Shown piece by piece: positions 1 through 59,427 of a stretch of DNA of 59,427 nucleotides. Both the position numbers and the translations under genes were made by a program. This stretch comes from an uncultured Marinicella sp. (GTDB taxonomy: Bacteria > Pseudomonadota > Gammaproteobacteria > Xanthomonadales > Marinicellaceae). The stretch's first letter is position 1; the number at the start of each line of letters is the position of its first letter. The notes under the pieces were generated by a model. That model made no database searches. It was not told where the DNA came from and saw only the letters and a program-made list of their open reading frames with translations. The DNA lies in the NCBI GenBank assembly GCA_937942365.1, contig CALDFB010000276.1, positions 1 to 59,427 on the forward strand. Direction: 5' to 3'.

Positions 1-2
1 GT

Positions 3-500
3 GTGGGTATTGACTTGATTGTGAAGCAAGCTGGGGTGACCAAAAAAACCATGTATCATCACTTTCATTCAAAAGATGAATTGATATTGGCGGCGCTTCA
101 ACACCATGGTGGACTGTCTAAGAATGATTTTATGAACGGTGTTAAAAATAGTTTTTCAACACCAAAAGAAAAGCTTTTGGGCGTTTTTGACTTAGCTCAT
201 ACTTGGTTCTCTGATAACAAGTTTTTTGGTTGTATGTTTATTAATGTCATTGGTGAGTATTCACAGCCAAACACACCCATAAGAAATGTTTGTAAAGAAT
301 ACAAGAGTCAAATTCGTCAATTTATAGTGGTTTTAGCCAAAGAGGCGGGTGTCAAAGAGCCTGAATCATTAGCTACTACACTGGCTATTTTGTTAGAGGG
401 TTCAATTGTGACTGCGCAAGTTTCAGGCAACCCGGAAAGTGCTACAGAAGCAAAAAAAGCAGCAAAAATTCTGGTTAATGCTGCTTTAAACAATAACTGA
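3..500 (+). CDS. TetR/AcrR family transcriptional regulator (5' end cut by window edge)
   Basis: HTH GIDLIVKQAGVTKKTMYHHFHSKDELI; C-terminal GCMFIN motif. Confidence 0.9.
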   Translation: MGIDLIVKQAGVTKKTMYHHFHSKDELILAALQHHGGLSKNDFMNGVKNSFSTPKEKLLGVFDLAHTWFSDNKFFGCMFINVIGEYSQPNTPIRNVCKEYKSQIRQFIVVLAKEAGVKEPESLATTLAILLEGSIVTAQVSGNPESATEAKKAAKILVNAALNNN

Positions 501-539
501 GTGGTTACAGGTCATTGTTTCGAGTTGTGATGTTTATGT

Positions 540-2135
540 TCAGTCAAATTGGTTCATGGTGTTATCTGCCCCGGATGCTTTGAGTGCTGCGTCACCTGAA
601 AAATATTCTTTGTGATCATCACCTATATTTGAGCCGGCCATGTCTTGGTGTTTAACGCAGGCCAACCCTTCGCGAATTTCTTTTCTTTGTACGCCATTAA
701 CATAAGCCAACATCCCTGCTTCACCGTAATAGCCTTTGGCCAATTGATCTGTGGCCAGAGCAGCTGTGTGATAAGTCGGTAAGGTAATCAGGTGGTGAAA
801 GATTCCAGCTTGTTGAGCACCATCACGTTGGAAGGCTTGAATCATGTCGTCGGCTTTTTGTCCCAGTGGTGTGTCATCGTATTTGACATCCATCAGTTCT
901 GCACGATCGTATATGCTGACGTCAATACCCGATTCAACCATGGCGTCATAAGCTTGTTGTCTGAAATTTAAAGTCCAGTTGAATGACGGTGAATTGTTAT
1001 AGACCAATTTGGCGTCAGGAACCACTTCACGAATGCGTTTGACCATGCCGCCAATTTGACCGACATGGGGTGTTGAGGTTTCAATCCATAACAAATCAGC
1101 GCCATTTTGTAAGCTGGTGATACAATCTAAAACACAGCGGTCTTCGCCGGTGCCCTCTTTGAATTGAAACAAACCACTGGCCAAGCGTTTGGGCCGCAGT
1201 AATTGGCCATTGCGATTAATGACTACATCGCCATTGTTCATATCAGAGGGTTCAATCTCCTCACAATCTAAATAAGCATTGTACTGATCACCCAAGTCAC
1301 CTGGTTCGTTGGTTACAGCAATTTGTTTGGTTAAGCCAGCACCCAAAGAATCTGTTCTTGCCACAATCACACCATCATCAACACCCAGCTCAAGGAATGC
1401 ATAACGCACAGCTCGAATTTTTGCCAAAAAATCTGCATGCGGTACAGTGACTTTACCATCTTGATGACCACACTGTTTTTCATCCGATACTTGGTTTTCA
1501 ATTTGGATCGCACAAGCCCCTGCTTCGATCATTTTCTTGGCTAATAAATAAGTGGCTTCTTCGTTACCAAAACCTGCATCAATATCAGCAATGATTGGAA
1601 CTACATGGGTTTCAAAACTATCAATGGCATCTTGTAGGCGTTGTGAATTGACTTCATCACCGGCGGCTTTGGCTGCATCCAGATCTTTGAATAAACCACG
1701 TAATTCACGGGCATCGGCTTGCTTCAGAAAATCATAGAGCTCTTTGATGAGTGCTGGCACACTGGTTTTTTCATGCATTGATTGGTCAGGTAAGGGGCCA
1801 AACTCAGATCGTAATGCAGCGATCATCCAACCGGACAAATATAAATAGCGTTTGTCAGTTGTGCCGTGGTGTTTTTTTACGGCAATCATTTTTTGTTGAC
1901 CTATGAAACCATGCCAACAACCTAAAGATTGGGTGTAGTTAGCTGGGTCTAAATCATAATCGCGCATGTCTTTACGCATGATTTTGGCTGTGTATTTGGC
2001 AATGTCCAAGCCAGTTTTGAAGCGGTTTTGGAGTTTCATCCTGGCTACAAACTCGGGATTAATTGATGACCAAGGCGATTGATTGTCTTTGATAAGTCCA
2101 TTGGCTGATTTCACTTCTGTTTGGTAGTTTGACAT
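540..2135 (-). CDS. aceA: Isocitrate lyase (long, Pseudomonas-type)
   Basis: Catalytic KQCGH motif; PIIADIDAGFG; YNNSPSFNW. Confidence 0.97.
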   Translation of the reverse strand: MSNYQTEVKSANGLIKDNQSPWSSINPEFVARMKLQNRFKTGLDIAKYTAKIMRKDMRDYDLDPANYTQSLGCWHGFIGQQKMIAVKKHHGTTDKRYLYLSGWMIAALRSEFGPLPDQSMHEKTSVPALIKELYDFLKQADARELRGLFKDLDAAKAAGDEVNSQRLQDAIDSFETHVVPIIADIDAGFGNEEATYLLAKKMIEAGACAIQIENQVSDEKQCGHQDGKVTVPHADFLAKIRAVRYAFLELGVDDGVIVARTDSLGAGLTKQIAVTNEPGDLGDQYNAYLDCEEIEPSDMNNGDVVINRNGQLLRPKRLASGLFQFKEGTGEDRCVLDCITSLQNGADLLWIETSTPHVGQIGGMVKRIREVVPDAKLVYNNSPSFNWTLNFRQQAYDAMVESGIDVSIYDRAELMDVKYDDTPLGQKADDMIQAFQRDGAQQAGIFHHLITLPTYHTAALATDQLAKGYYGEAGMLAYVNGVQRKEIREGLACVKHQDMAGSNIGDDHKEYFSGDAALKASGADNTMNQFD

Positions 2136-2409
2136 AGGTAAAAATTCCTGATTTGTTTGTCGGTTTAGTAACCGGTTGTTAAAATATCAACGATAAAATG
2201 AGTCGCAATCAAACAAACGTTTGAATAACACGTTGTTGAATAATAAGCACATTTTCGCCACTTTTAAACAGTTTTTTGCAACATTTGTAAATAAAAAAAA
2301 TATTTTTACTTTTTTCTGTGTTTTTAATTGAATTAGAGTTTTTATTCTAAAAGGCTGTTATATGATAAAAAGGTTTCGTCATTTAATTTTCACCTAATCT
2401 GGAACGCTC

Positions 2410-4593
2410 ATGCCCCTAAACAACATTAAATACACCGATAAAAACAGCCTTAAAGTTGATGTCTTGTTGGCAGACTTCATAGATCAAGAAGTGTTACCAG
2501 ACCTCAAGATTGATGGAGCTTCATTCTGGCAATCTTTTGCCGACTTGATTCATGGTTTTGCACCAGTTAATCGCAAACTGCTCAGCAAGAGGGCAGAGCT
2601 ACAACACAACATAGACCAGTGGTTGGTTAATAACCGAGATCAATTTGATCAAACTGCTTATGTCGCTTTTTTAAAAGAGCTGGGCTATTTGGTTGAGGAA
2701 GGTGGTGCATTTAAAGTGACCACCCAGAATGTAGATGATGAAATTGCCAAACAAGCTGGGCCACAACTTGTGGTGCCGACATCTAATGCTCGTTTCGCTC
2801 TGAATGCCACCAACGCCCGCTGGGGTAGTCTGTATGACGCGCTGTATGGAACAGATGTGATACCTGAATCAGACGGCGCAGAGAAAACCAACGGTTATAA
2901 CCCCACCCGTGGACAAAAAGTAATTGAGTATGGACGTGATTTTTTAAATCATCACTTTCCTTTGGAACAAGGCAGTCATCATGATGTGGTTCAATATGCG
3001 ATTAAAAACAAACAGCTTTCAATAACCACAACCAAATGTAACACCACCTTACAAGAGCCGCAACAATGTTTGGGTTTTAATGGTGTTGCCGAAGCGCCAT
3101 CACAAATCATACTCAAACACCATGATTTACATGTGATCATTGAGATTGATAAGACATCAGCCATAGGTAAAAATGACCTTGCTGGTGTAAAAGACCTGAC
3201 GTTTGAAGCTGCTGTTACCACCATTCAAGATTTTGAAGATTCAGTGGCAGCGGTTGATGGTGAAGATAAAGTCGGCGTATACCACAATTGGCTGGGTTTG
3301 ATGCGAGGTGATTTATCAGACACTTTTACAAAAGACGGTCAACTTGTTACACGTGTAGCTGCTGCGGATAAAACTTACCAATCATTGAATGGATCAACTG
3401 TAACATTGCATGGGCGCAGCTTATTATTCTGTCGCAATGTGGGGCACTTGATGACCAACCCGGCTATCATCGACCAAACGGGAAATGAAGTACCTGAAGG
3501 TATCATGGATGCCATGATCAGTGCGTTGATTGCGAAGCATGACTTGAACCAAATAGGGCCGTTGCGTAACTCAAGAACCGGCAGTATTTATATAGTCAAA
3601 CCAAAGATGCATGGACCTGAAGAAGCGGCTTTTGCTAACACCCTATTTAATCAAGTAGAAGACGCTTTAGGCCTAGCAAGACACACCATCAAGATAGGTG
3701 TGATGGATGAAGAGCGCCGCACCACTGTAAACTTAAAAGAATGTATCAGACAAGTTAAAGATCGCATTGTATTTATTAACACAGGTTTCCTTGATCGCAC
3801 GGGTGATGAAATTCATACCAGTATGTTATTGGGCCCCATGGCTCCCAAAGCAGACATCAAAGCGATGCCTTGGATTAAGGCCTATGAAGACTGGAATGTG
3901 GATATTGGTTTAGCATGTGGTTTTCCTGGCCATGCTCAAATAGGTAAAGGTATGTGGGCGATGCCTGATGAAATGGCAAAAATGATGCAAATTAAAACAG
4001 AACATCCGAGTGCTGGGGCTAACTGTGCGTGGGTACCATCTCCTATTGGTGCCACATTGCATGCCGTGCATTATCACCAAATCAATGTGCTTGAAACGCA
4101 AAAACAATTATCAAAACGACCCAGAGCTGACATCAATGACATTTTAACCATTCCCCTGTGTGCCGACTCAAAACAATTAACAGCAGAACAAATCCAACGT
4201 GAATTGGATAACAATGCCCAGGGGATTTTAGGGTATGTGGTACGCTGGATTGATCAAGGTGTGGGTTGCTCAAAAGTCCCAGATATTAATCAAGTTGGCT
4301 TGATGGAAGATCGAGCTACATTGCGTATTTCAAGTCAACATATAGCCAACTGGCTTGAGCATGGTATTTGTACCGAACAACAAGTCATAGACACCTTTAC
4401 TCGCATGGCCAAGGTGGTTGATCTACAAAATGTCAGAGACGACTCTTATCTAAGCATGAGTGATAATTTAAATAACAACACGGCCTATCAAGCTGCTTTG
4501 GATTTGGTGTTCAAAGGTAAAGAACAACCCAGTGGTTATACTGAACCCTTGCTGCATGCCTACAGGTTAAAATTAAAAGAACATCTTGAATAA
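2410..4593 (+). CDS. glcB: Malate synthase G
   Basis: 727 aa; [54 protein letters not shown]. Confidence 0.97.
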
Positions 4594-4620
4594 AACGCTG
4601 TAATTCAGCTTGGATTGAAC

Positions 4621-5742
4621 TTATTTTTGGTGGGACTGGGCAATTTCATAGAAAACATCTATGCCTGGTTCAATCAAGGCATCAGGAAAATCATACTCAG
4701 GGTGATGAATCTGAGGATTGTCCTCTCCTGCACCTAAAATAAACATCGCGCCTTTGGCCATTGCACTGATGGCACCAAAATCTTCAGACCAACGTATGGG
4801 TTCATCGAGCCAAATGACTTCATGACCTGTTTTTACGGCTGCTTTTGCTACTGTTTCGGCACAAACTTCATCATTAACAGATGCCAAAAAAACATCATGG
4901 TCTTGGGAGTCTAATTCTAATCGGTGTTGCGCAGCAATGCTTTTGGCTATGGATAATACCCGGCTTTTAAGTTTTGACATCATTTGGTTTTTTTCTGTTC
5001 GAAGGGTGATACCGATTTCAGCCTGATGGGGCGTTGTACCAAAAGATTGCTCACCCATTTTACAGTAGATAACAGTGACCATTTGTAGTTCATCAGAGTC
5101 AAGTTCATCGCCCATATCTGTCAACTGCTGTAACAATTCAATCATTGCCATGGCGGGAGATCTGCCCTTTTCAGGATAGGCAGCATGAGCTGTTATTCCG
5201 GTTAATTGGATTGACATGCCTTGAGAAGCACAGTTAAAAGTACCCGATCGGATTTGTACTTGTCCCATTGGAAGGCCAGGCAAATTATGTAATGCATAAC
5301 AACAGTCGATCTTTAAATTCTTGAATTGTTCGTCTTTCGTCACAGCGATGGCCCCCTCACCGGTTTCTTCTGCAGGTTGAAACAACAATATCCGCTGACC
5401 ACAAAAGGATCTGTTTTGGGCAAACTTCTCTGCCAACCCACAAAGAATCGCCATATGGCCGTCGTGGCCACATTTGTGTGAGACGCCATCTGTGTTTGAA
5501 CGATGTGCGAAATTATTTTTTTCATGGATGGGTAATGCATCTAATTCACATCGAAACAACACATGGTCACCTGGTTGATCTCCATTAAAAACCACCACCA
5601 CCCCTGTGCCACCTACTCCAGTAAGCATTCGATCAGGGTTAAGTGGGGTGATGTAATCAATAATTCTTTGCGCCGTTTGCTGTTCCAAATTTGATAGTTC
5701 GGGGTTCTGATGTAAGTGTTTTCGAAAATTGTGTAGCTTCAT
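4621..5742 (-). CDS. M20D family amidohydrolase
   Basis: LHQNPELS, RCELDALP, HKCGHDGH, FQPAEETGEG, WSEDF. Confidence 0.9.
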   Translation of the reverse strand: MKLHNFRKHLHQNPELSNLEQQTAQRIIDYITPLNPDRMLTGVGGTGVVVVFNGDQPGDHVLFRCELDALPIHEKNNFAHRSNTDGVSHKCGHDGHMAILCGLAEKFAQNRSFCGQRILLFQPAEETGEGAIAVTKDEQFKNLKIDCCYALHNLPGLPMGQVQIRSGTFNCASQGMSIQLTGITAHAAYPEKGRSPAMAMIELLQQLTDMGDELDSDELQMVTVIYCKMGEQSFGTTPHQAEIGITLRTEKNQMMSKLKSRVLSIAKSIAAQHRLELDSQDHDVFLASVNDEVCAETVAKAAVKTGHEVIWLDEPIRWSEDFGAISAMAKGAMFILGAGEDNPQIHHPEYDFPDALIEPGIDVFYEIAQSHQK

Positions 5743-5754
5743 GGTAAGGGTGGG

Positions 5755-6186
5755 TTAATTGTAGTCATTAGGTAATTGACCCTTGGAAGAGCCAGCAAAC
5801 TGAGGCAAATCATCATCAAGGTGATAAAAATCAGCTTTTTCGGCCACAAAAATATGGCCCATGGTCTTTAAACCGGTTGGTAGATCTAGGGTGCCTGCGA
5901 CAATCCCAATGGTGGTTTGATCTAAATGTCTCCAAAACAAATTTGAACCACAGGTTCTGCAAAACCCCCGTTGAGCTATTTGAGAACTTTGATACCAGGT
6001 CAAACCACTTTCTTTGATTAATCTCAAGTTGTTCATTTGGGCTTGGGTGTATGGTCCAAAACCACCGTGTGAGCGCTGACACATTTGACAGTGACAATTG
6101 ACCACATCTCGGAGTTTGCCCTTAACCTCATAACGAACAGCACCACAAAGGCACCCTCCATACGAGGTTCTGTTAATTTGATTCAT
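5755..6186 (-). CDS. GFA (CENP-V) family Zn-binding protein
   Basis: GGCLCGAVRY, CHCQMCQR, RGFCRTCGS. Confidence 0.92.
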   Translation of the reverse strand: MNQINRTSYGGCLCGAVRYEVKGKLRDVVNCHCQMCQRSHGGFGPYTQAQMNNLRLIKESGLTWYQSSQIAQRGFCRTCGSNLFWRHLDQTTIGIVAGTLDLPTGLKTMGHIFVAEKADFYHLDDDLPQFAGSSKGQLPNDYN

Positions 6187-6276
6187 GAAAACTCTGTATG
6201 GTTGTAATCAAACTATTTTAGCGAGGGTCTATATTTCTTGCCACTGATATATGAAGGAGATCTAATTTAGTTTTTT

Positions 6277-6505
6277 AAACCCGTGGTGCATTAGCAGTAT
6301 TTGTTATTAACAAGATCATCAAACTACGTCGTTCCAGCCGAGCCGGTAGTCCAGTAGCTGGAATCCAGGTGCGTAAGTGATCAGTTTAACCAGGTTCCAT
6401 TCTGAAATGAGTGTTTAAAAGCTTAAGTTCATTGGTAATGATCCATAAGTGAAAAAATTTTTAATCCTATTAGGGTTTTAAAGGTCCTAAATGCACCACG
6501 GGTTT
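6277..6505. mobile_element. MITE-like element with 16-bp perfect terminal inverted repeats
   Basis: aaacccgtggtgcatt (6277-6292) and aatgcaccacgggttt (6490-6505); contains a family-B palindromic repeat at ~6327-6370. Confidence 0.5.
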
Positions 6506-6552
6506 TTTTAAATTTATGGTAAGCTTAACTCAACACTTTTAGGGTCAATATA

Positions 6553-7458
6553 ATGATAAAAATAGTTTTGCTGGGACTGTATCTGATTACTTCTACTGTG
6601 ACGCATTCACAAAGTTGTGATGAACAAAACATCAAACTGCAAGTCTTGGGTTCAGGAGGACCTGAATTAACCGACGGTCGCGTATCATCTTCACATTTGA
6701 TTTGGGTTGATGGCAAGGCCACAGTCTTGATAGATACCGGAGGAGGTAGCGCACAGCAGTTCGAACAAGCTGGGGGTAAAATCAAAGACCTACAAGCCAT
6801 TTTACTCACCCACTTGCATGTGGACCACAGTGTGGACCTTCCAACCTATGTAAAGGGTTCTTTTTTCACTGATCGCAGTCAAAACCTGTGGGTGATGGGA
6901 CCTAAAGGTAATGAATTGATGCCTGATACCAGTGCCTACTTGAATGATTTATTTGGACCAGGTAATGTCTATGGGTATTTAAGTAACTATTGGCTGTCTG
7001 AAACAACCAGTACATATAAAATCAAGGCCATAGATGCACCTCTTGGACATCATAAAATACAACAGCACCCAATCAATGAACACATCACTGCCAGCAGTAT
7101 TGGGGTACATCATGGTCCGATCAGTGCTGTGGCATGGCGTGTTGATATAGGGTCATGTGCCATTACATTTTCAGGAGACATGAGTAATCAATACACTTCT
7201 TTAGAAAAATTAGCGGCAGGCAGTGATTTATTGGTGGCCAACAATGCGATTGAAGAATCAGCGACGGGTGTGGCAAGAAAGTTACATATGCCACCTTCAG
7301 AAATCGCGGAAATAGCCAGTAAGGCCCAAGTTAAAAAACTTCTGCTTGCACATTTCATGAATCGCAGTTTACCGCATCAAAAACAAACGGTAAAAGCAAT
7401 CAAAAAGTCTTATAAAGGCCGGGTTGTTTTGGCCGAGGATTTAATGGTGGTTGATTGA
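6553..7458 (+). CDS. Secreted MBL-fold metallo-hydrolase (RNase Z/arylsulfatase-like)
   Basis: Signal peptide; LGSGGP, THLHVDH, FSGD, LLLAH. Confidence 0.88.
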   Translation: MIKIVLLGLYLITSTVTHSQSCDEQNIKLQVLGSGGPELTDGRVSSSHLIWVDGKATVLIDTGGGSAQQFEQAGGKIKDLQAILLTHLHVDHSVDLPTYVKGSFFTDRSQNLWVMGPKGNELMPDTSAYLNDLFGPGNVYGYLSNYWLSETTSTYKIKAIDAPLGHHKIQQHPINEHITASSIGVHHGPISAVAWRVDIGSCAITFSGDMSNQYTSLEKLAAGSDLLVANNAIEESATGVARKLHMPPSEIAEIASKAQVKKLLLAHFMNRSLPHQKQTVKAIKKSYKGRVVLAEDLMVVD

Positions 7459-7870
7459 AGTGAAATGTTCTTTATTAATGATATGGTTACTATTGGGATC
7501 CACAACAGATAAGCAAATGCTTAAAAACTTAAACAGTTTACAATGGAAAAATCGGGTGGTTATTCTGAATGAAGTGAAGGATCATGATCGAATTCTTCAA
7601 GTTTTAGAAAGCCAGAAGAAAGAGATATCAGAACGGGATATTTTGTGGTTTATTCTGTTAGGAAATTATAGCATCAGTAATTATTCAGGAACATTGAGTG
7701 AGTCTTTTGTACATGATTTGCGCCAACGCTTTGAGTTCAAAAATAACCAAGTTATTCTGATTGGAAAAGACGGTGGATTAAAATCTATTTATGATGGTGT
7801 TGATTTACCAAAGGTGTTTTCAGAGATAGATTCAATGCCCATGCGCCAACAGGAGATGCAACGCCAATGA
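7451..7870 (+). CDS. DUF4174-like protein
   Basis: LQWKNRVVI; ILIGKDGGLK; IDSMPMRQQEM. Confidence 0.85.
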   Translation: MIEVKCSLLMIWLLLGSTTDKQMLKNLNSLQWKNRVVILNEVKDHDRILQVLESQKKEISERDILWFILLGNYSISNYSGTLSESFVHDLRQRFEFKNNQVILIGKDGGLKSIYDGVDLPKVFSEIDSMPMRQQEMQRQ

Positions 7871-7946
7871 AAAAAAGCTGTGCTTCTGATTCATGAAGGC
7901 TTTAAATGCACACAGTGTTTTAACTTAAAACTTATAGGAGCTTAAT

Positions 7947-8153
7947 ATGCAACACCAGAGCAATCCAGTTCACCCTCAAAATATTGGAGGTATCCATAAA
8001 AAAGGCATTGGCATTGGGGAAGAGGCTATGATTCGAATTACTGCAGGCTTATGTGCCAACCCTGAAATATGGCATAAAACTTCAAAAGAAATTGTTGAAA
8101 AGGTACAAAGCATTCATGATGAACTGTTCAGATATAAGGGTCCAATAGACTGA
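7947..8153 (+). CDS. Small hypothetical protein (68 aa)
   Basis: ATG preceded by aggag RBS; fills the gap between same-strand genes. Confidence 0.6.
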   Translation: MQHQSNPVHPQNIGGIHKKGIGIGEEAMIRITAGLCANPEIWHKTSKEIVEKVQSIHDELFRYKGPID

Positions 8154-8286
8154 TTAATTTTTCATGGCTTAAACTGATTTTAATCAGTGTCATTTTAAGA
8201 TCCTGTCACATTTTTTCGAGGCTGCTGACCCAGCAGCAATGTGTGTGCTAAGGTAGTTTCTAATGAGTGACTGATCGAGATGATTT

Positions 8287-8631
8287 ATGCATGTATATTA
8301 CCTAGAAATAGTAACCGATGATTTAGACACCACATGTGCAATTTATCAAAACATTTATGGCGTGACATTCAGCGAGCCTGATCCGATGTTGGGTAATGCC
8401 CGAACAGCAGCCATGAAGCATGGTGGCTTGATTGGTATCAGGTTACCTTTGAGTGATACTGAACAACCCGTTGTTCGTCCTTATTATTTAGTGGAAGACA
8501 TTGAACAGGCCTACCAGGTGGCTTTAGACTCAGGTGCCAAGGAGGCACATCCTCCTCTAGAAATTCCCGGTATAGGCACGTTTGCAATTTATGAAGTAGG
8601 TGGAAATCAATTGAGCCTGTGGCAAAAATAA
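8287..8631 (+). CDS. VOC/glyoxalase family protein
   Basis: YLEIVT; PYYLVEDIE; EIPGIGTFAIY. Confidence 0.85.
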   Translation: MHVYYLEIVTDDLDTTCAIYQNIYGVTFSEPDPMLGNARTAAMKHGGLIGIRLPLSDTEQPVVRPYYLVEDIEQAYQVALDSGAKEAHPPLEIPGIGTFAIYEVGGNQLSLWQK

Positions 8632-8720
8632 AATCAACATGAAATAATGCTTATATATGCAGAGGTCTCATTCACTAAAAAGAATAATTTCAAACTACAC
8701 GTTCCGAAAAGGTTAAAGCA

Positions 8721-9716
8721 ATGAAAGCCGTTAAACAAAAGTTACCTTTGTTCTTCCTAATATGTATTTCATTGTTTTGGTCAGTTTACTACCAGACTAA
8801 CAACAAGTTCAATGACTTTGGTGCGGCCAATTATGAATGGTTGTTTATGCTTGATGCTTTGTTGGTTCTGCCCTTGTTATGTTTGCTGTGTATCAAAAAT
8901 AAAAAGCAGGCTGCCATAAAAGCATTGGTGATGATTTGCTTGGCGGTCATGATTGGCAGTTATATCATCCCAGAATCAAGCAAGTTTATTTGGCATTATT
9001 TAGAATCAGGTCGATACCTTATATTGGCTTTATTTTTGTTGTTTGAAATAACGGCGATAGTGACTGTCTTCTTGGCCATTAAAGTTGCTTTGAACCAAGG
9101 TGAAGATCCTGATGAGGCAGTTTCTCAACCCATTCAAAAGTGGCTGGGTGAGGGTTTGGTGGGTAAGGTATTGGAGTTCGAAGCCAGGGTTTGGGCCTAT
9201 GCTTTGTTTGCCAAAAATATTTCAGCAGCACAGTTTAAAGGAGAACAGCACTTCAGTTACCATAATAAGGACGGTGCTCAGAGTAACTCTTTAAGCTTCG
9301 TCATTCTGATCTTGATTGAGCTACCTTTGGTACATGTGCTGGTGCACTTTATTTGGTCGCCAATGGCTGCTCTGGTCTTAACACTATTGACGTTATTTAC
9401 TTTGTTGCTTTTCATTGCTGATTACAAAGCCATGTCCCGAAGGCCCATTTCTATAAATCATGAAAAGCTGATCGTTCGAAATGGGGTTTTTGCTCCTTTA
9501 GAAATAACATTGCATCAGATAGACCAAATTGAAACAAATCAGGTCTATATACCTAGAAATAAATACTGCAAAAGATACAATTATTCAGGTATCCCAAATA
9601 TTGTTATTACACTGAACCAACCCATAGGGTCGGTTAAAGATGTTTATCTTGGCGTTGATAACCCCACAGCATTCATAGAAGCAGTCAATCAAATAAAACA
9701 GGTTGACGCTGATTAA
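8721..9716 (+). CDS. Hypothetical multi-pass membrane protein
   Basis: Several hydrophobic helices followed by a soluble C-terminal domain. Confidence 0.75.
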   Translation: MKAVKQKLPLFFLICISLFWSVYYQTNNKFNDFGAANYEWLFMLDALLVLPLLCLLCIKNKKQAAIKALVMICLAVMIGSYIIPESSKFIWHYLESGRYLILALFLLFEITAIVTVFLAIKVALNQGEDPDEAVSQPIQKWLGEGLVGKVLEFEARVWAYALFAKNISAAQFKGEQHFSYHNKDGAQSNSLSFVILILIELPLVHVLVHFIWSPMAALVLTLLTLFTLLLFIADYKAMSRRPISINHEKLIVRNGVFAPLEITLHQIDQIETNQVYIPRNKYCKRYNYSGIPNIVITLNQPIGSVKDVYLGVDNPTAFIEAVNQIKQVDAD

Positions 9717-9733
9717 AAGCTATGGTTTTTCAT

Positions 9734-11929
9734 TCAATCAAGCTCAAAGCCATTTTGAAAGATTAAGTCATTCTCCCAAATCACAAAACCATTGCCTGGA
9801 AAACCCACATACAGTTTTCCTGGAATCACTGGGTCAGCTTCCATGACTCTGGCCACATCATAGACTTGTTCAGGGTGCTGGCCTATTTTTTGCCAAGTAA
9901 CGCCCTCATCAGCAGACAGCCAATAACCAAATTCACCATCAACTCGACCTTGAATATAAACAGCGGGGTAACCACCTAACGTTAAGGGCGGACCAACAGC
10001 GGCGTTTAAAATTTCGCTGGTGTTGGTTAATGTGGTCCAACTGAGACCAGCATCTGTAGATCGCTTTAAGGGCTGCATCACATTGATATCTGATTCAGCA
10101 TTATGTGCATACCATAAATGCCCTGCTTGGCCTGGGGTACTGACTAATTTGGCATGGAAACCGTAAAAGTCTTGTAAAGCCGTTCTTTCGCTCCATGTTT
10201 CTCCACCGTTTTCGCTGACATAAATACTGCCATTTTGCCAATTGTAGATGTAAAAAGTATTGGGTAAAACCCGGTCAGCAGTGAGGGCCTTTTTATAGGA
10301 AAAGTTGAACTTGTGACAGCAGTCATCACCAAAGTTAGGCAGTGTTGCTGCCGTCCAAGTGTTGCCTAAATCCCTGCTGAAATAAACAGTGCGATTACCA
10401 GAAGGTAGCCAGACCACATTGTTGTTGTCATTGGCTGCAAGAGCAATGTTGCCGAATACGCCATAGTCTTGGTCATTCACAGGGTTGGTAGGAAATGGTG
10501 TCCATGTTGCGCCACCATCACTGCTGTAGCCACTGTAGCGTGTTTGGTTGTCTAAACAACATTCACGGTGGTCTTCAATGATACCCACAATAAAGTCCAG
10601 ATTATTCGGGTGATTATCCATGTCCCAAGCGGAATTGAATCGTTCACTGGGCTGATGAATCAAAGGATAGTTCTCTTCATCTTGATGCAAAAATACTGGT
10701 CTGTCCCAATGCATGGTGACTTGTTGGCCCTGGCCATTAACCACCAGATCATTGCTGACCAGGTGCTCTTGTTTCAATGACTGTTCTTCCCAGATCATGT
10801 TTTGGTTATTGACCCCATCCACCAACCAAGTTCCAACTCCGTCACTGATCCACAGCTGGTCTGGATTGATCGGATCAAACTCAGCTTCACCAATGACAAA
10901 CCATTCTCCTTGTGACCACTCTAGCCAAGGAATGTTATTGGCTATGCGAGTGCGTGTTGGGTAAAACCAGGTGGGTGAGGCATTCGAAGCATTGGTGGTC
11001 AGTGCAGTTTCAGTGAAACCAAAGGATAAGGTCATCACCCTTTCAGTGTTTTGTGGATCAACGGCCACATTAAAGTAAGTGGTGCCATTGTTTTGTAGGC
11101 TTTGCCAGGTGTTGTCACGAAAGACCATGATACCAAGAGTTTGGTTCAAGAAATCATAGCCAACAGTATAAACTTGGCCAGTGGCATTGATCTCGGCGTC
11201 TAAAAACACTGGACCAGAAAAGCCTAAATCGGTTAGCTGCCAAGTATTACCGGCATCGGTTGATTCGAACATCCCCTCACCATCAACTGTGACCAGAACG
11301 CGGCTGGTTTTACCCGCAATAACGATGCTGCTTGGGTCGAATAAAACCTGTCGAACGCCACGTCCAACTATGCCATTGGGGATATTGGCCACCTGCCCCC
11401 AGGTGATGCCGGCATTGTCACTTTTCCACAAACCATCCTCAATGGTGGCCATATAAACGACATCTTTATTCACAGGATCGACACTTAAACGTTCGCCGGA
11501 AGTTTTGCTGTCATCTTTATTGGCTGGCATGGGCGTACTTGGAAAACTGGTTTTAGTCCAATCATCACCTTGGTTGTCTGAACGATAGATGCCATCGTTG
11601 TAGGCCAGATAAGCTCGATTGGCATCTGAAGGGGCAGAAACGATGCTCAAAACGCCGTCATACTGATTCCAATAAACGTCTGATTCAGGGATGTTATTGG
11701 CGCCTACCACATTCACCCAGTTCATGGTTGTGCGATCCAGTCGATAGGCACTGCCCACATCAACGCGGGTAAAGACAGGGTTTCCCGATGGATGAATACT
11801 CATGCCGGTGGCCCAGCCACCAGCACCTGTCGGTAAAACGCGCCAGGACTCATCCTGGGCTTGTACAGCTGAAGTCAAAGCCAGCAGGGTAAAAATAAGT
11901 CTTTTCAGTGTGGGCTGAATCATAATCAC
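9734..11929 (-). CDS. Secreted BNR/Asp-box propeller protein, GH74 xyloglucanase-like, with C-terminal DLIFQNGFE tag
   Basis: Signal peptide (VQA|Q); GAGGWATG..RVDVGSAYR; GERLSVDP; repeated SxDxGxTW; ends DLIFQNGFELD. Confidence 0.8.
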   Translation of the reverse strand: MIMIQPTLKRLIFTLLALTSAVQAQDESWRVLPTGAGGWATGMSIHPSGNPVFTRVDVGSAYRLDRTTMNWVNVVGANNIPESDVYWNQYDGVLSIVSAPSDANRAYLAYNDGIYRSDNQGDDWTKTSFPSTPMPANKDDSKTSGERLSVDPVNKDVVYMATIEDGLWKSDNAGITWGQVANIPNGIVGRGVRQVLFDPSSIVIAGKTSRVLVTVDGEGMFESTDAGNTWQLTDLGFSGPVFLDAEINATGQVYTVGYDFLNQTLGIMVFRDNTWQSLQNNGTTYFNVAVDPQNTERVMTLSFGFTETALTTNASNASPTWFYPTRTRIANNIPWLEWSQGEWFVIGEAEFDPINPDQLWISDGVGTWLVDGVNNQNMIWEEQSLKQEHLVSNDLVVNGQGQQVTMHWDRPVFLHQDEENYPLIHQPSERFNSAWDMDNHPNNLDFIVGIIEDHRECCLDNQTRYSGYSSDGGATWTPFPTNPVNDQDYGVFGNIALAANDNNNVVWLPSGNRTVYFSRDLGNTWTAATLPNFGDDCCHKFNFSYKKALTADRVLPNTFYIYNWQNGSIYVSENGGETWSERTALQDFYGFHAKLVSTPGQAGHLWYAHNAESDINVMQPLKRSTDAGLSWTTLTNTSEILNAAVGPPLTLGGYPAVYIQGRVDGEFGYWLSADEGVTWQKIGQHPEQVYDVARVMEADPVIPGKLYVGFPGNGFVIWENDLIFQNGFELD

Positions 11930-12176
11930 CTCTCTTAGTCAGGTTGTTTTTATCGTTAGCTAAAAATTTTAGCCAACGATCATGCCGATAATTAAGCACC
12001 CGATCACAGATTAACCCTTACTTTGTGAAATTTAGGTTAAAACCCAGGTGTTCTGAGGGATAGAGGCATTTATTAAAATAGATAGATAAAGGCTCAAAAG
12101 GGGTGAGTTAAAACTTAGGGTTTATAATTCATATCAGAATTATGTAAAACATCGAACAAACAAGCGGAGCCAAGCC

Positions 12177-12545
12177 ATGCAATTAATCGCAAATATACTC
12201 ACTTTTATTGTGGCGATCAGCCATGTTGGCATTTTGGTGCTAGAAATGTTCTTTTGGAACCACCCTGTTGGCCAAAGGATATTTGCCATGACGCCAGAAG
12301 TGGCGGCATCCTCAGAAGTGCTGGCCATGAATCAAGGCTTATACAATGGTTTTTTGGCAGCTGGCTTGTTTTGGGGCTTATTCGCTAAACGAACAGATAT
12401 TCAAGTATTCTTTTTATGCTGCGTGGTTATTGCTGGCATTTTTGGCGGCATCACCGCTAAGACCAGTATTCTGTTCACCCAAGGTTTACCTGCATTGATT
12501 GCCTTGGTTTTGGTGTTGATGGTTTCGCGGGATAAAGATTTGTAG
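12177..12545 (+). CDS. DUF1304 family membrane protein
   Basis: LEMFFW; NQGLYNGFLAAGL; QGLPA. Confidence 0.9.
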   Translation: MQLIANILTFIVAISHVGILVLEMFFWNHPVGQRIFAMTPEVAASSEVLAMNQGLYNGFLAAGLFWGLFAKRTDIQVFFLCCVVIAGIFGGITAKTSILFTQGLPALIALVLVLMVSRDKDL

Positions 12546-12546
12546 A

Positions 12547-13243
12547 CCGTTATTCCAGCCGTGCTTTAGCGAGAGCTGGGATCTAGGTTAGCGTATTCGG
12601 TTAACAATTCACCCGATTAACAAGCCAAGTTTGTTATACCGTCTCTATACATTATCAAGCAGGAACTTGGTAACGAGTAAAAAAACACGACCCTTTGGAT
12701 TGTTGGCTTTAGCCAACCTTATGTAAAATCTTAGGTTTTATGAGTCGACTGAAGTCGACAATCCCCAAATCTATTTCCATAAAAAACCATACAAGCTTCA
12801 CTAGATAATCATTGGTATATTAATCTACATGTTTATGCCTTAAGTAAGTGCGGTTTGGTTCAAATCTGAGGAGGACGAATAGTTTTTCTTGTTCCCACGC
12901 TCCAGTGTGGTAATGCATAGCTTTATCTTCACGACCAATAAAAGGATTAACAATGGGCAGGAGCCGCTACAAAATAACTTCACCGTGCCAACCTCATTCC
13001 CTTTACTGACGAACCGTAAGCCCAGATTTGTAGTCGGATAATTAACCCAATTAATAAGCCAAGTTTGGTATACCACCCATGTGCATTACCAAACAGGAGC
13101 TTGGTAACGAGAAAGGTTTAAAAACACGGTCATTGCGAAGGAGGAACGACTGCGGCAATCTCCTGATGCTGTCGGAATATTATTTTAATTGAGGTCACGT
13201 GGAACTTAGGAGATTGCCACGTCGCTTCGCTCCTCGCAATGAC
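12547..13243. repeat. Mosaic cluster of REP/RPE-like palindromic repeats (five families)
   Basis: B+C composite 12547-12640; D 12650-12677, 12888-12917, 13082-13111; E 12694-12769; C 13034-13074; A 13129-13243. Confidence 0.8.
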
Positions 13244-13306
13244 GCTCATTTGGTACTGCATTCTCAGTGGTGTAAAAATGACTGAATTACTTAGTTATAA
13301 TCTTCA

Positions 13307-14398
13307 TCAAAAACCCAAATCAATCTGTTCAATATCCGCGGCTTTCTGGTATTGAACACCTAAACCCAATAACCTCACTGGTTTACCTTGCCGCTGCCAA
13401 GCTGTTTTTATTAAATGCTGATAAACTTTCAAATCTAGGTTTGGGTGTATTTGCTGCGCGGTGGTGGTTTGGAAATTATGAAACCGCAGTTTGACATATA
13501 GGGCTTTGATTTTGATTTTTTGGCCTGCTGAGTTGTGTTCTTTTTGCCTTGCCATGGCGCGATCATGGCGGGTAAGTAGCATATCATAGAGCCGTTGAGC
13601 TTCTGCCATACAGGCTGGCAGGTCAGGTAAGTCATGTAAAAAGGTGTCCTCTACACTGACTGATTTACGTTCACTGTGAACACGAACCGGACGATCATCA
13701 ATGCCACGACATAAGTTATATAAGGTGCGGCCAAACACTCCGAAACGTTGTTGTAACCGTTTTTGATCAAGCTGTTGTAAATCAGTACAGGTAGTAATGC
13801 CCATATCATGCATCTTTTTAGCCGTGACTTTGCCCACACCATAAATTTTTTTAACGGGTAAATCTTTAACAAAACCCGCTATCGCATCTGGTGTGACCAC
13901 AAATTGGCCGTTTGGTTTATTCCAATCACTGGCAATCTTGGCTAAGAATTTATTGGGTGCGATGCCAGCTGAAGCGGTGATTTGGTGTTCATTCCTAATA
14001 TCTTGGCGTATTTGTTGGGCAATCAAAGTGGCGCTGCCGTGACAATGCTCTGATCCAGTCACATCTAAAAATGCCTCGTCCAATGACAGTGGTTGGATCA
14101 CATCAGTATAGTTTTTAAAAATGCTTTTAACGCCTTTTGATACTTCTTGATAGACCGACATGCGCACCGGCTGAATGATCAGGTGAGGGCATTTTTTAAT
14201 GGCTTGTCCCATCGGCATGGCCGAATGTATCCCAAAAGCACGGGCCTCATAGGAACAAGTCGCCACCACACCTCTTTTATCAGGTTGGCCACCTACCGCA
14301 ATGGCTTTGCCCTTTAATTCAGGAAAGTCACGTGCTTCAATGGCGGCATAAAAACAATCCATATCAACATGAATTATTTTACGCAATGACTCGTTCAT
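13307..14398 (-). CDS. dinB: DNA polymerase IV
   Basis: IIHVDMDCFYAAIE, SYEARAFG, SLDEAFLDVT, KIASDWNKPNG. Confidence 0.97.
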   Translation of the reverse strand: MNESLRKIIHVDMDCFYAAIEARDFPELKGKAIAVGGQPDKRGVVATCSYEARAFGIHSAMPMGQAIKKCPHLIIQPVRMSVYQEVSKGVKSIFKNYTDVIQPLSLDEAFLDVTGSEHCHGSATLIAQQIRQDIRNEHQITASAGIAPNKFLAKIASDWNKPNGQFVVTPDAIAGFVKDLPVKKIYGVGKVTAKKMHDMGITTCTDLQQLDQKRLQQRFGVFGRTLYNLCRGIDDRPVRVHSERKSVSVEDTFLHDLPDLPACMAEAQRLYDMLLTRHDRAMARQKEHNSAGQKIKIKALYVKLRFHNFQTTTAQQIHPNLDLKVYQHLIKTAWQRQGKPVRLLGLGVQYQKAADIEQIDLGF

Positions 14399-14403
14399 TA
14401 AAG

Positions 14404-15711
14404 TTATAGTCTTTCGTCAACCCATTCTTCAGGCAGCAGGCCTTTTAAATCAAACAGCACCCCACCAGGAACCAAGTATTCTCGAGGACTGGTTGTAAGA
14501 AATTGATCATGGGCCACAGCCAATACCACCAAATCATAAAACTCTTTGGCGGGCTCTTTAACCAACGGCTGATTAATGGCAGCGGCCTCGTGTGGTTCTA
14601 CCCAAGGGTCATATACCTCTATTTGCACATGGTATCTTTGGAGTTGTTCAACAATTTCAACCACCCGAGTGTTACGTAAATCAGGGCAGTTTTCTTTAAA
14701 GGTTAAACCCATGATCAGGACTTTAGCTGCAACGATGTGTTTGCGATGTAAAGCCATCAACTTTAAGATACGTTCACTGACGTAGGTGCTCATGTTTTCG
14801 TTGATGCGGCGCGCGGTGGTAATCAATTGCGGAAAGTAGCCTTTTTCCTGCGATTTGTGGATCAGATAATAAGGGTCAACACCAATACAATGCCCGCCCA
14901 CTAAACCTGGGGTGAATTTCAAGAAATTCCATTTGGTTGCTGCCGCCTCGATCACTTCTAAAACATCTATATCCATTTCATGAAGCATCATGGACAGCTC
15001 GTTCATAAAGGCTATATTGATATCGCGCTGAGTATTTTCAATGGCTTTGGCTGCCTCAGCCACTTTGATAGAGGGTGCCAGATGGGTGCCAGCTGAAATG
15101 ATTTTTTCATACAAAGCATTGACCCGTTGTGCTGTTGCTTTATTTGAACCTGACACCACTTTAACTATCGATGTGAGGGTGTTGACCTTATCACCCGGAT
15201 TAATCCTTTCAGGCGAGTAACCGACAAAAAACCCTTGGTTTAAAATCAGATTACTTTGTGCTGCCAATATTTTGGCACAAACCCCTTCAGTCGCCCCAGG
15301 GTAAACTGTGGACTCATAAATCACGGTGTCACCCTCATTAAGCAGTGAACCGACCAATTCTGATGCGCTGACCAGTGGTGAAAGGTCAGGGGTGTTGTTT
15401 TCATCAACCGGTGTGGGCACGGTAATGATGTAGTGATTGGCAGCTTCAATGATTTTTTTATCATCGGTGAACGTCAGCTGAGTGGCTTGTTGTAACTGTG
15501 CTGTTGTCACTTCTTGAGTTAAGTCATTATGATCATTCAATTGTTGGATGCGCTGATTGTTGATATCATAACCAATCACTGAATGATGCTTGGCCAACGC
15601 CAAGGCCAAAGGCAAGCCCACATAACCCAAACCAATCACGGCTATTTCAATGGGTTCGTTTTGCTTACTTTCTTGGTTTTTTTTATCCATGACTGGCGCC
15701 CTTTGATTCAA
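14404..15711 (-). CDS. UDP-GlcNAc/GalNAc 6-dehydrogenase (TviB/WbpO-like); alternative ATG start at 15690
   Basis: GLGYVG, YESTVYPG, GYSPERINPGD, PGLVGGHCIGVDPYYL, FKENCPDLRN. Confidence 0.92.
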   Translation of the reverse strand: MNQRAPVMDKKNQESKQNEPIEIAVIGLGYVGLPLALALAKHHSVIGYDINNQRIQQLNDHNDLTQEVTTAQLQQATQLTFTDDKKIIEAANHYIITVPTPVDENNTPDLSPLVSASELVGSLLNEGDTVIYESTVYPGATEGVCAKILAAQSNLILNQGFFVGYSPERINPGDKVNTLTSIVKVVSGSNKATAQRVNALYEKIISAGTHLAPSIKVAEAAKAIENTQRDINIAFMNELSMMLHEMDIDVLEVIEAAATKWNFLKFTPGLVGGHCIGVDPYYLIHKSQEKGYFPQLITTARRINENMSTYVSERILKLMALHRKHIVAAKVLIMGLTFKENCPDLRNTRVVEIVEQLQRYHVQIEVYDPWVEPHEAAAINQPLVKEPAKEFYDLVVLAVAHDQFLTTSPREYLVPGGVLFDLKGLLPEEWVDERL

Positions 15712-16967
15712 ATATCAAACTTGGGTAGTTTTTGAGTCGTTAAAGATTGTGAAAGCCTCACATAGTGAGGCAGTCCATTATCATTGTAAGGTGGATAAGC
15801 CTCACCCACAATCAATGGTTGCATGTATCTGCGACATTTTTCAGTGATACCAAAGCCATCTTTCGTGATGTAATCTCGTGGTAACATTTTTTCTACATTG
15901 GCCAAGTCTTTTAATTCGGCAGTAGCAATCTCCCACTGATAAGGCTTATCTTGGATGCGTTTAATCACTGGCATCACAGAATTATGACCTGCAACCGCCA
16001 GTTCAATGGCTTTTTCACCCACTGCATAGGCTTGTTCTAGATCTGTCTTTGAAGCCAGGTGTCTGGCAGAACGCTGTAGATAATCACTGATGGCATAGTG
16101 GTATTTATAGCCTAAATTATCTTTGACCATTTGCGCAATAACTGCAGCCACGCCACCCAATTGAGCATGGCCAAAAGCATCAACCGTGCCAGCATCAGCC
16201 AAAAATTGACCATCCGAGTTCCTGACGCCTTCAGAAACCACTACCGAGCAGTAGCCATGGTTGTCTACGGACCACTTAACTCGCGCCAAAAAAGCTTGTT
16301 GATCAAAGGGTATTTCAGGAAATAAAATGATTTGCGGCGGTTCATCGTGATGCTTACCAGCCAAACCTCCAGCCGCTGCAATCCAACCCGCATGACGACC
16401 CATCACTTCCATAATAAAGACTTTGGTCGAACTTTCAGCCATCGACTCAACATCTAACGAAGCTTCCATGATAGAAGTCGCAATGTATTTAGCCGTGGTA
16501 CCAAATCCGGGACAGGTATCGGTCACGGGTAAATCATTATCAATGGTTTTAGGCACCCCAATACAAGTCACATCTAAACCACGTGATTTGGCCATTTGTG
16601 AGACTTTGAATGCCGTATCCGAAGAATCACCACCACCGTTGTAAAGAAAATAACCAATATCATGTGCTTTGAACACGTCAATCAAACGCTCGTATTCAGC
16701 ACGCTGCGCCTCCATGTCTTTGAGTTTATAACGACACGAACCAAAAGCACCTCCTGGGGTATGTCGCAATGCAGCGATGTCTTCATCACTGTGCTGCTGG
16801 GTATCGACCAGCTCTTCTCTGAGCACACCAATGATGCCATTTTTTGCACCAAAAACGGTACCTACATTAGAATTTTTTCTGGCAGCCTCTATCACACCAC
16901 AAGCTGTGGCATTGATGACTGCGGTGACTCCACCAGATTGACAATAGAGTGCGTTTTTCTTTGACAT
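15708..16967 (-). CDS. pfkA: 6-phosphofructokinase, probably PPi-dependent (Xanthomonas/Legionella type)
   Basis: QSGGVTAVIN, NGGGDS, PKTIDND, EVMGRHAGW. Confidence 0.92.
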   Translation of the reverse strand: MSKKNALYCQSGGVTAVINATACGVIEAARKNSNVGTVFGAKNGIIGVLREELVDTQQHSDEDIAALRHTPGGAFGSCRYKLKDMEAQRAEYERLIDVFKAHDIGYFLYNGGGDSSDTAFKVSQMAKSRGLDVTCIGVPKTIDNDLPVTDTCPGFGTTAKYIATSIMEASLDVESMAESSTKVFIMEVMGRHAGWIAAAGGLAGKHHDEPPQIILFPEIPFDQQAFLARVKWSVDNHGYCSVVVSEGVRNSDGQFLADAGTVDAFGHAQLGGVAAVIAQMVKDNLGYKYHYAISDYLQRSARHLASKTDLEQAYAVGEKAIELAVAGHNSVMPVIKRIQDKPYQWEIATAELKDLANVEKMLPRDYITKDGFGITEKCRRYMQPLIVGEAYPPYNDNGLPHYVRLSQSLTTQKLPKFDI

Positions 16968-17197
16968 ATACTTAATCCTGTTTGGTTATTTGCTGGTACG
17001 TATTGACTAAAATGCTTTGTAAGTGTACTGTAGCACGTTTTTTAGATCAAAGACCTGAGGTGACTGTGTCACATGGTTTAGGCTGTAAATTTTAACTGAA
17101 AATCCAGCCCATTGCATGACCTCTGATTGTCTTATTATGAATCACAGCGAAATCGATTCTGAGGTTTTTGAAAAACATATTTAACCGAGAATAAAAT

Positions 17198-17761
17198 ATG
17201 AGAATAGTATTACTGGGTGCACCAGGTAGTGGTAAAGGAACACAAGCCAAATTAATGGTTGAACAATTAAATATCCCACATGTTTCTACCGGGGACCTAT
17301 TCAGAGCAGCCATTGCCGCCAAAACGCCATTGGGTTTAGCAGCCAAAGAGGTGATGGACAAAGGTGATTTAGTATCTGATGACATCACCTTAGGCATGCT
17401 CAAAGAACGCATCACTCAAGCTGATGCTTCAGCCGGTTTTATTTTGGATGGCTTCCCAAGAAACCTGGTTCAGGCCGAGATGTTAGAAGGACTATTGAAA
17501 GAACTGGAAATGACCTTAGACCATGCCCTGTTGATTCAAGTTGATCCTGACGAGGTGGTTGCCAGGATTGCTAAGCGAGCTGAAATTGAAGGTCGTGCTG
17601 ATGACACTGAAGATGTGGTCAGAAATCGTTTGAATGTTTACAAAGAACAAACGGCACCAGTGGGTGAGTTCTATAAAAAACAAGACATCGTCACTGAAAT
17701 TTTAGGCAAAGGCAGCATTGAAGACGTTCAGGAACGTATACAAGCTGTGCTGAGGTTTTAA
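17198..17761 (+). CDS. adk: Adenylate kinase (short LID type)
   Basis: GAPGSGKGTQ; STGDLFR; LDGFPR; GRADD. Confidence 0.97.
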   Translation: MRIVLLGAPGSGKGTQAKLMVEQLNIPHVSTGDLFRAAIAAKTPLGLAAKEVMDKGDLVSDDITLGMLKERITQADASAGFILDGFPRNLVQAEMLEGLLKELEMTLDHALLIQVDPDEVVARIAKRAEIEGRADDTEDVVRNRLNVYKEQTAPVGEFYKKQDIVTEILGKGSIEDVQERIQAVLRF

Positions 17762-17782
17762 AGCAATCCCTTAACATATATC

Positions 17783-17831
17783 GTCATTGCGAAAGTGGAT
17801 TGCCGCTGTCGTTTCACTCCTTCGCAATGAC
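17783..17831. repeat. Family-A palindromic repeat, internally deleted copy
   Basis: gtcattgcgaa...ttcgcaatgac ends match the copies at 13129-13243 and 37246-37361. Confidence 0.75.
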
Positions 17832-17877
17832 CGTTAATTAGTTATATTCAAAACGCTCCAGTTGTGATTGCTAAGTC

Positions 17878-18135
17878 TTATTCCATCACAGGTCTTTGAA
17901 CACTCTTAATTACTGAATATTTAATCCCAGCCGTATGCTCATCAAGTTTGATAAGCTCATGGCCAAATTTTTCACACCAAATCTCAAAATCCAATTCAGC
18001 ATGGATATCTGTGACTGTAATTTCTACCATATCACCTACTGATACTTGATCAACAGCCTTTTTAAGTATCATCAATGGCATTGGACAGTTCAGTCCAGTG
18101 GCATCAACGTGAGTGGTGGTGTGTTTGGTTTTCAT
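17878..18135 (-). CDS. TusA/SirA family sulfur carrier
   Basis: DATGLNCPMP (CPxP motif). Confidence 0.9.
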   Translation of the reverse strand: MKTKHTTTHVDATGLNCPMPLMILKKAVDQVSVGDMVEITVTDIHAELDFEIWCEKFGHELIKLDEHTAGIKYSVIKSVQRPVME

Positions 18136-18202
18136 GTCAAAGATTGTATGGACTTAAACTAAGGATACAAGTGACAGTTGAACTTTTTTAAACCCCAAGA
18201 AG

Positions 18203-18287
18203 ACAAAAGACCGCTTCAGGAGCGGTCTTTTTAGGTCAAGAGATCAAGAAAGGGGGAAAAGGGTGTGTGAGCTTGATCTCTAACTTG
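18203..18287 (-). ncRNA. Candidate ~85-nt sRNA with a C/U-rich loop and intrinsic terminator
   Basis: 10-bp stem (18239-18248/18272-18281) with loop CUCACACACCCUUUUCCCCCUUU; terminator 18205-18232; CRP box and -10 upstream. Confidence 0.6.
18205..18232. terminator. Rho-independent terminator (potentially bidirectional)
   Basis: aaaagaccgct-tcagg-agcggtcttttt. Confidence 0.8.
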
Positions 18288-18293
18288 TATTCA

Positions 18294-18335
18294 AGTTTAC
18301 GCGGTTGATACAAAATTATTGTGATGATGCTCACA
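18294..18335 (-). promoter_or_regulatory. Perfect CRP/Clp box plus -10 element (class II geometry)
   Basis: TGTGA-tgatgc-TCACA at 18320-18335; minus-strand TAAACT at 18299-18294, placing the box centre near -41. Confidence 0.7.
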
Positions 18336-18347
18336 AAAAACCAATTC

Positions 18348-18379
18348 AAAAAAAAGGCCTTGAAATCATTTTCAAGGCC
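18348..18379 (-). terminator. groEL intrinsic terminator
   Basis: Minus strand ggccttgaaa-atga-tttcaaggcc followed by a T run. Confidence 0.85.
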
Positions 18380-18412
18380 CAGATCAGCAGGATAACTGTT
18401 CAGAATGATGAT

Positions 18413-20354
<1,942 letters not shown>

Positions 20355-20443
20355 CTTTCGAACTCCCTAAATACGTTTAAAAAAATTAACTTTAAAGTGA
20401 AGAAACACTGTTTCATTAATAACAGTGCTTCAGTTGCAGCTGA

Positions 20444-20471
20444 ATATTGGGTTGCTGGGTTTTAATTCAAG
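20444..20471 (-). promoter_or_regulatory. Sigma-32 promoter of groES-groEL
   Basis: Minus strand CTTGAA-N14-CCCAATAT (consensus CTTGAA-N13/14-CCCCATNT). Confidence 0.8.
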
Positions 20472-20747
20472 GGAATAAATCTGTTTTTTTGAGCGGTTTA
20501 AGCCTAAATTTGATATTTGAATCATTCTGGTCTTAATTTAGAGGTTTTGCTCAAGAACTATTTCTAAGTTTAACTGCCTGATGTCACTCAAAACCATTGA
20601 GAAAAATGGTGTCTAAAACAACTGTAATCTTATTTTGAGCCATCACCCCTTGGCGAGGATCTAGAACGCTCAGTTATTTCAGTGTGAGTGATCTATTATG
20701 AATTATATAAGGGGTTCTGCGAGCTTGAACTGGATGTTTTTTAATCT

Positions 20748-20893
20748 AAAACGGATACCCACAAGGGGCACACCCTACAGGGTTATACCGTATTTTGTTA
20801 TTTACAGCCCGTTAAAAATATAAACCTGGTATATGTGAGGATGAATGGTAAAAAGAACTGTTGTAGGGTGTACCTCTTGTGGGTACCCGTTTT
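20748..20893. repeat. Inverted pair of GTAG-type REP sequences (REPIN-like)
   Basis: acggatacccacaaggggcacaccctaca at ~20751-20779 and tgtagggtgtacctcttgtgggtacccgt at 20862-20890. Confidence 0.75.
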
Positions 20894-20926
20894 GTATCTT
20901 ATAAGTATTGAAACATCAGGAGTTCC

Positions 20927-21697
20927 TTAAGAACGCAAGCCAATGCCCTTATGTAAGATATACCAAGAAATAAACCCAAGGATTAAAACAAAGGCAATGA
21001 TGATGCCATACGCAATGCCGACATTAATGTCCGAAACGCCCAAAAAGCCGTAGCGGAAAGTATTGACCATATAGAGAACTGGGTTGATCAAAGACACTTT
21101 TTGCCAAAAATCTGGCAGCAGTGAAATCGAATAAAACACCCCGCCCAAATAGGTCAAAGGTGTCAGCACAAAAGTCGGGATGATGGCGATGTCATCAAAT
21201 TTTTTCGCGAACGCTGCATTGATAAAACCACCCAAGGAAAACACGATGGAAGTCAATACCACCGTTGAGATAATAATCCAGACGTTATGGATTTTTATTT
21301 CGGTAAAGAACAAAGAAATGAGGGTCACGATAAAACCCACCATGAGCCCACGGAATAAACTGCCACTGACATAGCCAGTCAAGATGGCCCAATTGGGCAT
21401 GGGCGAAACCAATAACTCTTCCACGTGTTTGGCGAATTTAGCACCGAAAAATGAAGAAACCATATTACCGTATGAAGAGGTAATCACAGCCATCATCACC
21501 AAACCAGGCACAATGAATGACATGTAATCAAAACCACCCATCTGCCCGATTCTGGAACCAATCAAATTCCCAAAAATAACAAAATAAAGCGTCATGGTGA
21601 TCGCAGGTGGTAATAATGTCTGTGACCAAATGCGAATAATACGGGTCACTTCTTTACGCACCAGAGTCTTGATGCCAGTGAAAGTCACAGAACTCAT
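20927..21697 (-). CDS. yadH: ABC-2 transporter permease (YadH-like)
   Basis: RIWSQTLLPPAITMTLYFVIFG; PLTYLGGVFYS. Confidence 0.92.
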   Translation of the reverse strand: MSSVTFTGIKTLVRKEVTRIIRIWSQTLLPPAITMTLYFVIFGNLIGSRIGQMGGFDYMSFIVPGLVMMAVITSSYGNMVSSFFGAKFAKHVEELLVSPMPNWAILTGYVSGSLFRGLMVGFIVTLISLFFTEIKIHNVWIIISTVVLTSIVFSLGGFINAAFAKKFDDIAIIPTFVLTPLTYLGGVFYSISLLPDFWQKVSLINPVLYMVNTFRYGFLGVSDINVGIAYGIIIAFVLILGFISWYILHKGIGLRS

Positions 21698-22665
21698 GCA
21701 GCACCTCCTTGAGTGTTTTGGACTGCTTGACGTGTGTTGTTTTCAATCATTTTCACAAATAATTCCTCCAAGCGGTTGGCCTTGTTGCGCATCGATGATA
21801 CGCAGTAGCCAGCTTCATCGATTTGTTTGAATACACTGTTGAGGTTTTTCGATTTGGGCACATCCAATTCAATGCTGTTATCGTCAGTAATGCGTGCATC
21901 CAAAGCTTTTAATAAATCTTTATCAGGTGTTTTGTCTAGATCAAAAATAAACGTCTCAATATCCAAAGTTTTTAACAGGTCTTTGATGGTGGTGTTTTTA
22001 ACAATTTCACCGTGATCAATGATGGCGATGTTTTTACACAACTGTTCTGCTTCTTCTAGATAATGCGTGGTGAGGATAATCGTGGTGCCATTTTTAGCAA
22101 TTTCTTCCACAAATGACCACATCGAACGGCGGATTTCAATGTCCACACCGGCAGTTGGTTCATCCAAAATTAAAATACGCGGTTCATTCACCATCGCACG
22201 CGCAATCATCAAGCGGCGCTTCATACCACCAGACAAGCCACGTGAAATCGTGTCTTTCTTTTCCCACAGTTGTAACTGTTTGAGGTACTTTTCAGTGCGT
22301 TCCAATGCCACTTTTCTGGGTACGCCATAGTACCCCGCTTGATTGGCCACAATATCAATCGGCTTTTCAAACATGTTGAAATTAAACTCTTGAGGGACCA
22401 AACCAATCATGGCTTTAACATCAGTGCGATTTTTCACCAAGTCTTTGCCAAAAGCTTTAACCTCACCTGAGGTCATGTTAACCAATGATGAAATGATACC
22501 AATCAAAGTTGATTTACCGGCGCCATTAGGCCCCAGTAGTGCGAAAATCTCACCGGCTTCAACTTGCAAATCCACACCTTTGAGTGCCTGGGTGCCATCT
22601 TTGTAGGTTTTGACCAGGTTTTTGATGTTTATGGCCAAATGATTGTCGTCTGTTTTTACTTGCAT
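21694..22665 (-). CDS. yadG: ABC transporter ATP-binding protein (YadG-like); start corrected to MQVKTDD
   Basis: GPNGAGKS, LSGGMKRR, ILDEPT; the longer ORF-track version is antisense to the rubredoxin gene. Confidence 0.92.
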   Translation of the reverse strand: MQVKTDDNHLAINIKNLVKTYKDGTQALKGVDLQVEAGEIFALLGPNGAGKSTLIGIISSLVNMTSGEVKAFGKDLVKNRTDVKAMIGLVPQEFNFNMFEKPIDIVANQAGYYGVPRKVALERTEKYLKQLQLWEKKDTISRGLSGGMKRRLMIARAMVNEPRILILDEPTAGVDIEIRRSMWSFVEEIAKNGTTIILTTHYLEEAEQLCKNIAIIDHGEIVKNTTIKDLLKTLDIETFIFDLDKTPDKDLLKALDARITDDNSIELDVPKSKNLNSVFKQIDEAGYCVSSMRNKANRLEELFVKMIENNTRQAVQNTQGGAA

Positions 22666-22749
22666 AAATCGCTCTGTTGATGTGTGCCCGGTTGACTTTT
22701 GACAGTTTGACCGTATATTGGCGTCATCTAATAATTTTAACTGTTCCCC

Positions 22750-22920
22750 ATGGAAACTGAATTCAAAAAATATATCTGTGTTGTTTGTGGCCTCATTTAC
22801 GATGAAGCTGAAGGCTGGCCTGATGACGGTATCGAAGCCGGCACACGCTGGGAAGACGTTCCAGAAACCTGGATGTGTCCAGATTGTGGCGTCACCAAAG
22901 AAGACTTTGAGGAGCTGTGA
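22750..22920 (+). CDS. Rubredoxin (56 aa, absent from the ORF track)
   Basis: Translates to [56 protein letters not shown]; two CxxCG motifs. Confidence 0.97.
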
Positions 22921-22947
22921 TCCACAGCTCTTCACCTTCCTTAAACC

Positions 22948-23322
22948 TTAATTTTCAGCTTTAATACACTTCATCAGTTGGTAGTTTCGCCAATGGGCCA
23001 TCACCATCAACACCCCACCAACCACAAACATCGCTGACTCAATCATGATGTCAACTTTGTCTTCCAGCAAAGTACCACCGATTAAAAACCCAAAACCCAA
23101 AACAAACAACCCAACCACACCTTTATCATGATGTCGGCGCCAGCCTCTTGAAAATGACCACACCGCAATCACCGCAATGGCGCTTAACCAAATCCAGCCA
23201 TGACCAAAATGCATCCAATTAGGCACCACCGCAGTGATGCTGAGTAAAATCGGCAACATGGCACATTGTATGGCACAGAGGCCAGACATAAATATACCTA
23301 TTTTATCGGTGGTTGAATTCAT
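22948..23322 (-). CDS. MerC-domain membrane protein (start MNSTTDKIG)
   Basis: DKIGIFMSGLCAIQC; GWRRHH; AHWRN; four TM helices. Confidence 0.85.
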   Translation of the reverse strand: MNSTTDKIGIFMSGLCAIQCAMLPILLSITAVVPNWMHFGHGWIWLSAIAVIAVWSFSRGWRRHHDKGVVGLFVLGFGFLIGGTLLEDKVDIMIESAMFVVGGVLMVMAHWRNYQLMKCIKAEN

Positions 23323-23496
23323 TGAGGTGCATAGTTTGGATACAAAAAAATGGCATAATAACAGATATGGGATTTTTCTGTGTAGGTACAAGCCAATAAT
23401 CCACTTCTTTTGTCTCTTTCTCACCAGAACACCAAAGGTTTAATGGCTTTTAGCCTATAATCTAAACAGATACCGAACAAAGGGGCCACACAAAAC

Positions 23497-25716
23497 ATGC
23501 AACGCAAGAAAATCGTACTTTCCATCACACTGGCATTGGGCTTGGCCCAAAATCAAGTTCATGCACAATTTGACTTTGATCCTGTTATTCAGCTTGGGGA
23601 TATAAATGGCACCATTGGCTTTCGTCTGGACGGTGTGGCAGCAGGAGACTTCTCTGGCATCGCCGTGAGTACTGCAGGTGATGTCAACGGTGATGGTTTG
23701 GATGACCTCATTATCGGGGCTGATAGAGCCGACCCGAATGGCAGTTCTTCCGGCAGCAGCTATGTGGTGTTTGGTAACAATACAGGGTTTAACGCAACGA
23801 TCAATCTGAGCACGCTGGATGGTAGCAACGGCTTCCGACTCGATGGCGCAGCAGAAAACGACTTCTCTGGCCGAGCAGTGAGCGCAGCAGGTGATGTCAA
23901 TGGCGATGGCTTTGATGACCTGCTGATCGGCGCTTTTGGGGCTGGTTCAATTTCTGGTAGCAGCTATGTGGTGTTTGGTAACAATACAGGATTTAACGCA
24001 ACGATGAACCTGAGCACGCTGGATGGCAGCAATGGTTTTCGACTCGATGGCACAGCAGAATATGATGCTTCCGGACGCGCAGTAAGCACAGCTGGTGATG
24101 TCAATGGCGATGGCTTTGATGATCTGCTGATCGGGGCTTATGGTGCCGACCTAAATGACGGTTTATCAGGAAGCAGTTACCTGGTATTTGGGACGAATAC
24201 TGGATTTAATGCTACGCTGGACTTGAGCACACTGGATGGCAGCAACGGTTTTCGACTCGATGGCGCAGCAGAAAACGACTTCTCTGGCAGAACAGTGAGC
24301 ACGGCAGGTGATGTCAATGGCGATGGCTTTGATGACCTGCTGATCGGGGCTGTAGGGGCTACCCCGAATGGTACTTATTCCGGCAGCAGCTACGTGGTGT
24401 TTGGTAAGAGTACTCCGTTTACCGCCACACAGAACCTGAGTACGCTGGATGGCACCAACGGCTTCCGCCTCGATGGCGCGGCATCTGACCGATCCGGCGA
24501 TGCAGTGAGCGCAGCTGGCGATGTCAATGGCGATGGCTTTGATGACCTGCTGATCGGGGCCGTAGGGGCTGGTTCATTTTCTGGTAGAAGCTACGTGGTA
24601 TTTGGTAAGAGCGCCCCTTTTACCGCCACAATGAACCTGAGCACGTTGGATGGCACCAACGGCTTCCGCCTCGATGGCGCGGCATCTGACCGATCCGGCG
24701 ATGCAGTGAGCGCAGCTGGCGATGTCAATGGCGATGGTTTTGATGACCTACTGATCGGGGCTATTGGGGCTGAGCCTAATGGCTCTAGTTCCGGTAGCAG
24801 TTATGTGGTATTTGGTAAAGACACTGGGTTTAATGCCACGCAGAACTTGAACACGCTCGATGGCACCAACGGCTTCCGCCTGGATGGCGCAGCAAACGGT
24901 GATTTTTCTGGCGGTTCAGTTAGCACAGCTGGCGATATCAATGGTGATGGCTTTGATGATCTGCTGTTTGGGGCTTATGGTGCCGACCCCAATGGTTCTT
25001 TTTCCGGCAGCAGTTATGTGTTTTTTGGCCGTACTGCTGGTATTCCATTGATAAATTTCGACCAGGAACTGTTTAATTTTGGCGATACCATACTGGGCAC
25101 CAGCAGCGATGTAGCCACCGTCACATTAAGCAACCCGGGAACCGGTAACGCCTCGATCGTTACCATTAACTTGGCTGACCCTGCATTCTCAATCACCGGT
25201 GGCAGCTGCGGCACGACACCCTTCCTCATCCAATTCGGTGAATCTTGCACACTGGATCTACAATTCACACCACAAGCAGTAGGTAGCGCTTTGATAAAAA
25301 CAGTGTTTGAAGGTAACTCCTTCACCACCCCCGACTCAATCACTCTGGCAGGCAATGGCGTGCTACCGCCAATGGTCTCTTTACAACCTGATCCATTGGT
25401 CTTTATGGACACCCCAGTTGGAAACAGCAACATCGAAACACTTACTGTCGAAAACATCGGCCAAAATAGCACCTTGGAACCCGGAATGGTTTCCATCCTA
25501 GGCACCGATGCGGCTGATTTCAGCATAGCCATGAATAACTGCATGGGCGCACAACTAGAACTCAATCAATCCTGTGACATCGAGGTGAGTTTTACCCCAA
25601 GTGCAGCTGGCACCCGAGAGGCCGTGTTACAACTTCAGTCCAATGCACCAAGCAGCCCCGACTTTATCGAACTGACAGGTAGCAGCGATGTGATTTTTAA
25701 ATCAGGGTTTGAGTGA
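23497..25716 (+). CDS. Secreted 7x FG-GAP propeller + two ASH/Ig-like (choice-of-anchor D-like) domains + DVIFKSGFE
   Basis: Signal peptide; seven AGD[VI]NGDGxDDL repeats; two Ig-like units (NxG...F...C...CxxxxxFTP). Confidence 0.92.
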   Translation: MQRKKIVLSITLALGLAQNQVHAQFDFDPVIQLGDINGTIGFRLDGVAAGDFSGIAVSTAGDVNGDGLDDLIIGADRADPNGSSSGSSYVVFGNNTGFNATINLSTLDGSNGFRLDGAAENDFSGRAVSAAGDVNGDGFDDLLIGAFGAGSISGSSYVVFGNNTGFNATMNLSTLDGSNGFRLDGTAEYDASGRAVSTAGDVNGDGFDDLLIGAYGADLNDGLSGSSYLVFGTNTGFNATLDLSTLDGSNGFRLDGAAENDFSGRTVSTAGDVNGDGFDDLLIGAVGATPNGTYSGSSYVVFGKSTPFTATQNLSTLDGTNGFRLDGAASDRSGDAVSAAGDVNGDGFDDLLIGAVGAGSFSGRSYVVFGKSAPFTATMNLSTLDGTNGFRLDGAASDRSGDAVSAAGDVNGDGFDDLLIGAIGAEPNGSSSGSSYVVFGKDTGFNATQNLNTLDGTNGFRLDGAANGDFSGGSVSTAGDINGDGFDDLLFGAYGADPNGSFSGSSYVFFGRTAGIPLINFDQELFNFGDTILGTSSDVATVTLSNPGTGNASIVTINLADPAFSITGGSCGTTPFLIQFGESCTLDLQFTPQAVGSALIKTVFEGNSFTTPDSITLAGNGVLPPMVSLQPDPLVFMDTPVGNSNIETLTVENIGQNSTLEPGMVSILGTDAADFSIAMNNCMGAQLELNQSCDIEVSFTPSAAGTREAVLQLQSNAPSSPDFIELTGSSDVIFKSGFE

Positions 25717-25787
25717 CGTGGTGAATACTCATATACGAAGCTTCTTAATAAAATACATTTAGAAATTAAATTAAAGGGTCAATAAAC

Positions 25788-28025
25788 ATGCAACGCAAGA
25801 AAATCGCACTTTCCATCACACTGGCATTGGGCTTGGCCCAAAACCCCGTTCATGCGCAATTTGACTCTGTGATTCAACTGAGTGATTTAGATGGCACCAC
25901 TGGTTTCCGCCTGGATGGTGTTGCGACATTCGACCAGTCAGGCAGCGCAGTGAGTTCTGCTGGTGATATCAATGGCGATGGCTTTGATGACCTCATTATC
26001 GGTGCTAATAATGCTGACCCGAACGGCGTTAGTTCCGGCAGCAGCTATGTGGTGTTTGGTAAGGGTACTCCGTTTACCGCCTCACTGAATCTGAGCATGC
26101 TGGATGGAACCAACGGATTCCGGCTTGATGGCGAAGCAGCGAATGACTTCTCAGGTTTCGCAGTGAGCGCAGCTGGTGATATCAATGGCGATGGTTTTGA
26201 TGACCTTATTATCAGTACACCTTTCACTGACCCGAACGGCCTTCGCTCCGGCAGCAGCTACGTGGTGTTTGGCACCAATCTCCCGTTTAATCCCACAATT
26301 AACTTGGGCACGCTGAATGGCAGCAATGGTTTTCGACTCGATGGCGCAACAGAATATGATGATTCCGGACGCGCAGTGAGCACAGCTGGTGATATCAATG
26401 GCGATGGCTTTGATGACCTCATAATTGGGGCTGATGGTGCCAACCCGAACGGCGTTAGTTCCGGCAGCAGCTACGTGGTGTTTGGTAAAAGTACTCCGTT
26501 TACCGCTACGCAGAACTTAAGCACGCTGGATGGAACCAACGGCTTTCGCCTTGATGGCGAAGCGGCGAACGACTTTTCGGGCAGAGATGTGAGTAATGCT
26601 GGTGATGTCAATGGTGATGGCATCGACGATCTCATTATCGGGGCTTTTGGTGCCAGCCCGAACGTCAGTGGTTCTGGCAGCAGCTACGTGGTATTTGGTA
26701 AGAGTACTCCGTTTTCTGCCACACAAAGTTTGAGTACACTGAATGGCAACAACGGCTTCCGACTTGATGGCGAAGCGACCTATGATCTTTCCGGCCGCAG
26801 CGTGAGCGCTGCTGGTGATCTCAATGGTGATGGCTTTGATGACCTCATTATTGGGGCTGATGGTGCTGACCCGAACGGCCTTCGTTCCGGCAGCAGCTAT
26901 GTGGTGTTTGGCAAGAGTACTCCATTTACCACCACGCAGAACTTAAGCATGCTGGATGGCAGCAACGGCTTTCGTCTTGATGGTGAAGCGACGGACGACT
27001 ATTCGGGCAGAAATGTGAGTGCAGCTGGCGATGTCAATGGCGATGGCTTTGATGATCTCATTATCGGGGCTGATGGTGCTGACCCAAATGGCAGTTTATC
27101 TGGAAGCAGTTACGTGGTATTTGGGACGAATACTGGATTAAATGCTACACTGAATCTGGGCACGCTGGATGGAACCAACGGCTTCCGACTTGATGGCGAA
27201 GCGGCCCTTGACTCTTCCGGCCGCGAAGTGAGCACAGCAGGTGATGTTAATGGCGATGGCATTGATGACCTCATTATCGGTGCACCTTTTGCTGACCCGA
27301 ACGTCAGTAATTCCGGCAGCAGCTACGTGGTGTTTGGTCGACTCACTGGATTTCCATTGGTCAATTTCGATGTGAACCTGATTGATTTTGGTGATACAAC
27401 ACTAGGGACCAGCAGCAATACAAGCACCGTAACCTTAAGTAATCCCGGTACCGGTCTGGTCACCATTGATGGCATTAACCTGGCAGATCCTGCATTCGCC
27501 ATCACCGGTGGCGACTGTGGCACGCCACCATTCTTCATCGGCGTCAACGAAACCTGCACACTTGACCTGCAGTTCACACCGCAAGTAATTGGTACCACGG
27601 TAACCAAGGCCATTGTTGAGAGTAATTCAGCCTCAAGCCCCGACTCATTCTTCCTGATTGGCAACGGCGTGCTGCCACCAATGGTCTCTTTACAACCCGA
27701 TCCGCTGGTCTTTATGGACACCCCAGTTGGAAACAGCAGCACCGAAACACTCACGGTCGAAAACATCGGCCCAAGTAGCACCTTGGAACCCGGAATGGTT
27801 TCTATCCTAGGCGCTGATGCGGCTGATTTCAGCATCACCACAAACAACTGCCTCGGCGCACAACTAGAACTCAACCAGTCTTGTGACATTGAAATCAGTT
27901 TTACACCCAGCGTAGCCGGCACCCGCGCAGCGATGATACAGCTGGAGTCCAATGCACCCAGCAGCCCCGACTTTGTTGAACTGCTGGGCAGCAGTGATGT
28001 GATTTTTAAGTCTGGGTTTGAGTGA
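25788..28025 (+). CDS. Secreted 7x FG-GAP propeller + two ASH/Ig-like domains + DVIFKSGFE (paralog of 23497)
   Basis: Same architecture; near-identical signal peptide and last Ig domain. Confidence 0.92.
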   Translation: MQRKKIALSITLALGLAQNPVHAQFDSVIQLSDLDGTTGFRLDGVATFDQSGSAVSSAGDINGDGFDDLIIGANNADPNGVSSGSSYVVFGKGTPFTASLNLSMLDGTNGFRLDGEAANDFSGFAVSAAGDINGDGFDDLIISTPFTDPNGLRSGSSYVVFGTNLPFNPTINLGTLNGSNGFRLDGATEYDDSGRAVSTAGDINGDGFDDLIIGADGANPNGVSSGSSYVVFGKSTPFTATQNLSTLDGTNGFRLDGEAANDFSGRDVSNAGDVNGDGIDDLIIGAFGASPNVSGSGSSYVVFGKSTPFSATQSLSTLNGNNGFRLDGEATYDLSGRSVSAAGDLNGDGFDDLIIGADGADPNGLRSGSSYVVFGKSTPFTTTQNLSMLDGSNGFRLDGEATDDYSGRNVSAAGDVNGDGFDDLIIGADGADPNGSLSGSSYVVFGTNTGLNATLNLGTLDGTNGFRLDGEAALDSSGREVSTAGDVNGDGIDDLIIGAPFADPNVSNSGSSYVVFGRLTGFPLVNFDVNLIDFGDTTLGTSSNTSTVTLSNPGTGLVTIDGINLADPAFAITGGDCGTPPFFIGVNETCTLDLQFTPQVIGTTVTKAIVESNSASSPDSFFLIGNGVLPPMVSLQPDPLVFMDTPVGNSSTETLTVENIGPSSTLEPGMVSILGADAADFSITTNNCLGAQLELNQSCDIEISFTPSVAGTRAAMIQLESNAPSSPDFVELLGSSDVIFKSGFE

Positions 28026-28187
28026 GATATACATCTGACTTTAATTCACTGGTGTGGTGAAAACTGAACTTCAAGGTTTAACCAAAAACACACGTACGCT
28101 GTGTAAAATACCACTTCTTTCTCTCCAGTGAATTGAGCCCTGTAAGCGTCATTAAAGTGGAGTGGTTTAAAACTCAAGGGTATAAAA

Positions 28188-29780
28188 ATGCAACGAAAAA
28201 AGATCACTTTAGCGGTTTCAATGGCCTTGTGCCTGACACACATGCACAGTGCCAATGCTCAATTTGAACCCACCATTGAACTGGCCGATCTTAATGGCTT
28301 AAATGGCATCAGATTCAATGGCGTCGCTGAGTTCGATAACACCGGTGTTTCAGTCTCGTCAGCTGGTGACATCAACGGTGATGGCATAGATGATCTGATC
28401 ATCGGCGCCAATGATGCTGATCCAAATGGGACTGATCGTGCTGGCAGCAGTTATGTGGTGTTTGGTACATCCATTGGTTTACCCAGTCCCTTTGAGTTAT
28501 CAACTTTAAATGGCAGCAATGGTTTCACCATTAACGGGGTTGCTGATGTAGACTTGTCAGGTTTTTCAGTCGATGGGGCTGGAGACATCAATGGCGATGG
28601 CTTTGATGACTTAATCATTGGTGCGCTGTATGCCGATGTGAATGGTGCCAAGGATGCTGGCAGCGCCTATGTGGTGTTTGGTTCAAATACTGGTTTACCC
28701 AACCCGTTGAATTTATCCGACCTTGATGGCAACAACGGCTTTGCGCTTCATGGGATTGGCATGGGTGACCGAACCGGAAGAGCTGTCAGTGCTGCAGGTG
28801 ATATCAACGGTGATGGCATCGATGACTTGGCTATTTCTGCAGATCGTGCCAGCCCAGGTGGCAGCAACAGTGCTGGCAGCGCCTATGTGGTATTTGGCTC
28901 GAACAGTGACTTACCCAACCCTTTTAATCTATCCAGTCTCAACGGTAACAATGGCTTCACCATCAATGGCTCTTCATCTTTTGACCAGGTAGGCACTTCC
29001 GTCAGCACAGCAGGGGACATCAATGGCGATGGCATAGATGATCTGATCATCGGCGCTGATAGCGCAGGCACAACAGGTAGCACATATGTGGTGTTTGGCT
29101 CCGATAATGGTATACCCAATCCTTTCAGTTTATCTGCCATCAACGGTACCAACGGGTTTTCCATCAATGGCGAGGCCAGTGGCGATTTGTTAGGTTTTTC
29201 AGTCAGTGCTGCGGGCGATGTTAACCACGATGGCATAGATGATTTAATTGTAGGTGCCCGTGGTGCTGATCCGAGTGGTAACAGTTTTGCTGGCAGCAGC
29301 TACGTCATTTATGGGTCTGATTCTGGTATTCCTCACCCTTTTGATTTATCAACCCTTAATGGTACCAATGGATTTGCTCTCAACGGTATAGCAGAAAATG
29401 ATTACTCTGGCATTTCAGTCAGTGCAACTGGCGACATCAATGGTGATGGTATGGATGATCTGATCATCGGAGCCAGCGGTGCAGACCCTAATGGCTCAAA
29501 TAGTGCCGGCAGTGCTTATGTGGTATTTGGTTCTGACGCGGGCATTTCACACCCTTTTGATTTATCGGCCCTCAATGGAGTTAACGGTTTTACTGTCAAT
29601 GGTGTTTCGAATTCAGACACCACCGGTTATTCAGTCAGCGAAGCGGGTGATTTCAACGGTGATGGTTTGAACGACATATTGATAGGTGCTCGCAGGGCAG
29701 ATCCTGATGGTAACAGCAGTGCTGGCAGCAGCTATGTGGTGTTTGGTAATGATGTGATTTTTAAAAGTGGGTTTGAGTAA
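28188..29780 (+). CDS. Secreted 7x FG-GAP propeller + DVIFKSGFE
   Basis: Seven FG-GAP repeats; no Ig stalk. Confidence 0.92.
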   Translation: MQRKKITLAVSMALCLTHMHSANAQFEPTIELADLNGLNGIRFNGVAEFDNTGVSVSSAGDINGDGIDDLIIGANDADPNGTDRAGSSYVVFGTSIGLPSPFELSTLNGSNGFTINGVADVDLSGFSVDGAGDINGDGFDDLIIGALYADVNGAKDAGSAYVVFGSNTGLPNPLNLSDLDGNNGFALHGIGMGDRTGRAVSAAGDINGDGIDDLAISADRASPGGSNSAGSAYVVFGSNSDLPNPFNLSSLNGNNGFTINGSSSFDQVGTSVSTAGDINGDGIDDLIIGADSAGTTGSTYVVFGSDNGIPNPFSLSAINGTNGFSINGEASGDLLGFSVSAAGDVNHDGIDDLIVGARGADPSGNSFAGSSYVIYGSDSGIPHPFDLSTLNGTNGFALNGIAENDYSGISVSATGDINGDGMDDLIIGASGADPNGSNSAGSAYVVFGSDAGISHPFDLSALNGVNGFTVNGVSNSDTTGYSVSEAGDFNGDGLNDILIGARRADPDGNSSAGSSYVVFGNDVIFKSGFE

Positions 29781-29921
29781 TTAGGTTTTACTTAACTAAT
29801 ATCTCAGCTATTTTGGTTTTTTTAAATCCATATTTTTAACATTAACGAATAACAAACAATTTATTTGTTATCATTTCATCGCTGTGTTTTTAGCTTCATT
29901 AAATCAATAAGGAAATCAATC

Positions 29922-31499
29922 ATGCGATTCAAAAAAAATAAAATAGTTATGGGTGTTACTCTTGCACTAAGCTTTTCCCAAAACAATGCTTTTGCTCAAT
30001 TTGATCCTGTAATCCAACTCAATGAGTTAAATGGTACAAACGGTTTTCGTATAGATGGAGAATCTTTGGCAGATCGCTCTGGTTTTTCAGTCAGTACTGC
30101 AGGAGATTTTAATGGTGATGGAGTCGATGACCTCATTATTGGAGCTTATCAAGCTGACCCTGGTGGTACTGACTCCGGTAGCAGCTATGTTATTTTTGGC
30201 ACAAATGTCGGGGTGGGTTCTTCATTTAGTCTAAGTTCTTTAGATGGCTCTAACGGTTTTCGCCTCGATGGTGCGACAAAGGGTGAACGATCTGGTCTAG
30301 CGGTGAGCGATGTTGGCGATGTTAATGGCGATGGTATTGGTGATATAATTATTGGAGCACCTCGTGCCAATCCAAATATGAGTTATTCAGGCAGTAGTTA
30401 CGTGGTGTTTGGTTCTGACGTTTTATTCGATGCCACATTGGGCCTCAGTTCACTTGATGGCTCCAATGGCTTTCGTCTTGACGGCGAAACTTTAGGTGAT
30501 TTATCAGGCAGCGCAGTAAGTGCAGCTGGAGATATCAATGGTGATGGAATTGATGATATAGTCATCGGTGCATACAACGCTGATCTCAATGGCGCTTTTT
30601 CAGGAAGCAGCTATGTGGTTTTTGGCAGCAGTGGATTCAATGCCACACTGAATCTCAGTACATTAGATGGCTCTAATGGCTTTCGCCTAGATGGCATGGC
30701 ATTTGAGTCTTCTGGCGGTGCTGTAAGCAGTGCTGGTGATGTTAATGGCGATGGCATTGACGACCTTATCATCGGTGCTCAGTATGCGGACAATAATGGG
30801 AGCTCATCTGGTAGTACTTACCTGGTATTTGGTACCAAAACAGAATTTAGTGCTACACTGGATCTCAGTACTTTGGATGGTGTCAACGGCTTTAGGATAG
30901 ATGGTACCTCGGCCAGAGACTTACTTGGCAGGTCAATAAGCCGTGCTGGTGACGTCAATGATGATGGCATTGATGATATTATCATTGGGGCGCCTCGTGC
31001 CGATTATAGTGGTGTTGATTCTGGCAGCACTTATGTGGTGTTTGGTTCAAATGCTGGATTTGATGCCACGTTTAATGTCGAATCCCTTAATGGCATCAAC
31101 GGTTTTCGGATTGATGGTACTACTGCTGATGAACGATCCGGTACTGCAGTAAACAAAGCGGGGGATGTCAACGGTGATGGCATTGATGATATTATCATTG
31201 GGGCACCTCTTGCCGACGTTAATGACGACGATTCTGGCAGTAGCTACTTAGTATTTGGTCGCAGCACCGCTTTTGAAGCCAGTTTAAATTTAAGTAGTCT
31301 GAATGGATCAAATGGCTTCCGACTCGATGATTCAGGGGTAGGTAATTTTTCTGGGTTTGCAGTAAGTTCTGCTGGTGATTTTAATGGTGATGGCATGAGT
31401 GACGTCATTATTGGAGCCTACAATGCTAACAACAGTGTTGGCAGTAGCTATGTGGTTTATGGAAAAACTGACGTTATATTTATGGACAGCTTTGAATAA
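29922..31499 (+). CDS. Secreted 7x FG-GAP propeller + DVIFMDSFE (start corrected to MRFKKNK)
   Basis: aagga RBS before ATG 29922; seven FG-GAP repeats. Confidence 0.92.
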   Translation: MRFKKNKIVMGVTLALSFSQNNAFAQFDPVIQLNELNGTNGFRIDGESLADRSGFSVSTAGDFNGDGVDDLIIGAYQADPGGTDSGSSYVIFGTNVGVGSSFSLSSLDGSNGFRLDGATKGERSGLAVSDVGDVNGDGIGDIIIGAPRANPNMSYSGSSYVVFGSDVLFDATLGLSSLDGSNGFRLDGETLGDLSGSAVSAAGDINGDGIDDIVIGAYNADLNGAFSGSSYVVFGSSGFNATLNLSTLDGSNGFRLDGMAFESSGGAVSSAGDVNGDGIDDLIIGAQYADNNGSSSGSTYLVFGTKTEFSATLDLSTLDGVNGFRIDGTSARDLLGRSISRAGDVNDDGIDDIIIGAPRADYSGVDSGSTYVVFGSNAGFDATFNVESLNGINGFRIDGTTADERSGTAVNKAGDVNGDGIDDIIIGAPLADVNDDDSGSSYLVFGRSTAFEASLNLSSLNGSNGFRLDDSGVGNFSGFAVSSAGDFNGDGMSDVIIGAYNANNSVGSSYVVYGKTDVIFMDSFE

Positions 31500-31538
31500 A
31501 GTAATATGTGATCAAATATTGAATAAAAAACCCGAATT

Positions 31539-32576
31539 ATGACCCAAAATAAACTTGAATTTAATGGCTCCAGACAGTTCTGCAGCTGGCTGATTGAACA
31601 CAATATCAGTTTGAGCTTTTCCACCTATCAAGCGGGTAAGTTGTTTTTTATTGGTATGCAGGATGAGGCTAAGATGTCGGTTTTTGAGCGGACTTTTGCG
31701 CGCTGTATGGGTATTGGACTCGACCCTAAAACCATGAGTTTATGGGTGGCCAACCTTTACCAACTTTGGCGTTTTGAAAATGCTTTAAAGCCCGGACAAT
31801 CACACCAAGGTTTTGATCGAGTTTACGTACCACAAGTGGGCTACACCACGGGCGATGTCGATGCGCATGATGTGGCCATTGATGATGAAGGAGTTCTTTT
31901 TGTGAACACCTTATTCAGTTGTTTGGCCAGGCCAAGTGACCAATACAGCTTTGAATCCATCTGGCAACCGCCGCATATTTCTAAACTGGCCGCTGAAGAC
32001 CGCTGTCACCTCAATGGCCTAGCGACCAAAGATGGTCAGGCCGCTTATGTCACCTGTGTCAGCCAAACCGATGTGAATGAAGGCTGGCGCGAACACCGCC
32101 AAACCGGTGGTGTGGTGATTGATGTACAAAACAATGAAGTGGTGGCTGATGGTTTATCCATGCCGCACTCACCCAGATGGTATAACGGAAAACTATGGGT
32201 GCTGAATTCAGGTGAGGGTGAGTTTGGCTACATTGACCTGACCAGTGGTCGATTTGAGCCAGTGGCTTTTTGTCCAGGTTATCTGCGTGGCATGAGCTTT
32301 CATGGTGACTACGCGGTGGTAGGTCTTTCTAAGCCCAGAGGCAATAAAACCTTCGAAGGTCTGAAACTGCATGAAAAACTTGAAGCTAAAAAGGTACAGC
32401 CTCGCTGTGGCTTACAAGTGATTAATCTAAACACAGGTGATGTGGTTCATGAATTAAGAATCGAAGGAGTGGTCGAGGAGTTATACGATGTGTGTATTCT
32501 GCCCGGAGTGAAAAGACCCATGGCCATCGGTTTTATGAACGAGGAGATCAGGCGGGTATTGTCTTTGCCGTTTTAA
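31539..32576 (+). CDS. TIGR03032 / DUF4915-like protein
   Basis: STYQAGKL; TGDVDAHD; VNTLFSCLA; EDRCHLNGLA; GLSMPHSPRW; FCPGYLRG; VGLSKPR; no signal peptide. Confidence 0.88.
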   Translation: MTQNKLEFNGSRQFCSWLIEHNISLSFSTYQAGKLFFIGMQDEAKMSVFERTFARCMGIGLDPKTMSLWVANLYQLWRFENALKPGQSHQGFDRVYVPQVGYTTGDVDAHDVAIDDEGVLFVNTLFSCLARPSDQYSFESIWQPPHISKLAAEDRCHLNGLATKDGQAAYVTCVSQTDVNEGWREHRQTGGVVIDVQNNEVVADGLSMPHSPRWYNGKLWVLNSGEGEFGYIDLTSGRFEPVAFCPGYLRGMSFHGDYAVVGLSKPRGNKTFEGLKLHEKLEAKKVQPRCGLQVINLNTGDVVHELRIEGVVEELYDVCILPGVKRPMAIGFMNEEIRRVLSLPF

Positions 32577-32853
32577 AAAGATCTTTTTAAGAAGGACTAA
32601 CCAATGTCCAAGTACAATCAAAAGATCATTCAATCATTGTAATCACAACTCTATAAAAAACTGGAGTTGCCTAATGCAAAGGCTTTGCATAGAAACTTGA
32701 TGTCAGTTTAATGGTTTTTTGAGACTAAATACCTGCTCTTAATTATACTGAAGCTCCGACAAAGTAAAACCAAACTTTTGGCTTAATCAATTTTTTTATG
32801 GCAAAATAAAAATAACAGTAAAAAACCTCGACAATGTAAGGGAGTATTTAAAA

Positions 32854-34455
32854 ATGAACCGCAAGAAAATCGTTGTTTCTATTACCTTGGTATTGAGTCT
32901 AGCGCAACAACCTGCATTGGCGCAATTTCCATCACCTTTAGAGCTGAGCACTTTAAATGGTAACAATGGCTTCACCATCAACGGTGTGAATTTAAATGAC
33001 CGCTCTGGTACCTCAGTCAGCTCAGCAGGTGATATTAATGGCGATGGCATCGATGACCTTATTATTGGTGCTCCGTTGGCTGATCCTAATGGAGCGGGTG
33101 ATGCTGGCAGCAGCTATGTGGTCTTTGGTTCTGATAATCCACTGCCCAACCCTTTTAATTTAAGCACCATCAATGGCAGCAATGGCTTCTCTATCAACGG
33201 CGAGGCTGCTGGTGACTCCTCTGGCTTTTCTGTCAACTCAGCTGGTGATATTAATGGCGATGGCATCGATGACCTTATTATTGGTGCGCCATATGCAGAC
33301 CCAAATAATAATTTGTCTGGCAGTAGCTATGTAGTGTTTGGGCGTGATTCAGGTTTTACATCCGCACTAAATCTTTCTGGTTTAAACGGATCCAATGGTT
33401 TTGCGATTAATGGTGTGGCAGCAGCAGACCTCTCAGGTACTTCAGTGAGTTCAGCTGGTGATTTTAACGGTGATGGCATAGATGATTTGATCATTGGTGC
33501 AATATACGGTGAACCTAAAGGTGATGATTATGCTGGTGGCAGTTACGTAGTCTTCGGACGTGATACGGGTTTTACATCCACATTAGAGCTGTCTAGTTTA
33601 AATGGTTCCAACGGTTTCTCCATTAGCGGTGTGGCTACAGATGACCAGTCTGGCTTCTCTGTTAGTTCAGCGGGAGATGTTAATGGTGATGGTATAGATG
33701 ATGTGATCATTGGTGCGCCATATGCAGACCCTAATAGTAACGATGAAGCTGGTAGTAGCTATGTGGTATTTGGTTCTGACAACCCACTGCCCAACCCTTT
33801 TAATTTAAGCACCATCAATGGCAGCAATGGTTTCTCTATCAACGGTGTGTTTGCAGGTGACAACTCTGGCTTTTCTGTCAGTGCAGCTGGTGATGTTAAT
33901 GGCGATGGCATCGATGATCTGATTATTGGTGCTAATCGCGCAGACCCCAATGGCAACCAAAATGCTGGCAGCAGTTATGTGGTATTTGGTTCTGATAGCT
34001 CATTACCGAACCCTTTTAATTTAAGTACCATCAATGGCACCAATGGCTTCACCATCAACGGTGTGATAAGTGGAGAAAACTCTGGATTTTCTGTCAGCGC
34101 AGCGGGCGATATCAATGGCGATGGCATAGATGATTTGATTATTGGCGCCCCAAATGCAAATTTTTCTGTTAATTTAGTCGGTGCGAGTGATGTACTGTTA
34201 GGTTCAAAAAACCCCATACCCCATCCATTTAATATCAGCACAATTAATGGCCTAAATGGCTTCAGTATGTTTGGTGTGGCAAATGGCGACAGGACTGGTG
34301 CAGCAGTCAGTGCTGCAGGTGATGTCAACGGTGATGGAGTTGATGACTTGATTATCGGTGCTCCTTTTGCTGACCCTAATGGCGTAGGTGTTGCTGGCAG
34401 CAGCTATGTGGTATTCGGCGAAAGAGACCTGATTTTTAAGGATGGGTTTGAATAG
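32854..34455 (+). CDS. Secreted 7x FG-GAP propeller + DLIFKDGFE
   Basis: Signal peptide (ALA|QF); seven repeats, several with literal IIGAP. Confidence 0.92.
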   Translation: MNRKKIVVSITLVLSLAQQPALAQFPSPLELSTLNGNNGFTINGVNLNDRSGTSVSSAGDINGDGIDDLIIGAPLADPNGAGDAGSSYVVFGSDNPLPNPFNLSTINGSNGFSINGEAAGDSSGFSVNSAGDINGDGIDDLIIGAPYADPNNNLSGSSYVVFGRDSGFTSALNLSGLNGSNGFAINGVAAADLSGTSVSSAGDFNGDGIDDLIIGAIYGEPKGDDYAGGSYVVFGRDTGFTSTLELSSLNGSNGFSISGVATDDQSGFSVSSAGDVNGDGIDDVIIGAPYADPNSNDEAGSSYVVFGSDNPLPNPFNLSTINGSNGFSINGVFAGDNSGFSVSAAGDVNGDGIDDLIIGANRADPNGNQNAGSSYVVFGSDSSLPNPFNLSTINGTNGFTINGVISGENSGFSVSAAGDINGDGIDDLIIGAPNANFSVNLVGASDVLLGSKNPIPHPFNISTINGLNGFSMFGVANGDRTGAAVSAAGDVNGDGVDDLIIGAPFADPNGVGVAGSSYVVFGERDLIFKDGFE

Positions 34456-34742
34456 GCCATTGCAAACATGCTATTTGTCTCTGGTGTTTTTAACCCATTA
34501 AAGATGTTAATGGTGACTTGATTGTTGGTACCAGAGGTATGGGCCCCAATCTCAGAGCCAACGCGGGCAACCATTATGTTGTATTTTGTGGTGATGCAAT
34601 TTTTAAAAACAAATTTCAATGACACCAGCTCAGTTGCATCATTTTTAGTTAACACACAAATTAAGAAACTTGTAAGTCTTTACTCAATAAACATTTAAGC
34701 AGTGTAAAATGTTGCTATCATCTACCATCAAAGCATATTGAT

Positions 34743-35453
34743 ATGAGCGCTAACCACTATCCAGCTGAAATAGATCAATTCGACAGCCAAGCGGCTTTTT
34801 GGTGGGATTTGCAAGGCCCTTTTAAAACCCTGCACCAAATCAATCCGGTTCGCCTTAAATACATCACCGATCACGTCACTATCGATGGTCAAAAAGTACT
34901 GGATGTGGGCTGTGGCGGTGGCATTTTGTCTGAAGCGCTGGCCGCTAGTGGTGCAGAGGTCACTGGGCTGGATTTATCTTCCGCTTCCCTGCAAACCGCT
35001 AAGCTACATTTACATGAATCTGGTCAACAAGTGAATTATCAGCAACAAAGCATCGAAGACTTTGCTGCAGAAAATCCAGAATCTCAAGATGTGGTGTGTT
35101 GTTTAGAAATGCTTGAGCATGTGCCAGACCCTGACAGCATCATCGATGCTTGTTTGAAAGCATTAAAACCGGGAGGTTGGTTATTTTTATCCACCTTAAA
35201 CCGAACCCCCAAAGCGATGCTGCTGGGTATATTTGCTGCTGAACATATATTGAAGATTGTTCCCAAAGGGACGCATCATTTTGAGCAGTTCATCAAACCC
35301 TCTGAGTTGGTTAAAATATTGAACAAGAAAGCCGTGGACATCGAAAACATCTCTGGCATGCGCTACAACCCAATCACCGAAACAGCCAGTTTGGATGCTC
35401 AGGATTTAGACATCAACTATTTTGTGGCCATCAAAAAGCATGAAAAAAGCTGA
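34743..35453 (+). CDS. ubiG: Ubiquinone biosynthesis O-methyltransferase
   Basis: WWDLQGPFKTLHQINPVR; LDVGCGGG; EMLEHVPDP; KGTH. Confidence 0.96.
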   Translation: MSANHYPAEIDQFDSQAAFWWDLQGPFKTLHQINPVRLKYITDHVTIDGQKVLDVGCGGGILSEALAASGAEVTGLDLSSASLQTAKLHLHESGQQVNYQQQSIEDFAAENPESQDVVCCLEMLEHVPDPDSIIDACLKALKPGGWLFLSTLNRTPKAMLLGIFAAEHILKIVPKGTHHFEQFIKPSELVKILNKKAVDIENISGMRYNPITETASLDAQDLDINYFVAIKKHEKS

Positions 35454-36123
35454 AACTAAAATTTCTGCCTTGTTGTTCGATCTGGATGGTACGCTGATTG
35501 ATACGGCTGTTGATATGATTCATGCCTTGGCTCAATTGGCTGACAATCATCATATTAAACACAACTTAAATGTCGCTGAATTCCGCCAATACATCTCTAA
35601 AGGAGCGGTGGCTTTGGTCAAGTCAGTGTTCGACAACCCTTCACCTGAAAAGCTGGAATCACTGCGCAAAGAATACCTGGAAATTTACCAACAACAACTC
35701 AACACCCACAGCCAATTATTCGAGGGTGTGGCTGAACTCATTCAACATTTGGATCAAAATCACATCCCTTGGGGCATTGTCACCAACAAACCGTCGTGGT
35801 TGGCTAAACCCATTGTCCAAGCCACCACAGAACTTAACAACTCACAAATTCTGCTGTGTGCCGATGAAATGGGCGTGGCCAAACCTGACCCCAAACCTTT
35901 ATTGGTTGCCGCTGAAAAAATGGGCATCAATCCTGCAAGCACATTGTATTTAGGTGACGCCCAATCTGATATCGATGGCGCTCATAATGCGGGCATGCAA
36001 TCGGCGGTGGCGATGTGGGGATATTTGGCGCCAGAGGATAAGGTGGATGAGTGGGGGGCTGGGTTTAGGTTTGAATCATCTTCCGCAATAGTTACAAAAC
36101 TGCTATCAAGTAAATTTTTATGA
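35440..36123 (+). CDS. gph: HAD-IA hydrolase (phosphoglycolate phosphatase / MupP-like), downstream of ubiG
   Basis: FDLDGTLID; VTNKP; KPDPKP; GDAQSD. Confidence 0.85.
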   Translation: MKKAETKISALLFDLDGTLIDTAVDMIHALAQLADNHHIKHNLNVAEFRQYISKGAVALVKSVFDNPSPEKLESLRKEYLEIYQQQLNTHSQLFEGVAELIQHLDQNHIPWGIVTNKPSWLAKPIVQATTELNNSQILLCADEMGVAKPDPKPLLVAAEKMGINPASTLYLGDAQSDIDGAHNAGMQSAVAMWGYLAPEDKVDEWGAGFRFESSSAIVTKLLSSKFL

Positions 36124-36324
36124 TTTACCTTTCATTAACAGTTGCAATGGTTTCACAGTTAGGAGTCCTGTATTTTTTATATACAAAATCTTCAGAAACT
36201 AAAGAAAGTATTGTATTGATCATTTTTGCTTCTGTATGTAAATAAAAAGATCAAAGAGCAACTTTAATTTATGGTTTTACAATTTTCATCAAGAACCTGA
36301 CTACAAACTTTATTAACTTCTTGT

Positions 36325-37032
36325 TTATTTTTTTGGTACATATACATATTTTCTTATTTCTTCAACAACTTCCGGATATAAGAAAAAAGAAGAATTCTCT
36401 GCTAAAAAATAATTAGGCAAAGTTACTGTCTTTCTTCTTCGCTTTGTAAAGTATATATTACTCCAAATTAAAGCTGTTCGTGCTCGGTGCTGCTTATTAT
36501 CTAAAACTTTTTCAATAAACCCATTCAATACCAATAAATTTTCTTTGGTTTTATTGTCAGTTTGTTTGAGTAGTTCTTCGAATTTAGGAAGTAAAGGGAC
36601 ATTTTCCGTTCTTAATGAATAATTATAAAGAATTGAATTACAATACCGCCTTAGTTCCCAAACCACTCGATCTAGATACACCACTTCATGTTCATGTAAA
36701 TACCACGAGACTTCCATATACCTATATTTAGCATTAGTCTCTTCTAAACGTTTTAGGAATTTATCCGATTGATCTGAGATCTTTATATCAATGTGACCTG
36801 ACAAAATTTCTAGTGTTCTTCTTACCTCGTGTCCTAAGGGTGGTTTTGGCTTTGGAGTTCGGCTTAATAAAATAATACACTTCGCATATTTTTCTAAAGC
36901 ATGTAATGCAGACCAGTGAAACTGAGGGATTAAAGCAGAACGATATGCCATACGCGCATGAATGTAATCCTTATCTGCGGTGTCTCTAAGCCCTCTAAGA
37001 GCATAATCATTTATTTTATCGTTAATATTCAT
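36325..37032 (-). CDS. HEPN-domain protein
   Basis: ADKDYIHAR...ALEKYAKC...LGH pattern typical of HEPN; AT-rich. Confidence 0.7.
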   Translation of the reverse strand: MNINDKINDYALRGLRDTADKDYIHARMAYRSALIPQFHWSALHALEKYAKCIILLSRTPKPKPPLGHEVRRTLEILSGHIDIKISDQSDKFLKRLEETNAKYRYMEVSWYLHEHEVVYLDRVVWELRRYCNSILYNYSLRTENVPLLPKFEELLKQTDNKTKENLLVLNGFIEKVLDNKQHRARTALIWSNIYFTKRRRKTVTLPNYFLAENSSFFLYPEVVEEIRKYVYVPKK

Positions 37033-37068
37033 ATTCGCTTTGAGGTTTCTTTCTTGAATGCTTGATAT

Positions 37069-37513
37069 GGTATACCAAACTTGGCTTGTTAATCGGGTAA
37101 ATTATTAACCGACGAAAGCTCTAGCCTAGATTCCTGCCACTCGCCTAGGCTCGGCTGAAATGACGGTGGTTGATTAGCTTTCTAGATTGGAAAATCTAAC
37201 TGCTTCACCCTGCATTAAGCTTAAGTAACTAAAGAACAAAAGAACGTCATTGCGAAGGAGGTACGACTGCGGCAATCTCCATAAATCTGGTGTAATGCTT
37301 TTTGTATAAATTACCTTTGCTTTACGAGATTGCCGCGGTCGTTTCACTCCCTCGCAATGACACCGATTTTTACTCTTTCCCAACGCTCCAGCGTGGGAAT
37401 GCATAGGGATGTTCATGTTAAGTTTAACTCATCAATCAAATTAATCGTTAACCTGAAAAACCTTCTGCCTGGATTCCTACTAACTCACTTAGGCTCGGCT
37501 GGAATGACGGTGG
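37069..37513. repeat. Mosaic cluster of REP/RPE-like repeats (C+B, A, D, B)
   Basis: 37069-37166 is the reverse homolog of 12547-12640; A 37246-37361; D ~37374-37406; B 37455-37513. Confidence 0.8.
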
Positions 37514-37549
37514 TTTTTTTGAACTTTTAACCTTTGGAATGTTTACTGA

Positions 37550-37745
37550 TGTGCAGTTAAGTGTTTTTGAAACCAGTGGCTCATCCTTGAGCGTTTTAAT
37601 CCTTTTGATTCCTTTATATGTTTAGCAGGCAGTTAAGTTTTAAATCTCTTGTTAACTTATATCCTTGAACTCGTCCTGGAGTGTTATCTTCCTTTTAATT
37701 CCTTTTTTACCTATTTAAGAGAGGGAGTTTTTTAACTGCCTTATT
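37550..37745 (-). ncRNA. Candidate CsrA/RsmA-sequestering sRNA (boundaries approximate)
   Basis: Seven AGGA motifs in 120 nt on the minus strand, two in hairpin loops; three-motif module repeated at a 90-nt period. Confidence 0.6.
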
Positions 37746-37916
37746 TATATACTCGTAAAACAAGTCCAAACCTTGTCAAAATAATTGAATTATTTTTAAT
37801 TTATTTGGTGGCAGTTAAGGGTTTTTCATGAACAGCGCTATATATTGGGTGTTTTGAGGGTGGTTTTATTTGACAAATTTTCCATGGTATTAAAGTAGAC
37901 ACTATTTTATTTTCAA

Positions 37917-37988
37917 TGGATAGTTGGCTTCAGCCAACCTGTATAACTAATGATTCTAAAACCTGTTGACTAAAGTCAACAACCCAAA
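37917..37988. repeat. Family-E REP doublet
   Basis: gttggcttcagccaac ... gttgactaaagtcaac; homolog of 12694-12769. Confidence 0.7.
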
Positions 37989-38116
37989 AGTGGGTCAAAT
38001 ATTCTTCAAAACCTTAAAGATAAATGTGTAGCAACTAAAAGCCTTGCACTAAAAGGGCATAGTTTTAACTAGCGAACTGAAACAATAAATCATTCATTCT
38101 AAGTTTTTTGGATTTA

Positions 38117-38174
38117 GAAAAACCTTCTGCCTAGATTCCTGATCTCGCCTCCGGCTCGTCTGGAATGACGGTGG
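38117..38174. repeat. Family-B repeat, direct repeat of 37455-37513
   Basis: gaaaaaccttctgcct(a/g)gattcct...ggctcg(t/g)ctggaatgacggtgg. Confidence 0.75.
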
Positions 38175-38387
38175 GTTTATTGGCTTTTCTAGTTTTGTGA
38201 TTCTATTAACCCGTCTACAAAATACCGTACGTTTCAGTCTAAGACAGTTCGTTCGTAGCGCCAAGGGACTTGTATCTTAGAAAAGTGTCTATTAATCAAC
38301 AATGGTTTAGACTATCCAATGGCGATTGGATAAAGGGATAGTGATACTCATAACTGTCATTTTCTTTCTTTGAGTTTTTTAGTCTGG

Positions 38388-40946
38388 TTAGCTACTTTCT
38401 AGGGTGACAAATACATTGCTGAAATCGCACTTTTTTAAATCGCTTTTATGAATTACAAAATACAAGTCTCCAGCATCTCCCCAGCTCATATCACCTGTAG
38501 AAGTTACTTTTAAAAGTGTCATCCAATCTTGAGGTTGTCCTTTTTTCTTTAAGGATGCTTGTAGTTCTGGCATTTCGTTTTGGGTAAAGCCATACGCATT
38601 TACCGCATAGTCATGAGGATACGCCCTAATTAAAGGCCCCTCAAAATCGTCGTATATAGCATCAAGTAGTTGCTCATTATCTAGTAAAGTTTCAGCTTCG
38701 CCTTCGAATAAATGTGTATTTACTTTTCTGCAATACATATCAGGACAGCTACTCATTTTTTCAGCATTTACCTTATGGCCTTCATACTCATTACCTGACA
38801 TTTCTGAATAGTCATCTTCTTCAAATTTAAATCTTTTACCAGACGCTAAGGTTTTAGTGTCTTCTACATATAGTATTTTGCATGAGGTATCACTTTCATC
38901 ATAAACACTATGAATGGTTTCTAAAAAGAAAAACAGCATGCCTTTTCTTGGTAAATAGCCTTGTAAATGTGCTATCGCTGTACAGTTAATTTGCCCTATA
39001 AACTCGTGAATATAGTCTTTCTTCTCGTCATGCCAATTGTCACCAAATCTTGGGTACGGCATATCTTCTGGTAAATCTGGCATACCGCCAAAACGGTGAT
39101 TTCCTATAGTTGTGTAATCTTCTTTCTCAACATGCTGAAAACTGATGCCTTTTTTAATGAGCGAAAGTAGGGATGTCGAATGTTCTTGTAATTTACTTTT
39201 AGTAACTATGGTTTTTATTTCGGGAAGTAAGTCGCAGTCATGTTTGACATAAAATACCTTGTCTTCCCAAGAAACTAAACCTTTACCATCTGCGCCTTTG
39301 TACTCATAATCTAGAAGGCGTAACTTATCTTCCATAGCCATTTCCAATGTTTTTATTGTATTGAAGATGCCAGGAAGCGTTTCTAATGGGTTATTTTCAA
39401 TAGCAATTGCTGTTAGCTTGGGTTGTTTTGCCAGAGATTCTGGTAAGGTTATAAATTGATTGTTATTTAAACTGATCGTTGTAACTGCTGGTAGGTTTAT
39501 TTTTTCTGGAATGGCAGATAATTGGTTTGTATCTAGCGATAAATAGTCTAATTTGGGCAACTGCCAAACCTCGTCTGGTATGGCTTCTAATTCGCAGTTA
39601 TAAAAAGATAAACGTTCTAACTGCTTTAGCTTCACGATACTTTCAGGAAGCGTTTTTAATGCTGCTTTCTGTATGTAAATGCTTTTTAATTTGCTGAACG
39701 TACCTATTTCTGCTGGTATTTCATTGAAAGGTAATTTCTCCTTGTTTCCATGATTATTAACAGTGAGCTTCTCTAAATTTTTAAAATTAAGAAAGGTTTC
39801 AGGAAATTTTGAAAAACTGGGATTGGTAAGTGATAGAAACCGAACATCTTTTGGGTTTGTGGTGGTTGTTTCTTCCATGGAACTAAAATGATAATCTTTC
39901 CACTCTAAAGGAGTCGTATCAAACTTCTTCGCTATTTGTATAGGAAACGCTTTATCATGATACGTTTTGGTCATTTCACCATTAACCAAAAACCAGCCAT
40001 CTTTAAGACATACATTACCATTAAAATCTAGACGATAATCAAATCCTTCTATATCTGAACGTAAGAAAAATGGTGCTTCCGTTTTACCTTCCTTGAATTG
40101 AAATTCTCCTGTAGGAACACCATTTTTGTGAATACCTTGAAAGGGGATTGAAATTTCTACTTCTCCATTGTCTTCATAATCATCTAAAACCGCTGCTTTT
40201 ATTGCTTTCTTAGGTGTTTTTGCTTTTGCCTTAATGGTTACATGTAGTTTGTTTGAGTAGTCACTTATTATCATTTGGCAATCAACTAAAATAAAATCAA
40301 AATCACCTACTGTAAAAAATGCATTATCCTTATCAGGAATTGCAATAGATTTAAATGTTTTAGTTTCTTCGATACTGTAATTATCATCTACATCATCACT
40401 GTAATCATCACCCATATCACCAAGCATATCATCTAGTCTTTTTTCATAGGCTTGCGCATCGGCTTGACGTTTTTTCGCATCTGCAAGCACTGTTACAGAA
40501 TTCAGGCTATGCTTGGTCCAATCTTCTAAAAACCCATCTTTAGTAACCTCATGTATACTTATAAATGAGATAAAATCTACCTCATCTATTAAAATGATGG
40601 CAAACAAATAATGTAAATTACATTGTTTATCTAATACTTTGGTATTTACTTTGGCCGACAGTGTTAAGGCTTTACAGCCATTGATAGTAATTTCTTCAAC
40701 AGCGCTTATATCCTTCTGATTTTCTTCTGTAAGGTAATAATTGATCATTTTTTCTGAGAACGTGGTACCTTTTATTTCGTCACTATTAAAGTATTTTATG
40801 TCCTCTATACTAAGCCTTACAGAATGTGGGTGTATGGTAAATGGAATTTGACTGCTTCTGGAAAGTGCTATTATTTCTGAACTGGTATACTCATCAAAAG
40901 TATTTGGTACTTCAAAACTAAAAAGTGGGTGTTCTATTTTTTTCAT
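38388..40946 (-). CDS. Leucine-rich repeat + YwqG/DUF1963 domain protein
   Basis: LRRs (LPESIVKLKQLERLSF, LSLDTNQL, LNNNQF); RFGGMPDLP, FIGQIN, LPRKGMLFFF, WGDAGDLYFVI. Confidence 0.85.
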   Translation of the reverse strand: MKKIEHPLFSFEVPNTFDEYTSSEIIALSRSSQIPFTIHPHSVRLSIEDIKYFNSDEIKGTTFSEKMINYYLTEENQKDISAVEEITINGCKALTLSAKVNTKVLDKQCNLHYLFAIILIDEVDFISFISIHEVTKDGFLEDWTKHSLNSVTVLADAKKRQADAQAYEKRLDDMLGDMGDDYSDDVDDNYSIEETKTFKSIAIPDKDNAFFTVGDFDFILVDCQMIISDYSNKLHVTIKAKAKTPKKAIKAAVLDDYEDNGEVEISIPFQGIHKNGVPTGEFQFKEGKTEAPFFLRSDIEGFDYRLDFNGNVCLKDGWFLVNGEMTKTYHDKAFPIQIAKKFDTTPLEWKDYHFSSMEETTTTNPKDVRFLSLTNPSFSKFPETFLNFKNLEKLTVNNHGNKEKLPFNEIPAEIGTFSKLKSIYIQKAALKTLPESIVKLKQLERLSFYNCELEAIPDEVWQLPKLDYLSLDTNQLSAIPEKINLPAVTTISLNNNQFITLPESLAKQPKLTAIAIENNPLETLPGIFNTIKTLEMAMEDKLRLLDYEYKGADGKGLVSWEDKVFYVKHDCDLLPEIKTIVTKSKLQEHSTSLLSLIKKGISFQHVEKEDYTTIGNHRFGGMPDLPEDMPYPRFGDNWHDEKKDYIHEFIGQINCTAIAHLQGYLPRKGMLFFFLETIHSVYDESDTSCKILYVEDTKTLASGKRFKFEEDDYSEMSGNEYEGHKVNAEKMSSCPDMYCRKVNTHLFEGEAETLLDNEQLLDAIYDDFEGPLIRAYPHDYAVNAYGFTQNEMPELQASLKKKGQPQDWMTLLKVTSTGDMSWGDAGDLYFVIHKSDLKKCDFSNVFVTLESS

Positions 40947-41065
40947 GTCTCAGTTATTTTGGTTTTAAATCTAATTTATATATCACTTTTTTTGCGCATT
41001 GACATTCTACTTTAGAGGCAAAACCAATACTATTATGCATGTTAAATTCAGTATATAAAAATATA

Positions 41066-41257
41066 CTATTGAAGGGTTTTTTTGCCATACAGCCAATCCA
41101 AGCCTTGTATCGCTGTGGATGGGAATGCAGTAGTATGACTGGCACCCGCTATGATTGAAATCTTTAAATCAACTGAATATTCAGCTTGTTGTTTTAGTTT
41201 TACTGCCAAAGTTTTTGCTCCAGCGACGTGGTAATCCCAAAGGGCAGCCCTTTTCAT
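41066..41257 (-). pseudogene. C-terminal remnant of a putative alpha/beta-hydrolase (esterase)
   Basis: IIAGASHTTAFPSTAIQGLDWLY resembles the His-containing end of putative esterases; no N-terminal part before the rpoH terminator. Confidence 0.5.
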
Positions 41258-41362
41258 TAACTTAAAATTAAATGTTGGTTATGATTAAAAACAAAATTTC
41301 TCGCTTGCGCTCTGGCGTGGTCATGTATCAGTAGGCATCCTAATTAAACCAGCTCCTCAAAC

Positions 41363-41391
41363 AAAAAAGGCCGCATTCAGCGACCTTTTCA
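41363..41391 (-). terminator. rpoH intrinsic terminator
   Basis: Minus strand aaaaggtcgc-tgaat-gcggcctttttt. Confidence 0.75.
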
Positions 41392-41409
41392 ATTCAACAC
41401 AAGAGGCTA

Positions 41410-42261
41410 TTAAGCCACCATTTGTGTTTTCAGTTTCTTCAACGCAACCGCTTCTAATTGTCTGATGCGTTCGGCTGAGACTTCGTATTTTGCGGCCAAC
41501 TCTTGTAAAGTGGCTTTTTTATCCACCAACCAGCGACTTTGGATGATGTCCAAAGAGCGATCATCTAATTTATCCAATCCTTTGAACAAAGCGTGGTGAT
41601 GCTTTTCAGCTTCTGTTTCTTTGATCAACTCAGCCTCTGGTGTCGGGCTGTTGTTCATGAGCCACGCTTGAGGTGAGTAGTTGTTTTCTTCATCGTCATC
41701 TACGGGTAAGTCAAAAGACACATCCTGTCCATGTAAACGAGACTCCATTTCAACCACCACTTCGGGACTGACATCGAGGTCTTTGGCAACACGTTTGACT
41801 TCGTCGTGGGTAAACCAGCCAAGACGCTTTTTGTTTTTTCTTAAATTGAAAAACAATTTACGGTGCGCTTTGGTGGTGGCCACTTTTAAAATGCGCCAGT
41901 TCTTTAAAATATACTCATGAATTTCAGCACGAATCCAATGTACTGCAAATGAGACCAAACGAACTTTATGGACTGAGTCAAAGCGTTTGATGGCTTTCAT
42001 TAAGCCAATGTTGCCTTCTTGGATGAGGTCACCGACAGGTAAGCCATATCCTGAATAGCCTTTGGCTACATAAACCACAAAGCGTAAATGTGACATGACC
42101 AAAGCATGTGCTGCATCGATGTCTTCATGATCGCGTACTTTGTCAGCCAAAGAGCGTTCTTCTTCGACGGTCAGTACGGGAATTTGGTTGACACTGCTGA
42201 TGTATGACTCCAGAGAGCCAGTGACTGCAGGTACTGGTAGGTTTTTGATATTAGTTGTCAT
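41410..42261 (-). CDS. rpoH: RNA polymerase sigma-32 (start MTTNIKNL)
   Basis: DLIQEGNIGLMKA; RpoH box HRKLFFNLR; SAERIRQLE. Confidence 0.97.
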   Translation of the reverse strand: MTTNIKNLPVPAVTGSLESYISSVNQIPVLTVEEERSLADKVRDHEDIDAAHALVMSHLRFVVYVAKGYSGYGLPVGDLIQEGNIGLMKAIKRFDSVHKVRLVSFAVHWIRAEIHEYILKNWRILKVATTKAHRKLFFNLRKNKKRLGWFTHDEVKRVAKDLDVSPEVVVEMESRLHGQDVSFDLPVDDDEENNYSPQAWLMNNSPTPEAELIKETEAEKHHHALFKGLDKLDDRSLDIIQSRWLVDKKATLQELAAKYEVSAERIRQLEAVALKKLKTQMVA

Positions 42262-42339
42262 TATTATTGTCTCCAATCTTACATGGCTTAATAAGCCCAT
42301 GTGATGAGAAGTAAAGATGCCTCGGTTGATCAATATTAA

Positions 42340-42367
42340 TTTGACCTGTAAACACCTGTGAAGTTCC
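42340..42367 (-). promoter_or_regulatory. Sigma-E promoter of rpoH
   Basis: Minus strand GGAACTT-N16-TCAAA, an exact consensus match. Confidence 0.85.
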
Positions 42368-42562
42368 GTCCTCCATTGAGCAACGGGGAAGCAATTATAG
42401 CATGACAGAAACCCGTGTCAATGGGCCAAAAGTGCCAGGTAACTGTTAATTAAAACAACCCGTAAGGGGCTAAGTTTTTCGCCATCAATTAGCAGACACC
42501 AAAATACTCCAAAAGCTGTCATTTTTCTGTGAAAATATGGTTTTTATTTGGGTTTAAAGCTT

Positions 42563-43162
42563 ATGAAATTGTGGGGCGATCTAAAATCAGGCAACTGTTA
42601 TAAAATTCAGTTAACAGCGGCATTGTTAGACATTGATTTAGGCTGGGTTGATGTAGATATTATGCAGGGCCAAACTCAAACCCCGGAGTTCTTAAACATG
42701 AACCCCAATGGCAAAATACCCTTGCTACAATTAAAAGATGGGAGTTATTTAAGTGAGTCCAATGCGATCGTCAACTACTTAGCATTTGGTTCATCGCTGT
42801 TGCCGGATACTCGTTTGGCTTTCAGTCAAGTCCAGCAGTGGCAGTTTTTTGAACAATACAGTCATGAACCTTATGTTGCAGTGGCTAGATTCATCAACAA
42901 ATACCTGGGATTACCCGATGATCGACTGGCAGAATACCAAGCCAAACAAACAGGTGGAAACAAAGCATTGGCGGTGATGGAAGCGCAACTGAGTGATACA
43001 GCATATTTAACCGGTGATGCCATTACGGTTGCTGATGTGTGTTTGTATGCCTACACCCACATTGCCGATGAAGGTGGTTTTGATTTAGACTATTTTCCAG
43101 CGATCCAAAGGTGGCTGCTAACCATAGCAGCCCACCCTAAGTTTATACCAATGCAGTCTTAA
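42563..43162 (+). CDS. Glutathione S-transferase family protein
   Basis: SGNCYK; NPNGKIP; SESNAI; FFEQYSHEP; TVADVCLYAYTH. Confidence 0.92.
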   Translation: MKLWGDLKSGNCYKIQLTAALLDIDLGWVDVDIMQGQTQTPEFLNMNPNGKIPLLQLKDGSYLSESNAIVNYLAFGSSLLPDTRLAFSQVQQWQFFEQYSHEPYVAVARFINKYLGLPDDRLAEYQAKQTGGNKALAVMEAQLSDTAYLTGDAITVADVCLYAYTHIADEGGFDLDYFPAIQRWLLTIAAHPKFIPMQS

Positions 43163-44991
43163 GGAATATAATTAAGGTCACACAGACAGTGAGCCATTTG
43201 CTGAACTTCACCCGGTTTTGCGTCCAATAAAAGTGTCAATTCAGCAGCAAATGGTTGTAATAACTGCTGAATTTTGAGGTTGCTTTTAGTTCCTGAAAGA
43301 TCGATGTGTTCACTGGCTTTGGCCATCATGTCTACAAATAATTGTTCGGTGAAGCTCAAACTTTCTTCCACCCATACCAACTGATGATCATCGCCTAAAT
43401 TGGCCAAGCTGGCTGCCTCTTTAATGGCTTGTTGTAGCCCGCCTAAGTTATCTATCAAGCCTAAATCATGGGCTTGTTTGGCAGTCCATACACGACCTCG
43501 TGCGATGCGATCAACCATTTCAACTTCTAAGTTTCTCGCAGCGGCTACTGAACCAATGAATTGTTGGTAGCCGTATTCAATGTTACTTTGAATCAATTCA
43601 GCAAATTCAGGGTCTAAATCTTTATCAGGGTTAAAGGCGCCGACCCATTTAGTGGTGCCAACACCGTCGGTACTGATGCCCAATTTATTAAACAATTCAG
43701 GGTAAGTCATTAACAAACCATAAATACCAATTGATCCAGTGATGGTTGCCTCATCCGCCCAGATACTGTCGGCAGTCATCGAAACCCAGTAACCTCCAGA
43801 GGCGGCCAGGTTACCCATTGATACCACCACGGGTTTACCGGCCACTTTTAAGGCATCCACTTGACGTCTGATTTGTTCAGATGGATAAACACCACCACCT
43901 GGACTGTTCACCCTTAATACCACTGCTTTGACTGATTGATCTAGTCTGGCTCGTTCTAATAAAGCGCTGGTTGAGGCCCCACCGATCGTGCCTGGGGGCT
44001 GCTCGCCTCCATAAATGGCGCCTTCGGCGACCACCACTGCAATTTGCTTAGCAGCTGTGTTTTTAGGTTTGTGTGTGGTGAGGTAGTCTTCAAAATTGAT
44101 GCCACGAAAATGGTTGTTATCATCATCAAATGAACTGACTTCAGCGATGCGTTTGTGCATAAAGCTTTGTTTCATGATGCGATCGACTAAGCCAGATTCT
44201 ACCGCCATATTGGCAACGGAACCTTTATTGGCCATCAACCTTTTGGCCTGTTGATCAACAATTTCCTCAATTTCTTCAACCGATAAGTCCCGTCTTTTGG
44301 CCACTCCAGCCATATAGGTTTGCCACAGGTCATTCATAAAGTGGAGCCCAGCCTCTTTCGCTTCCAGCGACATGTCGTTGCGAACATAGGGCTCAGCAGC
44401 GGATTTGTATTCACCGACTTTGAATAAATGAACATCAACACCGAGCTTATCTAAACCGTCTTTGAAGTAGTTTCGATATGAGCCAAAACCTTGTAAAAAC
44501 AGGAAGCCTTGAGGGTCCATCAAAACCTCATCAGCCAAACTGGCGAAATAATATTGGGCTTGTGATAAGTTGGTTGCCATGGCGATTACGGGTTTGTCGG
44601 TTTTTTCTCTGAATTGATCAATGGCATATTCAATTTCACGTAAATTGGCCAATCCTGCGCCCCACATATAGTCTGGGTTCAGTACCAAAGCGCTGATTTT
44701 TGAATCTGTCGTAGCCAACTCAATAGCCAACAACAAGTCACGAACTCGGGTCTCAGGAATGCTGGTACCTCGGATGTTATCAATGGCCTGTGAGGTGGGG
44801 TCTCCGCTGAACTGATCAACGATGAAACCTTTAGGGGCTAGGACTAAAGCTGTTTGGTTTTTGATGTTGATGCTTTGTCCGCCAAAGATAAAGTATAAAA
44901 TGAACAGAAAAACCAACAACAATAAAAGATGTCTGGTGAAGTTAGCCACTAAGATAAATGGCTTGGTAAAAAAATTGAATAAGTTACTCAT
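43159..44991 (-). CDS. sppA: Signal peptide peptidase SppA (67K type)
   Basis: GEYKSAAEP; RVNSPGG; AASGGYW; TGSIG; GRVWT. Confidence 0.95.
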   Translation of the reverse strand: MSNLFNFFTKPFILVANFTRHLLLLLVFLFILYFIFGGQSINIKNQTALVLAPKGFIVDQFSGDPTSQAIDNIRGTSIPETRVRDLLLAIELATTDSKISALVLNPDYMWGAGLANLREIEYAIDQFREKTDKPVIAMATNLSQAQYYFASLADEVLMDPQGFLFLQGFGSYRNYFKDGLDKLGVDVHLFKVGEYKSAAEPYVRNDMSLEAKEAGLHFMNDLWQTYMAGVAKRRDLSVEEIEEIVDQQAKRLMANKGSVANMAVESGLVDRIMKQSFMHKRIAEVSSFDDDNNHFRGINFEDYLTTHKPKNTAAKQIAVVVAEGAIYGGEQPPGTIGGASTSALLERARLDQSVKAVVLRVNSPGGGVYPSEQIRRQVDALKVAGKPVVVSMGNLAASGGYWVSMTADSIWADEATITGSIGIYGLLMTYPELFNKLGISTDGVGTTKWVGAFNPDKDLDPEFAELIQSNIEYGYQQFIGSVAAARNLEVEMVDRIARGRVWTAKQAHDLGLIDNLGGLQQAIKEAASLANLGDDHQLVWVEESLSFTEQLFVDMMAKASEHIDLSGTKSNLKIQQLLQPFAAELTLLLDAKPGEVQQMAHCLCDLNYIP

Positions 44992-45158
44992 AATTTTGGT
45001 TTTAAACGGTGGTGGGTTATTGTCATGCAGCTATTTTAACAGGCGAAGCGTCTTTAACATGTCACAATGGTCATGAATTAACATAGTTTTAAAGATCCAC
45101 TTGTAAGCACCTAAACAAAAGATCATAATTATAGGCCTATTCATCCCCAGTAAAAAGC

Positions 45159-48059
45159 ATGATATTTAATCAAAAAACCAAATTAATTTTCTTAAGCTTT
45201 GTGTGCTTGTTTTTCGTATCACTGAATGTTCATGGTGAAATTAAATCGAGTTATATTAACCAAAAAAATGCTTGGGATAAACATCAACAGATGAAAGCCA
45301 ACACCCCATTCAAGGGAGTAACTTGGCGCAATGTGGGCCCCGTAGTACAAGGTGGCCGTGCTGTGGATGTCATCAGACCCAATGATCAGCCTCATGTTAT
45401 CTATGTGGCTTATGCCTCTGGCGGGGTGTGGAAAAGTGATAACAATGGCACCACATTTCGATCCATTACTGATCACCTATCTAGCCAAATCGTCGGTTCT
45501 TTGGCAATAGATCCTAATAATTCTGATGTGTTGTGGTTGGGAACCGGTGAAAATAACTCATCCAGGTCTTCTTATGGCGGTATGGGTGTGTTCAAGTCAA
45601 CCGATGCGGGAGAAACATGGAGACATGTTGGTTTGGGAGATACTGATCGCATCGGCAGAATATTGGTTGATCCACAAGATTCCAATCGAGTCTATGTGGC
45701 AGCACTAGGAAAGCTGTACTCCAAAGGAGGTGATCGTGGCTTATATCGCACCAAAGATGGCGGTGAAACTTGGGAAACATTGGTTGCTGGCACTGGTTGG
45801 ACAGGTTTTATAGATGTCGCTCGTTCACCCAATGGTGTGATGTATGCGGCCGCCTGGGAAAGGTCACGCTCGGCATGGAATTTTGTTGAAGGTGGAAAAG
45901 GCAGTGCCATTTATCGCAGCACAGATAATGGCGAAAGCTGGCAAAGACTTGAGAATGGGTTACCACAAGGTCAGTATACCGGTCGCATGGGTTTAACTGT
46001 TTCAACCAGTCATCCTGAAACCTTATATGTTTCAGTTGATAACCAGACACCACTGCCGGAAGATCAATGGGATATGGGTGACAGCGCTGTAACCACCAAA
46101 AGATTAAAAAATATGGATAAGCAGGCTTTTCTACAACAAGACCCCAAAGCCATAGAACGTTTTTTACGAAGCAATAACTTTCCACCGGACTTGAAAGCAG
46201 AAACGCTGATAGAACAGATTGAAAATGATGAAATAACGCCAACAGACTTAGTTGGTCAATTAACCGATGGCAATGATAATTTATTCAATGTAGACATCAA
46301 ATCCTTAGAAATCTATCGCTCAGATGATGGTGGGGATAGTTTTTATCGAACACATAAAGCTGACATCCAGCAGGTGGTGTATTCCTATGGCTATTACTTT
46401 GGTCAAATTAAAGTGGATCCACAAAATGTAGATACAGTTTATGCCACAGGTGTGCCATTCATTAAATCAACCGATGGTGGTAAGACTTGGGACGGTGCCT
46501 GGGAATCATCAGTTCATGCCGATATTCAGGCCATTTGGGTTAATCCAAAACACAGTAACCACATCATGATTGGTAATGACGGTGGCGTGGATGAAAGTTT
46601 CGACGGTGGTCAAACTTGGCGAAAAGTGGACAAGCAGCCGGTAGGTCAGTTCTATACCATTGCTGTTGATATGGAAAAACCATACAACATATATGGAGGT
46701 TTACAAGACAATGGTACCCTCAAAGGGTCTAGCAACAATTTGTGGCACAACAACCAATACCACGGCAGTGATTGGGAGCGAATCTTTGGTGGTGATGGCA
46801 TGCACGTGAACATAGATGACGATGAAAAGTTGACTTATGTGGGGTTCCAATTTGGTAATTCATTCAGGTTAAGTTCGGCGGCGCCCAAAAATATCACACC
46901 ACCAACCTATGTGGGTGAAGAAACCCTGCGTAAAAATTGGAATACGCCTGTGATGATGTCCACTCATAACAAGGACATCTTGTACTTTGCCGGTCACCAA
47001 GTTTATCGCAGTATGAACCAAGGCGATGATTGGACGGCCATCAGCGAAGACCTCACCGAATCCAGTCAGAAAGGTGATGTGCCCTTTGCCACGGCCACCA
47101 GTTTGTCCGAATCGCCATTGAAGTTTGGTTTGCTTTGGGTGGGCACCGATGATGGTTTGGTTTGGGTGACTAAAGATGGTGGGAACCAATGGACAAAAGT
47201 CAGTAAAAAGCTGCCTAAAGGCAAGTGGATCAGTCGGATAGTTGCTTCACCACACGAGGAGAAACGTGCTTGGTTGGCCATAAATAATTATCGCAATGAC
47301 GACATCAAGCCTTATTTGTATAAAACTGAAAATTTGGGTAAAAGTTGGCAAAATAGGGTCAATGGTTTGCCCAATGAGACCATTAATGTCGTTAAAGAGG
47401 ATCCGAAAAATTCAGACATCGTATATGTGGGTACCGATAAAGGTATCTATGTTTCAACCAATCAAGGGCAAAACTGGCAAATGCTGGGTGATCAATTGCC
47501 GACAGTACCTGTTCATGATTTGATTGTCCACCCTCGTGAGAATGAATTGATTTTAGGAACCCATGGTAGAAGTGTTTTCGTTGCAGATGTTGGGCCTTTA
47601 CAAACCATGACGGATGAAAACCAGGCGGCTGACTTACATATTCATGACATCGATGAAATCAAAGAAAAAGGTGGTTGGGATAACAGACCAAGGCTGTGGG
47701 GCTATAACGATGACTTGGATGACAGTCAAAGCGTTTATATTTGGGCTAAGGATGCTGGCGATGCAACACTGACGATTACCAACAAAGATGATTCGGTTTA
47801 TCGAACCCAAAAACTTCGACTGACTTCTGGTTTAAACCAATGGTTGTGGGACTATAAGGTAGATATTGATGCTGCCATTAAAGCGGAAATCGCACTTAAT
47901 GAAAAAAACAAAGATGACGACAAGCCCTTTAATTTGTCCATGGTGCCCTACGCAGAGTCGAAACGTTTGGGCCATCCTGACTACATAGAACCTGGTGAGT
48001 ACAAAATGGTCATTGAGCAAGGTTCACATCAACACAGTGTTGATTTGACCATCAAATAA
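45159..48059 (+). CDS. Secreted VPS10/BNR-repeat (sortilin-like) propeller protein
   Basis: WRNVGP..GGR; many SxDxGxTW; GGLQDNG; GTHGRS. Confidence 0.85.
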   Translation: MIFNQKTKLIFLSFVCLFFVSLNVHGEIKSSYINQKNAWDKHQQMKANTPFKGVTWRNVGPVVQGGRAVDVIRPNDQPHVIYVAYASGGVWKSDNNGTTFRSITDHLSSQIVGSLAIDPNNSDVLWLGTGENNSSRSSYGGMGVFKSTDAGETWRHVGLGDTDRIGRILVDPQDSNRVYVAALGKLYSKGGDRGLYRTKDGGETWETLVAGTGWTGFIDVARSPNGVMYAAAWERSRSAWNFVEGGKGSAIYRSTDNGESWQRLENGLPQGQYTGRMGLTVSTSHPETLYVSVDNQTPLPEDQWDMGDSAVTTKRLKNMDKQAFLQQDPKAIERFLRSNNFPPDLKAETLIEQIENDEITPTDLVGQLTDGNDNLFNVDIKSLEIYRSDDGGDSFYRTHKADIQQVVYSYGYYFGQIKVDPQNVDTVYATGVPFIKSTDGGKTWDGAWESSVHADIQAIWVNPKHSNHIMIGNDGGVDESFDGGQTWRKVDKQPVGQFYTIAVDMEKPYNIYGGLQDNGTLKGSSNNLWHNNQYHGSDWERIFGGDGMHVNIDDDEKLTYVGFQFGNSFRLSSAAPKNITPPTYVGEETLRKNWNTPVMMSTHNKDILYFAGHQVYRSMNQGDDWTAISEDLTESSQKGDVPFATATSLSESPLKFGLLWVGTDDGLVWVTKDGGNQWTKVSKKLPKGKWISRIVASPHEEKRAWLAINNYRNDDIKPYLYKTENLGKSWQNRVNGLPNETINVVKEDPKNSDIVYVGTDKGIYVSTNQGQNWQMLGDQLPTVPVHDLIVHPRENELILGTHGRSVFVADVGPLQTMTDENQAADLHIHDIDEIKEKGGWDNRPRLWGYNDDLDDSQSVYIWAKDAGDATLTITNKDDSVYRTQKLRLTSGLNQWLWDYKVDIDAAIKAEIALNEKNKDDDKPFNLSMVPYAESKRLGHPDYIEPGEYKMVIEQGSHQHSVDLTIK

Positions 48060-48070
48060 TTGGCATCCTT

Positions 48071-48982
48071 GTGAAGGAAGGTGACTTAAACCGCCCAGCT
48101 TTTTGGCCTCATTTTTCAGCTTGGCTGGTGTTTGGCATAAGTTGGTTTTTAGCCCATTTACCCTATCCATTTTTACTGTGGTTGGGTCGAGGAATTGGTT
48201 GGCTATTCAAAAAGTTAGTTAAGTCACGTCAAGCGGTGGTTGAAAAAAACATCCAAATTTGTTTTGCCGAATTAAGCGCCAAGGAACAGCAAAACATCAT
48301 TGATCAAAATTATCGAGAGACCGGTATGATGGTCAGCCAGACTTTGAGAACTTTTTTAAACCGCTCGCCCAAACCGTTCGAAGGTCTCACAATTCAAGGC
48401 AAAGAACACCTGGAAAAAGCCCGCGCCAATAAACAAGGTGTGTTGCTGGTTTCGGGACACTTCACTGCACTAGATGTCGGTGGTCGTGCCATTTGTGAGC
48501 AATTCCCAATAGCAGGTGTATATCGCCCCCACAAAAACGCGGTGCAAGAATATGTGGTGAAAAAAGCCCGTTTGAATTACGCTGATGCCATGTTTACCCG
48601 TGATGAACTTAAAGGCATGGTTAAATATTTAAAATCTGGAGGAATTCTTTGGTATGCCCCAGACCAAGATTACCGCCGGGGCCAATCGGTATTTGCAAAT
48701 TTTTTTGGTACGCCTGCATCCACCATCACTGCCACCCACCAGCTGGCCAGAATTTCTGGCTGCCAAGTGATGTTTTATACGGTCCAAAGAATTGATCAAC
48801 ACCCCTTTTATCAACTCAGTGTCTCTGCACCGCTGGAGAATTTCCCCAGCAAAGATGTATTAGTCGATACGCAAAGAGTCAATGATCAGATTGAACGAAT
48901 GGTTAAGCAAAACCCAAGCCAATACCTGTGGCTACATAAACGATTTAAAACCCGACCAGAGGGTGATGATAATTATTATTGA
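48071..48982 (+). CDS. lpxL: Lipid A lauroyl/acyltransferase
   Basis: HFTALD; YRPH; YAPDQD; QYLWLHKRFKTRP. Confidence 0.9.
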   Translation: MKEGDLNRPAFWPHFSAWLVFGISWFLAHLPYPFLLWLGRGIGWLFKKLVKSRQAVVEKNIQICFAELSAKEQQNIIDQNYRETGMMVSQTLRTFLNRSPKPFEGLTIQGKEHLEKARANKQGVLLVSGHFTALDVGGRAICEQFPIAGVYRPHKNAVQEYVVKKARLNYADAMFTRDELKGMVKYLKSGGILWYAPDQDYRRGQSVFANFFGTPASTITATHQLARISGCQVMFYTVQRIDQHPFYQLSVSAPLENFPSKDVLVDTQRVNDQIERMVKQNPSQYLWLHKRFKTRPEGDDNYY

Positions 48983-49077
48983 GCGTATGACTTCACATAC
49001 CATAAAAGAACAAAATCCAAAAGTCAGGTTTTTATTGCGCCGAAAAAAACTCTTTAAATACGGTAAAACCGCGCTAG

Positions 49078-49332
49078 CCGTCATTCCAGCCGAGCTTTAG
49101 CGAGAGCAGAAACCAGGTGCGTGATCTTTGAGTTAATAATCAACTCAAAAATCATTACATAAAAAACCCCATGAAAAGACATTAAGAAAACCCTTAAAAT
49201 TACAGTATTAACATTCATGTTCCTTAGTTAACCTATCTAATGACTAAAAGAGCGGAAATTTATGTTCCCACCTGATATGAGAAATTCCGTGCCTGGATCC
49301 CTGCTCTCGCTAAAGCTCGGCTGGGACGACGG
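49078..49332. repeat. Inverted pair of family-B repeats around an AT-rich spacer (MITE/REPIN-like)
   Basis: ccgtcattccagccgagctttagcgagagcag and ctgctctcgctaaagctcggctgggacgacgg. Confidence 0.75.
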
Positions 49333-49426
49333 TTTAGTTCAGGTATTTAGTTAATACCAAAATCATAAATACTTTATATTCCCTCTTCCACCCCCATGAT
49401 GTGTGCATGTCATGGAATAAAATCAT

Positions 49427-50065
49427 ATGAAAATACCACATTTAGACCCTGAGTTCGCTCGAAGTCGAATGCGACAATGGCCACAAGCCTTTCGTATCAG
49501 CTTATTATTTTTGGTGGTAATTTGGGCGCTGTTTTTACTGGCACAAGTGCTGCCATTGACTCAGTTCGGTACCAAGCCTCGAAGTCTTGAGGGTCTGTTA
49601 GGTATTGTTACCATGCCTTTCATTCATAGTGGTTGGCCGCACTTGATTGACAACAGTTTACCCATGTTTTTAGCCATGGTGGCTTTGTTTGGTAACTACC
49701 CCAAGGTGGCAGTTAAAACAGTGGTGTTCAGCATTTTACTTTCAGGCACTTTGGTTTGGTTGTTTGGTCGAGAGGTCAATCATATCGGCTCCAGTGGTTT
49801 GTTCTATGCTTTGCTCACTTATTTGTTTGTCAGTGGATTTTTGAAAAAGGATTTACAGTCGATTGGTATTTCAGTGGCCATTGCATTCATGTATGGCTAT
49901 ATGATTTGGGGCATCTTTCCAGGTCGAGCAGGTATTTCATGGGAGTCACATATGTTCGGTTTTTTATCGGGTGTGTTTTTGGCCTACAACACCAAAGACA
50001 TTGATCGGCCCGTACTCAAAGATTGGCGCTTGGATGATGATCTTGATGATTATTACGGGGATTAA
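49427..50065 (+). CDS. Rhomboid family intramembrane serine protease
   Basis: HSGWPHLIDN; HIGSSG (GxSG); SWESHMFG. Confidence 0.92.
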   Translation: MKIPHLDPEFARSRMRQWPQAFRISLLFLVVIWALFLLAQVLPLTQFGTKPRSLEGLLGIVTMPFIHSGWPHLIDNSLPMFLAMVALFGNYPKVAVKTVVFSILLSGTLVWLFGREVNHIGSSGLFYALLTYLFVSGFLKKDLQSIGISVAIAFMYGYMIWGIFPGRAGISWESHMFGFLSGVFLAYNTKDIDRPVLKDWRLDDDLDDYYGD

Positions 50066-50125
50066 TCAATGAATGTCATTGGCTGATTTAATTCATCGGC
50101 TGCCTAAGGTTCAATGATTTAAAAC

Positions 50126-50169
50126 TGTGAAGAACATAACACAATCTGTGCATTTTTATTTGTTATACT
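50126..50169 (+). promoter_or_regulatory. CRP-like box plus extended -10
   Basis: TGTGA-agaaca-TAACA (one mismatch) at 50126-50141; TGtTATACT at 50161-50169. Confidence 0.45.
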
Positions 50170-50224
50170 AAAGATTTAATACAGGCCTTTTTTTTAAAAA
50201 TTCTTTTTTTAGGAAGCTATATTC

Positions 50225-52165
50225 ATGCGTTTTACTGTGTTTTATTTGTTTTTATTTTTGAATTTTATTCGCCCAAGTCATGCCTCCGCTCAATCAAATT
50301 TAGGAGATTTGGTTTTTTTACACGGATTCGAACAACCTCGGTCCGTTTGTTCTTATTCCGATTTGGAAAAGGCAGGAATTGGTCAAGATTTATTGCTGGT
50401 TTGTGATATTGACCTTAAAGGTCAAACGCTCAACTTAGCGCCAAATTTAACCGTCAGAAGCTATGGTTCGATTATTTTTGGAGGCACAGTTGTTTTAGAC
50501 CAAACATTGATAGAAGGGTTGATTTTAAACCATGATTTAACCATCGAAGGTGAAGGTCGTTTAATAGATTTAACTTACGTTTTTGACCCTTCAAAATGGC
50601 CCAACATCATTCAAGGAGAGGTGACTGCAGATCAAGCACATGGAAACAATCAAATGCTTGAAGATTTGTTTTTTCTGATTCATGAGTTATATGGCCGTGT
50701 TTTCAAAATAGATATCTTTGATGCTTATTTTTTGCCACGCATAACGCCACCAGCAAACAATGCATATCGGCCCAGTATTGAGGCAGTTAATTTACCCAGT
50801 AACTTTCATCTGATGATGTCAGACAACACCAATATGAGGGTTTACCCCACTTCAGACTCTACACGAGAAGAAGAGTTGGAAGGTGGAGGTATTTTTGCTA
50901 TCCGTGATGTAGACAATGTCATCATATCGGGTGGGACTTTACATGGCGATCGTGATACGCGTTATTATTCACCAGATGACAATGGTTTGGAAGGGTCGCA
51001 TTTATTGATTATTGAAGCAGGTCGTAATGTGATCATTGATTCAGTTCGAATGGTTGATGGTTCTAAAGGTGGGATAGATATTCATTCGCTCAGTTTTGCT
51101 CATCTGCCAACCTATAATCCAACTATAAGTGTTGAAATAAGAAATTGTGATTTTGAAAACTTAAGAAGGATGTCTATTGCTCTAACTGACGGTGCAGATA
51201 TTCGAGTGTTAAATAACAGATTCATTAATACCGGTCAGCCATCATCTCATTCCGATGGTGGTGAAGTTGGATCTGCTATCAATGTTGAGCCAGTTAGACA
51301 AAGAGATAAGGACGGTAACTTAATTGAGTTACAACGCGTTGATGGTTTTACCATTTCAGGAAATACGGAAAGTGGTTCGCGTAATGCTTTTGTTGTGGTT
51401 ACATCAGGTTATCGAGGTGATATCAACAATAACTTATCTGAAAGAAGAATTGGGTTTCGTTATGCTTCTGAAACCATCATCAGTAATAATGTATTACGCG
51501 GTGACTTCAATGGCGAAGGAGTTGCGATCAGTGCAGCAGGTTTTGAGAGTGACTTAGTTTTTGGCAACTCAATCATTGATAATGACATTCAAGGCTATGG
51601 GTTAGGCATCAGTATTTCAACGAGAGGTATCCGTGTTGAGGGTAATGAGATCAGGACTTCTGTGGTAGGTATGCAAATCTCCAAAACCTTAGGTGCTGAA
51701 ATTGTTGGAAATAGCATCATTGAAAGTAGTCGAGGAATCAGATTGACTCGCACTTACGCAGATGATATTGAAATTTTTAACAACGATATATTAGACACAA
51801 CTAATGTGCATATCGAATTAATTAACCTGAATGCCGATGGTGTTGTTTCAGAGCCAATGGTAAATATATACAACAATTTTTTAACAGGGGATCAGCCAAT
51901 TGATATGACGGGTGCGCATTCGGTCAATTTGCTGAGCAATACCTTAGAAGGTAGTATCAGATCAGTAGATAATGTTTCGGTCGATGTGTTGCAAAATACA
52001 GTTGTTCCCTTAAACCGTCATGGTATTGAACTTCGAGGATTTCATCAAGGTGTGAATGTTTTAAATAATCGTATTTTTGAACCTCAATCTTCTACCCGCC
52101 TCTGCATGTTCACGGATTTAGACCCAGGTGGGGTGATTGAAATTAGCAATAACACATGTGAATAA
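50225..52165 (+). CDS. Secreted right-handed parallel beta-helix protein with N-terminal DLVFLHGFE tag
   Basis: Signal peptide (ASA|Q); repeated IxNNxI/IxGNxI strands; GGTLHGDR. Confidence 0.85.
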   Translation: MRFTVFYLFLFLNFIRPSHASAQSNLGDLVFLHGFEQPRSVCSYSDLEKAGIGQDLLLVCDIDLKGQTLNLAPNLTVRSYGSIIFGGTVVLDQTLIEGLILNHDLTIEGEGRLIDLTYVFDPSKWPNIIQGEVTADQAHGNNQMLEDLFFLIHELYGRVFKIDIFDAYFLPRITPPANNAYRPSIEAVNLPSNFHLMMSDNTNMRVYPTSDSTREEELEGGGIFAIRDVDNVIISGGTLHGDRDTRYYSPDDNGLEGSHLLIIEAGRNVIIDSVRMVDGSKGGIDIHSLSFAHLPTYNPTISVEIRNCDFENLRRMSIALTDGADIRVLNNRFINTGQPSSHSDGGEVGSAINVEPVRQRDKDGNLIELQRVDGFTISGNTESGSRNAFVVVTSGYRGDINNNLSERRIGFRYASETIISNNVLRGDFNGEGVAISAAGFESDLVFGNSIIDNDIQGYGLGISISTRGIRVEGNEIRTSVVGMQISKTLGAEIVGNSIIESSRGIRLTRTYADDIEIFNNDILDTTNVHIELINLNADGVVSEPMVNIYNNFLTGDQPIDMTGAHSVNLLSNTLEGSIRSVDNVSVDVLQNTVVPLNRHGIELRGFHQGVNVLNNRIFEPQSSTRLCMFTDLDPGGVIEISNNTCE

Positions 52166-52276
52166 GCATGATTGTTACAGTATAACTTTCACAGGTATAA
52201 GTTTTCTTTAAGTTGTGGGAAAAAGCCAGCAACTTTATATGATACTGGCCTAGATCTTATTTTTAAAATATTTAAG

Positions 52277-53260
52277 TCATTTATTGATCAATTGTTGTTC
52301 TAAACGTTTGATCGTTGTCATGATTCGCTGCTCAGTGCTTGCTTCTAACTTTGAAGCTGGCGCTGATTTAAGTTTGTTGGTATTTAATAACTTGTTCAGA
52401 CCCAATGCTGTTTTGTTTGAATCATTTGTTGCTGATTTCGCTGGGCCTGTGCCACTGTCGACAAAGGTTTTGCTCGCAGATCTGAATCCGCGAACAGTAA
52501 ATCCAGCCAAACTTAAATCTGGTGAACTACCAACTGCATATGAGAAAGCTTCTCCATCAAACTGATTGGTGCCAGTTTTTAAATAGTAAGCCAAGTAAAA
52601 ATCGGCATCATCTCGAACCACTGCGATCAGTTCATCGTTAACTGTGTCATAAGCCGCAGCCAAATCGTTGTTGTTCAAAGCATAGTTAGTACAACGATTA
52701 TAAATGGTACTCTCTGAACGACAACCGGTGGCTAAATAATCGCCATCAAAGGTTTCTGTTTGTTCAAAGATTAATACATCAGCAAAGAAAGGAAAGTTAT
52801 CACTGTATTCAGATACATCATAAACAACTTGCCATTCGCCACGCATTTTTTGTAGTTCATCGCCAAGAAAGAAATTGAAACGCTCAACAAACAGGGTTTG
52901 TCCTAGCATGGTGATGGTTGCAGTGGTTTCAGTTAAAAAATTGATTTGTGCCTTACCTAAATTGCTGGTGAAGGTGTTGTTCGGTGTATAGGTACAGGCA
53001 AGACAAGGACCGTCTTCACTGATGAAAATATCACCTTCAACATAGGCATTGCCATCTAAAAAGCCAGAAGTGGTATACCAAAAGGGTATACCAGCATCGT
53101 CATAGACGTAGAACACCCCAAAAAAGAAGTTGTCTTGGATTTCAAACGTATAGCCACTGCCAGGTTCATCGGCATTCCAGTACAGTCCCGACTCTGGTGT
53201 GAACGCCCAGCTGGTCAAACTGGTTAGCATCAAAGCACATAAAGTCATTATTTTTCTCAT
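52277..53260 (-). CDS. Secreted hypothetical protein (start MRKIMTL)
   Basis: ggag RBS; signal peptide; PESGLYWNADEPGSG; aromatic/acidic beta-rich body; basic tail. Confidence 0.8.
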   Translation of the reverse strand: MRKIMTLCALMLTSLTSWAFTPESGLYWNADEPGSGYTFEIQDNFFFGVFYVYDDAGIPFWYTTSGFLDGNAYVEGDIFISEDGPCLACTYTPNNTFTSNLGKAQINFLTETTATITMLGQTLFVERFNFFLGDELQKMRGEWQVVYDVSEYSDNFPFFADVLIFEQTETFDGDYLATGCRSESTIYNRCTNYALNNNDLAAAYDTVNDELIAVVRDDADFYLAYYLKTGTNQFDGEAFSYAVGSSPDLSLAGFTVRGFRSASKTFVDSGTGPAKSATNDSNKTALGLNKLLNTNKLKSAPASKLEASTEQRIMTTIKRLEQQLINK

Positions 53261-53443
53261 AAAGTTCTCCGCAGCGTGTGTAATGATTGTTATATTACCT
53301 GTTTTGAATGAATATGAAATGAACATTTTATAAATGGAATATGAACGGAGCTAAAAATCTAATAATTTTTGATACCAGAAATCCCAGAATTGAGACTTTG
53401 CTTTCTGCTGCTCTAATAAAAAAAGACCCAAGAGAATTCAACT

Positions 53444-54220
53444 ATGATTGATATAGGCGCTAACTTAACTCATGAAAGTTTTGATAAAGACCGAGATGAA
53501 GTCATCATCGCCGCGAAAGAAGTGGGTGTTGAAACATTCATCATTACCGGTTCGGATGTGACTTGTTCACAAAAAGCCAAGCATTTGGCACATCAGTATG
53601 AAGCTTGTTATGCAACAGCTGGAATACATCCACATCATGCCAGTGAGTTTAATGGTGAAGCAGAAGCGGAATTACAAACCCTTCTTAATGACAATAAGGT
53701 GGTGGCTGTTGGTGAAACCGGTTTGGATTATTTCAGAGATTTTTCGCCCCGTGAAGCACAAATATTTTCATTTGAGCAGCACATTCAGTTGGCTGTTGAC
53801 AATGAGATGCCCATGTTTCTGCATCAACGTGATGCACATGTAGATTTTCAACCTATGCTCAAGGAACACCGCGATCGATTGAACCATGTGGTAGTACATT
53901 GCTTCACGGATAACGAAAGGGCATTGTTTGATTATTTGGATTTAGATTGTTACATTGGAATCACTGGTTGGATTTGTGATGAACGTCGTGGTCAACACCT
54001 GTTAGAACTGGTCAAAAATATTCCACTTGATCGACTTTTGATTGAAACAGATTCACCCTATTTGATTCCAAGGAACCTCAAGCCAAAGCCTAAAACGCGC
54101 CGTAATGAACCCAAGTACCTACCTCATATTGCTGACTTTATTGCCCAACAAATTAACTTGAGCTTTGATGAGTTGGTTGACAGAACGGCCGATAACAGTA
54201 AAGTATTCTTTAACATTTGA
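53444..54220 (+). CDS. tatD: TatD family nuclease
   Basis: IDIGANLT; GIHPH; GETGLDY; LHQRDA; HCF; ETDSPY. Confidence 0.95.
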   Translation: MIDIGANLTHESFDKDRDEVIIAAKEVGVETFIITGSDVTCSQKAKHLAHQYEACYATAGIHPHHASEFNGEAEAELQTLLNDNKVVAVGETGLDYFRDFSPREAQIFSFEQHIQLAVDNEMPMFLHQRDAHVDFQPMLKEHRDRLNHVVVHCFTDNERALFDYLDLDCYIGITGWICDERRGQHLLELVKNIPLDRLLIETDSPYLIPRNLKPKPKTRRNEPKYLPHIADFIAQQINLSFDELVDRTADNSKVFFNI

Positions 54221-54248
54221 ATATTTGACAGAAATAACAGAGAAACCC

Positions 54249-55526
54249 ATGAGTCTATTTAAGAACCACATTGAACATTTAATCCAAGTCACCACCCAAG
54301 CGCTAGACCATGCTGGTTATGAGGGTGTTTGGATTTATTCCGGCCACCCCACCAATAATTTTTTGGATGACATGGCGCCAAAACACAGTATCAACCCACA
54401 CTTTAAATGGTGGGTGCCTTTGGCTGATGTGGTGAGCAGTGTTTTGCATTTTAAACCAGGGCATAAACCGGTGGTTTATTTAAACCAACCGGCTGATTTT
54501 TGGCACAAAATCATTGATAACAGCCAAGGCAAATGGGCGAAATATTTTGATGTCAGGGTGGTTGGCCACTATTCAGAATTACCGGACTTTAATGAAGAGA
54601 AAAATCACGCCTGGATTGGGCCACCAGAGTTGCAACCATTGGATGAAGCAAATACCAACCCCACCCAGCTCATTAATTTCCTACACTTTAATCGCATACA
54701 AAAAACCGATTATGAAATTCATTGTCTGACCCAGGCCAATCAACTGGCGCTGAAAGGTCATGCAGCTGCTAAAGAGGCTTTTTATGCAGGCCAATCTGAA
54801 TATCAAATCCATATGGCGTACTTACAGGCATGTGAACACAATGAGCATCATATGCCGTATGGCAACATAGTGGCGTTGAATGAAAATCCATCGGTATTAC
54901 ATTACCAATACCAGAGCAGAGAAGTCATTCCCAAAGATCAGCTCAAATCTTTTTTAATTGATGCAGGGGCCAATTATAGAGGTTATGCAGCTGACATCAC
55001 TCGGACTTACGCTTTTCAGGACAATGCCTATCAGTCGATGATTAACAGCTTAGATGAAAAACAACAAATGCTGTGTCAAAAAACTGTGGTTGGTCAAGAT
55101 TATGTGGCTTTGCATCGCCAAGCACACTTGAACATTTCTGAGGTTTTATGTGAGTTTGGTGTGTTTAATTGCAACGCTGAGACGGCTGTAGCATCGGGTT
55201 TAAGTCAAACTTTTTTCCCTCATGGTTTAGGGCATTATCTGGGGTTGCAGGTGCATGACGTATCTGGTCATGTGGTAGACCACTTGGGTACAATGAAGAA
55301 ACCACCCAGTGAATATCCATTCTTGCGACTGACCGATACTTTGCGAGAAAATGCAGTGGTGACCATTGAGCCTGGTGTCTATTTTATCCCGATGTTACTG
55401 AAAGAAATTTCAGGGCACAAAGATGTCAACTGGCAAAAGGTAGATGAATTCTTGCCATTTGGTGGTATTCGTATCGAAGATAATGTGGTGGTAAAAAACA
55501 GTGACTCTATTAATTTAAGTCGTTGA
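54249..55526 (+). CDS. pepQ: Xaa-Pro dipeptidase (start MSLFKNH)
   Basis: LIDAGA..GYAADITRT; PHGLGHYLGLQVHDV; TIEPG; GGIRIED. Confidence 0.95.
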   Translation: MSLFKNHIEHLIQVTTQALDHAGYEGVWIYSGHPTNNFLDDMAPKHSINPHFKWWVPLADVVSSVLHFKPGHKPVVYLNQPADFWHKIIDNSQGKWAKYFDVRVVGHYSELPDFNEEKNHAWIGPPELQPLDEANTNPTQLINFLHFNRIQKTDYEIHCLTQANQLALKGHAAAKEAFYAGQSEYQIHMAYLQACEHNEHHMPYGNIVALNENPSVLHYQYQSREVIPKDQLKSFLIDAGANYRGYAADITRTYAFQDNAYQSMINSLDEKQQMLCQKTVVGQDYVALHRQAHLNISEVLCEFGVFNCNAETAVASGLSQTFFPHGLGHYLGLQVHDVSGHVVDHLGTMKKPPSEYPFLRLTDTLRENAVVTIEPGVYFIPMLLKEISGHKDVNWQKVDEFLPFGGIRIEDNVVVKNSDSINLSR

Positions 55527-55536
55527 TTAAAATCAT

Positions 55537-56505
55537 TCAAAAAGTCTGGCAGTGGATTTTTCGATAAAGACTGGGGTTGAGACCATAAGATGATTTAAAC
55601 AGTCTTCGAAACCCTGCTTCGGAACGAAAACCACATTTGAACATCACTTGTTTCATGCTAATGTTTTCATCAAGCAGCTCTTTCGCCCTTGATAACCTTA
55701 ATTGTTCAACAAACTTTGCGGGTGTTTTGCCTGTAGATTGGGTGAACTTACGATGAAATGTTCGCAGTGTCATATGCATGAAATCACTCAATTGCTCAAC
55801 CCTGATGGTTTTATGTAGGTTGTTACTTATCCAAGAAATTAAATCTGAAAAATCATTGTTGGCATTGATTTGAAATTGAAGTAAATCACTGAATTGGGGT
55901 TGGTGACCAGGTCGCTGTTTATATAAAACCAGTCCTTTAGCGACCTTGCCCATCACTTGAGCTCCACAATCCTGACGAATTAATTCTAATGCCATATCAA
56001 TTCCAGTGCTTACCCCAGCGGAGGACCAAAATTTTTCGTCATTTACAAACAGTGCTTTTGAGTTGACTTTAATATCAGGAAACTCTGTTTGTAATTGATT
56101 GACCAGTAACCAATGTGTGGTTGCTTGTCTGTTATTTAACAAGTCGGTTTCTGCCAACAGAAAGGAGCCACTACAAACCGAACACATTCGTTCACAATGA
56201 AAACTGATATCTTTTAACCATCTAATGGTGTTGCTATTTTTTCTGACTTTATTTAAATATAAACTATCAGCACCTGTCACTATGATGGTGTCATTATTGT
56301 CGACTTTTAAGTGGCTTATAGGTTGGCTAGAAACTTCAATACCCCCACTTGTCTGAATGCTGTTGCCTTTTTCAGAAACAACTACTGAATGGTAGTTTAA
56401 GTGTTTGGAAATCATGTTGACGGCATTGAAAGCACTTGCTGGGCCAGCTAAGTCCAATAACTCAAAACCGTCATAAACAAACATGATGATACGTTTTATT
56501 TTCAT
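55537..56505 (-). CDS. GlxA-family AraC regulator (DJ-1 + HTH; start MKIKRII)
   Basis: SVCSG; ATTHW; SSAGVSTGID; C-terminal AraC HTH. Confidence 0.92.
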   Translation of the reverse strand: MKIKRIIMFVYDGFELLDLAGPASAFNAVNMISKHLNYHSVVVSEKGNSIQTSGGIEVSSQPISHLKVDNNDTIIVTGADSLYLNKVRKNSNTIRWLKDISFHCERMCSVCSGSFLLAETDLLNNRQATTHWLLVNQLQTEFPDIKVNSKALFVNDEKFWSSAGVSTGIDMALELIRQDCGAQVMGKVAKGLVLYKQRPGHQPQFSDLLQFQINANNDFSDLISWISNNLHKTIRVEQLSDFMHMTLRTFHRKFTQSTGKTPAKFVEQLRLSRAKELLDENISMKQVMFKCGFRSEAGFRRLFKSSYGLNPSLYRKIHCQTF

Positions 56506-56588
56506 ATTGGCACAATATAGTCTAAATGTGTCAATTATGACAAGCTTATATGTCAGATACTTAGAATTAATAATTTCAATGACACAAG

Positions 56589-57242
56589 GTGAAAAATATG
56601 CAAATTGCAATGGTTTTATACCCGGGTTTTACCGGGCTTGATCTGATTGGACCCTATGAAATGCTTCGCTCATTGCCCAGTGCAGAATTGAGATTTGTCC
56701 ATCACAAAAGCGGTACAATTAAAGCAGACAGCAAAATTTTACAGGTACAAGCAACTCACAGTTTTGATGAAACACCCAGACCAGACATTGTGCTGGTCCC
56801 AGGTTCGGGCACTGAAACCATGAATGCAATTAAAGATGAAGGTTTGCTAAAGTGGTTAAGGCAGGTACATATCAACTCCACATTGACTTTATCGGTTTGT
56901 ACAGGATCTATAATATTGGCTGCTGCAGGTATTTTACAAGGAAAGCCTGCAACAACGCATTGGGCCGCGCAAAGCTATCTGAAACAGTTTGGGGCACAAC
57001 CAAAGCCCAATGATCGAGTTGTTAAAAGTGGAAAAGTAATGACCAGTGCAGGAGTTTCTGCTGGTATTGATCTTGCTTTGATGGTGCTTGAAGAGCTGTG
57101 TGGGAAAGCCTTTGCAGAACAAGCACAACTGAGAATTGAATACGACCCAAATCCCCATTTAGATTGTGGTCACCCTTCTAAGGTTGATCCAGATTTCTTG
57201 GCTGAAGCGGTTGAAACGTTAAAAGCAAACTTAAGCGCATAA
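56589..57242 (+). CDS. DJ-1/PfpI family protein (isonitrile hydratase-like)
   Basis: LDLIGP; SVCTG; ATTHW; TSAGVSAGID; EYDPNP; divergent from the GlxA-family gene. Confidence 0.9.
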   Translation: MKNMQIAMVLYPGFTGLDLIGPYEMLRSLPSAELRFVHHKSGTIKADSKILQVQATHSFDETPRPDIVLVPGSGTETMNAIKDEGLLKWLRQVHINSTLTLSVCTGSIILAAAGILQGKPATTHWAAQSYLKQFGAQPKPNDRVVKSGKVMTSAGVSAGIDLALMVLEELCGKAFAEQAQLRIEYDPNPHLDCGHPSKVDPDFLAEAVETLKANLSA

Positions 57243-57273
57243 AAAAAAGTCCGTTTTACCAAAAACGGACTTT
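57241..57273. terminator. Intrinsic terminator between convergent genes
   Basis: aaaaaaaagtccgtttt-acc-aaaaacggacttt. Confidence 0.8.
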
Positions 57274-57296
57274 AGATGTGGACATTACTTGATTGC

Positions 57297-59427
57297 TTAT
57301 TTTTTGGTAGACTCTGCTTGGGCAATCAAGGTTTCCATTTTTAGACCAATCAAATCAGCCAAGATACGGGCTGTTTCATGTAAGCGGAAGTCTACAAACT
57401 CTTCGTCTTCACCTTCTTCAGCGGCTTCTTCTTTGGCTTGTTGCTCAGCCAGCAAAGTGTCTTCAGATTTCAGTTCTTCAGCAGAATCAAACAACAATGA
57501 AATTTCACCCAACAAAGGATTGGGTTGTGCTGCAGCCAGCATTTCTTCACGCTTGGCTTTGCGTGCTTTCTTGCGGTCTTTGCGCTCTTTGACTTTGCGT
57601 TGACGTTCAGTCAGTGACAGTGAAACGGTGACCTCATCTTTTTCTTGTTGATAGAGCTCAATTTCTTTGTTTAAAAAATCAAACTCAAAGTTCACAGCAG
57701 ATCGTTGAGCATAGCGTTTTTTCAACAAGGAAATCTCATCTGACAGGTCATCAAATACGGTGTAATCGCTGCTGCTGATGCTGTTCCATGGTAGCGCGTT
57801 TTCATAAGATGATTCACCATAATTTTCCAAGCCTGGTGAGGCAGGAAAAATAATATCAGGAATCACCCCACGGTTTTGAGTGCTGCCACCATTGATTCGG
57901 AAAAACTGACCCATGGTCATTTTCAATTGTCCCAATTTAAGTTCAGGGTCATTAACGTAATCATTCAGTGGCATGACATTTTGTACGGTACCTTTACCAT
58001 AAGTTTGACCACCTACAATCAGTGCCCTACCATAGTCTTGCATCGCAGCTGCGAAGATTTCTGAAGCTGAAGCTGACAATTTGTTGACCATCACCACCAT
58101 AGGTCCTTTCCAAGCCATTCTCGGATCAACATCTCGTTTAACATCGACTTTGCCATGACTCAATTTCGTTTGTACCACTGGTCCCTTATCAATAAAAAGA
58201 CCTGACAGTTGAATGGCTTCATACAAAGAGCCACCACCGTTGTTACGCAAGTCTACTATGATGCCTTGTACCCCTTCTCGTTCGAACTTTTTCAAAATGT
58301 CCTTAACATCTTTGGTGGTACTGCGATAATCGGGATCGCCGTTTTGAAGACCAGCAAAATCCAAGTAAAAAGTGGGTAAATCAATGATACCAATTTTACG
58401 TTCATGTTTGCCTTCCTGAACTTTCATGATTTTGTGTTGAGCAGCTTGTTGTTCTAATTTAACTTTGTCTCTGACAATGTGTACCACATGAGGTATGGTA
58501 TCTGGTCCATCATCCTCAGCAATGACCTGCAGTCTGACTGTTGAACCTTTCTCTCCACGAATCAGTTGCACCACATCTTCAATGCCCCAGCCCACCACAT
58601 CTTCAAAGCTACCTTGGTTGTCCTGGCCAACTGCCAGCACTTTGTCGCCGCTTTTTAGGGTTCCTTCCATGTCAGCTGGCCCGCCTTTAACTATGGTTTG
58701 GATTGAAGTGTATTCGCCATCGTTACCCAGCACTGCACCAATACCTTCCAAAGACAATTTCATGTTAATTTCAAAATTTTCTGAAGTGATTGGTTCCATA
58801 TAGCCTGTGTGAGGCTCTACCAACGACAAGTAAGAGTTGATGAAATACTGAAAAACATCATCGCTCTTCATGTCATTAATGCGTTTGGCCATAAAGTTAT
58901 ATCGTTTAGTCAAAGTCTCCTTAATTTTTTCAGGTTCTTTGTCCAATAACTTCAGGCTTAAATAATCATTCTTAACTCTTTTGCGCCATATATCGTCCAG
59001 CTCTTCTTGATTGATGGCATAAGCTGCTTTTTCTCGGTCCCATTGATATGCTTCATCCTTGGCAAAATCTAACTCTGATTCTAGTACGTTTAGAGCGAAG
59101 TCTTTTTGCTTGGCTACTCTCTTTTTGAATACCGCAAAAATGTCATAAGCAGGGTCGAGTGTCCCTGTTTTAAGACCTTCATCAAGTTGGGTTTTCCAGC
59201 GATCAAAAGCAACCACGTCTTCACCAAGGAAATACATTTTACTGGGATCTAATACTGAGATATATTTGTCCAGTATTTTGCCAGAAAAAGTATCATCTAA
59301 AGAGGTGTCCTTGTAGTGGAGTCGCTCTACCAGCTGGACGACCATCTGACTTTCTTTTTGATGTTTTGCATTAGGTTCCAGCGGTTTTAAATCAGCTTTT
59401 GCTGATGCCAAGGAACAGGTCAGTAAA
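57297..59427 (-). CDS. prc: Tail-specific protease Prc (5' end beyond window)
   Basis: LEGIGAVL PDZ; DLRNNGGG; SASASEI; GKGTVQ; RINGGSTQ. Confidence 0.95.
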   Translation of the reverse strand, partial: LLTCSLASAKADLKPLEPNAKHQKESQMVVQLVERLHYKDTSLDDTFSGKILDKYISVLDPSKMYFLGEDVVAFDRWKTQLDEGLKTGTLDPAYDIFAVFKKRVAKQKDFALNVLESELDFAKDEAYQWDREKAAYAINQEELDDIWRKRVKNDYLSLKLLDKEPEKIKETLTKRYNFMAKRINDMKSDDVFQYFINSYLSLVEPHTGYMEPITSENFEINMKLSLEGIGAVLGNDGEYTSIQTIVKGGPADMEGTLKSGDKVLAVGQDNQGSFEDVVGWGIEDVVQLIRGEKGSTVRLQVIAEDDGPDTIPHVVHIVRDKVKLEQQAAQHKIMKVQEGKHERKIGIIDLPTFYLDFAGLQNGDPDYRSTTKDVKDILKKFEREGVQGIIVDLRNNGGGSLYEAIQLSGLFIDKGPVVQTKLSHGKVDVKRDVDPRMAWKGPMVVMVNKLSASASEIFAAAMQDYGRALIVGGQTYGKGTVQNVMPLNDYVNDPELKLGQLKMTMGQFFRINGGSTQNRGVIPDIIFPASPGLENYGESSYENALPWNSISSSDYTVFDDLSDEISLLKKRYAQRSAVNFEFDFLNKEIELYQQEKDEVTVSLSLTERQRKVKERKDRKKARKAKREEMLAAAQPNPLLGEISLLFDSAEELKSEDTLLAEQQAKEEAAEEGEDEEFVDFRLHETARILADLIGLKMETLIAQAESTKK

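Follow-up and report, generated by a model that had tools for sequence, protein, structure and literature searches.

The window analysed here, a stretch of 59,427 nucleotides from an uncultured Marinicella sp. (contig CALDFB010000276.1), encodes a series of exported proteins that carry the same nine-residue tag, with the consensus D-x-I-F-x-[ND]-G-F-[ED]. The question raised by this locus is what the tag is for and what, if anything, reads it. The preferred answer, with a probability of roughly 0.8, is that a jelly-roll domain has been split in two: the tag on the cargo proteins is predicted to fit the conserved groove of a strand-less adaptor, and in this way the cargo is likely kept on the cell surface.

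Tagged proteins in the window and in the genome

The tag was noticed in a sequence-only reading of the window, which counted seven copies on Sec-secreted proteins with different passenger domains. Each of these copies lies in frame at its reported place (Table 1), and a signal-peptide-like N-terminal segment, read by eye, is present in 7/7 proteins. The named passengers are also there, namely a BNR/Vps10-like propeller, FG-GAP propellers with or without Ig domains, and a beta-helix, but with FG-GAP paralogs accounting for five of the seven proteins, the number of independent passenger types in the window is three. An eighth copy, overlooked in that reading, ends a short remnant at 20584-20673, where a tagged FG-GAP gene stands in the closest relative (G017). 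The N-terminal copy of the beta-helix protein directly follows the signal peptide and is a weaker match (PSSM 14.6). The neighboring gene at 52277-53326 lies on the minus strand, which corrects the first reading.

Table 1. Coordinates of the tagged genes, the tag remnant, and the candidate adaptor gene.
Feature	Coordinates	Strand	Product	Tag and its position
Tagged cargo	9734..11929	minus	731-aa exported BNR/Vps10-like propeller protein	DLIFQNGFE at 9743-9769, then LD and stop
Tag remnant	20584..20673	minus	29 codons between ABC permease gene and groES	ends LDTIFLNGFE, then stop
Tagged cargo	23497..25716	plus	739-aa FG-GAP propeller with two choice-of-anchor-D Ig domains	DVIFKSGFE at 25687-25713
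Tagged cargo	25788..28025	plus	745-aa paralog of the 23497 protein	DVIFKSGFE at 27996-28022
Tagged cargo	28188..29780	plus	530-aa FG-GAP propeller	DVIFKSGFE at 29751-29777
Tagged cargo	29922..31499	plus	FG-GAP propeller (ORF 29865-31499, ATG at 29922)	DVIFMDSFE at 31470-31496
Tagged cargo	32854..34455	plus	533-aa FG-GAP propeller	DLIFKDGFE at 34426-34452
N-terminally tagged cargo	50225..52165	plus	beta-helix protein	DLVFLHGFE at 50306-50332 (residues 28-36)
Candidate tag reader (adaptor), outside the window	G000:C106:3209-3949	plus	246-aa exported jelly-roll protein	

Across the genome, the tag is carried by about 120 proteins, most of them exported, which fall into 65 sequence groups. A scan of 2229 non-overlapping ORFs of at least 150 aa gives 91 matches to the strict pattern no more than 12 residues from the stop, compared with a chance mean of 0.05 in 20 shuffles and 0 in reversed proteins. 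Away from the C-terminus there are 10 matches versus 1.1 in shuffled and 3 in reversed proteins. The anticipated enrichment among signal-peptide proteins is pronounced: by a home-made signal-peptide rule applied to complete ORFs only, 88/102 tagged versus 523/1960 untagged proteins qualify (odds ratio 17). Among strict C-terminal tags, 51/93 finish at the stop and 42/93 are followed by extra residues, never more than 11, in agreement with the claim that the tag has no transmembrane helix or basic tail. More generally, 1-18 residues often lie downstream of the tag, and N-terminal, linker, and internal copies also exist. The Phe positions are constant, while the flanking residues are free to vary.

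No model in Pfam or NCBIfam matches the tag, and a family-model search gave no CTERM match on the window cargoes. The distinction drawn earlier from the T9SS (type IX secretion system) C-terminal domain (CTD) also holds, as these cargoes have no TIGR04183 or PF18962 match. A homolog search with a small tagged protein on contig C66 gave 3 proteins only. The tag does not appear to be an integral strand of its passenger: in an AlphaFold2 model of one passenger, the 32854 propeller stops at residue 496 and residues 502-509 form a coil with pLDDT below 50. Homologs of the FG-GAP propeller are mostly without the tag, and the C-terminal slot is interchangeable. In other bacteria it is filled by RTX repeats in 55/120 homologs, and the same propeller is followed by a T9SS domain in P0214 and by a PEP-CTERM-like tail, recognized by eye, in P0281.

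The tag as a putative missing strand

The candidate reader is encoded outside the window, and its strong codon bias, which ranks 8 among 2396 ORFs, points to an abundant protein. It aligns with P0016 at 28% identity over 220 aa (BLAST E 2e-16). In P0016 and P0017, the segments DVIFRDGFE and DLIFEDGFD stand immediately ahead of the domain that they have in common with the adaptor. A PSSM derived solely from this genome's tags was applied to domain starts among the best 150 matches when an HMM was run against 1.84 billion representatives, with 24 N-terminally partial copies excluded. The tag opens the domain (PSSM at least 12) in 108/143 copies within larger proteins, with a median score of 19.6, and in 0/75 stand-alone copies, where the maximum is 0.3. 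In the alignment, stand-alone adaptors have a short, usually Cys-capped start in place of the tag strand. By sequence comparison, the tag matches the first beta-strand of the jelly-roll domain, whose intact form occurs in other bacteria, and the adaptor appears to be that domain without the strand.

The adaptor model is confident (pLDDT 92, pTM 0.89) and, by Foldseek alone, adopts a ConA/PL7-like jelly roll with TM scores of 0.5-0.6 at 7-15% identity. The sequence has no Pfam, NCBIfam, or PDB-sequence match, and the best E among solved structures is 0.025. In the ESM Atlas it falls among unnamed clusters, and the one at rank 5 is a Cip1-like lead in which 46% of members carry PF21340. By family profile and catalytic motifs the adaptor does not qualify as a PL7 alginate lyase, and its conserved residues fall in the predicted tag groove. 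Dockerin, membrane segment, and visible anchor are all absent from the adaptor type of this genome; the dockerin pattern is missing from the genome's ORFs, and no dockerin match was found on the window cargoes. An unrooted tree made by a quick method from 94 rows sampled from the matches contains three stand-alone lineages and does not give the direction of the split. One stand-alone cluster comes from Vicinamibacterales and Binatia.

Distribution of the adaptor across genomes

Profiling motif-rich against motif-free genomes, as proposed with the first reading, shows the adaptor as a co-occurring family. The well-assembled set comprises 155 genomes of the order with at most 100 contigs each, among which relatives do not count as independent. 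In this set, an adaptor-family match is present in 67/67 genomes with at least two tags, and 74 of the other 88 have no match. In family f12 the adaptor occurs in 9/9 tag-rich genomes versus 0/29, in f8 in 10/12 tagged versus 3/26 untagged genomes, and in f2 in the single tagged genome alone, of 38.

When all 251 genomes are included, 124/140 with at least two tags have an adaptor match, and the 16 without are drafts of 110-820 contigs. Five adaptor-less tagged drafts were checked: in one, a contig end truncates the gene, and in four nothing was found. In five adaptor-less tagged genomes, a DNA-level search for the motif that ends the adaptor gave two matches, neither of them the motif. Conversely, 20/251 genomes have an adaptor match and fewer than two tags; a minority of the matches was inspected individually, and G252, at least, has an intact domain and no adaptor. 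Search sensitivity matters here, as a single sequence found the family in 40/251 genomes and missed four families, and two HMM rounds raised this to 121 and then 144.

Predicted tag-adaptor complex

The suggestion that the tag adds as a beta-strand to a receptor now has a candidate receptor, and the modeled contact is strand addition. With the last 31 residues of the 32854 protein as partner, the one tag modeled, the tag is placed in the adaptor's most conserved groove with an ipSAE of 0.86 in three runs, compared with 0.06 for the best of three controls. The mark used for this score is reached by 116/157 solved versus 2/215 mismatched pairs, counts that apply only approximately to the custom alignments used here. 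The runs have at least 92% of contacts in common, and partner pLDDT is at least 52. Confident contacts are confined to partner residues 22-31 (RDLIFKDGFE).

The 28 contacted adaptor positions are better conserved than the rest in alignments A1 (0.80 versus 0.45; 30 rows) and A4 (0.60 versus 0.33; 24 rows), both built from matches in these same genomes, and they hold 8/12 invariant residues. The predictor may have met the intact domain in sequence databases, which could account for the good score. Such knowledge backs the split-domain reading and says nothing of affinity in the cell. Together, the enrichment on secreted proteins, the coil on the passenger, and the candidate receptor support the original idea of a dedicated recognition signal.

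Dockerin-type adaptor loci

In several families, the adaptor, here of a second lineage, has a dockerin-like tail, and the next gene encodes a membrane-tailed, partly cohesin-like protein. An exported downstream protein with a hydrophobic C-terminal tail is present in 17/19 of these loci, and the remaining two are cut by contig ends. The domain matches are weak: Dockerin_1 in 6/8 adaptors scanned (3 above cut-off) and Cohesin in 7/18 downstream proteins (2 above cut-off), at most one per protein. IPTL-CTERM matches 6/18 downstream proteins, 4 of them above cut-off. No homolog of the downstream protein was found in this genome by phmmer.

Published Wenzhouxiangella proteome data, like the codon bias, point to an abundant adaptor. 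The gene at the adaptor's syntenic position, assigned from gene order alone, has values of 0.27-0.80 compared with 0.02-0.18 for rpsI and rplM, and after it comes the gene of an IPTL-CTERM protein that is expressed (PMC7691419).

Proposed mechanism and alternatives

In the proposed mechanism, cargo and adaptor would both be exported by the Sec-type signal peptides seen in their sequences. The tag strand is predicted to lie antiparallel to the adaptor's last strand, F-E-S-R-R, in a non-covalent complex that leaves the tag unprocessed. Binding of this kind would allow the tag at the C-terminus, at the N-terminus, or in linkers, and the N-terminal and linker copies argue against cleavage by an intramembrane protease. 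The complex probably crosses the outer membrane through the type II secretion system (T2SS), as co-occurrence suggests. Where the adaptor has a dockerin-like tail, as in several families, this tail may then bind the cohesin-like domain of the co-encoded IPTL-CTERM-type membrane-tailed protein, judging from operon structure and domain matches. A guess for the dockerin-less adaptor of this genome is attachment to an S-layer-like protein or to a glycan at the surface.

The adaptor could instead be an export escort that loads tagged cargo in the periplasm and hands it to the T2SS, with the cargo released outside. This is unlikely, although adaptor and Xcp/Lsp-type secretin are concordant in 221/251 genomes (130 with both, 91 with neither), one gene would serve about 120 cargoes, and the adaptor type of this genome has neither dockerin nor membrane segment. 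The dockerin-like tail of the second lineage, beside membrane-tailed proteins, fits retention. Furthermore, 14 adaptor-positive genomes lack an Xcp/Lsp-type secretin, and five f8 genomes that were checked have Xps-type and PilQ-type secretins only, plus one unassigned weak match. In Wenzhouxiangella AB-CW3, proteolytic activity is cell-bound, and none was found in the medium (PMC7691419).

It is considerably less probable that the Xcp/Lsp-type T2SS itself reads the tag, for example through the GspC PDZ domain that this system carries, or that an S-layer-like protein does so, with the jelly-roll protein a bystander. An Xcp/Lsp-type secretin is found in 113/118 genomes with at least five tags, in f12 it follows the tag as 9/9 versus 0/29, and among genomes with at least two tags it is about as frequent as the adaptor (128/140 versus 124/140), so the profile distinguishes the two only in f8. 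There the secretin is present in 2/12 tagged genomes, and five others that were read carry genuine terminal tags. Because of this breakdown, type II secretion was rejected as the reader and retained as the likely route. PDZ ligands require a free C-terminus, whereas 42/93 strict tags have extra residues and N-terminal and linker copies offer none at a fixed position. The S-layer-like family is present in 140/144 adaptor-positive genomes, but also in 36/38 f8 genomes, mostly untagged; it was set aside as direct reader because it is a superset of the tagged genomes. Its member in this genome (contig C143), a putative NpdA-like S-layer protein, has top codon bias and no family-model match. The S-layer-like label also leans on a taxon list in PMC10765051. 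With either direct reader, the identity between the tag and the strand that opens the adaptor's domain goes unexplained. A further candidate receptor, the barrel-like domain in the 52277 protein, was also rejected, as 0/13 pattern matches are tagged.

Least probable, and very improbable, is that the tag has no partner and serves each passenger as a strand of its structure or as a metal-binding end, or is the remnant of a truncated domain. Other jelly-roll domains do open with similar strands, and in the subtilase on contig C338 a tag-like segment opens the C-terminal beta domain. The tag, however, occurs on 65 unrelated sequence groups, forms a low-confidence coil on a propeller whose homologs mostly lack it, and keeps its Phe positions fixed amid freely varying flanks. 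In good assemblies, multi-copy tags are found only alongside the adaptor.

Significance and relation to known systems

To our knowledge, the bacterial sorting tags described so far undergo cleavage by a protease or consist of a folded domain. A full-text literature search that included motif strings, with most subscription papers beyond reach, returned no description of the tag or the adaptor. The split-domain reading implies that many enzymes and adhesins likely reach their place on the cell surface by a route not described before. There is a reasonable chance that Xanthomonadales use a natural plug-and-socket split domain, in which a strand on up to 140 cargoes, one adaptor, and a scaffold at the surface (in several families made of dockerin, cohesin, and IPTL-CTERM parts) would make up a cellulosome-like enzyme coat in Gram-negatives and would supply type II cargo with a linear address, a principle that recurs in a second tag pair. 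If so, a short strand sorts proteins by completing a partner's fold, several percent of these proteomes are marked as surface proteins, and the cell-bound hydrolases of these bacteria are explained. Because both halves are identified, the reading is testable with a peptide, a small protein, and one knockout in the cultured, harmless Marinicella litoralis, Dokdonella immobilis, or Tahibacter aquaticus. Looking for a domain that normally opens with the tag is a search recipe for readers of other orphan tags, and the natural 9-residue tag and catcher would be usable in protein engineering.

In donor-strand complementation of chaperone-usher and type V pili, a partner's strand completes an incomplete beta-sandwich non-covalently, as the tag appears to do for the adaptor on homology and prediction. 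A pilin, whose fold is Ig-like or transthyretin-like, carries both a groove and a donor strand, and the subunits link into a polymer chain. In the present system, in contrast, cargoes only donate and one adaptor only accepts (no strand in the 75 stand-alone adaptors), and the acceptor is a ConA/PL7-like jelly roll common to about 120 unrelated proteins. In the engineered, covalent SpyTag/SpyCatcher, one domain is divided between a catcher and a short strand; the tag-adaptor pair shares that division but is natural and predicted to be non-covalent.

The cellulosome (PF00963, PF00404) likewise places many enzymes on a surface scaffold via a small common module, and one adaptor lineage has a dockerin-like tail beside a cohesin-like, membrane-tailed protein. 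Unlike in the cellulosome, the cargo module is a 9-residue strand with no folded Ca-binding dockerin, and in relatives the dockerin is on the adaptor rather than on the enzymes. The hosts are Gram-negative Xanthomonadales, scaffold candidates have at most one cohesin match each, and this genome's adaptor has no dockerin. The T9SS CTD (TIGR04183) swaps with the tag behind the same propeller (P0214) but is a folded, cleaved domain of about 70 residues served by a Bacteroidota-type machine.

Tripartite sorting signals (LPXTG, PEP-CTERM, GlyGly-CTERM, MYXO-CTERM, IPTL-CTERM) are similar as short terminal signatures on many signal-peptide proteins with one partner gene, a patchy distribution, and the same slot on common passenger domains (10.1101/2023.06.07.544157). 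Unlike these signals, the tag has no transmembrane helix or basic tail, its position varies, and its predicted partner is a binding protein and no membrane protease.

A separate observation concerns Dokdonella-type genomes, in which the adaptor's operon contains a second pair of tag and truncated domain, PVxLxxFx[VI][DE] and an FN3-like domain.

The tag in the host genome

The host genome (G000; 3.39 Mb, 342 contigs, 91% complete) contains 109 strict matches to the tag: 93 C-terminal, 3 N-terminal, 7 internal, and 6 in short frames. All seven copies that the sequence-only reading had placed in the window are present, and an eighth is a remnant at a site that in the closest relative is occupied by a tagged FG-GAP gene. 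C-terminal matches number 91 against 0.05 in shuffles. The consensus (n=93) is D90-x-I89-F93-x-[N46 D36]-G75-F93-[E79 D14], with a stop codon immediately following in 51/93. A PSSM places 119 tags at most 25 residues from the stop, 4 N-terminally, and 8 internally, the weakest being partly chance, and the 116 proteins scoring at least 14 form 65 BLAST groups, 56 of them single. The tag is enriched among secreted proteins, as had been anticipated: a home-made signal-peptide rule, applied to complete ORFs, is passed by 88/102 tagged vs 523/1960 untagged ones.

In the passenger encoded by gene 32854, the tag is not predicted to be an integral strand; it is modeled as coil (pLDDT <50) beyond a complete propeller. 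Among 120 homologs of this propeller, 55 run into RTX repeats, 11 end in a strict tag, one ends in a T9SS domain, and one, by eye, in a PEP-CTERM-like tail. The tag therefore sits in the position used by export and anchoring signals. In a host subtilase, the C-terminal beta domain carries two first-strand-like segments, IFNYTFD and then the adjacent DIIFGHGFE, as if the tag had been inserted where another jelly-roll domain starts.

Coordinates of the features discussed
Feature	Location	Strand	Description
Adaptor	G000 C106:3209-3949	+	246 aa, exported, unannotated; codon-bias rank 8 of 2396
Tagged FG-GAP propeller	window 32854..34455	+	
Eighth tag copy	window 20584-20673		29-codon remnant
Palindromic repeat	window about 20700-20920		between ABC permease gene and tag remnant
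TIGR03032/DUF4915 gene	window 31539-32576	+	no signal peptide; within FG-GAP gene array
LRR + DUF1963 protein	window 38388-40946	-	852 aa; adjoins 235-aa unannotated gene
G-x-W-[YFW]-x-P-x3-G-x-G protein	window 52277-53326	-	exported
S-layer-like protein	G000 C143:2807-4237 (L071)	-	471 aa, exported, unannotated; codon-bias rank 1
S-layer-like paralog	G000 C39:8366-9352	-	terminates in tag variant DLVFRNAFD
Subtilase	G000 C338:10229-13516 (L067:1230-4517)	+	
Intact adaptor-domain protein	G000 C66:27347-34498	-	2368 aa, exported; domain terminal, degenerate first strand HVFADSVE
Second pair, example	L169:6657-7169	+	
Second pair, example	L177:3350-4759	+	

The adaptor and its relation to the tag

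The adaptor was found by ordering 2396 host ORFs by codon bias. It has no match in Pfam or NCBIfam and no relative by sequence among solved chains (best E 0.025); AlphaFold2 confidently predicts a ConA/PL7-like jelly roll (pLDDT 92). P0016 and P0017, which are distantly homologous to it, have this domain directly after DVIFRDGFE and DLIFEDGFD. A profile search with the domain gave 2258 matches, of which the best 150 were analyzed. Among these, copies embedded in larger proteins start D-x-I-F-[AS]-D-[GS]-F-E-S-G-[ND]-L-S-A-W, and the tag opens 107/143 of them by the strict pattern, 108/143 by the host PSSM, and 0/75 stand-alone copies. Stand-alone copies have a signal peptide, usually then a Cys, and directly thereafter a conserved Trp. 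Because embedded copies begin with the tag and stand-alone ones do not, the stand-alone adaptor is, as judged from these alignments, the jelly-roll domain minus its first strand, and the tag is that strand. The host also encodes a large protein ending in an intact copy.

A quick unrooted tree sets three stand-alone lineages apart from the intact copies. The third (P0130, P0148, P0155, P0163) lacks the Cys cap, and one of its clusters carries the labels Vicinamibacterales and Candidatus Binatia; the split may reach beyond Pseudomonadota.

For the complex model, the adaptor's partner was the 31-residue C-terminal end of the gene 32854 product; three runs were made, with controls alongside. The complex reached an ipSAE of 0.86 in three runs vs 0.06 for the best control, with at least 92% of contacts common and partner pLDDT of at least 52. 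The ipSAE mark is reached by 116/157 solved vs 2/215 mismatched pairs, counts that are rough with own alignments. Confident contacts are limited to RDLIFKDGFE, and partner residues 24-27 lie antiparallel to residues 209-213 of the adaptor. Of its 12 invariant residues, 8 are among the 28 contacted positions (W10, C33, D54, E60, D207, S211, R212, and R213, numbered as in the folded fragment), and mean conservation is 0.80 at contacted positions vs 0.45 elsewhere. The model supports binding but is not proof of it, and the two parts of a split domain may pass simply since the predictor knows the intact form. The probability that the tag binds the adaptor by strand completion is put at about 0.9. 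The earlier idea of a dedicated recognition signal for export or surface attachment is supported, and a specific candidate receptor can be added to it; the explanation as a whole, including a surface tether over an export escort, is probable, at slightly lower confidence.

Distribution across the order and type II secretion

Within the order, the tag DNA pattern matches in 152/251 genomes, at most 142 times in one genome, vs one match each in 6 of the 251 for a reversed control. Among 193 genomes from other gammaproteobacterial orders, 10 have a single match and none has more, so a single match is background. Inside families the distribution is two-state: nine f12 genomes have 25-142 copies, one has 1, and 28 have none, and 1/38 f2 genomes is tagged.

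The adaptor family occurs in 144/251 genomes, nearly always as a single copy (two profile rounds, the profiles being built from matches in the same 251 genomes and most matches not read individually). At a threshold of at least two tags, 124 genomes have both, 16 the tag only, 20 the adaptor only, and 91 neither, counts that include related, thus non-independent genomes. The 16 tag-only genomes are all drafts, with 110-820 contigs each; a contig end truncates the adaptor gene in G217, and none was found in the four others checked. In 155 genomes of at most 100 contigs, the adaptor family is present in 67/67 tagged and absent from 74/88 others. The adaptor-family match in G252 is an intact domain.

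Type II secretion was the first lead. The host has two such systems: one is an Xps-type cluster (C35), the other an Xcp/Lsp-type system split over C124, C67, and C24, with a PDZ domain in its GspC. The Xcp/Lsp-type secretin is found in 113/118 genomes with five or more tags and, across all 251 genomes, tracks the tag as well as the adaptor does. Family f8 has this secretin in 2/12 tagged genomes and the adaptor in 10/12 tagged vs 3/26 untagged ones; five f8 genomes whose terminal tags are genuine have secretins of the Xps and PilQ types only, plus one unassigned weak match.

Possible retention of the adaptor

The dockerin-type adaptor lineage (families f4, f6, f7, f8, f9, f11, part of f1, and the tagged f2 genome) ends in a dockerin-like loop pair, with Dockerin_1 matched in 6/8 scanned, 3 over cut-off. 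In 17/19 such loci, the adaptor is followed by an exported protein whose C-terminal tail is hydrophobic; these downstream proteins match Cohesin in 7/18 and IPTL-CTERM in 6/18. This suggests that the adaptor joins cargo via a scaffold to the membrane, in a chain that would run from cargo to adaptor to scaffold to membrane. In loci L102 and L121, the adaptor follows DUF481-rplM-rpsI-tRNA. In a study of Wenzhouxiangella AB-CW3, a 308-aa signal-peptide protein, matched to the adaptor by gene order only, is encoded after the same genes with an abundance of 0.27-0.80 (rpsI and rplM, 0.02-0.18), its gene is followed by that of an expressed IPTL-CTERM protein, and no protease activity was detected in the medium (PMC7691419).

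The host adaptor belongs to a dockerin-less lineage. Its gene is surrounded by sulfotransferase and glycosyltransferase genes, and a glycosyltransferase cluster adjoins the adaptor in 42/84 loci. We would guess that it is held by a surface glycan or by the S-layer-like protein. The latter, which we take to be NpdA-like, is likely an S-layer protein; its gene adjoins PPIase and polysaccharide-export permease genes, and its host paralogs lie on C39 (three), C36, and C187. The family occurs in 180/251 genomes and in 140/144 adaptor-positive ones.

Relation to known systems and other observations

The tag-adaptor system would work like donor-strand complementation in pili, combined with the many-to-one principle seen in cellulosomes and CTERM signals, yet it lacks defining features of each. 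Full-text literature searches gave no description of it, and the motif is not mentioned in the searched passages of the Haft sorting-signal preprint (10.1101/2023.06.07.544157).

In Dokdonella, Rudaea, and Tahibacter, the operon of the adaptor seems to contain another split pair (L132-L189; G065, G097, G118). One partner, exported and about 170 aa long, ends in PVxLxxFx[VI][ED]; the other, also exported and of about 460 aa, has a C-terminal FN3-like domain that seemingly lacks its first strand. Both occur in 34 loci. Presumably, the PVxLxxFx[VI][ED] strand normally opens an FN3-like domain ahead of T9SS tails. This tail plus stop has 10, 4, and 1 copies in three f12 genomes and 0 in G104, G024, and G000.

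The G-x-W-[YFW]-x-P-x3-G-x-G pattern of one window protein recurs in 13 other host proteins, often near the C-terminus and tagged in 0/13, and is possibly a second targeting module. The palindromic repeat in the window, presumably REP-like, has many copies in G012 and G017. The window also holds a TIGR03032/DUF4915 gene and an LRR + DUF1963 gene, the latter apparently foreign to its housekeeping surroundings.

What the first reader, a model, noticed from the sequence alone, without database searches (positions are those of the whole stretch)
18203..18335. Unannotated CRP/Clp-box-driven sRNA with an anti-Shine-Dalgarno-like loop between groEL and the TusA-like gene
Seen on the minus strand, immediately after the groEL terminator: a perfect TGTGA-N6-TCACA box (18320-18335) and a TAAACT -10 at class-II spacing. 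These are followed by a 10-bp stem AGAGAUCAAG/CUUGAUCUCU with the 23-nt loop CUCACACACCCUUUUCCCCCUUU, then a second intrinsic terminator (18205-18232). Together this is a complete ~85-nt transcription unit with no ORF. Established analogies in design: CRP-activated CyaR and the C-rich-loop sRNA sX13 of Xanthomonas. Homology to either is not claimed.
Basis: partly seen in the sequence, partly recalled or inferred. Interest (0 to 1): 0.7.

Follow-up and report, generated by a model that had tools for sequence, protein, structure and literature searches.

The report
Clp-box small RNA of Marinicellaceae
An uncatalogued, roughly 85-base non-coding unit with a promoter-like box, a hairpin carrying a large C-rich loop and a terminator is conserved across one family of marine bacteria; it is likely a regulatory small RNA switched on by the regulator Clp and predicted to pair with G-rich messenger RNAs, whose identity was not found.

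Summary
Box 18335-18320, -10 TAAACT, 10-bp stem, 23-nt loop and terminator are as described.

It is a family-wide, single-copy unit. The box/-10/C-tract pattern occurs in 37 of 39 family genomes against 9 of 261 others. Box spacing is 20 nt in 38 of 41 units. Both helices covary (14 of 16 pairs), and the first stem's sequence turns over between genera.

It is neither groEL read-through nor a tusA leader: groEL lies upstream in only 16 of 36 genomes and tusA downstream in 22 of 36, and tusA has its own leaderless-type promoter. There is no Rfam match.

Two corrections:
- The only CRP-family protein found is a Clp orthologue carrying E99, so the input is likely c-di-GMP, not cAMP.
- The loop is not a classical anti-Shine-Dalgarno: CCUCC occurs in 3 of 41, CCC(A/U)U+CCC in 38 of 41. 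It resembles the G-tract-binding loops of sX13, AbnZ and RepG.

No target beat shuffled controls, and expression was not tested. Verdict: a new sRNA family of a known kind.

The parts
18320..18335 (-). Perfect CRP/Clp box TGTGA-N6-TCACA; centre -41.5 if +1 is 18286 (inferred)
   Evidence: Sequence. Both half-sites near-invariant while the N6 and the spacer vary across 38 units with a 20-nt spacer.
18294..18299 (-). -10 hexamer TAAACT (family consensus TAnAmT), 20 nt from the box; no -35 consensus
   Evidence: spacer 20 nt in 38 of 41 units and 21 nt in 3.
18201..18286 (-). Predicted small RNA, about 82-86 nt, starting at the conserved AAGUU
   Evidence: Model R1 match 18286-18201, 98 bits, the only strong match in the genome. 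No ATG. Ends inferred, not measured.
18272..18281 (-). Stem 1, 5' arm AGAGAUCAAG
   Evidence: 9 of 10 pairs have changes on both sides across 27 distinct sequences (alignment fitted to the model); 6 of 10 on a plain MAFFT alignment.
18249..18271 (-). 23-nt G-free C/U-rich loop with two C-tracts; predicted seed
   Evidence: Unpaired in the fold. CCC[AU]U+CCC in 38 of 41 units; G in the loop in 4 of 41.
18239..18248 (-). Stem 1, 3' arm CUUGAUCUCU
18205..18232 (-). Intrinsic terminator, A-tract/hairpin/U-tract, potentially bidirectional
   Evidence: 5 of 6 core pairs covary; the consensus is recovered on a structure-blind alignment.
18355..18380 (-). groEL terminator; separates groESL from the unit (context)
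   Evidence: groEL identified.
18143..18170 (-). Separate promoter-like site of the tusA-like gene: TTGTAT (18170-18165), 16 nt, TACAAT (18148-18143), 7 nt before the ATG, so likely a leaderless mRNA (context)
   Evidence: Sequence. The same TA..AT-N6/8-ATG layout is seen in most tusA-linked members and in genus g4, where tusA is not next to the RNA.
17878..18135 (-). TusA-family sulfurtransferase gene (downstream neighbour, not part of the unit)
   Evidence: Pfam PF01206, 65.5 bits; below the NCBIfam TusA equivalog cut-off.

Best explanation
This is a conserved stand-alone non-coding unit (box, -10, hairpin with C-rich loop, terminator) that is likely transcribed as an ~85-nt trans-acting small RNA, likely activated by Clp bound at the box and predicted to repress mRNAs by pairing its loop C-tracts with G-rich stretches. 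Shown: the anatomy, its conservation, the covariation, the independence from neighbouring genes, and a Clp orthologue with E99 in the genome. Inferred: Clp bound at about -41.5 stands in for the missing -35 (class II activation); because E99-type Clp proteins lose DNA binding when they bind c-di-GMP, the RNA would be on at low c-di-GMP and off at high; the stem is a scaffold that holds a 14-26-nt single-stranded loop open; pairing near ribosome-binding sites would block translation, as with sX13 and AbnZ. The targets are not identified.
For: - Pattern of box + -10 + C-tract: 37 of 39 family genomes versus 9 of 261 genomes of other families; the reversed-pattern control rang in 2 of 300 genomes.
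- Box halves and -10 conserved at fixed spacing while intervening bases are free; no -35 consensus.
- Covariation: 11 of 16 pairs on a MAFFT alignment and 14 of 16 on the model alignment; 0 of 500 shuffles reached either value, and slid controls fall to 30-49% paired versus 98%.
- Eight divergent members each fold alone into stem + loop + terminator, z -4.7 to -9.7.
- Neighbours vary: groEL upstream in 16 of 36 genomes, tusA downstream in 22 of 36.
- The only CRP-family protein found has Xanthomonas Clp 3IWZ as best PDB match (E 2.7e-77), with E aligned to E99. PMC10333796 (passages) gives E99 as the signature of c-di-GMP-binding, DNA-binding-inhibited Clp.
- hfq is present, and 18 proteins carry a GGDEF-like motif.
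- Precedent for C-loop/G-tract pairing: PMC3771888 and PMC11724286 (passages).
Against: - No expression data are in hand.
- Target searches gave no signal above controls. In 883 orthologue pairs (G000 versus 2.4 of 4.0 Mb of G005) the real loop gave 0/0/9/25 jointly top-ranked pairs at four thresholds, within or below the range of 25 shuffles, and 21 pairs below -10 kcal/mol versus 23-49 for 12 shuffles. Only 2 of 883 pairs share a long G-tract site, both inside coding sequence.
- The loop's exact sequence differs between genera, so a single conserved seed is not obvious.
- A structure-blind alignment of 13 divergent members recovered only the terminator, not stem 1.
- The 20-nt box-to--10 spacer is one base shorter than the E. 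coli class II standard as I recall it.
- E99 was checked only in this genome.
- The U-tail in genus g1 is short for Hfq.
Confidence: 0.6

Rival explanations
1. It is a real Clp-controlled small RNA, but the pyrimidine-rich loop works by binding a protein (a decoy for a single-strand, C/U-preferring RNA-binding protein) or by sponging another sRNA, not by pairing with mRNAs.
For: No mRNA target rose above shuffled controls. Across genera, composition and loop size are kept (C+U 77-88% in 40 of 41 loops, G nearly absent) more strictly than exact sequence.
Against: Short 4-6-bp C/G seeds of the sX13 type are hard to detect by energy ranking, and only two genomes (one partial) were compared. The two-C-tract motif is kept in 38 of 41 units. 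No candidate protein was identified. It has no GGA loops, so it is not CsrB/Rsm-like (sequence; motif recalled).
Confidence: 0.2
2. The RNA is real and pairs with mRNAs, but the box works differently: the protein represses, or responds to cAMP like CRP/Vfr, as with CyaR.
For: The box overlaps the -35 region. The spacer is 20 nt rather than 21 in 38 of 41 units. Vfr and CRP are the next-best structural matches (E 1e-68 and 5e-63). Ligand binding was not tested.
Against: There is no -35 consensus for a repressor to cover. The protein has R-E-V where Vfr has R-S-A, with E at Clp position 99 (PMC10333796 passages).
Confidence: 0.12
3. It is a general anti-Shine-Dalgarno RNA that pairs with canonical AGGAGG sites, like CyaR.
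For: The loop is C/U-rich and unpaired; CCUCC is present in 3 of 41 units (genus g5).
Against: UCCU in 0 of 41 and CCUCC absent from 38 of 41. Mean duplex energy with initiation regions is weaker than for all 25 shuffles. The genome's commonest upstream 5-mer is AGGAG, which the loop does not complement.
Confidence: 0.04
4. It is a cis element: the attenuated leader of the tusA-like gene, or a processed 3' tail of groESL.
For: It lies directly upstream of tusA in 22 of 36 genomes and downstream of groEL in 16 of 36.
Against: Thirteen of 36 genomes have other downstream genes, including a convergent gene in G030 and G272. In G013 it lies about 7 kb from tusA. Nineteen of 36 have other upstream genes, several divergent (rnpB in L121). 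tusA has its own promoter-like site 7 nt from its ATG. No alternative antiterminator fold is predicted.
Confidence: 0.04

Closest known systems
sX13 of Xanthomonadaceae (PMC3771888, passages read)
   Same: Same order; a structured RNA with C-tracts in apical loops; the likely model for G-tract pairing.
   Different: sX13 is 115 nt with three stem-loops, always lies downstream of polA, and is confined to Xanthomonadaceae; 'Clp' does not occur in that paper. This RNA is about 85 nt with one large loop plus terminator, has variable neighbours, carries a Clp box, and gives no Rfam match.
CyaR/RyeE of enterobacteria (PMC11795201, passages read)
   Same: Similar size (recalled), CRP-family activation, and a seed in a hairpin ahead of a terminator.
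   Different: CyaR pairs with the Shine-Dalgarno of ompX, depends on Hfq, and is driven by cAMP-CRP. Here there is no anti-SD motif, no model match, and an E99-type Clp as the likely activator.
AbnZ (Caulobacter) and RepG (Helicobacter) (PMC11724286, passages read)
   Same: Homopolymeric C-tracts in open loops that recognise G-tracts.
   Different: Unrelated lineages and architectures: AbnZ has three hairpins; RepG's C/U loop lies in its terminator (recalled). Neither is described there as Clp-controlled.
Clp regulon of Xanthomonas and Lysobacter (PMC8246147, PMC10333796, passages read)
   Same: Clp orthologue with E99; TGTGA-N6-TCACA boxes. Other perfect boxes in this genome lie before genes that look secreted (judged from N-termini only).
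   Different: The targets described in those passages are protein-coding (pili, chitinase, HSAF). No Clp-activated sRNA turned up in searches (listings only).

Membership tests
Trans-encoded bacterial sRNA (kind) | Own promoter and intrinsic terminator, independent of flanking genes | tested here: met
   (sequence level only).
Trans-encoded bacterial sRNA (kind) | Conserved structure with compensatory changes and no conserved ORF | tested here: met
   No ATG in this genome's RNA and in 24 of 41 units. A structure-blind cross-genus alignment missed stem 1.
Trans-encoded bacterial sRNA (kind) | Discrete transcript detected | not testable with these tools
   No RNA run could be laid on the stretch.
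Trans-encoded bacterial sRNA (kind) | Base-pairs with target mRNAs | tested here: inconclusive
   No excess over shuffled loops; one candidate rejected.
CyaR (RyeE) | Match to the Rfam model | tested here: not met
   No match at gathering score; not among the 14 weak matches up to E 10.
CyaR (RyeE) | Anti-Shine-Dalgarno seed | tested here: not met
   CCUCC in 3 of 41, UCCU in 0 of 41.
CyaR (RyeE) | CRP-family box at activating distance | tested here: met
   (position only; activation untested).
CyaR (RyeE) | Hfq dependence | not testable with these tools
   hfq gene present.
sX13 | Located downstream of polA | tested here: not met
   Upstream is groEL in 16 of 36 genomes; the other upstream ORFs were read by eye (rpoH-like, lpdA-like and others) and none looked like polA.
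sX13 | Three stem-loops, 115 nt, Rfam match | tested here: not met
   Two hairpins, 85-102 nt as extracted; no Rfam match.
sX13 | 4C/5C motifs in apical loops | tested here: met
   CCCC in 41 of 41 units.
Clp regulon | Clp orthologue with E99 encoded in the genome | tested here: met
   E99 per PMC10333796. Checked in G000 only.
Clp regulon | Clp binds the box and c-di-GMP releases it | not testable with these tools
   Needs a gel shift or ChIP.

The most novel reading that the evidence does not exclude
A small-RNA arm of c-di-GMP signalling: Clp switches on a family-wide sRNA whose C-tract loop silences mRNAs with GGGG-type ribosome-binding sites, among them core respiratory genes (coxA, petA, petB). 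A rise in c-di-GMP would then release them after transcription and couple the motile-to-sessile switch to respiration.
Probability: 0.15. Interest if true: 0.72.

Novelty: new member of a known kind. Interest (0 to 1): 0.48.

Why it matters
It defines a previously uncatalogued sRNA family, with an alignment and covariance model, that is near-universal and single-copy in Marinicellaceae, whose named members include cultured strains (titles). The conserved box links it to Clp, a well-studied c-di-GMP receptor for which my searches listed no activated sRNA, so it offers a direct test of whether Clp has a post-transcriptional output, as CRP has through CyaR. The design itself (CRP-family box, C-rich loop, terminator) is known, which limits the surprise until targets are found.

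Tried and rejected
Rfam: 0 matches at gathering over the window; 14 weak matches, all far below cut-off, around the element; only RNase P and tRNAs in 11 related loci.

Sequencing runs: no RNA holder was listed, which is no evidence either way.

Homologues outside the family: model R2 over 150 order genomes gave weak matches; the 12 fetched from other families were generic terminators or repeats without the box geometry. The 9 out-of-family pattern matches were seen only as printed text and not folded. The viral collection gave 0 matches. A weak second match in the own genome is a tRNA-Gly plus its terminator.

Target prediction:
- Single-genome ranking had no stand-out.
- Two-genome ranking was no better than shuffles.
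- The co-folding run hit its time limit before its controls ran and showed no convincing pair.
- The DUF3450 gene looked promising: GGAAGGGAAGG stands before the ATG in all 20 genus-g1 loci with upstream sequence. It was rejected: the tract is absent in g2 and in all 10 g3-g5 orthologues, the region folds into its own hairpin, and cross-species pairing shows no matched covariation.
- GGGG ribosome-binding sites are not significantly enriched in predicted secreted proteins (p 0.11-0.12); GGGGA is weakly so (p 0.01-0.02), no more than canonical SD motifs.
- The respiratory-gene lead could not be extended to further genomes.

The inverted repeat AACTTG-AATA-CAAGTT over the -10 in this genome is not conserved and was dropped. 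Earlier scan findings: nothing relevant.

Full report
Observation. The stretch folds into stem-loop plus terminator, z = -5.8, with 0 of 200 shuffles as good. The perfect box occurs 11 times in the genome against 3.95 expected. Rfam has no match. The neighbours are groEL and a TusA-family gene.

Conservation. A tusA search over 61 genomes returned 30 loci. Among the 23 from genera g1-g3, the unit stands upstream in 21 by regex plus L016 by eye; L018 lacks it at that place and L010 is cut by a contig end. A covariance model and its refinement found it in all five genera of the family, including G013, where it lies about 7 kb from tusA. Each of the members inspected had a box upstream. A scan of one genome per species for box/-10/loop gave 50 loci, of which 36 score with the model. 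Their titles read Marinicella, Marinicellaceae, Lysobacterales or broader labels, hence the family name. In 300 order genomes a looser pattern rang in 37 of 39 family genomes and 9 of 261 others. The two family misses are G024, which has the RNA with an AATAAT -10, and G004, where tusA was also not found. There is one strong copy in the own genome.

Promoter. Among 41 distinct full units parsed from 48 loci (7 were duplicates or not parsed), the box-to--10 spacer is 20 nt in 38 and 21 nt in 3. Both half-sites and the T, A and final T of the -10 are nearly invariant, the N6 and most of the spacer are free, and there is no -35 consensus. That is the footprint expected of an activator-dependent promoter (inference). 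With +1 at the conserved A18286 the box is centred at -41.5. The spacer is one base shorter than the E. coli standard as I recall it.

Structure. On a MAFFT alignment of 19 sequences, 98.7% of cells pair and 11 of 16 pairs change on both sides. On the model alignment of 27 distinct sequences the figure is 14 of 16 (this alignment leans towards the structure). Slid controls fall below 50% paired. Eight divergent members folded alone each give a long stem, a mostly open loop and a terminator. Against this, a structure-blind alignment of 13 divergent members recovered only the terminator, because stem 1 has turned over between genera. Loops are 14-26 nt in 40 of 41 units, 77-88% C+U and nearly G-free. 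CCCC is in 41 of 41, CCC[AU]U+CCC in 38 of 41, CCUCC in 3 of 41 and UCCU in 0 of 41. So the loop complements G-tracts, not AGGAGG.

Independence. Among 36 genomes, groEL is upstream in 16, another gene in 19 (several divergent) and one flank is too short. tusA is downstream in 22, another gene in 13 (convergent in G030 and G272) and one is a contig end. tusA has TACAAT 7 nt before its ATG here, and a like layout in most linked members and in genus g4, where the RNA lies elsewhere. It is likely a leaderless mRNA with its own promoter. Leader and read-through readings are therefore unlikely.

Regulator. The search for the Crp helix-turn-helix gave three matches, of which one is a CRP-family protein; the other two look like Rrf2 and Lrp types by eye. 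Its best solved relative is Xanthomonas Clp (3IWZ, E 2.7e-77), and it has R-E-V with E aligned to residue 99 where Vfr has R-S-A. PMC10333796 (passages) names E99 as the signature of Clp proteins whose DNA binding is repressed by c-di-GMP; PMC8246147 (passages) gives the TGTGA-N6-TCACA consensus for the family. The genome is 91% complete, has hfq, and has 18 proteins with a GGDEF-like motif.

Targets. With home-made gene calls, I compared G000 with 2.4 of 4.0 Mb of G005 (883 orthologue pairs). The real loop did no better than shuffled loops and paired more weakly on average than all 25; a short-window version agreed (21 pairs versus 23-49 for 12 shuffles). The best-looking candidate, a DUF3450 gene, failed outside genus g1. 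One post-hoc lead remains: of 6 pairs with GGGG before the start in both genomes, 3 are coxA, petA and petB, and G000 genes that read as nuoA, nuoE, acnA, sodB and etfA (named by eye) also have it. It is weak: petB's tract lies inside the petA coding end, GGGG is retained less well (0.35) than canonical SD words (0.60-0.72), and it could not be checked in more genomes.

Mechanism. Shown: anatomy, conservation, covariation, independence, and a Clp with E99. Inferred: transcription as an ~85-nt RNA (about 0.9), activation by Clp (about 0.8), and action by loop/G-tract pairing (about 0.65 if expressed). Overall 0.6. The main rival is a protein decoy or sponge.

Comparison. It works most like sX13 (PMC3771888, passages), AbnZ and RepG (PMC11724286, passages) in its loop, and like CyaR (PMC11795201, passages) in its promoter. 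It fails the membership tests for sX13 and CyaR. A search for Marinicella + small RNA + transcriptome found 0 papers. None of the 25 listed of 56,205 mentions Marinicella. Searches listed no Clp-activated sRNA (listings only). The library omits most subscription papers, and no supplements were read, so a prior listing in a large RNA-motif screen is not excluded.

Verdict. A real, uncatalogued, family-wide sRNA-like unit: a new member of a known kind, with a plausible c-di-GMP link. Interest 0.48.

Noticed in passing
L104, L113, L116 (about 1440-1590, minus strand): A separate sRNA-like unit in three unrelated records (two titled Burkholderiales): CRP-type box, 21 nt, TAnACT/TATAAT, an unpaired ACGA..CCCAAGACA..CCAATCCCC segment, then a hairpin and U-tract; tRNA-Asn lies beside it in L104 and L113. 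No Rfam match. Possibly another uncatalogued CRP-driven C-rich sRNA family.
   Followed up: partly
L100:1501-1650 (+): A record titled Rhodospirillales has box-21-TAAACT followed by a stem with a 23-nt C/U loop, the same design as this RNA, but no model match and no Rfam match.
   Followed up: partly
window 18170-18135 (-): The tusA-like gene looks leaderless (-10 hexamer 6-8 nt before the ATG) across the family, also in genus g4, where it is divergent from another gene.
   Followed up: partly
G000:C53:1998-2130 (-); L264-L286: The DUF3450 gene start is nearly invariant in nucleotides in genus g1 (GGAAGGGAAGGT-ATG plus eight codons) and folds into a hairpin over its own ribosome-binding site. 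A second conserved block (GGCAGTTATTCTTG..CCACTAAGTCGAGTG) lies about 100-130 nt upstream. Possibly a cis-regulatory leader.
   Followed up: partly
G013:C107 165425-172769 (L018, L063): About 7 kb, beginning and ending with pilin-like genes (by eye), separates the RNA from tusA, and a hairpin resembling the RNA's terminator stands again just before tusA.
   Followed up: no
G152:C49:24400-24474 (-): An out-of-family pattern match with TAAACT followed by a long C-tract; not fetched or folded.
   Followed up: no
G000:C81:12872 (+) and L223:2258 (-): A TonB-dependent receptor gene has a conserved CATGTTCGGGTGGAACAGGAG before its start in both genomes; possibly the end of a riboswitch leader. Not tested.
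   Followed up: no
G000 C135:9553, C235:4527, C328:4396, C124:7260, C324:4989: Other perfect or near-perfect boxes lie before genes that look secreted or signalling-related; the C235 box has TATAAT at the same 20-nt spacing. A first sketch of the Clp regulon.
   Followed up: partly

Follow-up and report, generated by a model that had tools for sequence, protein, structure and literature searches.

Organization of the locus

The window analysed here is a stretch of 59,427 nucleotides from the genome of an uncultured Marinicella sp., in which five co-oriented FG-GAP propeller genes, all on the + strand, occupy the interval 23497-34455. These open reading frames agree with the original prediction, which had described the five genes and overlooked a sixth co-oriented gene, encoding a TIGR03032/DUF4915 protein (31539-32576), that lies among them. 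The features are the following:

23497-25716, + strand: P1 (739 aa), long form with a signal peptide, seven FG-GAP blades and two Ig-like domains of the choice-of-anchor D type
about 25045-25683, + strand: choice-of-anchor D Ig-like part of P1
25687-25713, + strand: end-tag of P1, DVIFKSGFE
25788-28025, + strand: P2, long form, 745 aa (layout as P1)
about 27354-27992, + strand: Ig-like part of P2
27996-28022, + strand: end-tag of P2, DVIFKSGFE
28188-29780, + strand: P3 (530 aa), short form with a signal peptide and seven blades; the protein that was modelled
29751-29777, + strand: end-tag of P3, DVIFKSGFE
29922-31499, + strand: P4, short form, 525 aa from the ATG at 29922 (7 blades)
31470-31496, + strand: end-tag of P4, DVIFMDSFE
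31539-32576, + strand: TIGR03032/DUF4915 gene, 345 aa, between P4 and P5
32854-34455, + strand: P5 (533 aa), short form with a signal peptide and seven blades
34426-34452, + strand: end-tag of P5, DLIFKDGFE

The P4 open reading frame is listed from a TTG at 29865, and translation from the ATG at 29922 yields the common MRFKK signal peptide; 39 nt separate the end of this gene from the DUF4915 gene that follows. All five N-termini carry the basic-then-hydrophobic signal peptide ending in AQF that had been noticed in the sequence, which is of the Sec type and is expected to be cleaved after the Ala of A-Q-F. At the other end, each protein finishes with D-[VL]-I-F-x-x-[GS]-F-E directly followed by the stop codon, P4 having Ser in place of Gly, so the IFxxGFE-type tag is likewise present throughout. 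Long (P1, P2) and short (P3-P5) forms both occur, as anticipated, and the propellers are 53-76% identical among the five genes (75.6% between P1 and P2), consistent with the paralogous family that had been proposed.

Propeller fold and Ig-like domains

Seven stretches matching PF01839 (FG-GAP) are found by Pfam in each of the five proteins (whole-protein E 4e-47 to 2e-60), exactly the number of repeats first counted. The blades are 71-72 residues long, each with a D-x-N-x-D-G-x-x-D loop, and the broader motif D-x-[ND]-x-[DN]-G-x-x-D recurs seven times per protein at a spacing of 67-72 residues, that is, in 35 of 35 blades; calcium binding is predicted for these loops from their sequence. At the DNA level, Tandem Repeats Finder reports a period of 213/216 nt in genes 1, 2 and 5. 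The likeness to integrin alpha that had been suggested is borne out both by sequence, all 56 phmmer matches in the PDB being integrin alpha chains, and by structure. The AF2 model of P3 (pLDDT 92.9, pTM 0.91, 28 strands or 7 x 4) superposes on integrin alpha heads, and integrin alpha propellers account for every top match that Foldseek listed (E from 2e-24 to ~2e-20, with a target TM that reaches 0.76). Residues 525-530 have a pLDDT below 50, and disorder is predicted for the C-terminal tail of nine residues.

The propeller-plus-leg layout proposed for two of the proteins stands in so far as P1 and P2 each have two Ig-like domains, whereas the kinship to the integrin leg does not. These domains match NF012200 (choice-of-anchor D) in two stretches each, at 98.2 bits in P1 and 93.3 bits in P2 against a cut-off of 45, and are also matched by HYDIN/ASH Ig models; P3-P5 have no NF012200 match, and no integrin leg model is among the Pfam and NCBIfam matches of the five proteins. 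Type I secreted giant proteins of the RTX/FG-GAP kind were considered as a class for the array and rejected, given that the five proteins have signal peptides and no RTX match in Pfam. We regard it as probable, by a modest degree, that the five genes encode an exported, diversified set of calcium-stabilised, integrin-type FG-GAP propeller binding proteins, in the long forms of which the two Ig-like domains would act as spacers that hold the propeller further out.

The C-terminal tag and the fate of the exported proteins

The tag is not restricted to the array, as it closes dozens of other open reading frames of mixed families in this genome. Of the 5220 stop-to-stop ORFs that reach 80 aa or more, 75 have the motif no more than 6 residues from the end and 11 have it elsewhere, and 55 of the 75 tag-ending ORFs pass a crude signal-peptide test. 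It directly follows the choice-of-anchor D part in P1 and P2, and a choice-of-anchor Q domain in contig C69. The tag lies outside all Pfam and NCBIfam matches of the five proteins, and these proteins match no sorting-domain model either, their chains stopping right after GFE or SFE. Exosortases were compared across three genomes. In a Wenzhouxiangella genome, four proteins of the same propeller and choice-of-anchor D architecture, encoded at a single locus (L093), have tails in which PVPxL is followed by a hydrophobic stretch and then by basic residues, only one of the four tails matching IPTL-CTERM, at 19.0 bits and thus below the cut-off of 20.5; the exosortase family is matched in this genome at 34.6 bits. 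No match to PF09721 (exosortase family) was found in the Marinicella genome, which is 91.4% complete, and a GFE-tailed Rhodanobacteraceae genome has no exosortase-family match either. The D-[LIV]-I-F-x-[ND]-G-F-E tail may be viewed as a lineage address or docking tag, one that would replace the exosortase-type IPTL-CTERM tail found on the same architecture in the sister family.

The same observations bear on a different fate for these proteins. They could be released exoproteins or matrix components that leave the cell by type II secretion and bind polymers, particles or the cell's own matrix, as the propeller proteins Bap1 and RbmC of Vibrio cholerae are said to do in the medium, and not surface receptors; the tail would then be a secretion or docking signal and not an anchor. 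None of the five proteins has a transmembrane segment, a lipobox or a known anchor, the chain ending at the tag, and the sharing of this tag with so many unrelated ORFs also fits release. Marinicella and Wenzhouxiangella are proteolytic, non-motile marine bacteria that have a type II secretion system in their common core genome, according to the available part of PMC7691419. However, the Wenzhouxiangella version of the architecture ends in tails that resemble surface-sorting signals, and choice-of-anchor domains are, by family name, defined as preceding anchoring signals, and we find release somewhat unlikely.

Divergence of the paralogs and copy number within the genus

The reading of the array as a diversified set of binding proteins draws on where the copies differ. 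Variation had been expected in two loops of each blade and does peak there, with a mean column entropy among the five paralogs of 1.20 and 1.24 bits, compared with 0.29-0.70 bits in the strands and 0.37 bits in the calcium loop; it is not confined to them, since the long 3-4 loop, which lies on the same side as the calcium loop, is also variable in its first half (0.96 bits). When P1 is compared with P2, P3 with P5 and P2 with its counterpart in a close relative (G017), 41-59% of amino acids differ in the 4-1 and 2-3 loops and 2-29% in strands and calcium loops, so that the density of differences in the two defined loops is 2 to 10 times that of the framework. In a four-stranded meander blade the calcium loops occupy one face and both of these variable loops the other, so that the two loops share a face, as predicted, and their face may be the binding face, by analogy with integrins. 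The differences that separate P3 from its G017 counterpart (89% identical) are distributed evenly, at 11-16% both in the loops and in the outer strand region. This counterpart of P3 has a stop codon.

Estimated by region, dN/dS is higher in the variable loops (0.25-0.50) than in the calcium loops and strands, where values of 0.01-0.2 indicate strong constraint, yet it never exceeds 1. Because the loop values are as compatible with relaxed constraint as with diversification, positive selection is not supported. Identical DNA runs of at least 40 nt between array copies are absent, and therefore no active conversion or cassette mechanism is indicated.

The array is not fixed among related genomes, in line with the original prediction. 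At the same locus, G017 has three FG-GAP genes, one with an in-frame TGA, instead of five; the equivalence of the loci is given by the ABC permease (99.6% identical) and the DUF4915 protein (96.5%). Seven of 23 other genomes of the genus have no match at E<=1e-20, and G005 has, within about 60 kb, at least 11 ORFs that each contain a minimum of three calcium motifs, its copies forming species-specific clades (support 100/100 and 99/96). Such a spread within one genus, from none matched to at least 11, is typical of accessory, environment-facing genes. The bacterial integrin-type propeller is a very common protein type, a single query matching 61,067 cluster representatives when the limit is set at E<=0.001 and 15,222 when it is E<=1e-30, and the array itself is an ordinary paralog family.

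It could be argued that the genes are no more than a duplicated family of redundant, structural calcium-binding proteins whose loop differences are neutral drift and serve no repertoire function. The abundance of the module, the dN/dS below 1 in every region, the lack of long identical runs and the stop codon in one G017 copy would all agree with this. Drift of this kind is nonetheless difficult to reconcile with the concentration of differences in two loops of one face, with the constraint on calcium loops and strands, and with the range of copy number, and we judge it clearly improbable.

The DUF4915 partner gene

The DUF4915 gene within the array is the most informative piece of its context. 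Its product matches TIGR03032 over model positions 1-334 of 335 (485.9 bits, cut-off 251.5) and PF16261 (DUF4915; 474.8 bits, cut-off 35), has no signal peptide and is predicted to be a cytoplasmic six-bladed beta-propeller, a generic fold without assignable chemistry. A full-text search of the literature found no paper naming TIGR03032/DUF4915. In five other genomes of the genus (G018, G022 with two loci, G017, G005 and G004), a short-form DUF4915 gene directly adjoins tagged FG-GAP genes. All eight genomes of the genus with a short-form DUF4915 gene have 5-36 FG-GAP match pieces, as against 0-4 in 16 genomes without it by one tally; G024 has 8 such pieces and no short-form DUF4915. Another DUF4915 copy of this genome, joined in one protein with TPR and with a GT9-like domain, is located directly upstream of two GFE-tagged secreted proteins; the GT9-like stretch of the long DUF4915 paralog is weak (E 4e-6).

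A wider sample of 80 DUF4915 loci covers cyanobacteria, planctomycetes, proteobacteria, verrucomicrobia and others. An FG-GAP gene with three or more blades, mostly with 7, 14 or 35, is the immediate neighbour in 27 of these loci; counted per gene, FG-GAP genes make up 27 of 147 immediate neighbours (25 of them on the same strand) and 7 of 636 other ORFs of those loci. The DUF4915-linked relatives in cyanobacteria and betaproteobacteria fit the type I secreted RTX/FG-GAP giant type. Among the 63 non-FG-GAP immediate neighbours on the same strand that were scanned, there are 8 TPR-GT41 proteins and 4 APS kinases.

Placement of the DUF4915 gene by chance or genomic hitch-hiking, with no functional tie to the propellers, would account for the 53 of 80 loci that have no FG-GAP immediate neighbour and for the many FG-GAP genes that lie far from any DUF4915 gene, as do the majority of those in G005, and the generic fold offers nothing that speaks for a tie. 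It is, however, very improbable in view of the neighbour counts, 25 of the 27 neighbours being on the same strand, of an association that spans several phyla and different export signals, and of the fact that both DUF4915 copies of this genome adjoin tagged secreted proteins. Finally, an immunity or inhibitor function like that of XAC2610, a protein that shields Xanthomonas from the type IV secretion effector of its own making, is extremely improbable, for although NF047539 gives 31-63 bits on the five proteins (four above the 35-bit cut-off), the match spans only about positions 3-49 of its 89, equal to one calcium-loop blade segment, and mostly includes no stretch that passes alone, there is neither a lipobox nor an effector gene nearby, and the whole-protein fold matches integrin propellers.

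A putative pathway for propeller exoproteins

On the reading favoured here, the DUF4915 protein could act on the five proteins while they are still in the cytoplasm, whether it modifies them as an enzyme or serves as an adaptor or holdase; such a role is suggested because the gene stays beside propeller genes across phyla, whatever the export signal. As a broader and tentative reading, on which our doubts outweigh our confidence, array, embedded DUF4915 gene and GFE tail might together represent one undescribed pathway for integrin-type propeller exoproteins. In it, a cytoplasmic six-bladed factor would modify or hold propeller clients before export in many phyla, this step would precede whichever route follows (type I secretion, IPTL-CTERM/exosortase or the GFE tail), and the GFE tail, in Marinicella and related bacteria, would be recognised by a reader that puts a variable set of calcium-stabilised binding heads at the cell surface, on stalks of either length.

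Few secreted repeat modules are as widespread as the bacterial propellers of the integrin type. Should the DUF4915 gene be needed for propeller proteins, a function could be given to the TIGR03032/DUF4915 family, and should the GFE tail be a true address label, it would be a sorting signal without a membrane-spanning part. The locus is compact and tractable, encoding small single propellers and not giant proteins, and the genus includes cultured species.

Comparison with known systems

In the HMW1C/HMW1 pair, a cytoplasmic GT41 glycosyltransferase modifies the adhesin before export. The DUF4915 locus is alike in that a cytoplasmic protein is encoded beside a secreted, adhesin-like candidate client, but DUF4915 is a predicted six-bladed propeller and not a glycosyltransferase, and no two-partner secretion genes are found near the array. 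A glycosylation version of the DUF4915 idea is unsupported here: no match to PF13844 (GT41) was found in the 91.4% complete genome, and NxS/T sequons are not clearly enriched over shuffled sequences (z 3.1, 1.0, 0.3, 1.0 and 1.2 for P1-P5).

Bacterial propellers of the integrin type have been described before, with 229 bacterial sequences carrying at least seven signatures, some of them 14, and their role was posed as a question (Chouhan et al., 2011; PMC3192720, available part). As in the array, those propellers have seven blades with a calcium loop in every blade, regular loop lengths and no transmembrane helix (Chouhan et al., 2011). Multiples of seven recur in the DUF4915-linked genes, with 7, 14 and 35 blades. 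The array differs in its small single-propeller proteins, tandem genes, Sec signal peptides, nine-residue GFE tail, choice-of-anchor D spacers (in two proteins) and embedded DUF4915 gene, features that go unmentioned in the available part of that paper.

Tripartite sorting signals (IPTL-CTERM TIGR04174, PEP-CTERM, LPXTG and GlyGly-CTERM), which are read by an exosortase, sortase or rhombosortase, resemble the tag in being short motifs that end many unrelated exported proteins and in coming after choice-of-anchor domains. Unlike them, the tag has neither a hydrophobic helix nor a basic cluster, and the protein ends 0-6 residues later.

With the metazoan integrin alpha head the array proteins share the fold and the blade motif, although the calcium motif is present in 7 of 7 blades and not in 3-4. 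Thigh and calf domains, transmembrane helix, cytoplasmic tail and beta subunit are all particular to the metazoan proteins, and the Ig-like "leg" of the array is of the choice-of-anchor D/ASH type, a different family from the integrin leg. In integrins the 4-1 and 2-3 loops form the ligand face, and it is to these loops that the variable loops of the array correspond by topology.

The array and its surroundings

The interval 23497-34455 of the window contains six co-oriented genes, not five. The original prediction of five tandem, co-oriented seven-blade FG-GAP genes with an AQF signal peptide and a C-terminal end-tag is confirmed by Pfam, motif counts and termini, and these genes (P1 and P2, a long form, and P3 to P5, a short form) were correctly described. 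What it overlooked is a sixth gene inside the array, of the TIGR03032/DUF4915 family.

Genes of the array, each on the same strand as the other array genes
23497-25716, P1, 739 aa
25788-28025, P2, 745 aa
28188-29780, P3, 530 aa
29922-31499, P4, 525 aa counted from its ATG
31539-32576, TIGR03032/DUF4915 gene, 345 aa
32854-34455, P5, 533 aa

Each of P1 to P5 contains seven FG-GAP stretches according to Pfam and seven copies of the calcium-loop motif, spaced 67-72 residues apart, so that all 35 blades carry one; a repeat period of 213/216 nt is detectable in the DNA of P1, P2 and P5. All five proteins start with a signal peptide that is first basic, then hydrophobic, and closes in A-Q-F, and all five end in D-[VL]-I-F-x-x-[GS]-F-E directly before the stop codon (the GFE tail). 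P1 and P2 contain in addition two choice-of-anchor D domains each, where HYDIN/ASH Ig models match too. Pairwise identity of the five propellers is 53-76%, and no two of the genes have 40 nt or more of uninterrupted identical sequence in common, for which reason recent gene conversion among them was rejected. A promoter and terminator scan of the array gave no evidence of an operon (10 sites versus 19.4, and 9 versus 11.0, in shuffles).

The array is flanked by an ABC-2 transporter and a MerC-like gene on one side and by ubiG-like and HAD phosphatase-like genes on the other. The GC3 of P1 (0.50) and P2 (0.52) lies above the 99th percentile of the genome (0.46), but horizontal transfer was not concluded from this because flanking housekeeping genes also exceed that percentile; the ABC permease gene has 0.51 and the MerC-like gene 0.49. 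Along 20927-36123, dS to the closest relative sharing the locus (G017, locus L013) is very uneven, being 0.13 for the ABC permease, 0.57 for the DUF4915 gene and 1.22 for UbiG; together with the high GC3, this may reflect a recombination mosaic. Between 36000 and 42000 GC drops to 0.35-0.36, against about 0.42 in the surroundings. This stretch, which may be an island, encodes an 852-aa LRR plus DUF1963 protein (38388-40946, minus strand) and a 235-aa ORF without family match.

The genome itself (G000), of which the window is contig C276, comprises 3.39 Mb in 342 contigs and is 91.4% complete, and the stretch occurs only in marine metagenome DNA runs, no RNA run being listed. According to PMC7691419, Marinicella are non-motile marine aerobes that degrade peptides, and the core genome common to Marinicella and Wenzhouxiangella includes a type II secretion system; the main text of that paper contains no mention of FG-GAP, integrin, propeller, sorting or C-terminal.

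Fold and loop variation

The AlphaFold model of P3, built from a 16-row alignment (pLDDT 92.9, pTM 0.91), consists of 28 strands forming seven four-stranded blades, preceded by a short N-terminal strand, and its final six residues are disordered. Sequence matches in the PDB are integrin alpha chains in 56 of 56 cases, and all Foldseek matches listed are integrin alpha propellers (E down to 2e-24, target TM up to 0.76). The propeller module is very common: a search gives 61,067 cluster representatives at E<=0.001, of which 15,222 remain at E<=1e-30, and the best matches are giant multi-propeller proteins. In Marinicella, the array represents a widespread protein family that has been annotated for a long time and has a putative role.

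On the P3 model, each repeat runs through the outer strand, 4-1 loop, strand 1, calcium loop, strand 2, 2-3 loop, strand 3 and 3-4 loop, and variation is distributed unevenly over these elements.

Mean column entropy among P1 to P5, in bits
4-1 loop, 1.20
2-3 loop, 1.24
3-4 loop, 0.96 (the variable part is its first half)
calcium loop, 0.37
strands, 0.29-0.70

Three gene pairs (P1/P2, P3/P5, and P2 and its G017 counterpart) differ at 41-59% of residues in the 4-1 and 2-3 loops versus 2-29% elsewhere. For the same pairs dN/dS, given as region averages, is 0.25-0.50 in these two loops and 0.01-0.21 in the framework, and nowhere exceeds 1. Because successive loops of a meander blade alternate between faces, the 4-1 and 2-3 loops should share the face opposite the calcium loops. 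As a pattern, the variable face that had been proposed is thus supported by the peaks of entropy and residue difference, its placement being deduced from blade topology; these dN/dS values do not demonstrate diversifying selection. In integrins, the face opposite the calcium loops is the ligand face.

The array across relatives

G017 has the same locus, with ABC permease, DUF4915 and UbiG products 99.6%, 96.5% and 89.7% identical, and carries three FG-GAP genes, none of them after DUF4915.

FG-GAP genes at the G017 locus
short gene, 61% identical to P3
long gene, 74% identical to P2
L013 8256-9848, P3 counterpart, 89-91% identical, with an in-frame TGA after codon 165

The in-frame TGA reflects either a pseudogene or an assembly error. 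The comparison of copy number envisaged in the original prediction reveals variation well beyond these three genes against five here. In another relative, G018, the upstream flank is retained together with DUF4915 and two or three FG-GAP ORFs. The P3 query at E<=1e-20 gave no match in 7 of the other 23 genomes of the genus. At this threshold G005 has 36 match pieces, and at least 11 of its ORFs contain three or more calcium motifs within about 60 kb (G005:C1:3793676-3851343, loci L103-L106). That region has no DUF4915 gene, and in six of its FG-GAP ORFs the tail contains an additional Cys, five of them ending in GF[DEG]-C-[INM] and one in AFD-C-N. The present genome carries three further FG-GAP copies, on contigs C279, C114 and C16.

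In a tree of 30 propellers, restricted to ORFs with at least five calcium motifs and a propeller span of 400-560 residues, the copies of G005 fall into clades specific to that species (100/100, 99/96), and P3 and P5 group with genes of four other genomes (88/87). The placement of P1, P2 and P4 is unsupported and 13 of the 27 inner branches are open, including deep ones, so that no order of duplication was accepted beyond the named clades. In all, the array represents birth-and-death turnover of an accessory family, and is neither fixed nor a conversion cassette system. The matching metagenome contigs are short, and identical pieces occur in a second sample of the same study. In another study, a 2461-nt contig from a 90-95% relative begins in the flank on the MerC side and, after a skip of 3270 nt, continues in FG-GAP DNA, which weakly hints at a different first gene in that relative, as repeats blur the reading.

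The C-terminal tail

The pattern [LIVM]-[LIVF]-F-x-x-[GS]-F-[ED] was scanned over the 5220 stop-to-stop ORFs of at least 80 aa in G000. It occurs within six residues of the end in 75 ORFs, exactly at the end in 45 of these, and elsewhere in 11. Asp precedes the tag in 72 of the 75 tagged ORFs, and 55 pass a crude signal-peptide test. No model in Pfam or NCBIfam covers the tail, and a literature search on the tag gave only unrelated papers.

In P1 and P2 the tail comes after choice-of-anchor D, and in two near-duplicate secreted proteins of contig C69 it comes after choice-of-anchor Q (419 and 423 aa; the domain was matched on the 419-aa one, the sole one scanned). Four propeller plus choice-of-anchor D proteins of Wenzhouxiangella (locus L093) have a different end, namely PVPxL followed by a hydrophobic stretch and basic residues; the IPTL-CTERM model gives 19.0 bits for one of them, below the cut-off of 20.5. 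Their four co-oriented genes surround a DUF4915 gene (279-12642 of a MAG contig), an array of the same kind as that of the window with a different tail type. Among three genomes compared, an exosortase-family match is present in that of L093 and absent from G000 and from a Rhodanobacteraceae genome with a GFE-ended propeller. The GFE tail thus occupies the place taken in relatives by a known sorting signal. However, it lacks the membrane-spanning part that defines known sorting signals.

Tag and propeller variants also occur elsewhere in the window.

Further genes of the window
9734-11929, minus strand, BNR/sortilin-Vps10-type propeller protein ending in DLIFQNGFELD, i.e., the GFE tag plus two residues
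45159-48059, plus strand, second BNR/sortilin-Vps10-type propeller protein
49427-52165, 212-aa rhomboid-family gene (rhombosortase model 32.5 bits versus a cut-off of 84) and, beside it, a 646-aa beta-helix (NosD-like) protein with D-L-V-F-x-x-G-F-E near the N-terminus (about residue 32), not at the end

The DUF4915 gene

The sixth gene starts 39 nt past P4 and encodes a full-length TIGR03032/DUF4915 protein without signal peptide. This short form directly adjoins tagged FG-GAP genes in G018, G022 (two loci), G017, G005 and G004. Within the genus, each of the 8 genomes that carry the short form has 5-36 FG-GAP match pieces, compared with 0-4 in each of the 16 that lack it; G024, from a neighboring genus, has 8 pieces and no short form.

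The association extends beyond the genus. A scan of one genome per species gave 589 DUF4915 relatives, of which the best 80 loci (54-88% identity) come from cyanobacteria, planctomycetes, alpha-, beta- and gammaproteobacteria, verrucomicrobia and others. With an HMM made from the 35 blades and a minimum of three blades per ORF, an FG-GAP ORF (mostly of 7, 14 or 35 blades) was found in 30 of the 80 loci and as immediate neighbor of DUF4915 in 27. Within these loci, FG-GAP genes make up 27 of 147 immediate neighbors (25 on the same strand) versus 7 of 636 other ORFs (odds ratio 20, Fisher p 5e-15, for non-independent loci and crude ORF calling). The 63 other same-strand immediate neighbors scanned include 8 TPR-GT41 proteins, 4 APS kinases, 3 RTX proteins and 5 type I secretion parts. 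The linked propellers of cyanobacteria and betaproteobacteria have no signal peptide, start their first blade at residue 2-7 and have RTX or bluetail ends, those of planctomycetes have long N-terminal leaders, and ends are IPTL-like in Wenzhouxiangella and of GFE type in the window. Since export signals vary and the propeller alone is constant, the propeller is likely the client of the DUF4915 protein.

G000 has a second DUF4915 copy, which forms a fusion with TPR repeats and a weakly matching GT9-like stretch; it lies directly upstream of the tagged pair mentioned for C69.

Features of contig C69 (L101) of G000
125-5788, minus strand, unit of the 756-aa DUF4915 fusion and two tagged proteins
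5949-6845, third tagged protein, 298 aa, divergent

A 125-aa ORF between the tagged pair repeats the 3' end of the fusion gene, so that the unit looks tandemly duplicated. Other fused forms gave no further Pfam match in the N-terminal 400 residues (G030, L017) or the N-terminal part (L047).

The DUF4915 model is a six-bladed propeller (pLDDT 85.7), and the family has invariant His, Cys, Asp and Arg residues. Its structural neighbors (Foldseek, VIA-align) form a smooth list of six-bladed propellers, with Z scores of 23.6 for YWTD, 20.9 for gluconolactonase, 19.8 for arylsulfate sulfotransferase and 19.5 for PAL; with no informative neighbor in it, a chemistry was not assigned from the fold. N-glycosylation was dropped as a reading for G000, where no GT41 was found and sequon counts in the array proteins are weak, with no clear enrichment over shuffles. 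A predicted complex of P3 (residues 25-530) with the DUF4915 protein scored 0.00 versus a mark of 0.32, which, without controls, counts neither way. A literature search found no paper on DUF4915/TIGR03032.

Discussion

On the best reading of these data, P1 to P5 would be exported calcium-loop propellers that form a set prone to turnover. Their variable face may bind targets outside the cell, the GFE tail of this lineage would address them, and a conserved cytoplasmic partner, the DUF4915 protein, would serve them. Export, binding and the roles of tail and partner are all inferred. Rival explanations differ mainly on two points, namely whether the proteins stay on the cell, as surface adhesins or receptors would, and whether the loop variation is meaningful.

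The integrin-alpha-like layout originally proposed holds for the head, as indicated by the P3 model and the PDB and Foldseek matches, but not for the Ig-like 'leg' of P1 and P2, which comes from a different family; moreover, unlike integrins, P1 to P5 have no transmembrane helix. The novelty of the array lies in its context, that is the tail and the partner, and not in the propellers. These are not integrins but bacterial integrin-type propellers of the kind reported in 2011, which share with P1 to P5 the seven blades, a calcium motif in each blade and the lack of a membrane anchor (Chouhan et al., PMC3192720).

Follow-up and report, generated by a model that had tools for sequence, protein, structure and literature searches.

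The window, the whole stretch of DNA analyzed here, comprises 59,427 nucleotides from an uncultured Marinicella sp. It contains five FG-GAP genes and, among them, a single gene of the TIGR03032/DUF4915 family, all encoded on the same strand:

23497..25716, + strand: FG-GAP gene 1, with a signal peptide (by eye), seven FG-GAP repeats, two choice-of-anchor D domains and a DxIFxxGFE tail
25788..28025, + strand: FG-GAP gene 2, with the same architecture as gene 1
28188..29780, + strand: FG-GAP gene 3, a single propeller followed by the tail
29922..31499, + strand: FG-GAP gene 4, a single propeller followed by the tail; 29922 is the likely start, the listed frame opening with a TTG at 29865
31539..32576, + strand: TIGR03032/DUF4915 gene, 345 aa with an ATG start, assigned by HMM scores, predicted to form a six-bladed beta-propeller and lacking a signal peptide by eye
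32854..34455, + strand: FG-GAP gene 5, a single propeller followed by the tail

The fourth FG-GAP gene ends at 31499, which leaves 39 nt before the DUF4915 gene, and another 277 nt separate the DUF4915 stop from the fifth at 32854; these open reading frame coordinates agree with the arrangement described in an earlier note on this DNA. The family assignment made there was confirmed by HMM comparison, with 485.9 bits against TIGR03032 (cut-off 251.5; positions 1–334 of 335) and 474.8 bits against PF16261 (cut-off 35), the sole Pfam match of the protein. The reported lack of a signal peptide also held on inspection by eye, and none was seen in the N-terminal extensions of the family members examined. 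TIGR03032 comprises at least 1435 clusters (50% identity, E up to 1e-30), and homologues of the present protein at 90% identity are labelled Marinicella. Synechococcus elongatus likewise encodes a protein that passes the TIGR03032 cut-off. A search of full-text literature, which excluded most subscription titles, retrieved no paper on DUF4915, TIGR03032 or PF16261, and searches for the DUF4915 gene neighbourhood gave unrelated matches only. In the protein atlas, the matches to the protein were DUF4915 clusters only, and below them came clusters without a name and, at 0.86, one that contains NHL. PDB sequence searches with the protein or a close alignment gave no match; those with a wide DUF4915 profile matched NHL/YWTD-type sequences. 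A promoter and terminator scan around the locus found fewer sites than in shuffled sequence and was uninformative, as was, in either direction, a complex prediction for the DUF4915 protein with the propeller of FG-GAP gene 4 (score 0.00).

Within the genus, nine stand-alone DUF4915 copies were identified in eight genomes, the present one included, and for eight of them an FG-GAP gene is found no more than about 2 kb away. Six of these are directly downstream of it on the same strand, one is separated by a dehydrogenase gene, and one sits between two opposite-strand FG-GAP genes; the ninth, at the end of a contig, comes after a catalase gene. Because the flanking genes differ, the pair has moved as a unit. 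The description of the gene as embedded in an FG-GAP array is accurate for this genome but not as a conserved arrangement, and was rejected as such: only this copy among the nine has a same-strand FG-GAP gene downstream, and relatives usually carry the DUF4915 gene last.

To extend the comparison, two sets of loci were assembled, 79 from GTDB (the best 80 among at least 600 matches, minus one Marinicella locus) and 76 from metagenomes (80 obtained, minus four close relatives). A locus was counted as positive when one of its genes carries two or more integrin-type repeats; by this measure, 30 of the 79 GTDB loci contain an integrin-like FG-GAP gene, on the same strand in all 30 and within 650 bp in 27; five further loci show one integrin-type repeat at the locus edge. 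The positive loci span Cyanobacteriota, Planctomycetota, Verrucomicrobiota and Pseudomonadota. Among the metagenome loci, 23/76 are positive, 18 of them same-strand, and when only loci with both flanks of at least 3 kb are considered, the proportions are 20/49 (GTDB) and 11/20 (metagenome). As a control, 50 of the 79 genomes, those with longer loci, were found to contain 292 FG-GAP propeller matches in 272 Mb, from which 1.0 positive locus would be expected, compared with 23 of 50 observed. On a quick tree, the pairing is scattered across many clades, and the counts are inflated by kin. The neighbourhood enrichment that the earlier note had set as a test of the link was thus found; the DUF4915/FG-GAP pairing is real and supports the functional link between the two that the note had put forward. 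RTX-like repeats occur in 20/79 GTDB loci. Cyanobacterial DUF4915 genes without an integrin-type neighbour (L243, L247, L250 and L253) often adjoin other proteins with DxDxDG-loop repeats.

All five FG-GAP neighbours in the window carry seven PF01839 stretches with calcium-loop motifs and, by eye, a signal peptide. Each contains 16–20% Ser+Thr, 9–18 N-x-S/T sequons and 10–14 Tyr, so potential acceptor residues exist in these proteins. The earlier note had regarded the array, the DUF4915 gene and the terminal tail as one functional module. The tail did not bear this out and was rejected as a component of such a module: a D-x-I-F-x-x-G-F-E-type tail closes 84 ORFs of many families genome-wide, six of which scored as FG-GAP-rich, and it is absent from the 22 full FG-GAP partners examined from other phyla, which have other termini instead. 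Within the window, it was found at 23497–34455 and on an ORF near 9737–11938 on the minus strand. In many partners from other phyla, the propeller forms the very start of the protein or is preceded by some other leader; the constant element of the FG-GAP partners is the propeller, and the export signal varies. The tail also sits on unrelated exported proteins, including two proteins of the arylsulfate sulfotransferase (ASST) family in relatives (L112, L113), and is a candidate sorting signal. Literature searches for the tail motif gave only unrelated text among the matches listed, and none was found pairing Marinicella with FG-GAP. Further along the window, positions 36325–40946 are low in GC (35–36% versus about 43%), possibly an acquired island, and carry a 235-aa ORF without a Pfam or NCBIfam match and an 852-aa leucine-rich-repeat-like ORF.

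The structure of the DUF4915 protein was predicted as a six-bladed beta-propeller (pLDDT 90.8, pTM 0.90). Its best fold matches are the non-enzymatic YWTD domains of nidogen and the LDL receptor (Z 24.1), with lactonases (Z 20.8 and 20.2) and PAL (Z 19.4) further down. The E. coli ASST (3ELQ) matches with Z 20.1, rmsd 3.5 and 272 aligned residues, the longest alignment of the 50 rows listed, running end to end (1–324 on 110–567), and the Streptomyces ASST Cpz4 (9KF6) with Z 18.8 and 261 aligned. Weak TIGR03032 matches in related genomes proved to represent a divergent subfamily of DUF4915 whose members are short, at about 295 aa (L120–L127, e.g., L121:4656–5537). In Marinicellaceae, these genes lie in clusters with many sulfotransferase- and glycosyltransferase-like genes; the PF13469 sulfotransferases around them include three confirmed in L121, and the related loci all come from one family. 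In the model of a short relative, residues 1–293 align end to end with 3ELQ and 9KF6, and likewise with YWTD and Kelch propellers, whereas PAL (Z 20.2) and the lactonases align only from residue 26–38 or end near 270; for the main model, these ranges do not separate the candidates. ASSTs rank 13 and 31 among the matches of the main and short-relative models. The predicted fold alone does not discriminate among YWTD, lactonase, ASST and PAL propellers.

In an alignment of 28 sequences covering the main family and the short subfamily at 17–62% identity, the invariant polar residues are H110, D154, H157, N159, H210, S211, R250, S264, R267 and E314. Among representatives at 50% identity, H110 is retained in 130/148, H157 in 143/151, N159 in 128/151, H210 in 134/150, R250 in 136/144 and R267 in 124/140. 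Structure prediction, which the earlier note had suggested as a search for an active site, places conserved polar residues at inner-strand starts and in adjoining loops, with H110, N159, H210 and R250 opening the inner strands of four successive blades in the model. The following segments contain them:

31860..31871, + strand: D108-A-H110-D111, at the inner-strand start of blade 2; H110 is the putative equivalent of ASST His252 (model, alignments, strand register)
31998..32015, + strand: D154-R-C-H157-L-N159, blade 3; putative equivalent of ASST His356-x-Asn358 (model, alignments, strand register)
32160..32171, + strand: M208-P-H210-S211, blade 4; H210 is the putative equivalent of ASST His436, the sulfo-carrying residue (model, alignments, strand register)
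32286..32339, + strand: R250 to R267 (with S264), blade 5; conserved Arg residues, candidate stand-ins for ASST Arg374, R250 lying at the Thr501 position (alignments, strand register)

The three motifs previously singled out as conserved and catalytic-looking (DAHD, DRCHLNG and MPHSPR) are present, and their histidines and D154 are invariant in the 28-sequence alignment. Two of their residues fared less well: D108 is kept in 97/148 representatives, and C156, although kept in 149/151, is missing from the short divergent members, which keep the His/Asn/Arg set, so Cys156 was rejected as a universal catalytic residue.

The ASST catalytic set is given in the available text of PMC13426309, and likewise in that of two bioRxiv preprints, as His252, His356, Asn358, Arg374, His436, which is transiently sulfated, and Thr501. 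The 3ELQ sequence reads T-H252-E, W-A-H356-V-N358, Q-H436-T and I-T501-S at these sites, and an H436N mutant entry confirms the third histidine. Counting back from the shared last inner strand, with no blade rotation and in a register that derives from strands and motifs, H110 corresponds to H252, H157-x-N159 to H356-x-N358, H210 to H436 and R250 to T501; the ASSTs compared read H-D, D-x-L-H-x-N and (P/Q/S)-H-D at the corresponding places. By motif and strand register, the DUF4915 protein thus carries three His and an Asn on successive blades, as ASSTs do, within a six-bladed propeller, a fold common to many non-enzymes. A loose version of the three-motif pattern was detected in 107/135 DUF4915 proteins and 9/16 ASSTs, and in 18/1676 of the remaining long ORFs in this genome. 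The position of Arg374, about 16 residues past the Asn, is occupied by V, C, I, A or F in DUF4915, and R250 together with R267 may substitute for it.

Sequence comparison gave no significant homology between the two families. Profile–profile comparison in three builds returned probabilities of 1.2%, 1.1% and 2.5%; the first build placed D-x-x-H-x-N and the third His in register, and the other two did not. HMM cross-searches reached a best E of 0.3, and PF05935 and PF14269 matched none of 28 DUF4915 members at E 10, although they do match genuine ASST comparators. A PF05935 search in 61 genomes of the class gave no match. Given this lack of significant homology, the out-of-register Arg374 and a register taken from strands and motifs, the DUF4915 protein is not classed here as an ASST and is only proposed to work like one. 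Nor does it belong to the PAPS-dependent sulfotransferases (PF00685/PF13469), since PF16261 is its only match and its predicted fold is a propeller. Five plasmid-encoded ASST-family proteins (L142, L143, L144, L148 and L149, four of them so annotated or unannotated) lack D-x-x-H-x-N and possibly have a variant site.

A link to sulfate comes from gene neighbourhoods. APS kinase is encoded within 7/79 GTDB loci: it abuts or overlaps the DUF4915 gene in L044, L087 and L097, lies 100 nt upstream in L033, is convergent in L075, and follows the FG-GAP gene in L085, and in L094 cysD-cysNC is directly downstream. The minimal units are cysC-DUF4915-FG-GAP (L033) and DUF4915-cysC (L044, L097), the latter without an FG-GAP gene in the locus. 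Two more cases emerged among 25 loci from evenly drawn genomes, two of which repeat earlier ones: an overlapping gene in L257 and a partial match about 0.8 kb away in L253. Of the nine loci, some belong to a betaproteobacterial and some to a cyanobacterial clade, the rest being spread over three further branches, of which two are long and unsure; two APS-kinase subfamilies are involved. Over the 1.0 Mb that the loci cover, the expectation is about 0.3 APS kinases, an estimate from an assumed one or two copies per 5 Mb. None was found in the 76 metagenome loci, which average 7.7 kb, and none adjoins the present DUF4915 gene; this genome encodes a bifunctional sulfate adenylyltransferase/APS kinase elsewhere. 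An 8-sequence profile and a motif scan detected no PAPS-type sulfotransferase in the 79 or the 76 loci, nor was one present among 20 hand-picked neighbours, so no other evident consumer exists for the PAPS made at the APS-kinase loci. Earlier examples of PAPS genes that mark sulfation clusters are described in the available text of PMC11143521 and PMC6637879.

TPR-GT41 genes occur in 14/79 GTDB and 11/76 metagenome loci. Among 59 fused DUF4915 representatives, chosen from 150 listed and with the top 25 partner families counted, the commonest partners are GNAT (25/59), TPR (24/59), GT41 (17/59) and GT2 (7/59); nucleotidyltransferase and Asp/Asn hydroxylase fusions also occur, and sulfotransferase fusions account for 2 of 120 listed. 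GT41 enzymes modify proteins in the cytoplasm, and the other fused or neighbouring enzymes would presumably likewise modify proteins or glycans there. The fusions to one or more GNAT-like domains (e.g., P0217, P0171 and P0264) are not explained by a sulfation reading. An Asp/Asn beta-hydroxylase-like domain lies N-terminal to DUF4915 in L137 (7185–9233), L138 (8014–10248) and L029, and a tail-bearing exported protein adjoins in L137 and L029. Apparent fusions in L048, L059, L063 and L107 were rejected as merely long stop-to-stop frames.

This genome contains a second DUF4915 copy (contig C69, 3521–5800, minus strand), in which the family domain is joined to TPRs and to a C-terminal domain; the orthologue of the latter matches GT9 weakly. 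The TPR/GT9-like fused form is present in most genus genomes searched. No GT41 was detected in the present genome, whose completeness is 91%. The C69 copy is flanked by three tail-bearing genes, and a 154-aa frame at 1487–1948, which comes after a duplicated neighbour, is a repeat of the C-terminal end of this copy.

Taken together, the evidence points to histidine-relay sulfuryl transfer, where the earlier note had named no chemistry. We propose, with a probability of roughly 0.35, that DUF4915 is a cytoplasmic histidine-relay sulfotransferase acting on the neighbouring FG-GAP proteins, or on their glycans, before export. H210 would take the sulfo group as His436 does in ASST, H157 would serve as acid/base, and H110, N159 and R250/R267 would hold the sulfate. 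The donor would be PAPS from APS kinase, used directly or through a small carrier. The acceptor, in the weakest step of this scheme, may be a hydroxyl of the Ser/Thr/Tyr-rich FG-GAP chain or of its glycan. Against the proposal stand, besides the lack of significant homology to ASSTs, the Arg374 position and the better-scoring non-enzymatic folds, the more than half of loci that have no FG-GAP neighbour, the rarity of sulfotransferase fusions relative to those with GNAT, TPR, GT41 and GT2, the absence of APS kinase from the 76 metagenome loci and from the immediate surroundings of the present gene, and the use of aryl sulfates rather than PAPS by characterized ASSTs.

Several alternatives were weighed against sulfotransfer onto FG-GAP proteins. 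The one that survives best, although still unlikely, assigns the same histidine site to phosphate chemistry or hydrolysis, as a phosphotransferase or as a remover of by-products of the fused transferases, such as PAP and nucleoside diphosphates. A His/Asn/Arg pocket would suit any tetrahedral oxyanion, the fusions range over GT41, GT2, GNAT and nucleotidyltransferase, and most loci have no APS kinase; yet in many loci, including the present one, DUF4915 and FG-GAP genes occur alone and no transferase is encoded, and the APS-kinase neighbours are left unexplained. Slightly less probable is a role without catalysis: as an adaptor or chaperone, the protein would bind FG-GAP repeats in their unfolded or calcium-free state in the cytoplasm and recruit the fused glycosyl- and acyltransferases to them. 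This would fit the top fold matches, which are protein-binding YWTD propellers, the fusion of the domain to many different enzymes, and a partner propeller that is constant while its termini vary. However, what remains conserved down to 17% identity is a set of His, Asn, Asp, Arg, Ser and Glu residues, and these persist in the short relatives from glycan/sulfotransferase clusters without an FG-GAP gene.

Two further alternatives appear more doubtful, and equally so. In the first, the sulfo group is transferred to a small molecule or a surface polysaccharide, and the FG-GAP protein binds or displays the product rather than serving as substrate. According to the available text of PMC13426309, the acceptors known for ASSTs are for the most part phenols and glycosides of small size; the short relatives reside in polysaccharide-type clusters, and the DUF4915-cysC pairs of L044 and L097 stand without an FG-GAP gene. 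For the main family, however, the FG-GAP gene is the closest and most frequent neighbour, often accompanied by a TPR-GT41 gene. In the second, the protein would be a metal-dependent lyase or hydrolase resembling PAL or the SMP-30/paraoxonase lactonases, with H110, H157, H210, D154 and E314 as ligands. Three His plus acidic residues can bind Zn or Fe, and these enzymes score on a par with ASST in the fold comparison. By residue numbering, however, the Glu-Asn-Asn-Asp calcium site of SMP-30/paraoxonase would appear to fall on M57, N159, H210 and R250. Of the three zinc-binding His that PAL carries on alternate blades, along with an Arg and a Tyr, two would match a DUF4915 His, and the third would fall on Y/F316. 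The partial alignments of PAL and the lactonases on the short relative, compared with 1–293 for the ASSTs, may also count against this assignment, the ranges on the main model not being separating. Finally, an incidental neighbourhood, in which both genes simply gather in variable regions, would accommodate the copy next to a catalase gene and the loci without an FG-GAP neighbour, but it is very improbable and already largely refuted by the excess over the FG-GAP density of the same genomes (23/50 versus 1.0), by the shared strand in 30/30 and by retention of the pair at different chromosomal sites in the genus and across four phyla.

A broader form of the sulfotransferase proposal, rather unlikely as a whole, would make DUF4915 a third class of sulfotransferase: a cytoplasmic propeller that takes sulfate straight from PAPS through an ASST-type sulfo-His relay, passes it to large integrin-like proteins destined for export or to their glycans, and belongs to a widespread bacterial protein-modification kit together with GT41, GT2, GT9-like and GNAT enzymes. 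Should the active-site match hold, bacterial surface proteins would undergo protein or glycan sulfation on a far wider scale than is known from the few cases described, and a single enzyme would combine PAPS-linked with ASST-type sulfotransfer. DUF4915 is a large and very conserved family, and the bacterial integrin-like propellers are likewise without a known function; the active-site match makes the function of both uncharacterized families cheaply testable. The family itself is already known though uncharacterized, its FG-GAP partnership is real and conserved, and the proposed chemistry is new and unproven.

Relative to the uncharacterized TIGR03032/PF16261 family, the present protein is a full-length member far above both cut-offs, with no difference noted. 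Its partners resemble the bacterial integrin-type seven-bladed FG-GAP propellers of Chouhan et al. 2011 (PMC3192720), which likewise have seven PF01839 repeats with calcium-loop motifs. The available text of that paper suggests a cytoplasmic role, gives no function and does not mention gene neighbours of the bacterial propellers, whereas the proteins described here carry signal peptides, as judged by eye, and are accompanied by a conserved partner gene. With ASSTs (3ELQ, 9KF6; PF05935/PF14269), DUF4915 shares the six-bladed propeller, an end-to-end fold alignment and the order His, His-x-Asn and His on three successive blades. It differs in having no significant sequence homology to them, an Arg374 position out of register, two other conserved Arg, and neither an extra N-terminal domain nor a signal peptide. 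It is also linked to APS kinase, whereas the characterized ASSTs use aryl sulfates as donor and are PAPS-independent, as stated in the available text of PMC13426309 and of a bioRxiv preprint. A functional parallel concerns RaxST and RaxX of Xanthomonas, where, according to the available text of PMC6637879, a secreted peptide is sulfated before type I export with PAPS supplied by raxPQ (ATP sulfurylase/APS kinase). RaxST, however, carries the PAPS-binding motifs of ordinary sulfotransferases, whereas DUF4915 is a predicted propeller whose proposed acceptor would be a large repeat protein.

Follow-up and report, generated by a model that had tools for sequence, protein, structure and literature searches.

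Does the minus strand of a 1.35-kb intergenic gap in an uncultured Marinicella genome encode an RNA that sequesters CsrA? The gap (positions 37033 to 38387) lies in the 59,427-nt stretch of DNA analyzed here (the window), which belongs to a 3.39-Mb assembly of 91% completeness denoted G000; other G codes designate its Marinicella genus mates, and C designates a contig. Two minus-strand open reading frames (ORFs), at 36325 to 37032 and 38388 to 40946, flank the gap, and the element lies downstream of what we take, from Pfam matches, to be ubiG- and gph-like genes. The ORF at 36325 to 37032, of 235 amino acids (aa), has no Pfam or NCBIfam match and is, judging by eye, presumably HEPN-like. An initial annotation, made from the sequence alone, had proposed that the gap holds a Csr/Rsm-type sponge RNA built from a duplicated module of three GGA motifs.

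A duplicated AGGA module in an intergenic gap

All seven plus-strand TCCT motifs on which that proposal was based (37584, 37600, 37610, 37662, 37674, 37690, and 37700), each an AGGA on the minus strand, are present. Seven AGGA within 120 nt is the highest density in the 3.39-Mb genome, where the next best stretch holds five, and dinucleotide shuffles average 1.86, with 0 of 3,000 attaining seven. The duplication also stands, with its 90-nt offset and a 36-nt repeat of 81% identity, but the unit comprises four GGA sites, not three, in the order GGA, GGA, hairpin GGA, and GGA, the fourth of which has been lost from the second copy. Module 1 (37662 to 37703, minus strand) carries AGGA at 37700, 37690, 37674 (inside a hairpin at 37669 to 37682), and 37662; module 2 (37579 to 37613, minus strand) carries AGGA at 37610 and 37600, followed by the hairpin GCUC-AAGGAU-GAGC (37579 to 37592), which is the best CsrA-consensus site and is invariant in close copies.

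The longest minus-strand ORF overlapping the element is 20 aa, and we rejected a small-protein reading on that ground. We predict a minus-strand noncoding RNA of about 170 to 200 nt (37545 to 37743), the 5' end of which is placed by the promoter-like motif described below; conservation across the family stops near 37570. REP-like palindromes in the same gap have about 20 similar copies in G000, and one such repeat (37455 to 37515, unstranded), just downstream of the element and outside the family, could bound the 3' end.

A family of GGA-rich elements in Marinicella

BLAST recovered a full paralog in G000 (on contig C172), a paralog of the 3' half (on C333), and homologs in relatives. A covariance model built on 11 copies, which match it by construction, yielded full-length matches (E values of at most 1e-12) in 10 of the 24 Marinicella genomes, four of the matched copies lying outside the model. 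Among 20 genomes from the other genera of the bacterial family, matches are weak only (E values of at least 0.003), and the 6 matching genomes in an order-wide sample of 151 all belong to Marinicella. In an rpoH tree, the 10 carriers all fall inside one 14-genome clade (support of 97/93), and none of the 10 genomes outside it carries the element.

Together, 15 copies hold 112 GGA motifs (1 to 20 each), versus 0 to 2 per copy on the opposite strand, and the longest homolog, that of G003, spans 403 nt with 20 GGA. Across the 112 sites, position -3 is C in 56, -2 is A in 88, -1 is a purine in 92, +3 is U in 57, and +4 is G in 47, a C-A-R-GGA-U-G context that fits the CsrA SELEX consensus RUACARGGAUGU, reported with short stems and hexaloops in the available text of PMC7652899. 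The hairpin common to the copies covaries: 90.9% of alignment cells are paired, with five two-sided changes, a result that none of 500 shuffles matches and that slid controls (14 to 49%) do not approach, although the test is inflated by the relatedness of the sequences. A strand test based on G-U versus A-C asymmetry gave only 4 versus 2.

The bare 12-mer of the hairpin, CTCANGGATGAG, occurs in 39 of the 44 genomes of the bacterial family and was dropped as evidence because most occurrences lie in coding DNA or in an unrelated palindromic repeat. Metagenome scans gave no matches to the promoter pattern and 23 to the hairpin pattern; none of the latter is accompanied by the promoter motif, and all were discarded.

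The csrA locus and a probable assembly gap

The csrA gene, for which the initial annotation proposed to check the genome, has no match in G000 itself but is present in 19 of 23 genus mates, where its product is nearly identical to CsrA/RsmA proteins of solved structure. Six of the 10 RNA-bearing genomes encode it, and the remaining four share a probable assembly gap. In relatives, csrA sits between alaS and tRNA-Ser(GCT)/Arg(ACG); G000 lacks both alaS and tRNA-Ser(GCT), and its contig C64 starts inside tRNA-Arg(ACG). Because the essential neighbor alaS is missing as well, the absence of csrA from G000 most likely reflects an assembly gap. True loss in the clade of G000, G012, and G017 was rejected, since in all five csrA-negative assemblies alaS is missing or the contig ends at alaS. 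As a separate observation on tRNA genes, ARAGORN calls a tRNA-Pyl(CTA) in G000 (C25, 8911 to 8993) that is probably spurious.

Rows of the motif bound by CsrA, conserved and noncoding, are therefore likely to form an RNA decoy for CsrA. Conservation in 10 genomes, the CsrA-consensus context of 112 sites, stem covariation, and csrA in relatives, to which a weak full-length match of the longest homolog to the Rfam CsrB model can be added, all support the sponge reading of the initial annotation. We put at roughly 80% the probability that the element is a CsrA-sequestering RNA and represents a lineage-specific family of Csr/Rsm-type sponges.

A rigid promoter-like motif upstream of the array

The TTGACA reported upstream of the element (37774 to 37779) is present, and a sigma-70 scan agrees with the initial annotation that it has no well-spaced -10, calling no promoter there. 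Compared across homologs, this orphan hexamer resolves into a conserved motif with a rigid spacer, TGACAAG-N16-CGWNT. In the window, the -35-like TGACAAG (37772 to 37778, minus strand), which takes in the TTGACA, is preceded by an A/T tract, and its TGAC and AG are invariant in 11 to 12 homologs; the -10-like CGAGTA (37750 to 37755, minus strand) follows after 16 nt, and its CG..T is invariant in alignments. All copies share TTTTGACAAG-N16-CGWNT, one of them with two extra spacer bases. G000 contains 12 occurrences at a spacer of 16 (9 of them intergenic), versus 0 to 3 at each alternative length between 11 and 22. Promoters recognized by extracytoplasmic function (ECF) sigma factors typically have an invariant 16-nt spacer and a CG-led -10, and it is likely, from this architecture, that some ECF sigma reads the motif.

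A position weight matrix scan returns nine sites of 32 to 40 bits, against a background of 13.6, although this exercise is circular. In G000, the motif stands upstream of two RNA copies, two Ser/Thr kinase genes, and genes for proteins that by eye are of exported type: a 4,248-aa RHS-repeat protein, a leucine-rich repeat (LRR) protein, and two small signal peptide-like ones. Seven motif-linked sites in this genome (C98:6502, C109:13055, C135:26388, C312:12907, C315:40, C172:1665, and C134:1438), ahead of the two kinase genes and four genes for probable exported proteins, constitute a candidate small regulon. The 4,248-aa protein has weak matches to RHS, SpvB, and TcdB domains. In its strictest form, the motif is confined to RNA carriers, with 7 of the 24 genus genomes having it. 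At five of seven sites in G023, the -10-like element reads CGTTTAT in place of CGAGTAT, and the sigma of this genome has a different region 2 loop, a possible case of promoter-sigma coevolution.

The motif also bears on the best surviving alternative, a conventional Csr sponge whose transcription depends on sigma-70 and an activator, for instance a UvrY/GacA-like regulator, in which the TTGACA would serve as a genuine -35 or belong to an activator site. The hexamer is perfect, a TATAAA lies 24 nt beyond it, and a UvrY/GacA-like gene, for which the initial annotation also proposed to check, is present in five of five genomes examined (272 to 275 bits, just under the cutoff of 280); in many Gammaproteobacteria, BarA-UvrY orthologs activate Csr RNAs, as stated in the available text of PMC7652899. 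Against these points, a -10 at sigma-70 spacing is absent, and the kinase and exported-protein genes share the rigid element with its CG at 16 nt. Within 250 nt upstream of each of 15 copies, the best match to a GacA box consensus has 4 to 5 mismatches in 12 positions, and the sCache_4 domain of BarA/GacS-type kinases is found in none of five genomes, with a positive E. coli control. The GacA/UvrY control implied by the initial annotation is not supported at a locus with no upstream box and a promoter-like motif that is ECF-like, not sigma-70-like, and we regard it as unlikely.

Linkage to ECF43 sigma-kinase pairs

The motif adjoins one group of TIGR02999/ECF43 sigma genes paired with Ser/Thr kinase genes. 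In G000 (C134) and G017 (C22), it separates the sigma gene from the kinase gene, as it does twice in G023 (C6), there each time with an RNA copy; in G005, sigma, kinase, and one further gene precede a motif with its RNA; in G003, the motif occurs three times after sigma and kinase, with the RNA about 22 kb further; and in G008, a truncated relic of the linked sigma lies about 2.8 kb upstream of the RNA. Three genomes that lack an intact close ortholog of this sigma, G004, G008, and G022, also lack the motif in its strict form. The C134 sigma of G000 passes TIGR02999 (184 bits; cutoff, 126) and has a Hanks kinase gene directly behind it. The linked sigma carries QTTE at the phosphosite motif, for which a consensus of QTTA has been reported (PMC13147305, available text), and the kinase that follows bears TPR repeats. 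According to the available text of PMC13147305 and PMC8999054, the adjacent kinase activates an ECF43 sigma by phosphorylating it.

Several observations temper this linkage. The published predicted ECF43 promoter motif, with GTC in the -35 and CAG in the -10 (PMC7826278, the part of the supplement available), is not matched by the TGACAAG and CGAGT found here. In G012, the assembly of which comprises 530 contigs, the 10 strict motifs are accompanied only by a sister-type sigma (54%); the sigma of G007 is cut by a contig end, and G024 has related sigmas with neither motif nor RNA. The motif-linked sigmas are not resolved as a clade of their own in an ECF43 tree, and the co-occurrence of sigma and RNA is not independent evidence because the carriers all fall in one 14-genome clade. 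Transcription of the element by a Marinicella clade of ECF43 sigmas encoded beside Ser/Thr kinases may be given, on this gene neighborhood, at best an even chance. G000 has about 15 ECF43-type sigma genes, most of them beside a kinase gene. A conventional, autoregulated ECF sigma was also considered and rejected, as the motif is found upstream of neither the C134 sigma nor any of the eight other sigma family loci examined in G000.

Predicted fold, 3' end, and gene neighborhood

Both GGA-loop hairpins described in the initial annotation are complementary, but they fare differently in the predicted ensemble: the hairpin at 37579 to 37592 forms with P of 0.96 to 0.98, whereas that at 37669 to 37682 has P of about 0.05 in the window copy, as the UCC of this hairpin is taken up in pairing to the GGA at 37690. 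The 5' arm, AGGCAGUUAA (37732 to 37741, minus strand), had been given two alternative partners. Pairing with the 3' arm, UUAACUGCCU (37627 to 37636, minus strand; 10 of 10 positions complementary), is predicted with P of about 0.9 and closes a long-range stem around module 1, and UAACUGCC of this arm is retained in five of five close copies; in most homologs, the 5' arm forms a short local hairpin instead. We rejected the other fold, with a second UUAACUGC (37553 to 37560, minus strand), as its P is about 0.08 and the second complement carries mutations in G012 and is missing from the C172 copy of G000 and from G017; this unconserved stretch makes most sense as a remnant of the module's tandem duplication. 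An integron attC or invertase site reading of the GGCAGTTAA repeats, considered by eye, was set aside, as only the pair at 37732 and 37627 is conserved.

The folding energy of the whole region is no better than that of shuffles (z = 0.03). In the window copy, the probability that a GGA is unpaired ranges from 0.24 to 0.99 (at least 0.6 for four of seven and below 0.5 for the other three), and 10 of the 20 GGA in the G003 copy are unpaired with P above 0.9. Each copy opens with a variable 5' stem, the hairpins of homologs differing in sequence. Behind this stem lies a conserved, anti-Shine-Dalgarno-like pyrimidine box, CUCCCUCUCUU (37717 to 37727, minus strand), and a run of at least seven pyrimidines occupies this fixed place in 12 of 15 copies. 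Such a box would suit a dual-function or base-pairing small RNA (sRNA) that pairs with the Shine-Dalgarno sequence of a target and uses the GGA array as a secondary CsrA site, for which McaS and GadY, base-pairing sRNAs that also bind CsrA (PMC7652899, available text), provide precedent. We find this improbable: predicted folds pair the box within the RNA itself (in the window, with AAGAGA at 37645 to 37650, P of about 0.8), it is missing from two copies holding 9 to 10 GGA, and an Hfq-type terminator is lacking.

The initial annotation saw no clear terminator, and a minus-strand terminator scan of the element likewise finds none; a canonical 3' intrinsic terminator is absent from all 14 copies scanned, the window copy included, and the last GGA hairpin is followed by an offset U-run in only 2 of the 14. 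At the other end, the 5' hairpin with an offset U-run passes the terminator rule in 5 of 14 copies; in the homologs of G004, G005, G007, and G022 (two copies, G022a and G022b), the hairpin is followed by CCUCUUUU, which is terminator-like and lies ahead of the GGA array. A CsrA-responsive cis leader or attenuator, with the 5' hairpin and CCUCUUUU tract acting as a pause site or weak terminator, would account for this arrangement and for the missing 3' terminator, and in G008, G000 (C172), and G023 copies do sit immediately ahead of same-strand genes. In six copies, however, the gene that follows is convergent, and those copies therefore cannot be leaders. Moreover, a separate copy of the promoter motif precedes the C172 kinase gene, and the next same-strand ORF in the window begins about 750 nt after the -35, past the REP-like repeats. 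Convergent neighbors, and neighbors that vary from genome to genome, favor a stand-alone RNA, and a leader is less probable still than a base-pairing sRNA.

Least probable of all is a dispersed, nonfunctional repeat, or passenger DNA carried along by variable islands, that is GGA-rich by accident. In its favor, there are 1 to 4 copies per genome in unrelated contexts, often beside REP- or MITE-like repeats, their distribution is patchy (10 of 14 genomes in the clade), and the bare hairpin 12-mer recurs in coding DNA and within an unrelated palindromic repeat. Against it, the copies share no terminal inverted repeats, keep their GGA context and covarying stem while spacers diverge, confine GGA largely to one strand, and hold a fixed position behind the promoter-like motif.

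Comparison with known Csr/Rsm RNAs and a proposed circuit

The CsrA-sequestering RNA that we favor resembles CsrB and CsrC (RF00018) of Enterobacteria and Vibrio as an intergenic array of CAGGA and AAGGA in short hairpins and single strands, and the G003 homolog matches the full RF00018 model on the GGA strand (E = 0.0023), although at 24 bits against a gathering threshold of 71. At gathering thresholds, the window has no Rfam match, and even the best homolog stays below that of RF00018. Unlike CsrB and CsrC, the element has no detected UvrY box or intrinsic terminator and consists of a 5' stem and CU box followed by one to three four-site modules in tandem. With RsmX, RsmY, and RsmZ of Pseudomonas, it shares a length of about 100 to 250 nt, 4 to 10 GGA, and several paralogs per genome, but there is no sequence match, and the upstream motif is TGACAAG-N16-CGWNT. 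RNAs of the RsmX/RsmY/RsmZ type are also found in Legionella.

Of the five criteria by which Kulkarni et al. 2006 (PMC1488887, available text) recognize Csr/Rsm sRNAs, the element displays two, an intergenic location and a high density of AGGA/ARGGA (7 in 120 nt), and lacks two, a Rho-independent terminator and a conserved upstream UvrY/GacA site (judged by a 12-position consensus); the Pseudomonas-type site described there is 18 bp long. On the fifth, exposure of GGA in loops or unpaired stretches, the predicted folds are mixed. We therefore do not file it as CsrB, RsmY, or RsmZ, though it most likely works as they do. Within the same order, Xanthomonas campestris has the RsmA-sequestering RNA RsmU (sRX061), and a homology search in Xanthomonas found no CsrB/Rsm homologs although CsrA/RsmA is present (PMC7694677, available text). 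As far as the description there allows comparison, RsmU is processed from a 3' untranslated region and has 3 to 4 GGA, whereas the Marinicella element has its own promoter-like motif and, in most copies, 4 to 20 GGA. The family thus adds a stand-alone Csr-type candidate to the order of Xanthomonas, one that occurs in a cultured strain: M. sediminis strain F2 (record L061) has two copies, with 10 and 9 GGA, behind an ORF for a QTTE-type sigma. A literature search that covered few subscription papers returned nothing on Marinicella together with CsrA or a Csr-type RNA.

The observed motif array, its conservation, the stem covariation, the rigid upstream motif, and the linkage to ECF43-kinase pairs point, somewhat better than evenly, to the combined picture of a minus-strand RNA of about 190 nt that would sequester CsrA dimers and be transcribed from an ECF-type, most likely ECF43, promoter. 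In the circuit that we propose, an envelope signal would activate the TPR-bearing Hanks kinase, which would phosphorylate the ECF43 sigma at its QTTE motif; the sigma would then transcribe the kinase gene, the genes for exported proteins (the giant RHS-repeat and LRR proteins), and the GGA RNAs, which would titrate CsrA and lift its translational repression. The sigma and kinase are like EcfK/PknS of Xanthomonas citri and EcfP/PknT of Vibrio parahaemolyticus in combining an ECF43 sigma that has the phosphosite motif (here QTTE) with a kinase, here one with TPR repeats, behind the sigma gene. The outputs reported for those two pairs, polymyxin resistance and a type VI secretion system, are different, and the available text describes no Csr RNA target. 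Among titles and the openings of abstracts, we found no ECF43-driven Csr RNA.

More tentatively, we picture an accordion-like family of CsrA sponge genes, ranging from one four-site module to 20 GGA, that may be transcribed directly by a phosphorylation-activated ECF43 sigma. If so, input to the Csr system would come from a Ser/Thr receptor kinase instead of a BarA/GacS histidine kinase, a different route into Csr control that runs from kinase to sigma to sponge RNA and couples CsrA release to the expression of exported RHS- and LRR-type proteins. TGACAAG-N16-CGWNT would then be a concrete promoter for an ECF43 clade and, with its small regulon, would provide a consensus for a little-studied sigma group. 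Without the ECF43 link, the family would be one more lineage-specific Csr RNA.

Other sequences noted in the genus

Four further kinds of sequence were noted in these genomes. In G012 (L022, on C423), the promoter motif and a degenerate RNA copy are separated by an element of about 290 nt that is bounded by terminal inverted repeats and has an internal repeat resembling positions 38237 to 38270 of the window. An intergenic GGA-rich stretch in G007 (L177, on C385) has 8 RGGA in 350 nt without the promoter motif of the family. A separate tandem repeat of about 46 to 50 nt, which we take to be probably a GTAG-type REP, occurs in G003, G018, G020, and G006 (L170, L171, L174, and L176) and on C19 of G015 and is absent from G000; it contains the perfect hairpin CCUACA-AGGA-UGUAGG, matching the CsrA SELEX core, and might provide CsrA sites in addition to those of the family. 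Finally, an unrelated dispersed palindromic repeat in G002, G006, G011, G019, and others (L094 to L103) ends in a single CUCA-NGGAU-GAG hairpin and explains many of the hairpin-pattern matches.
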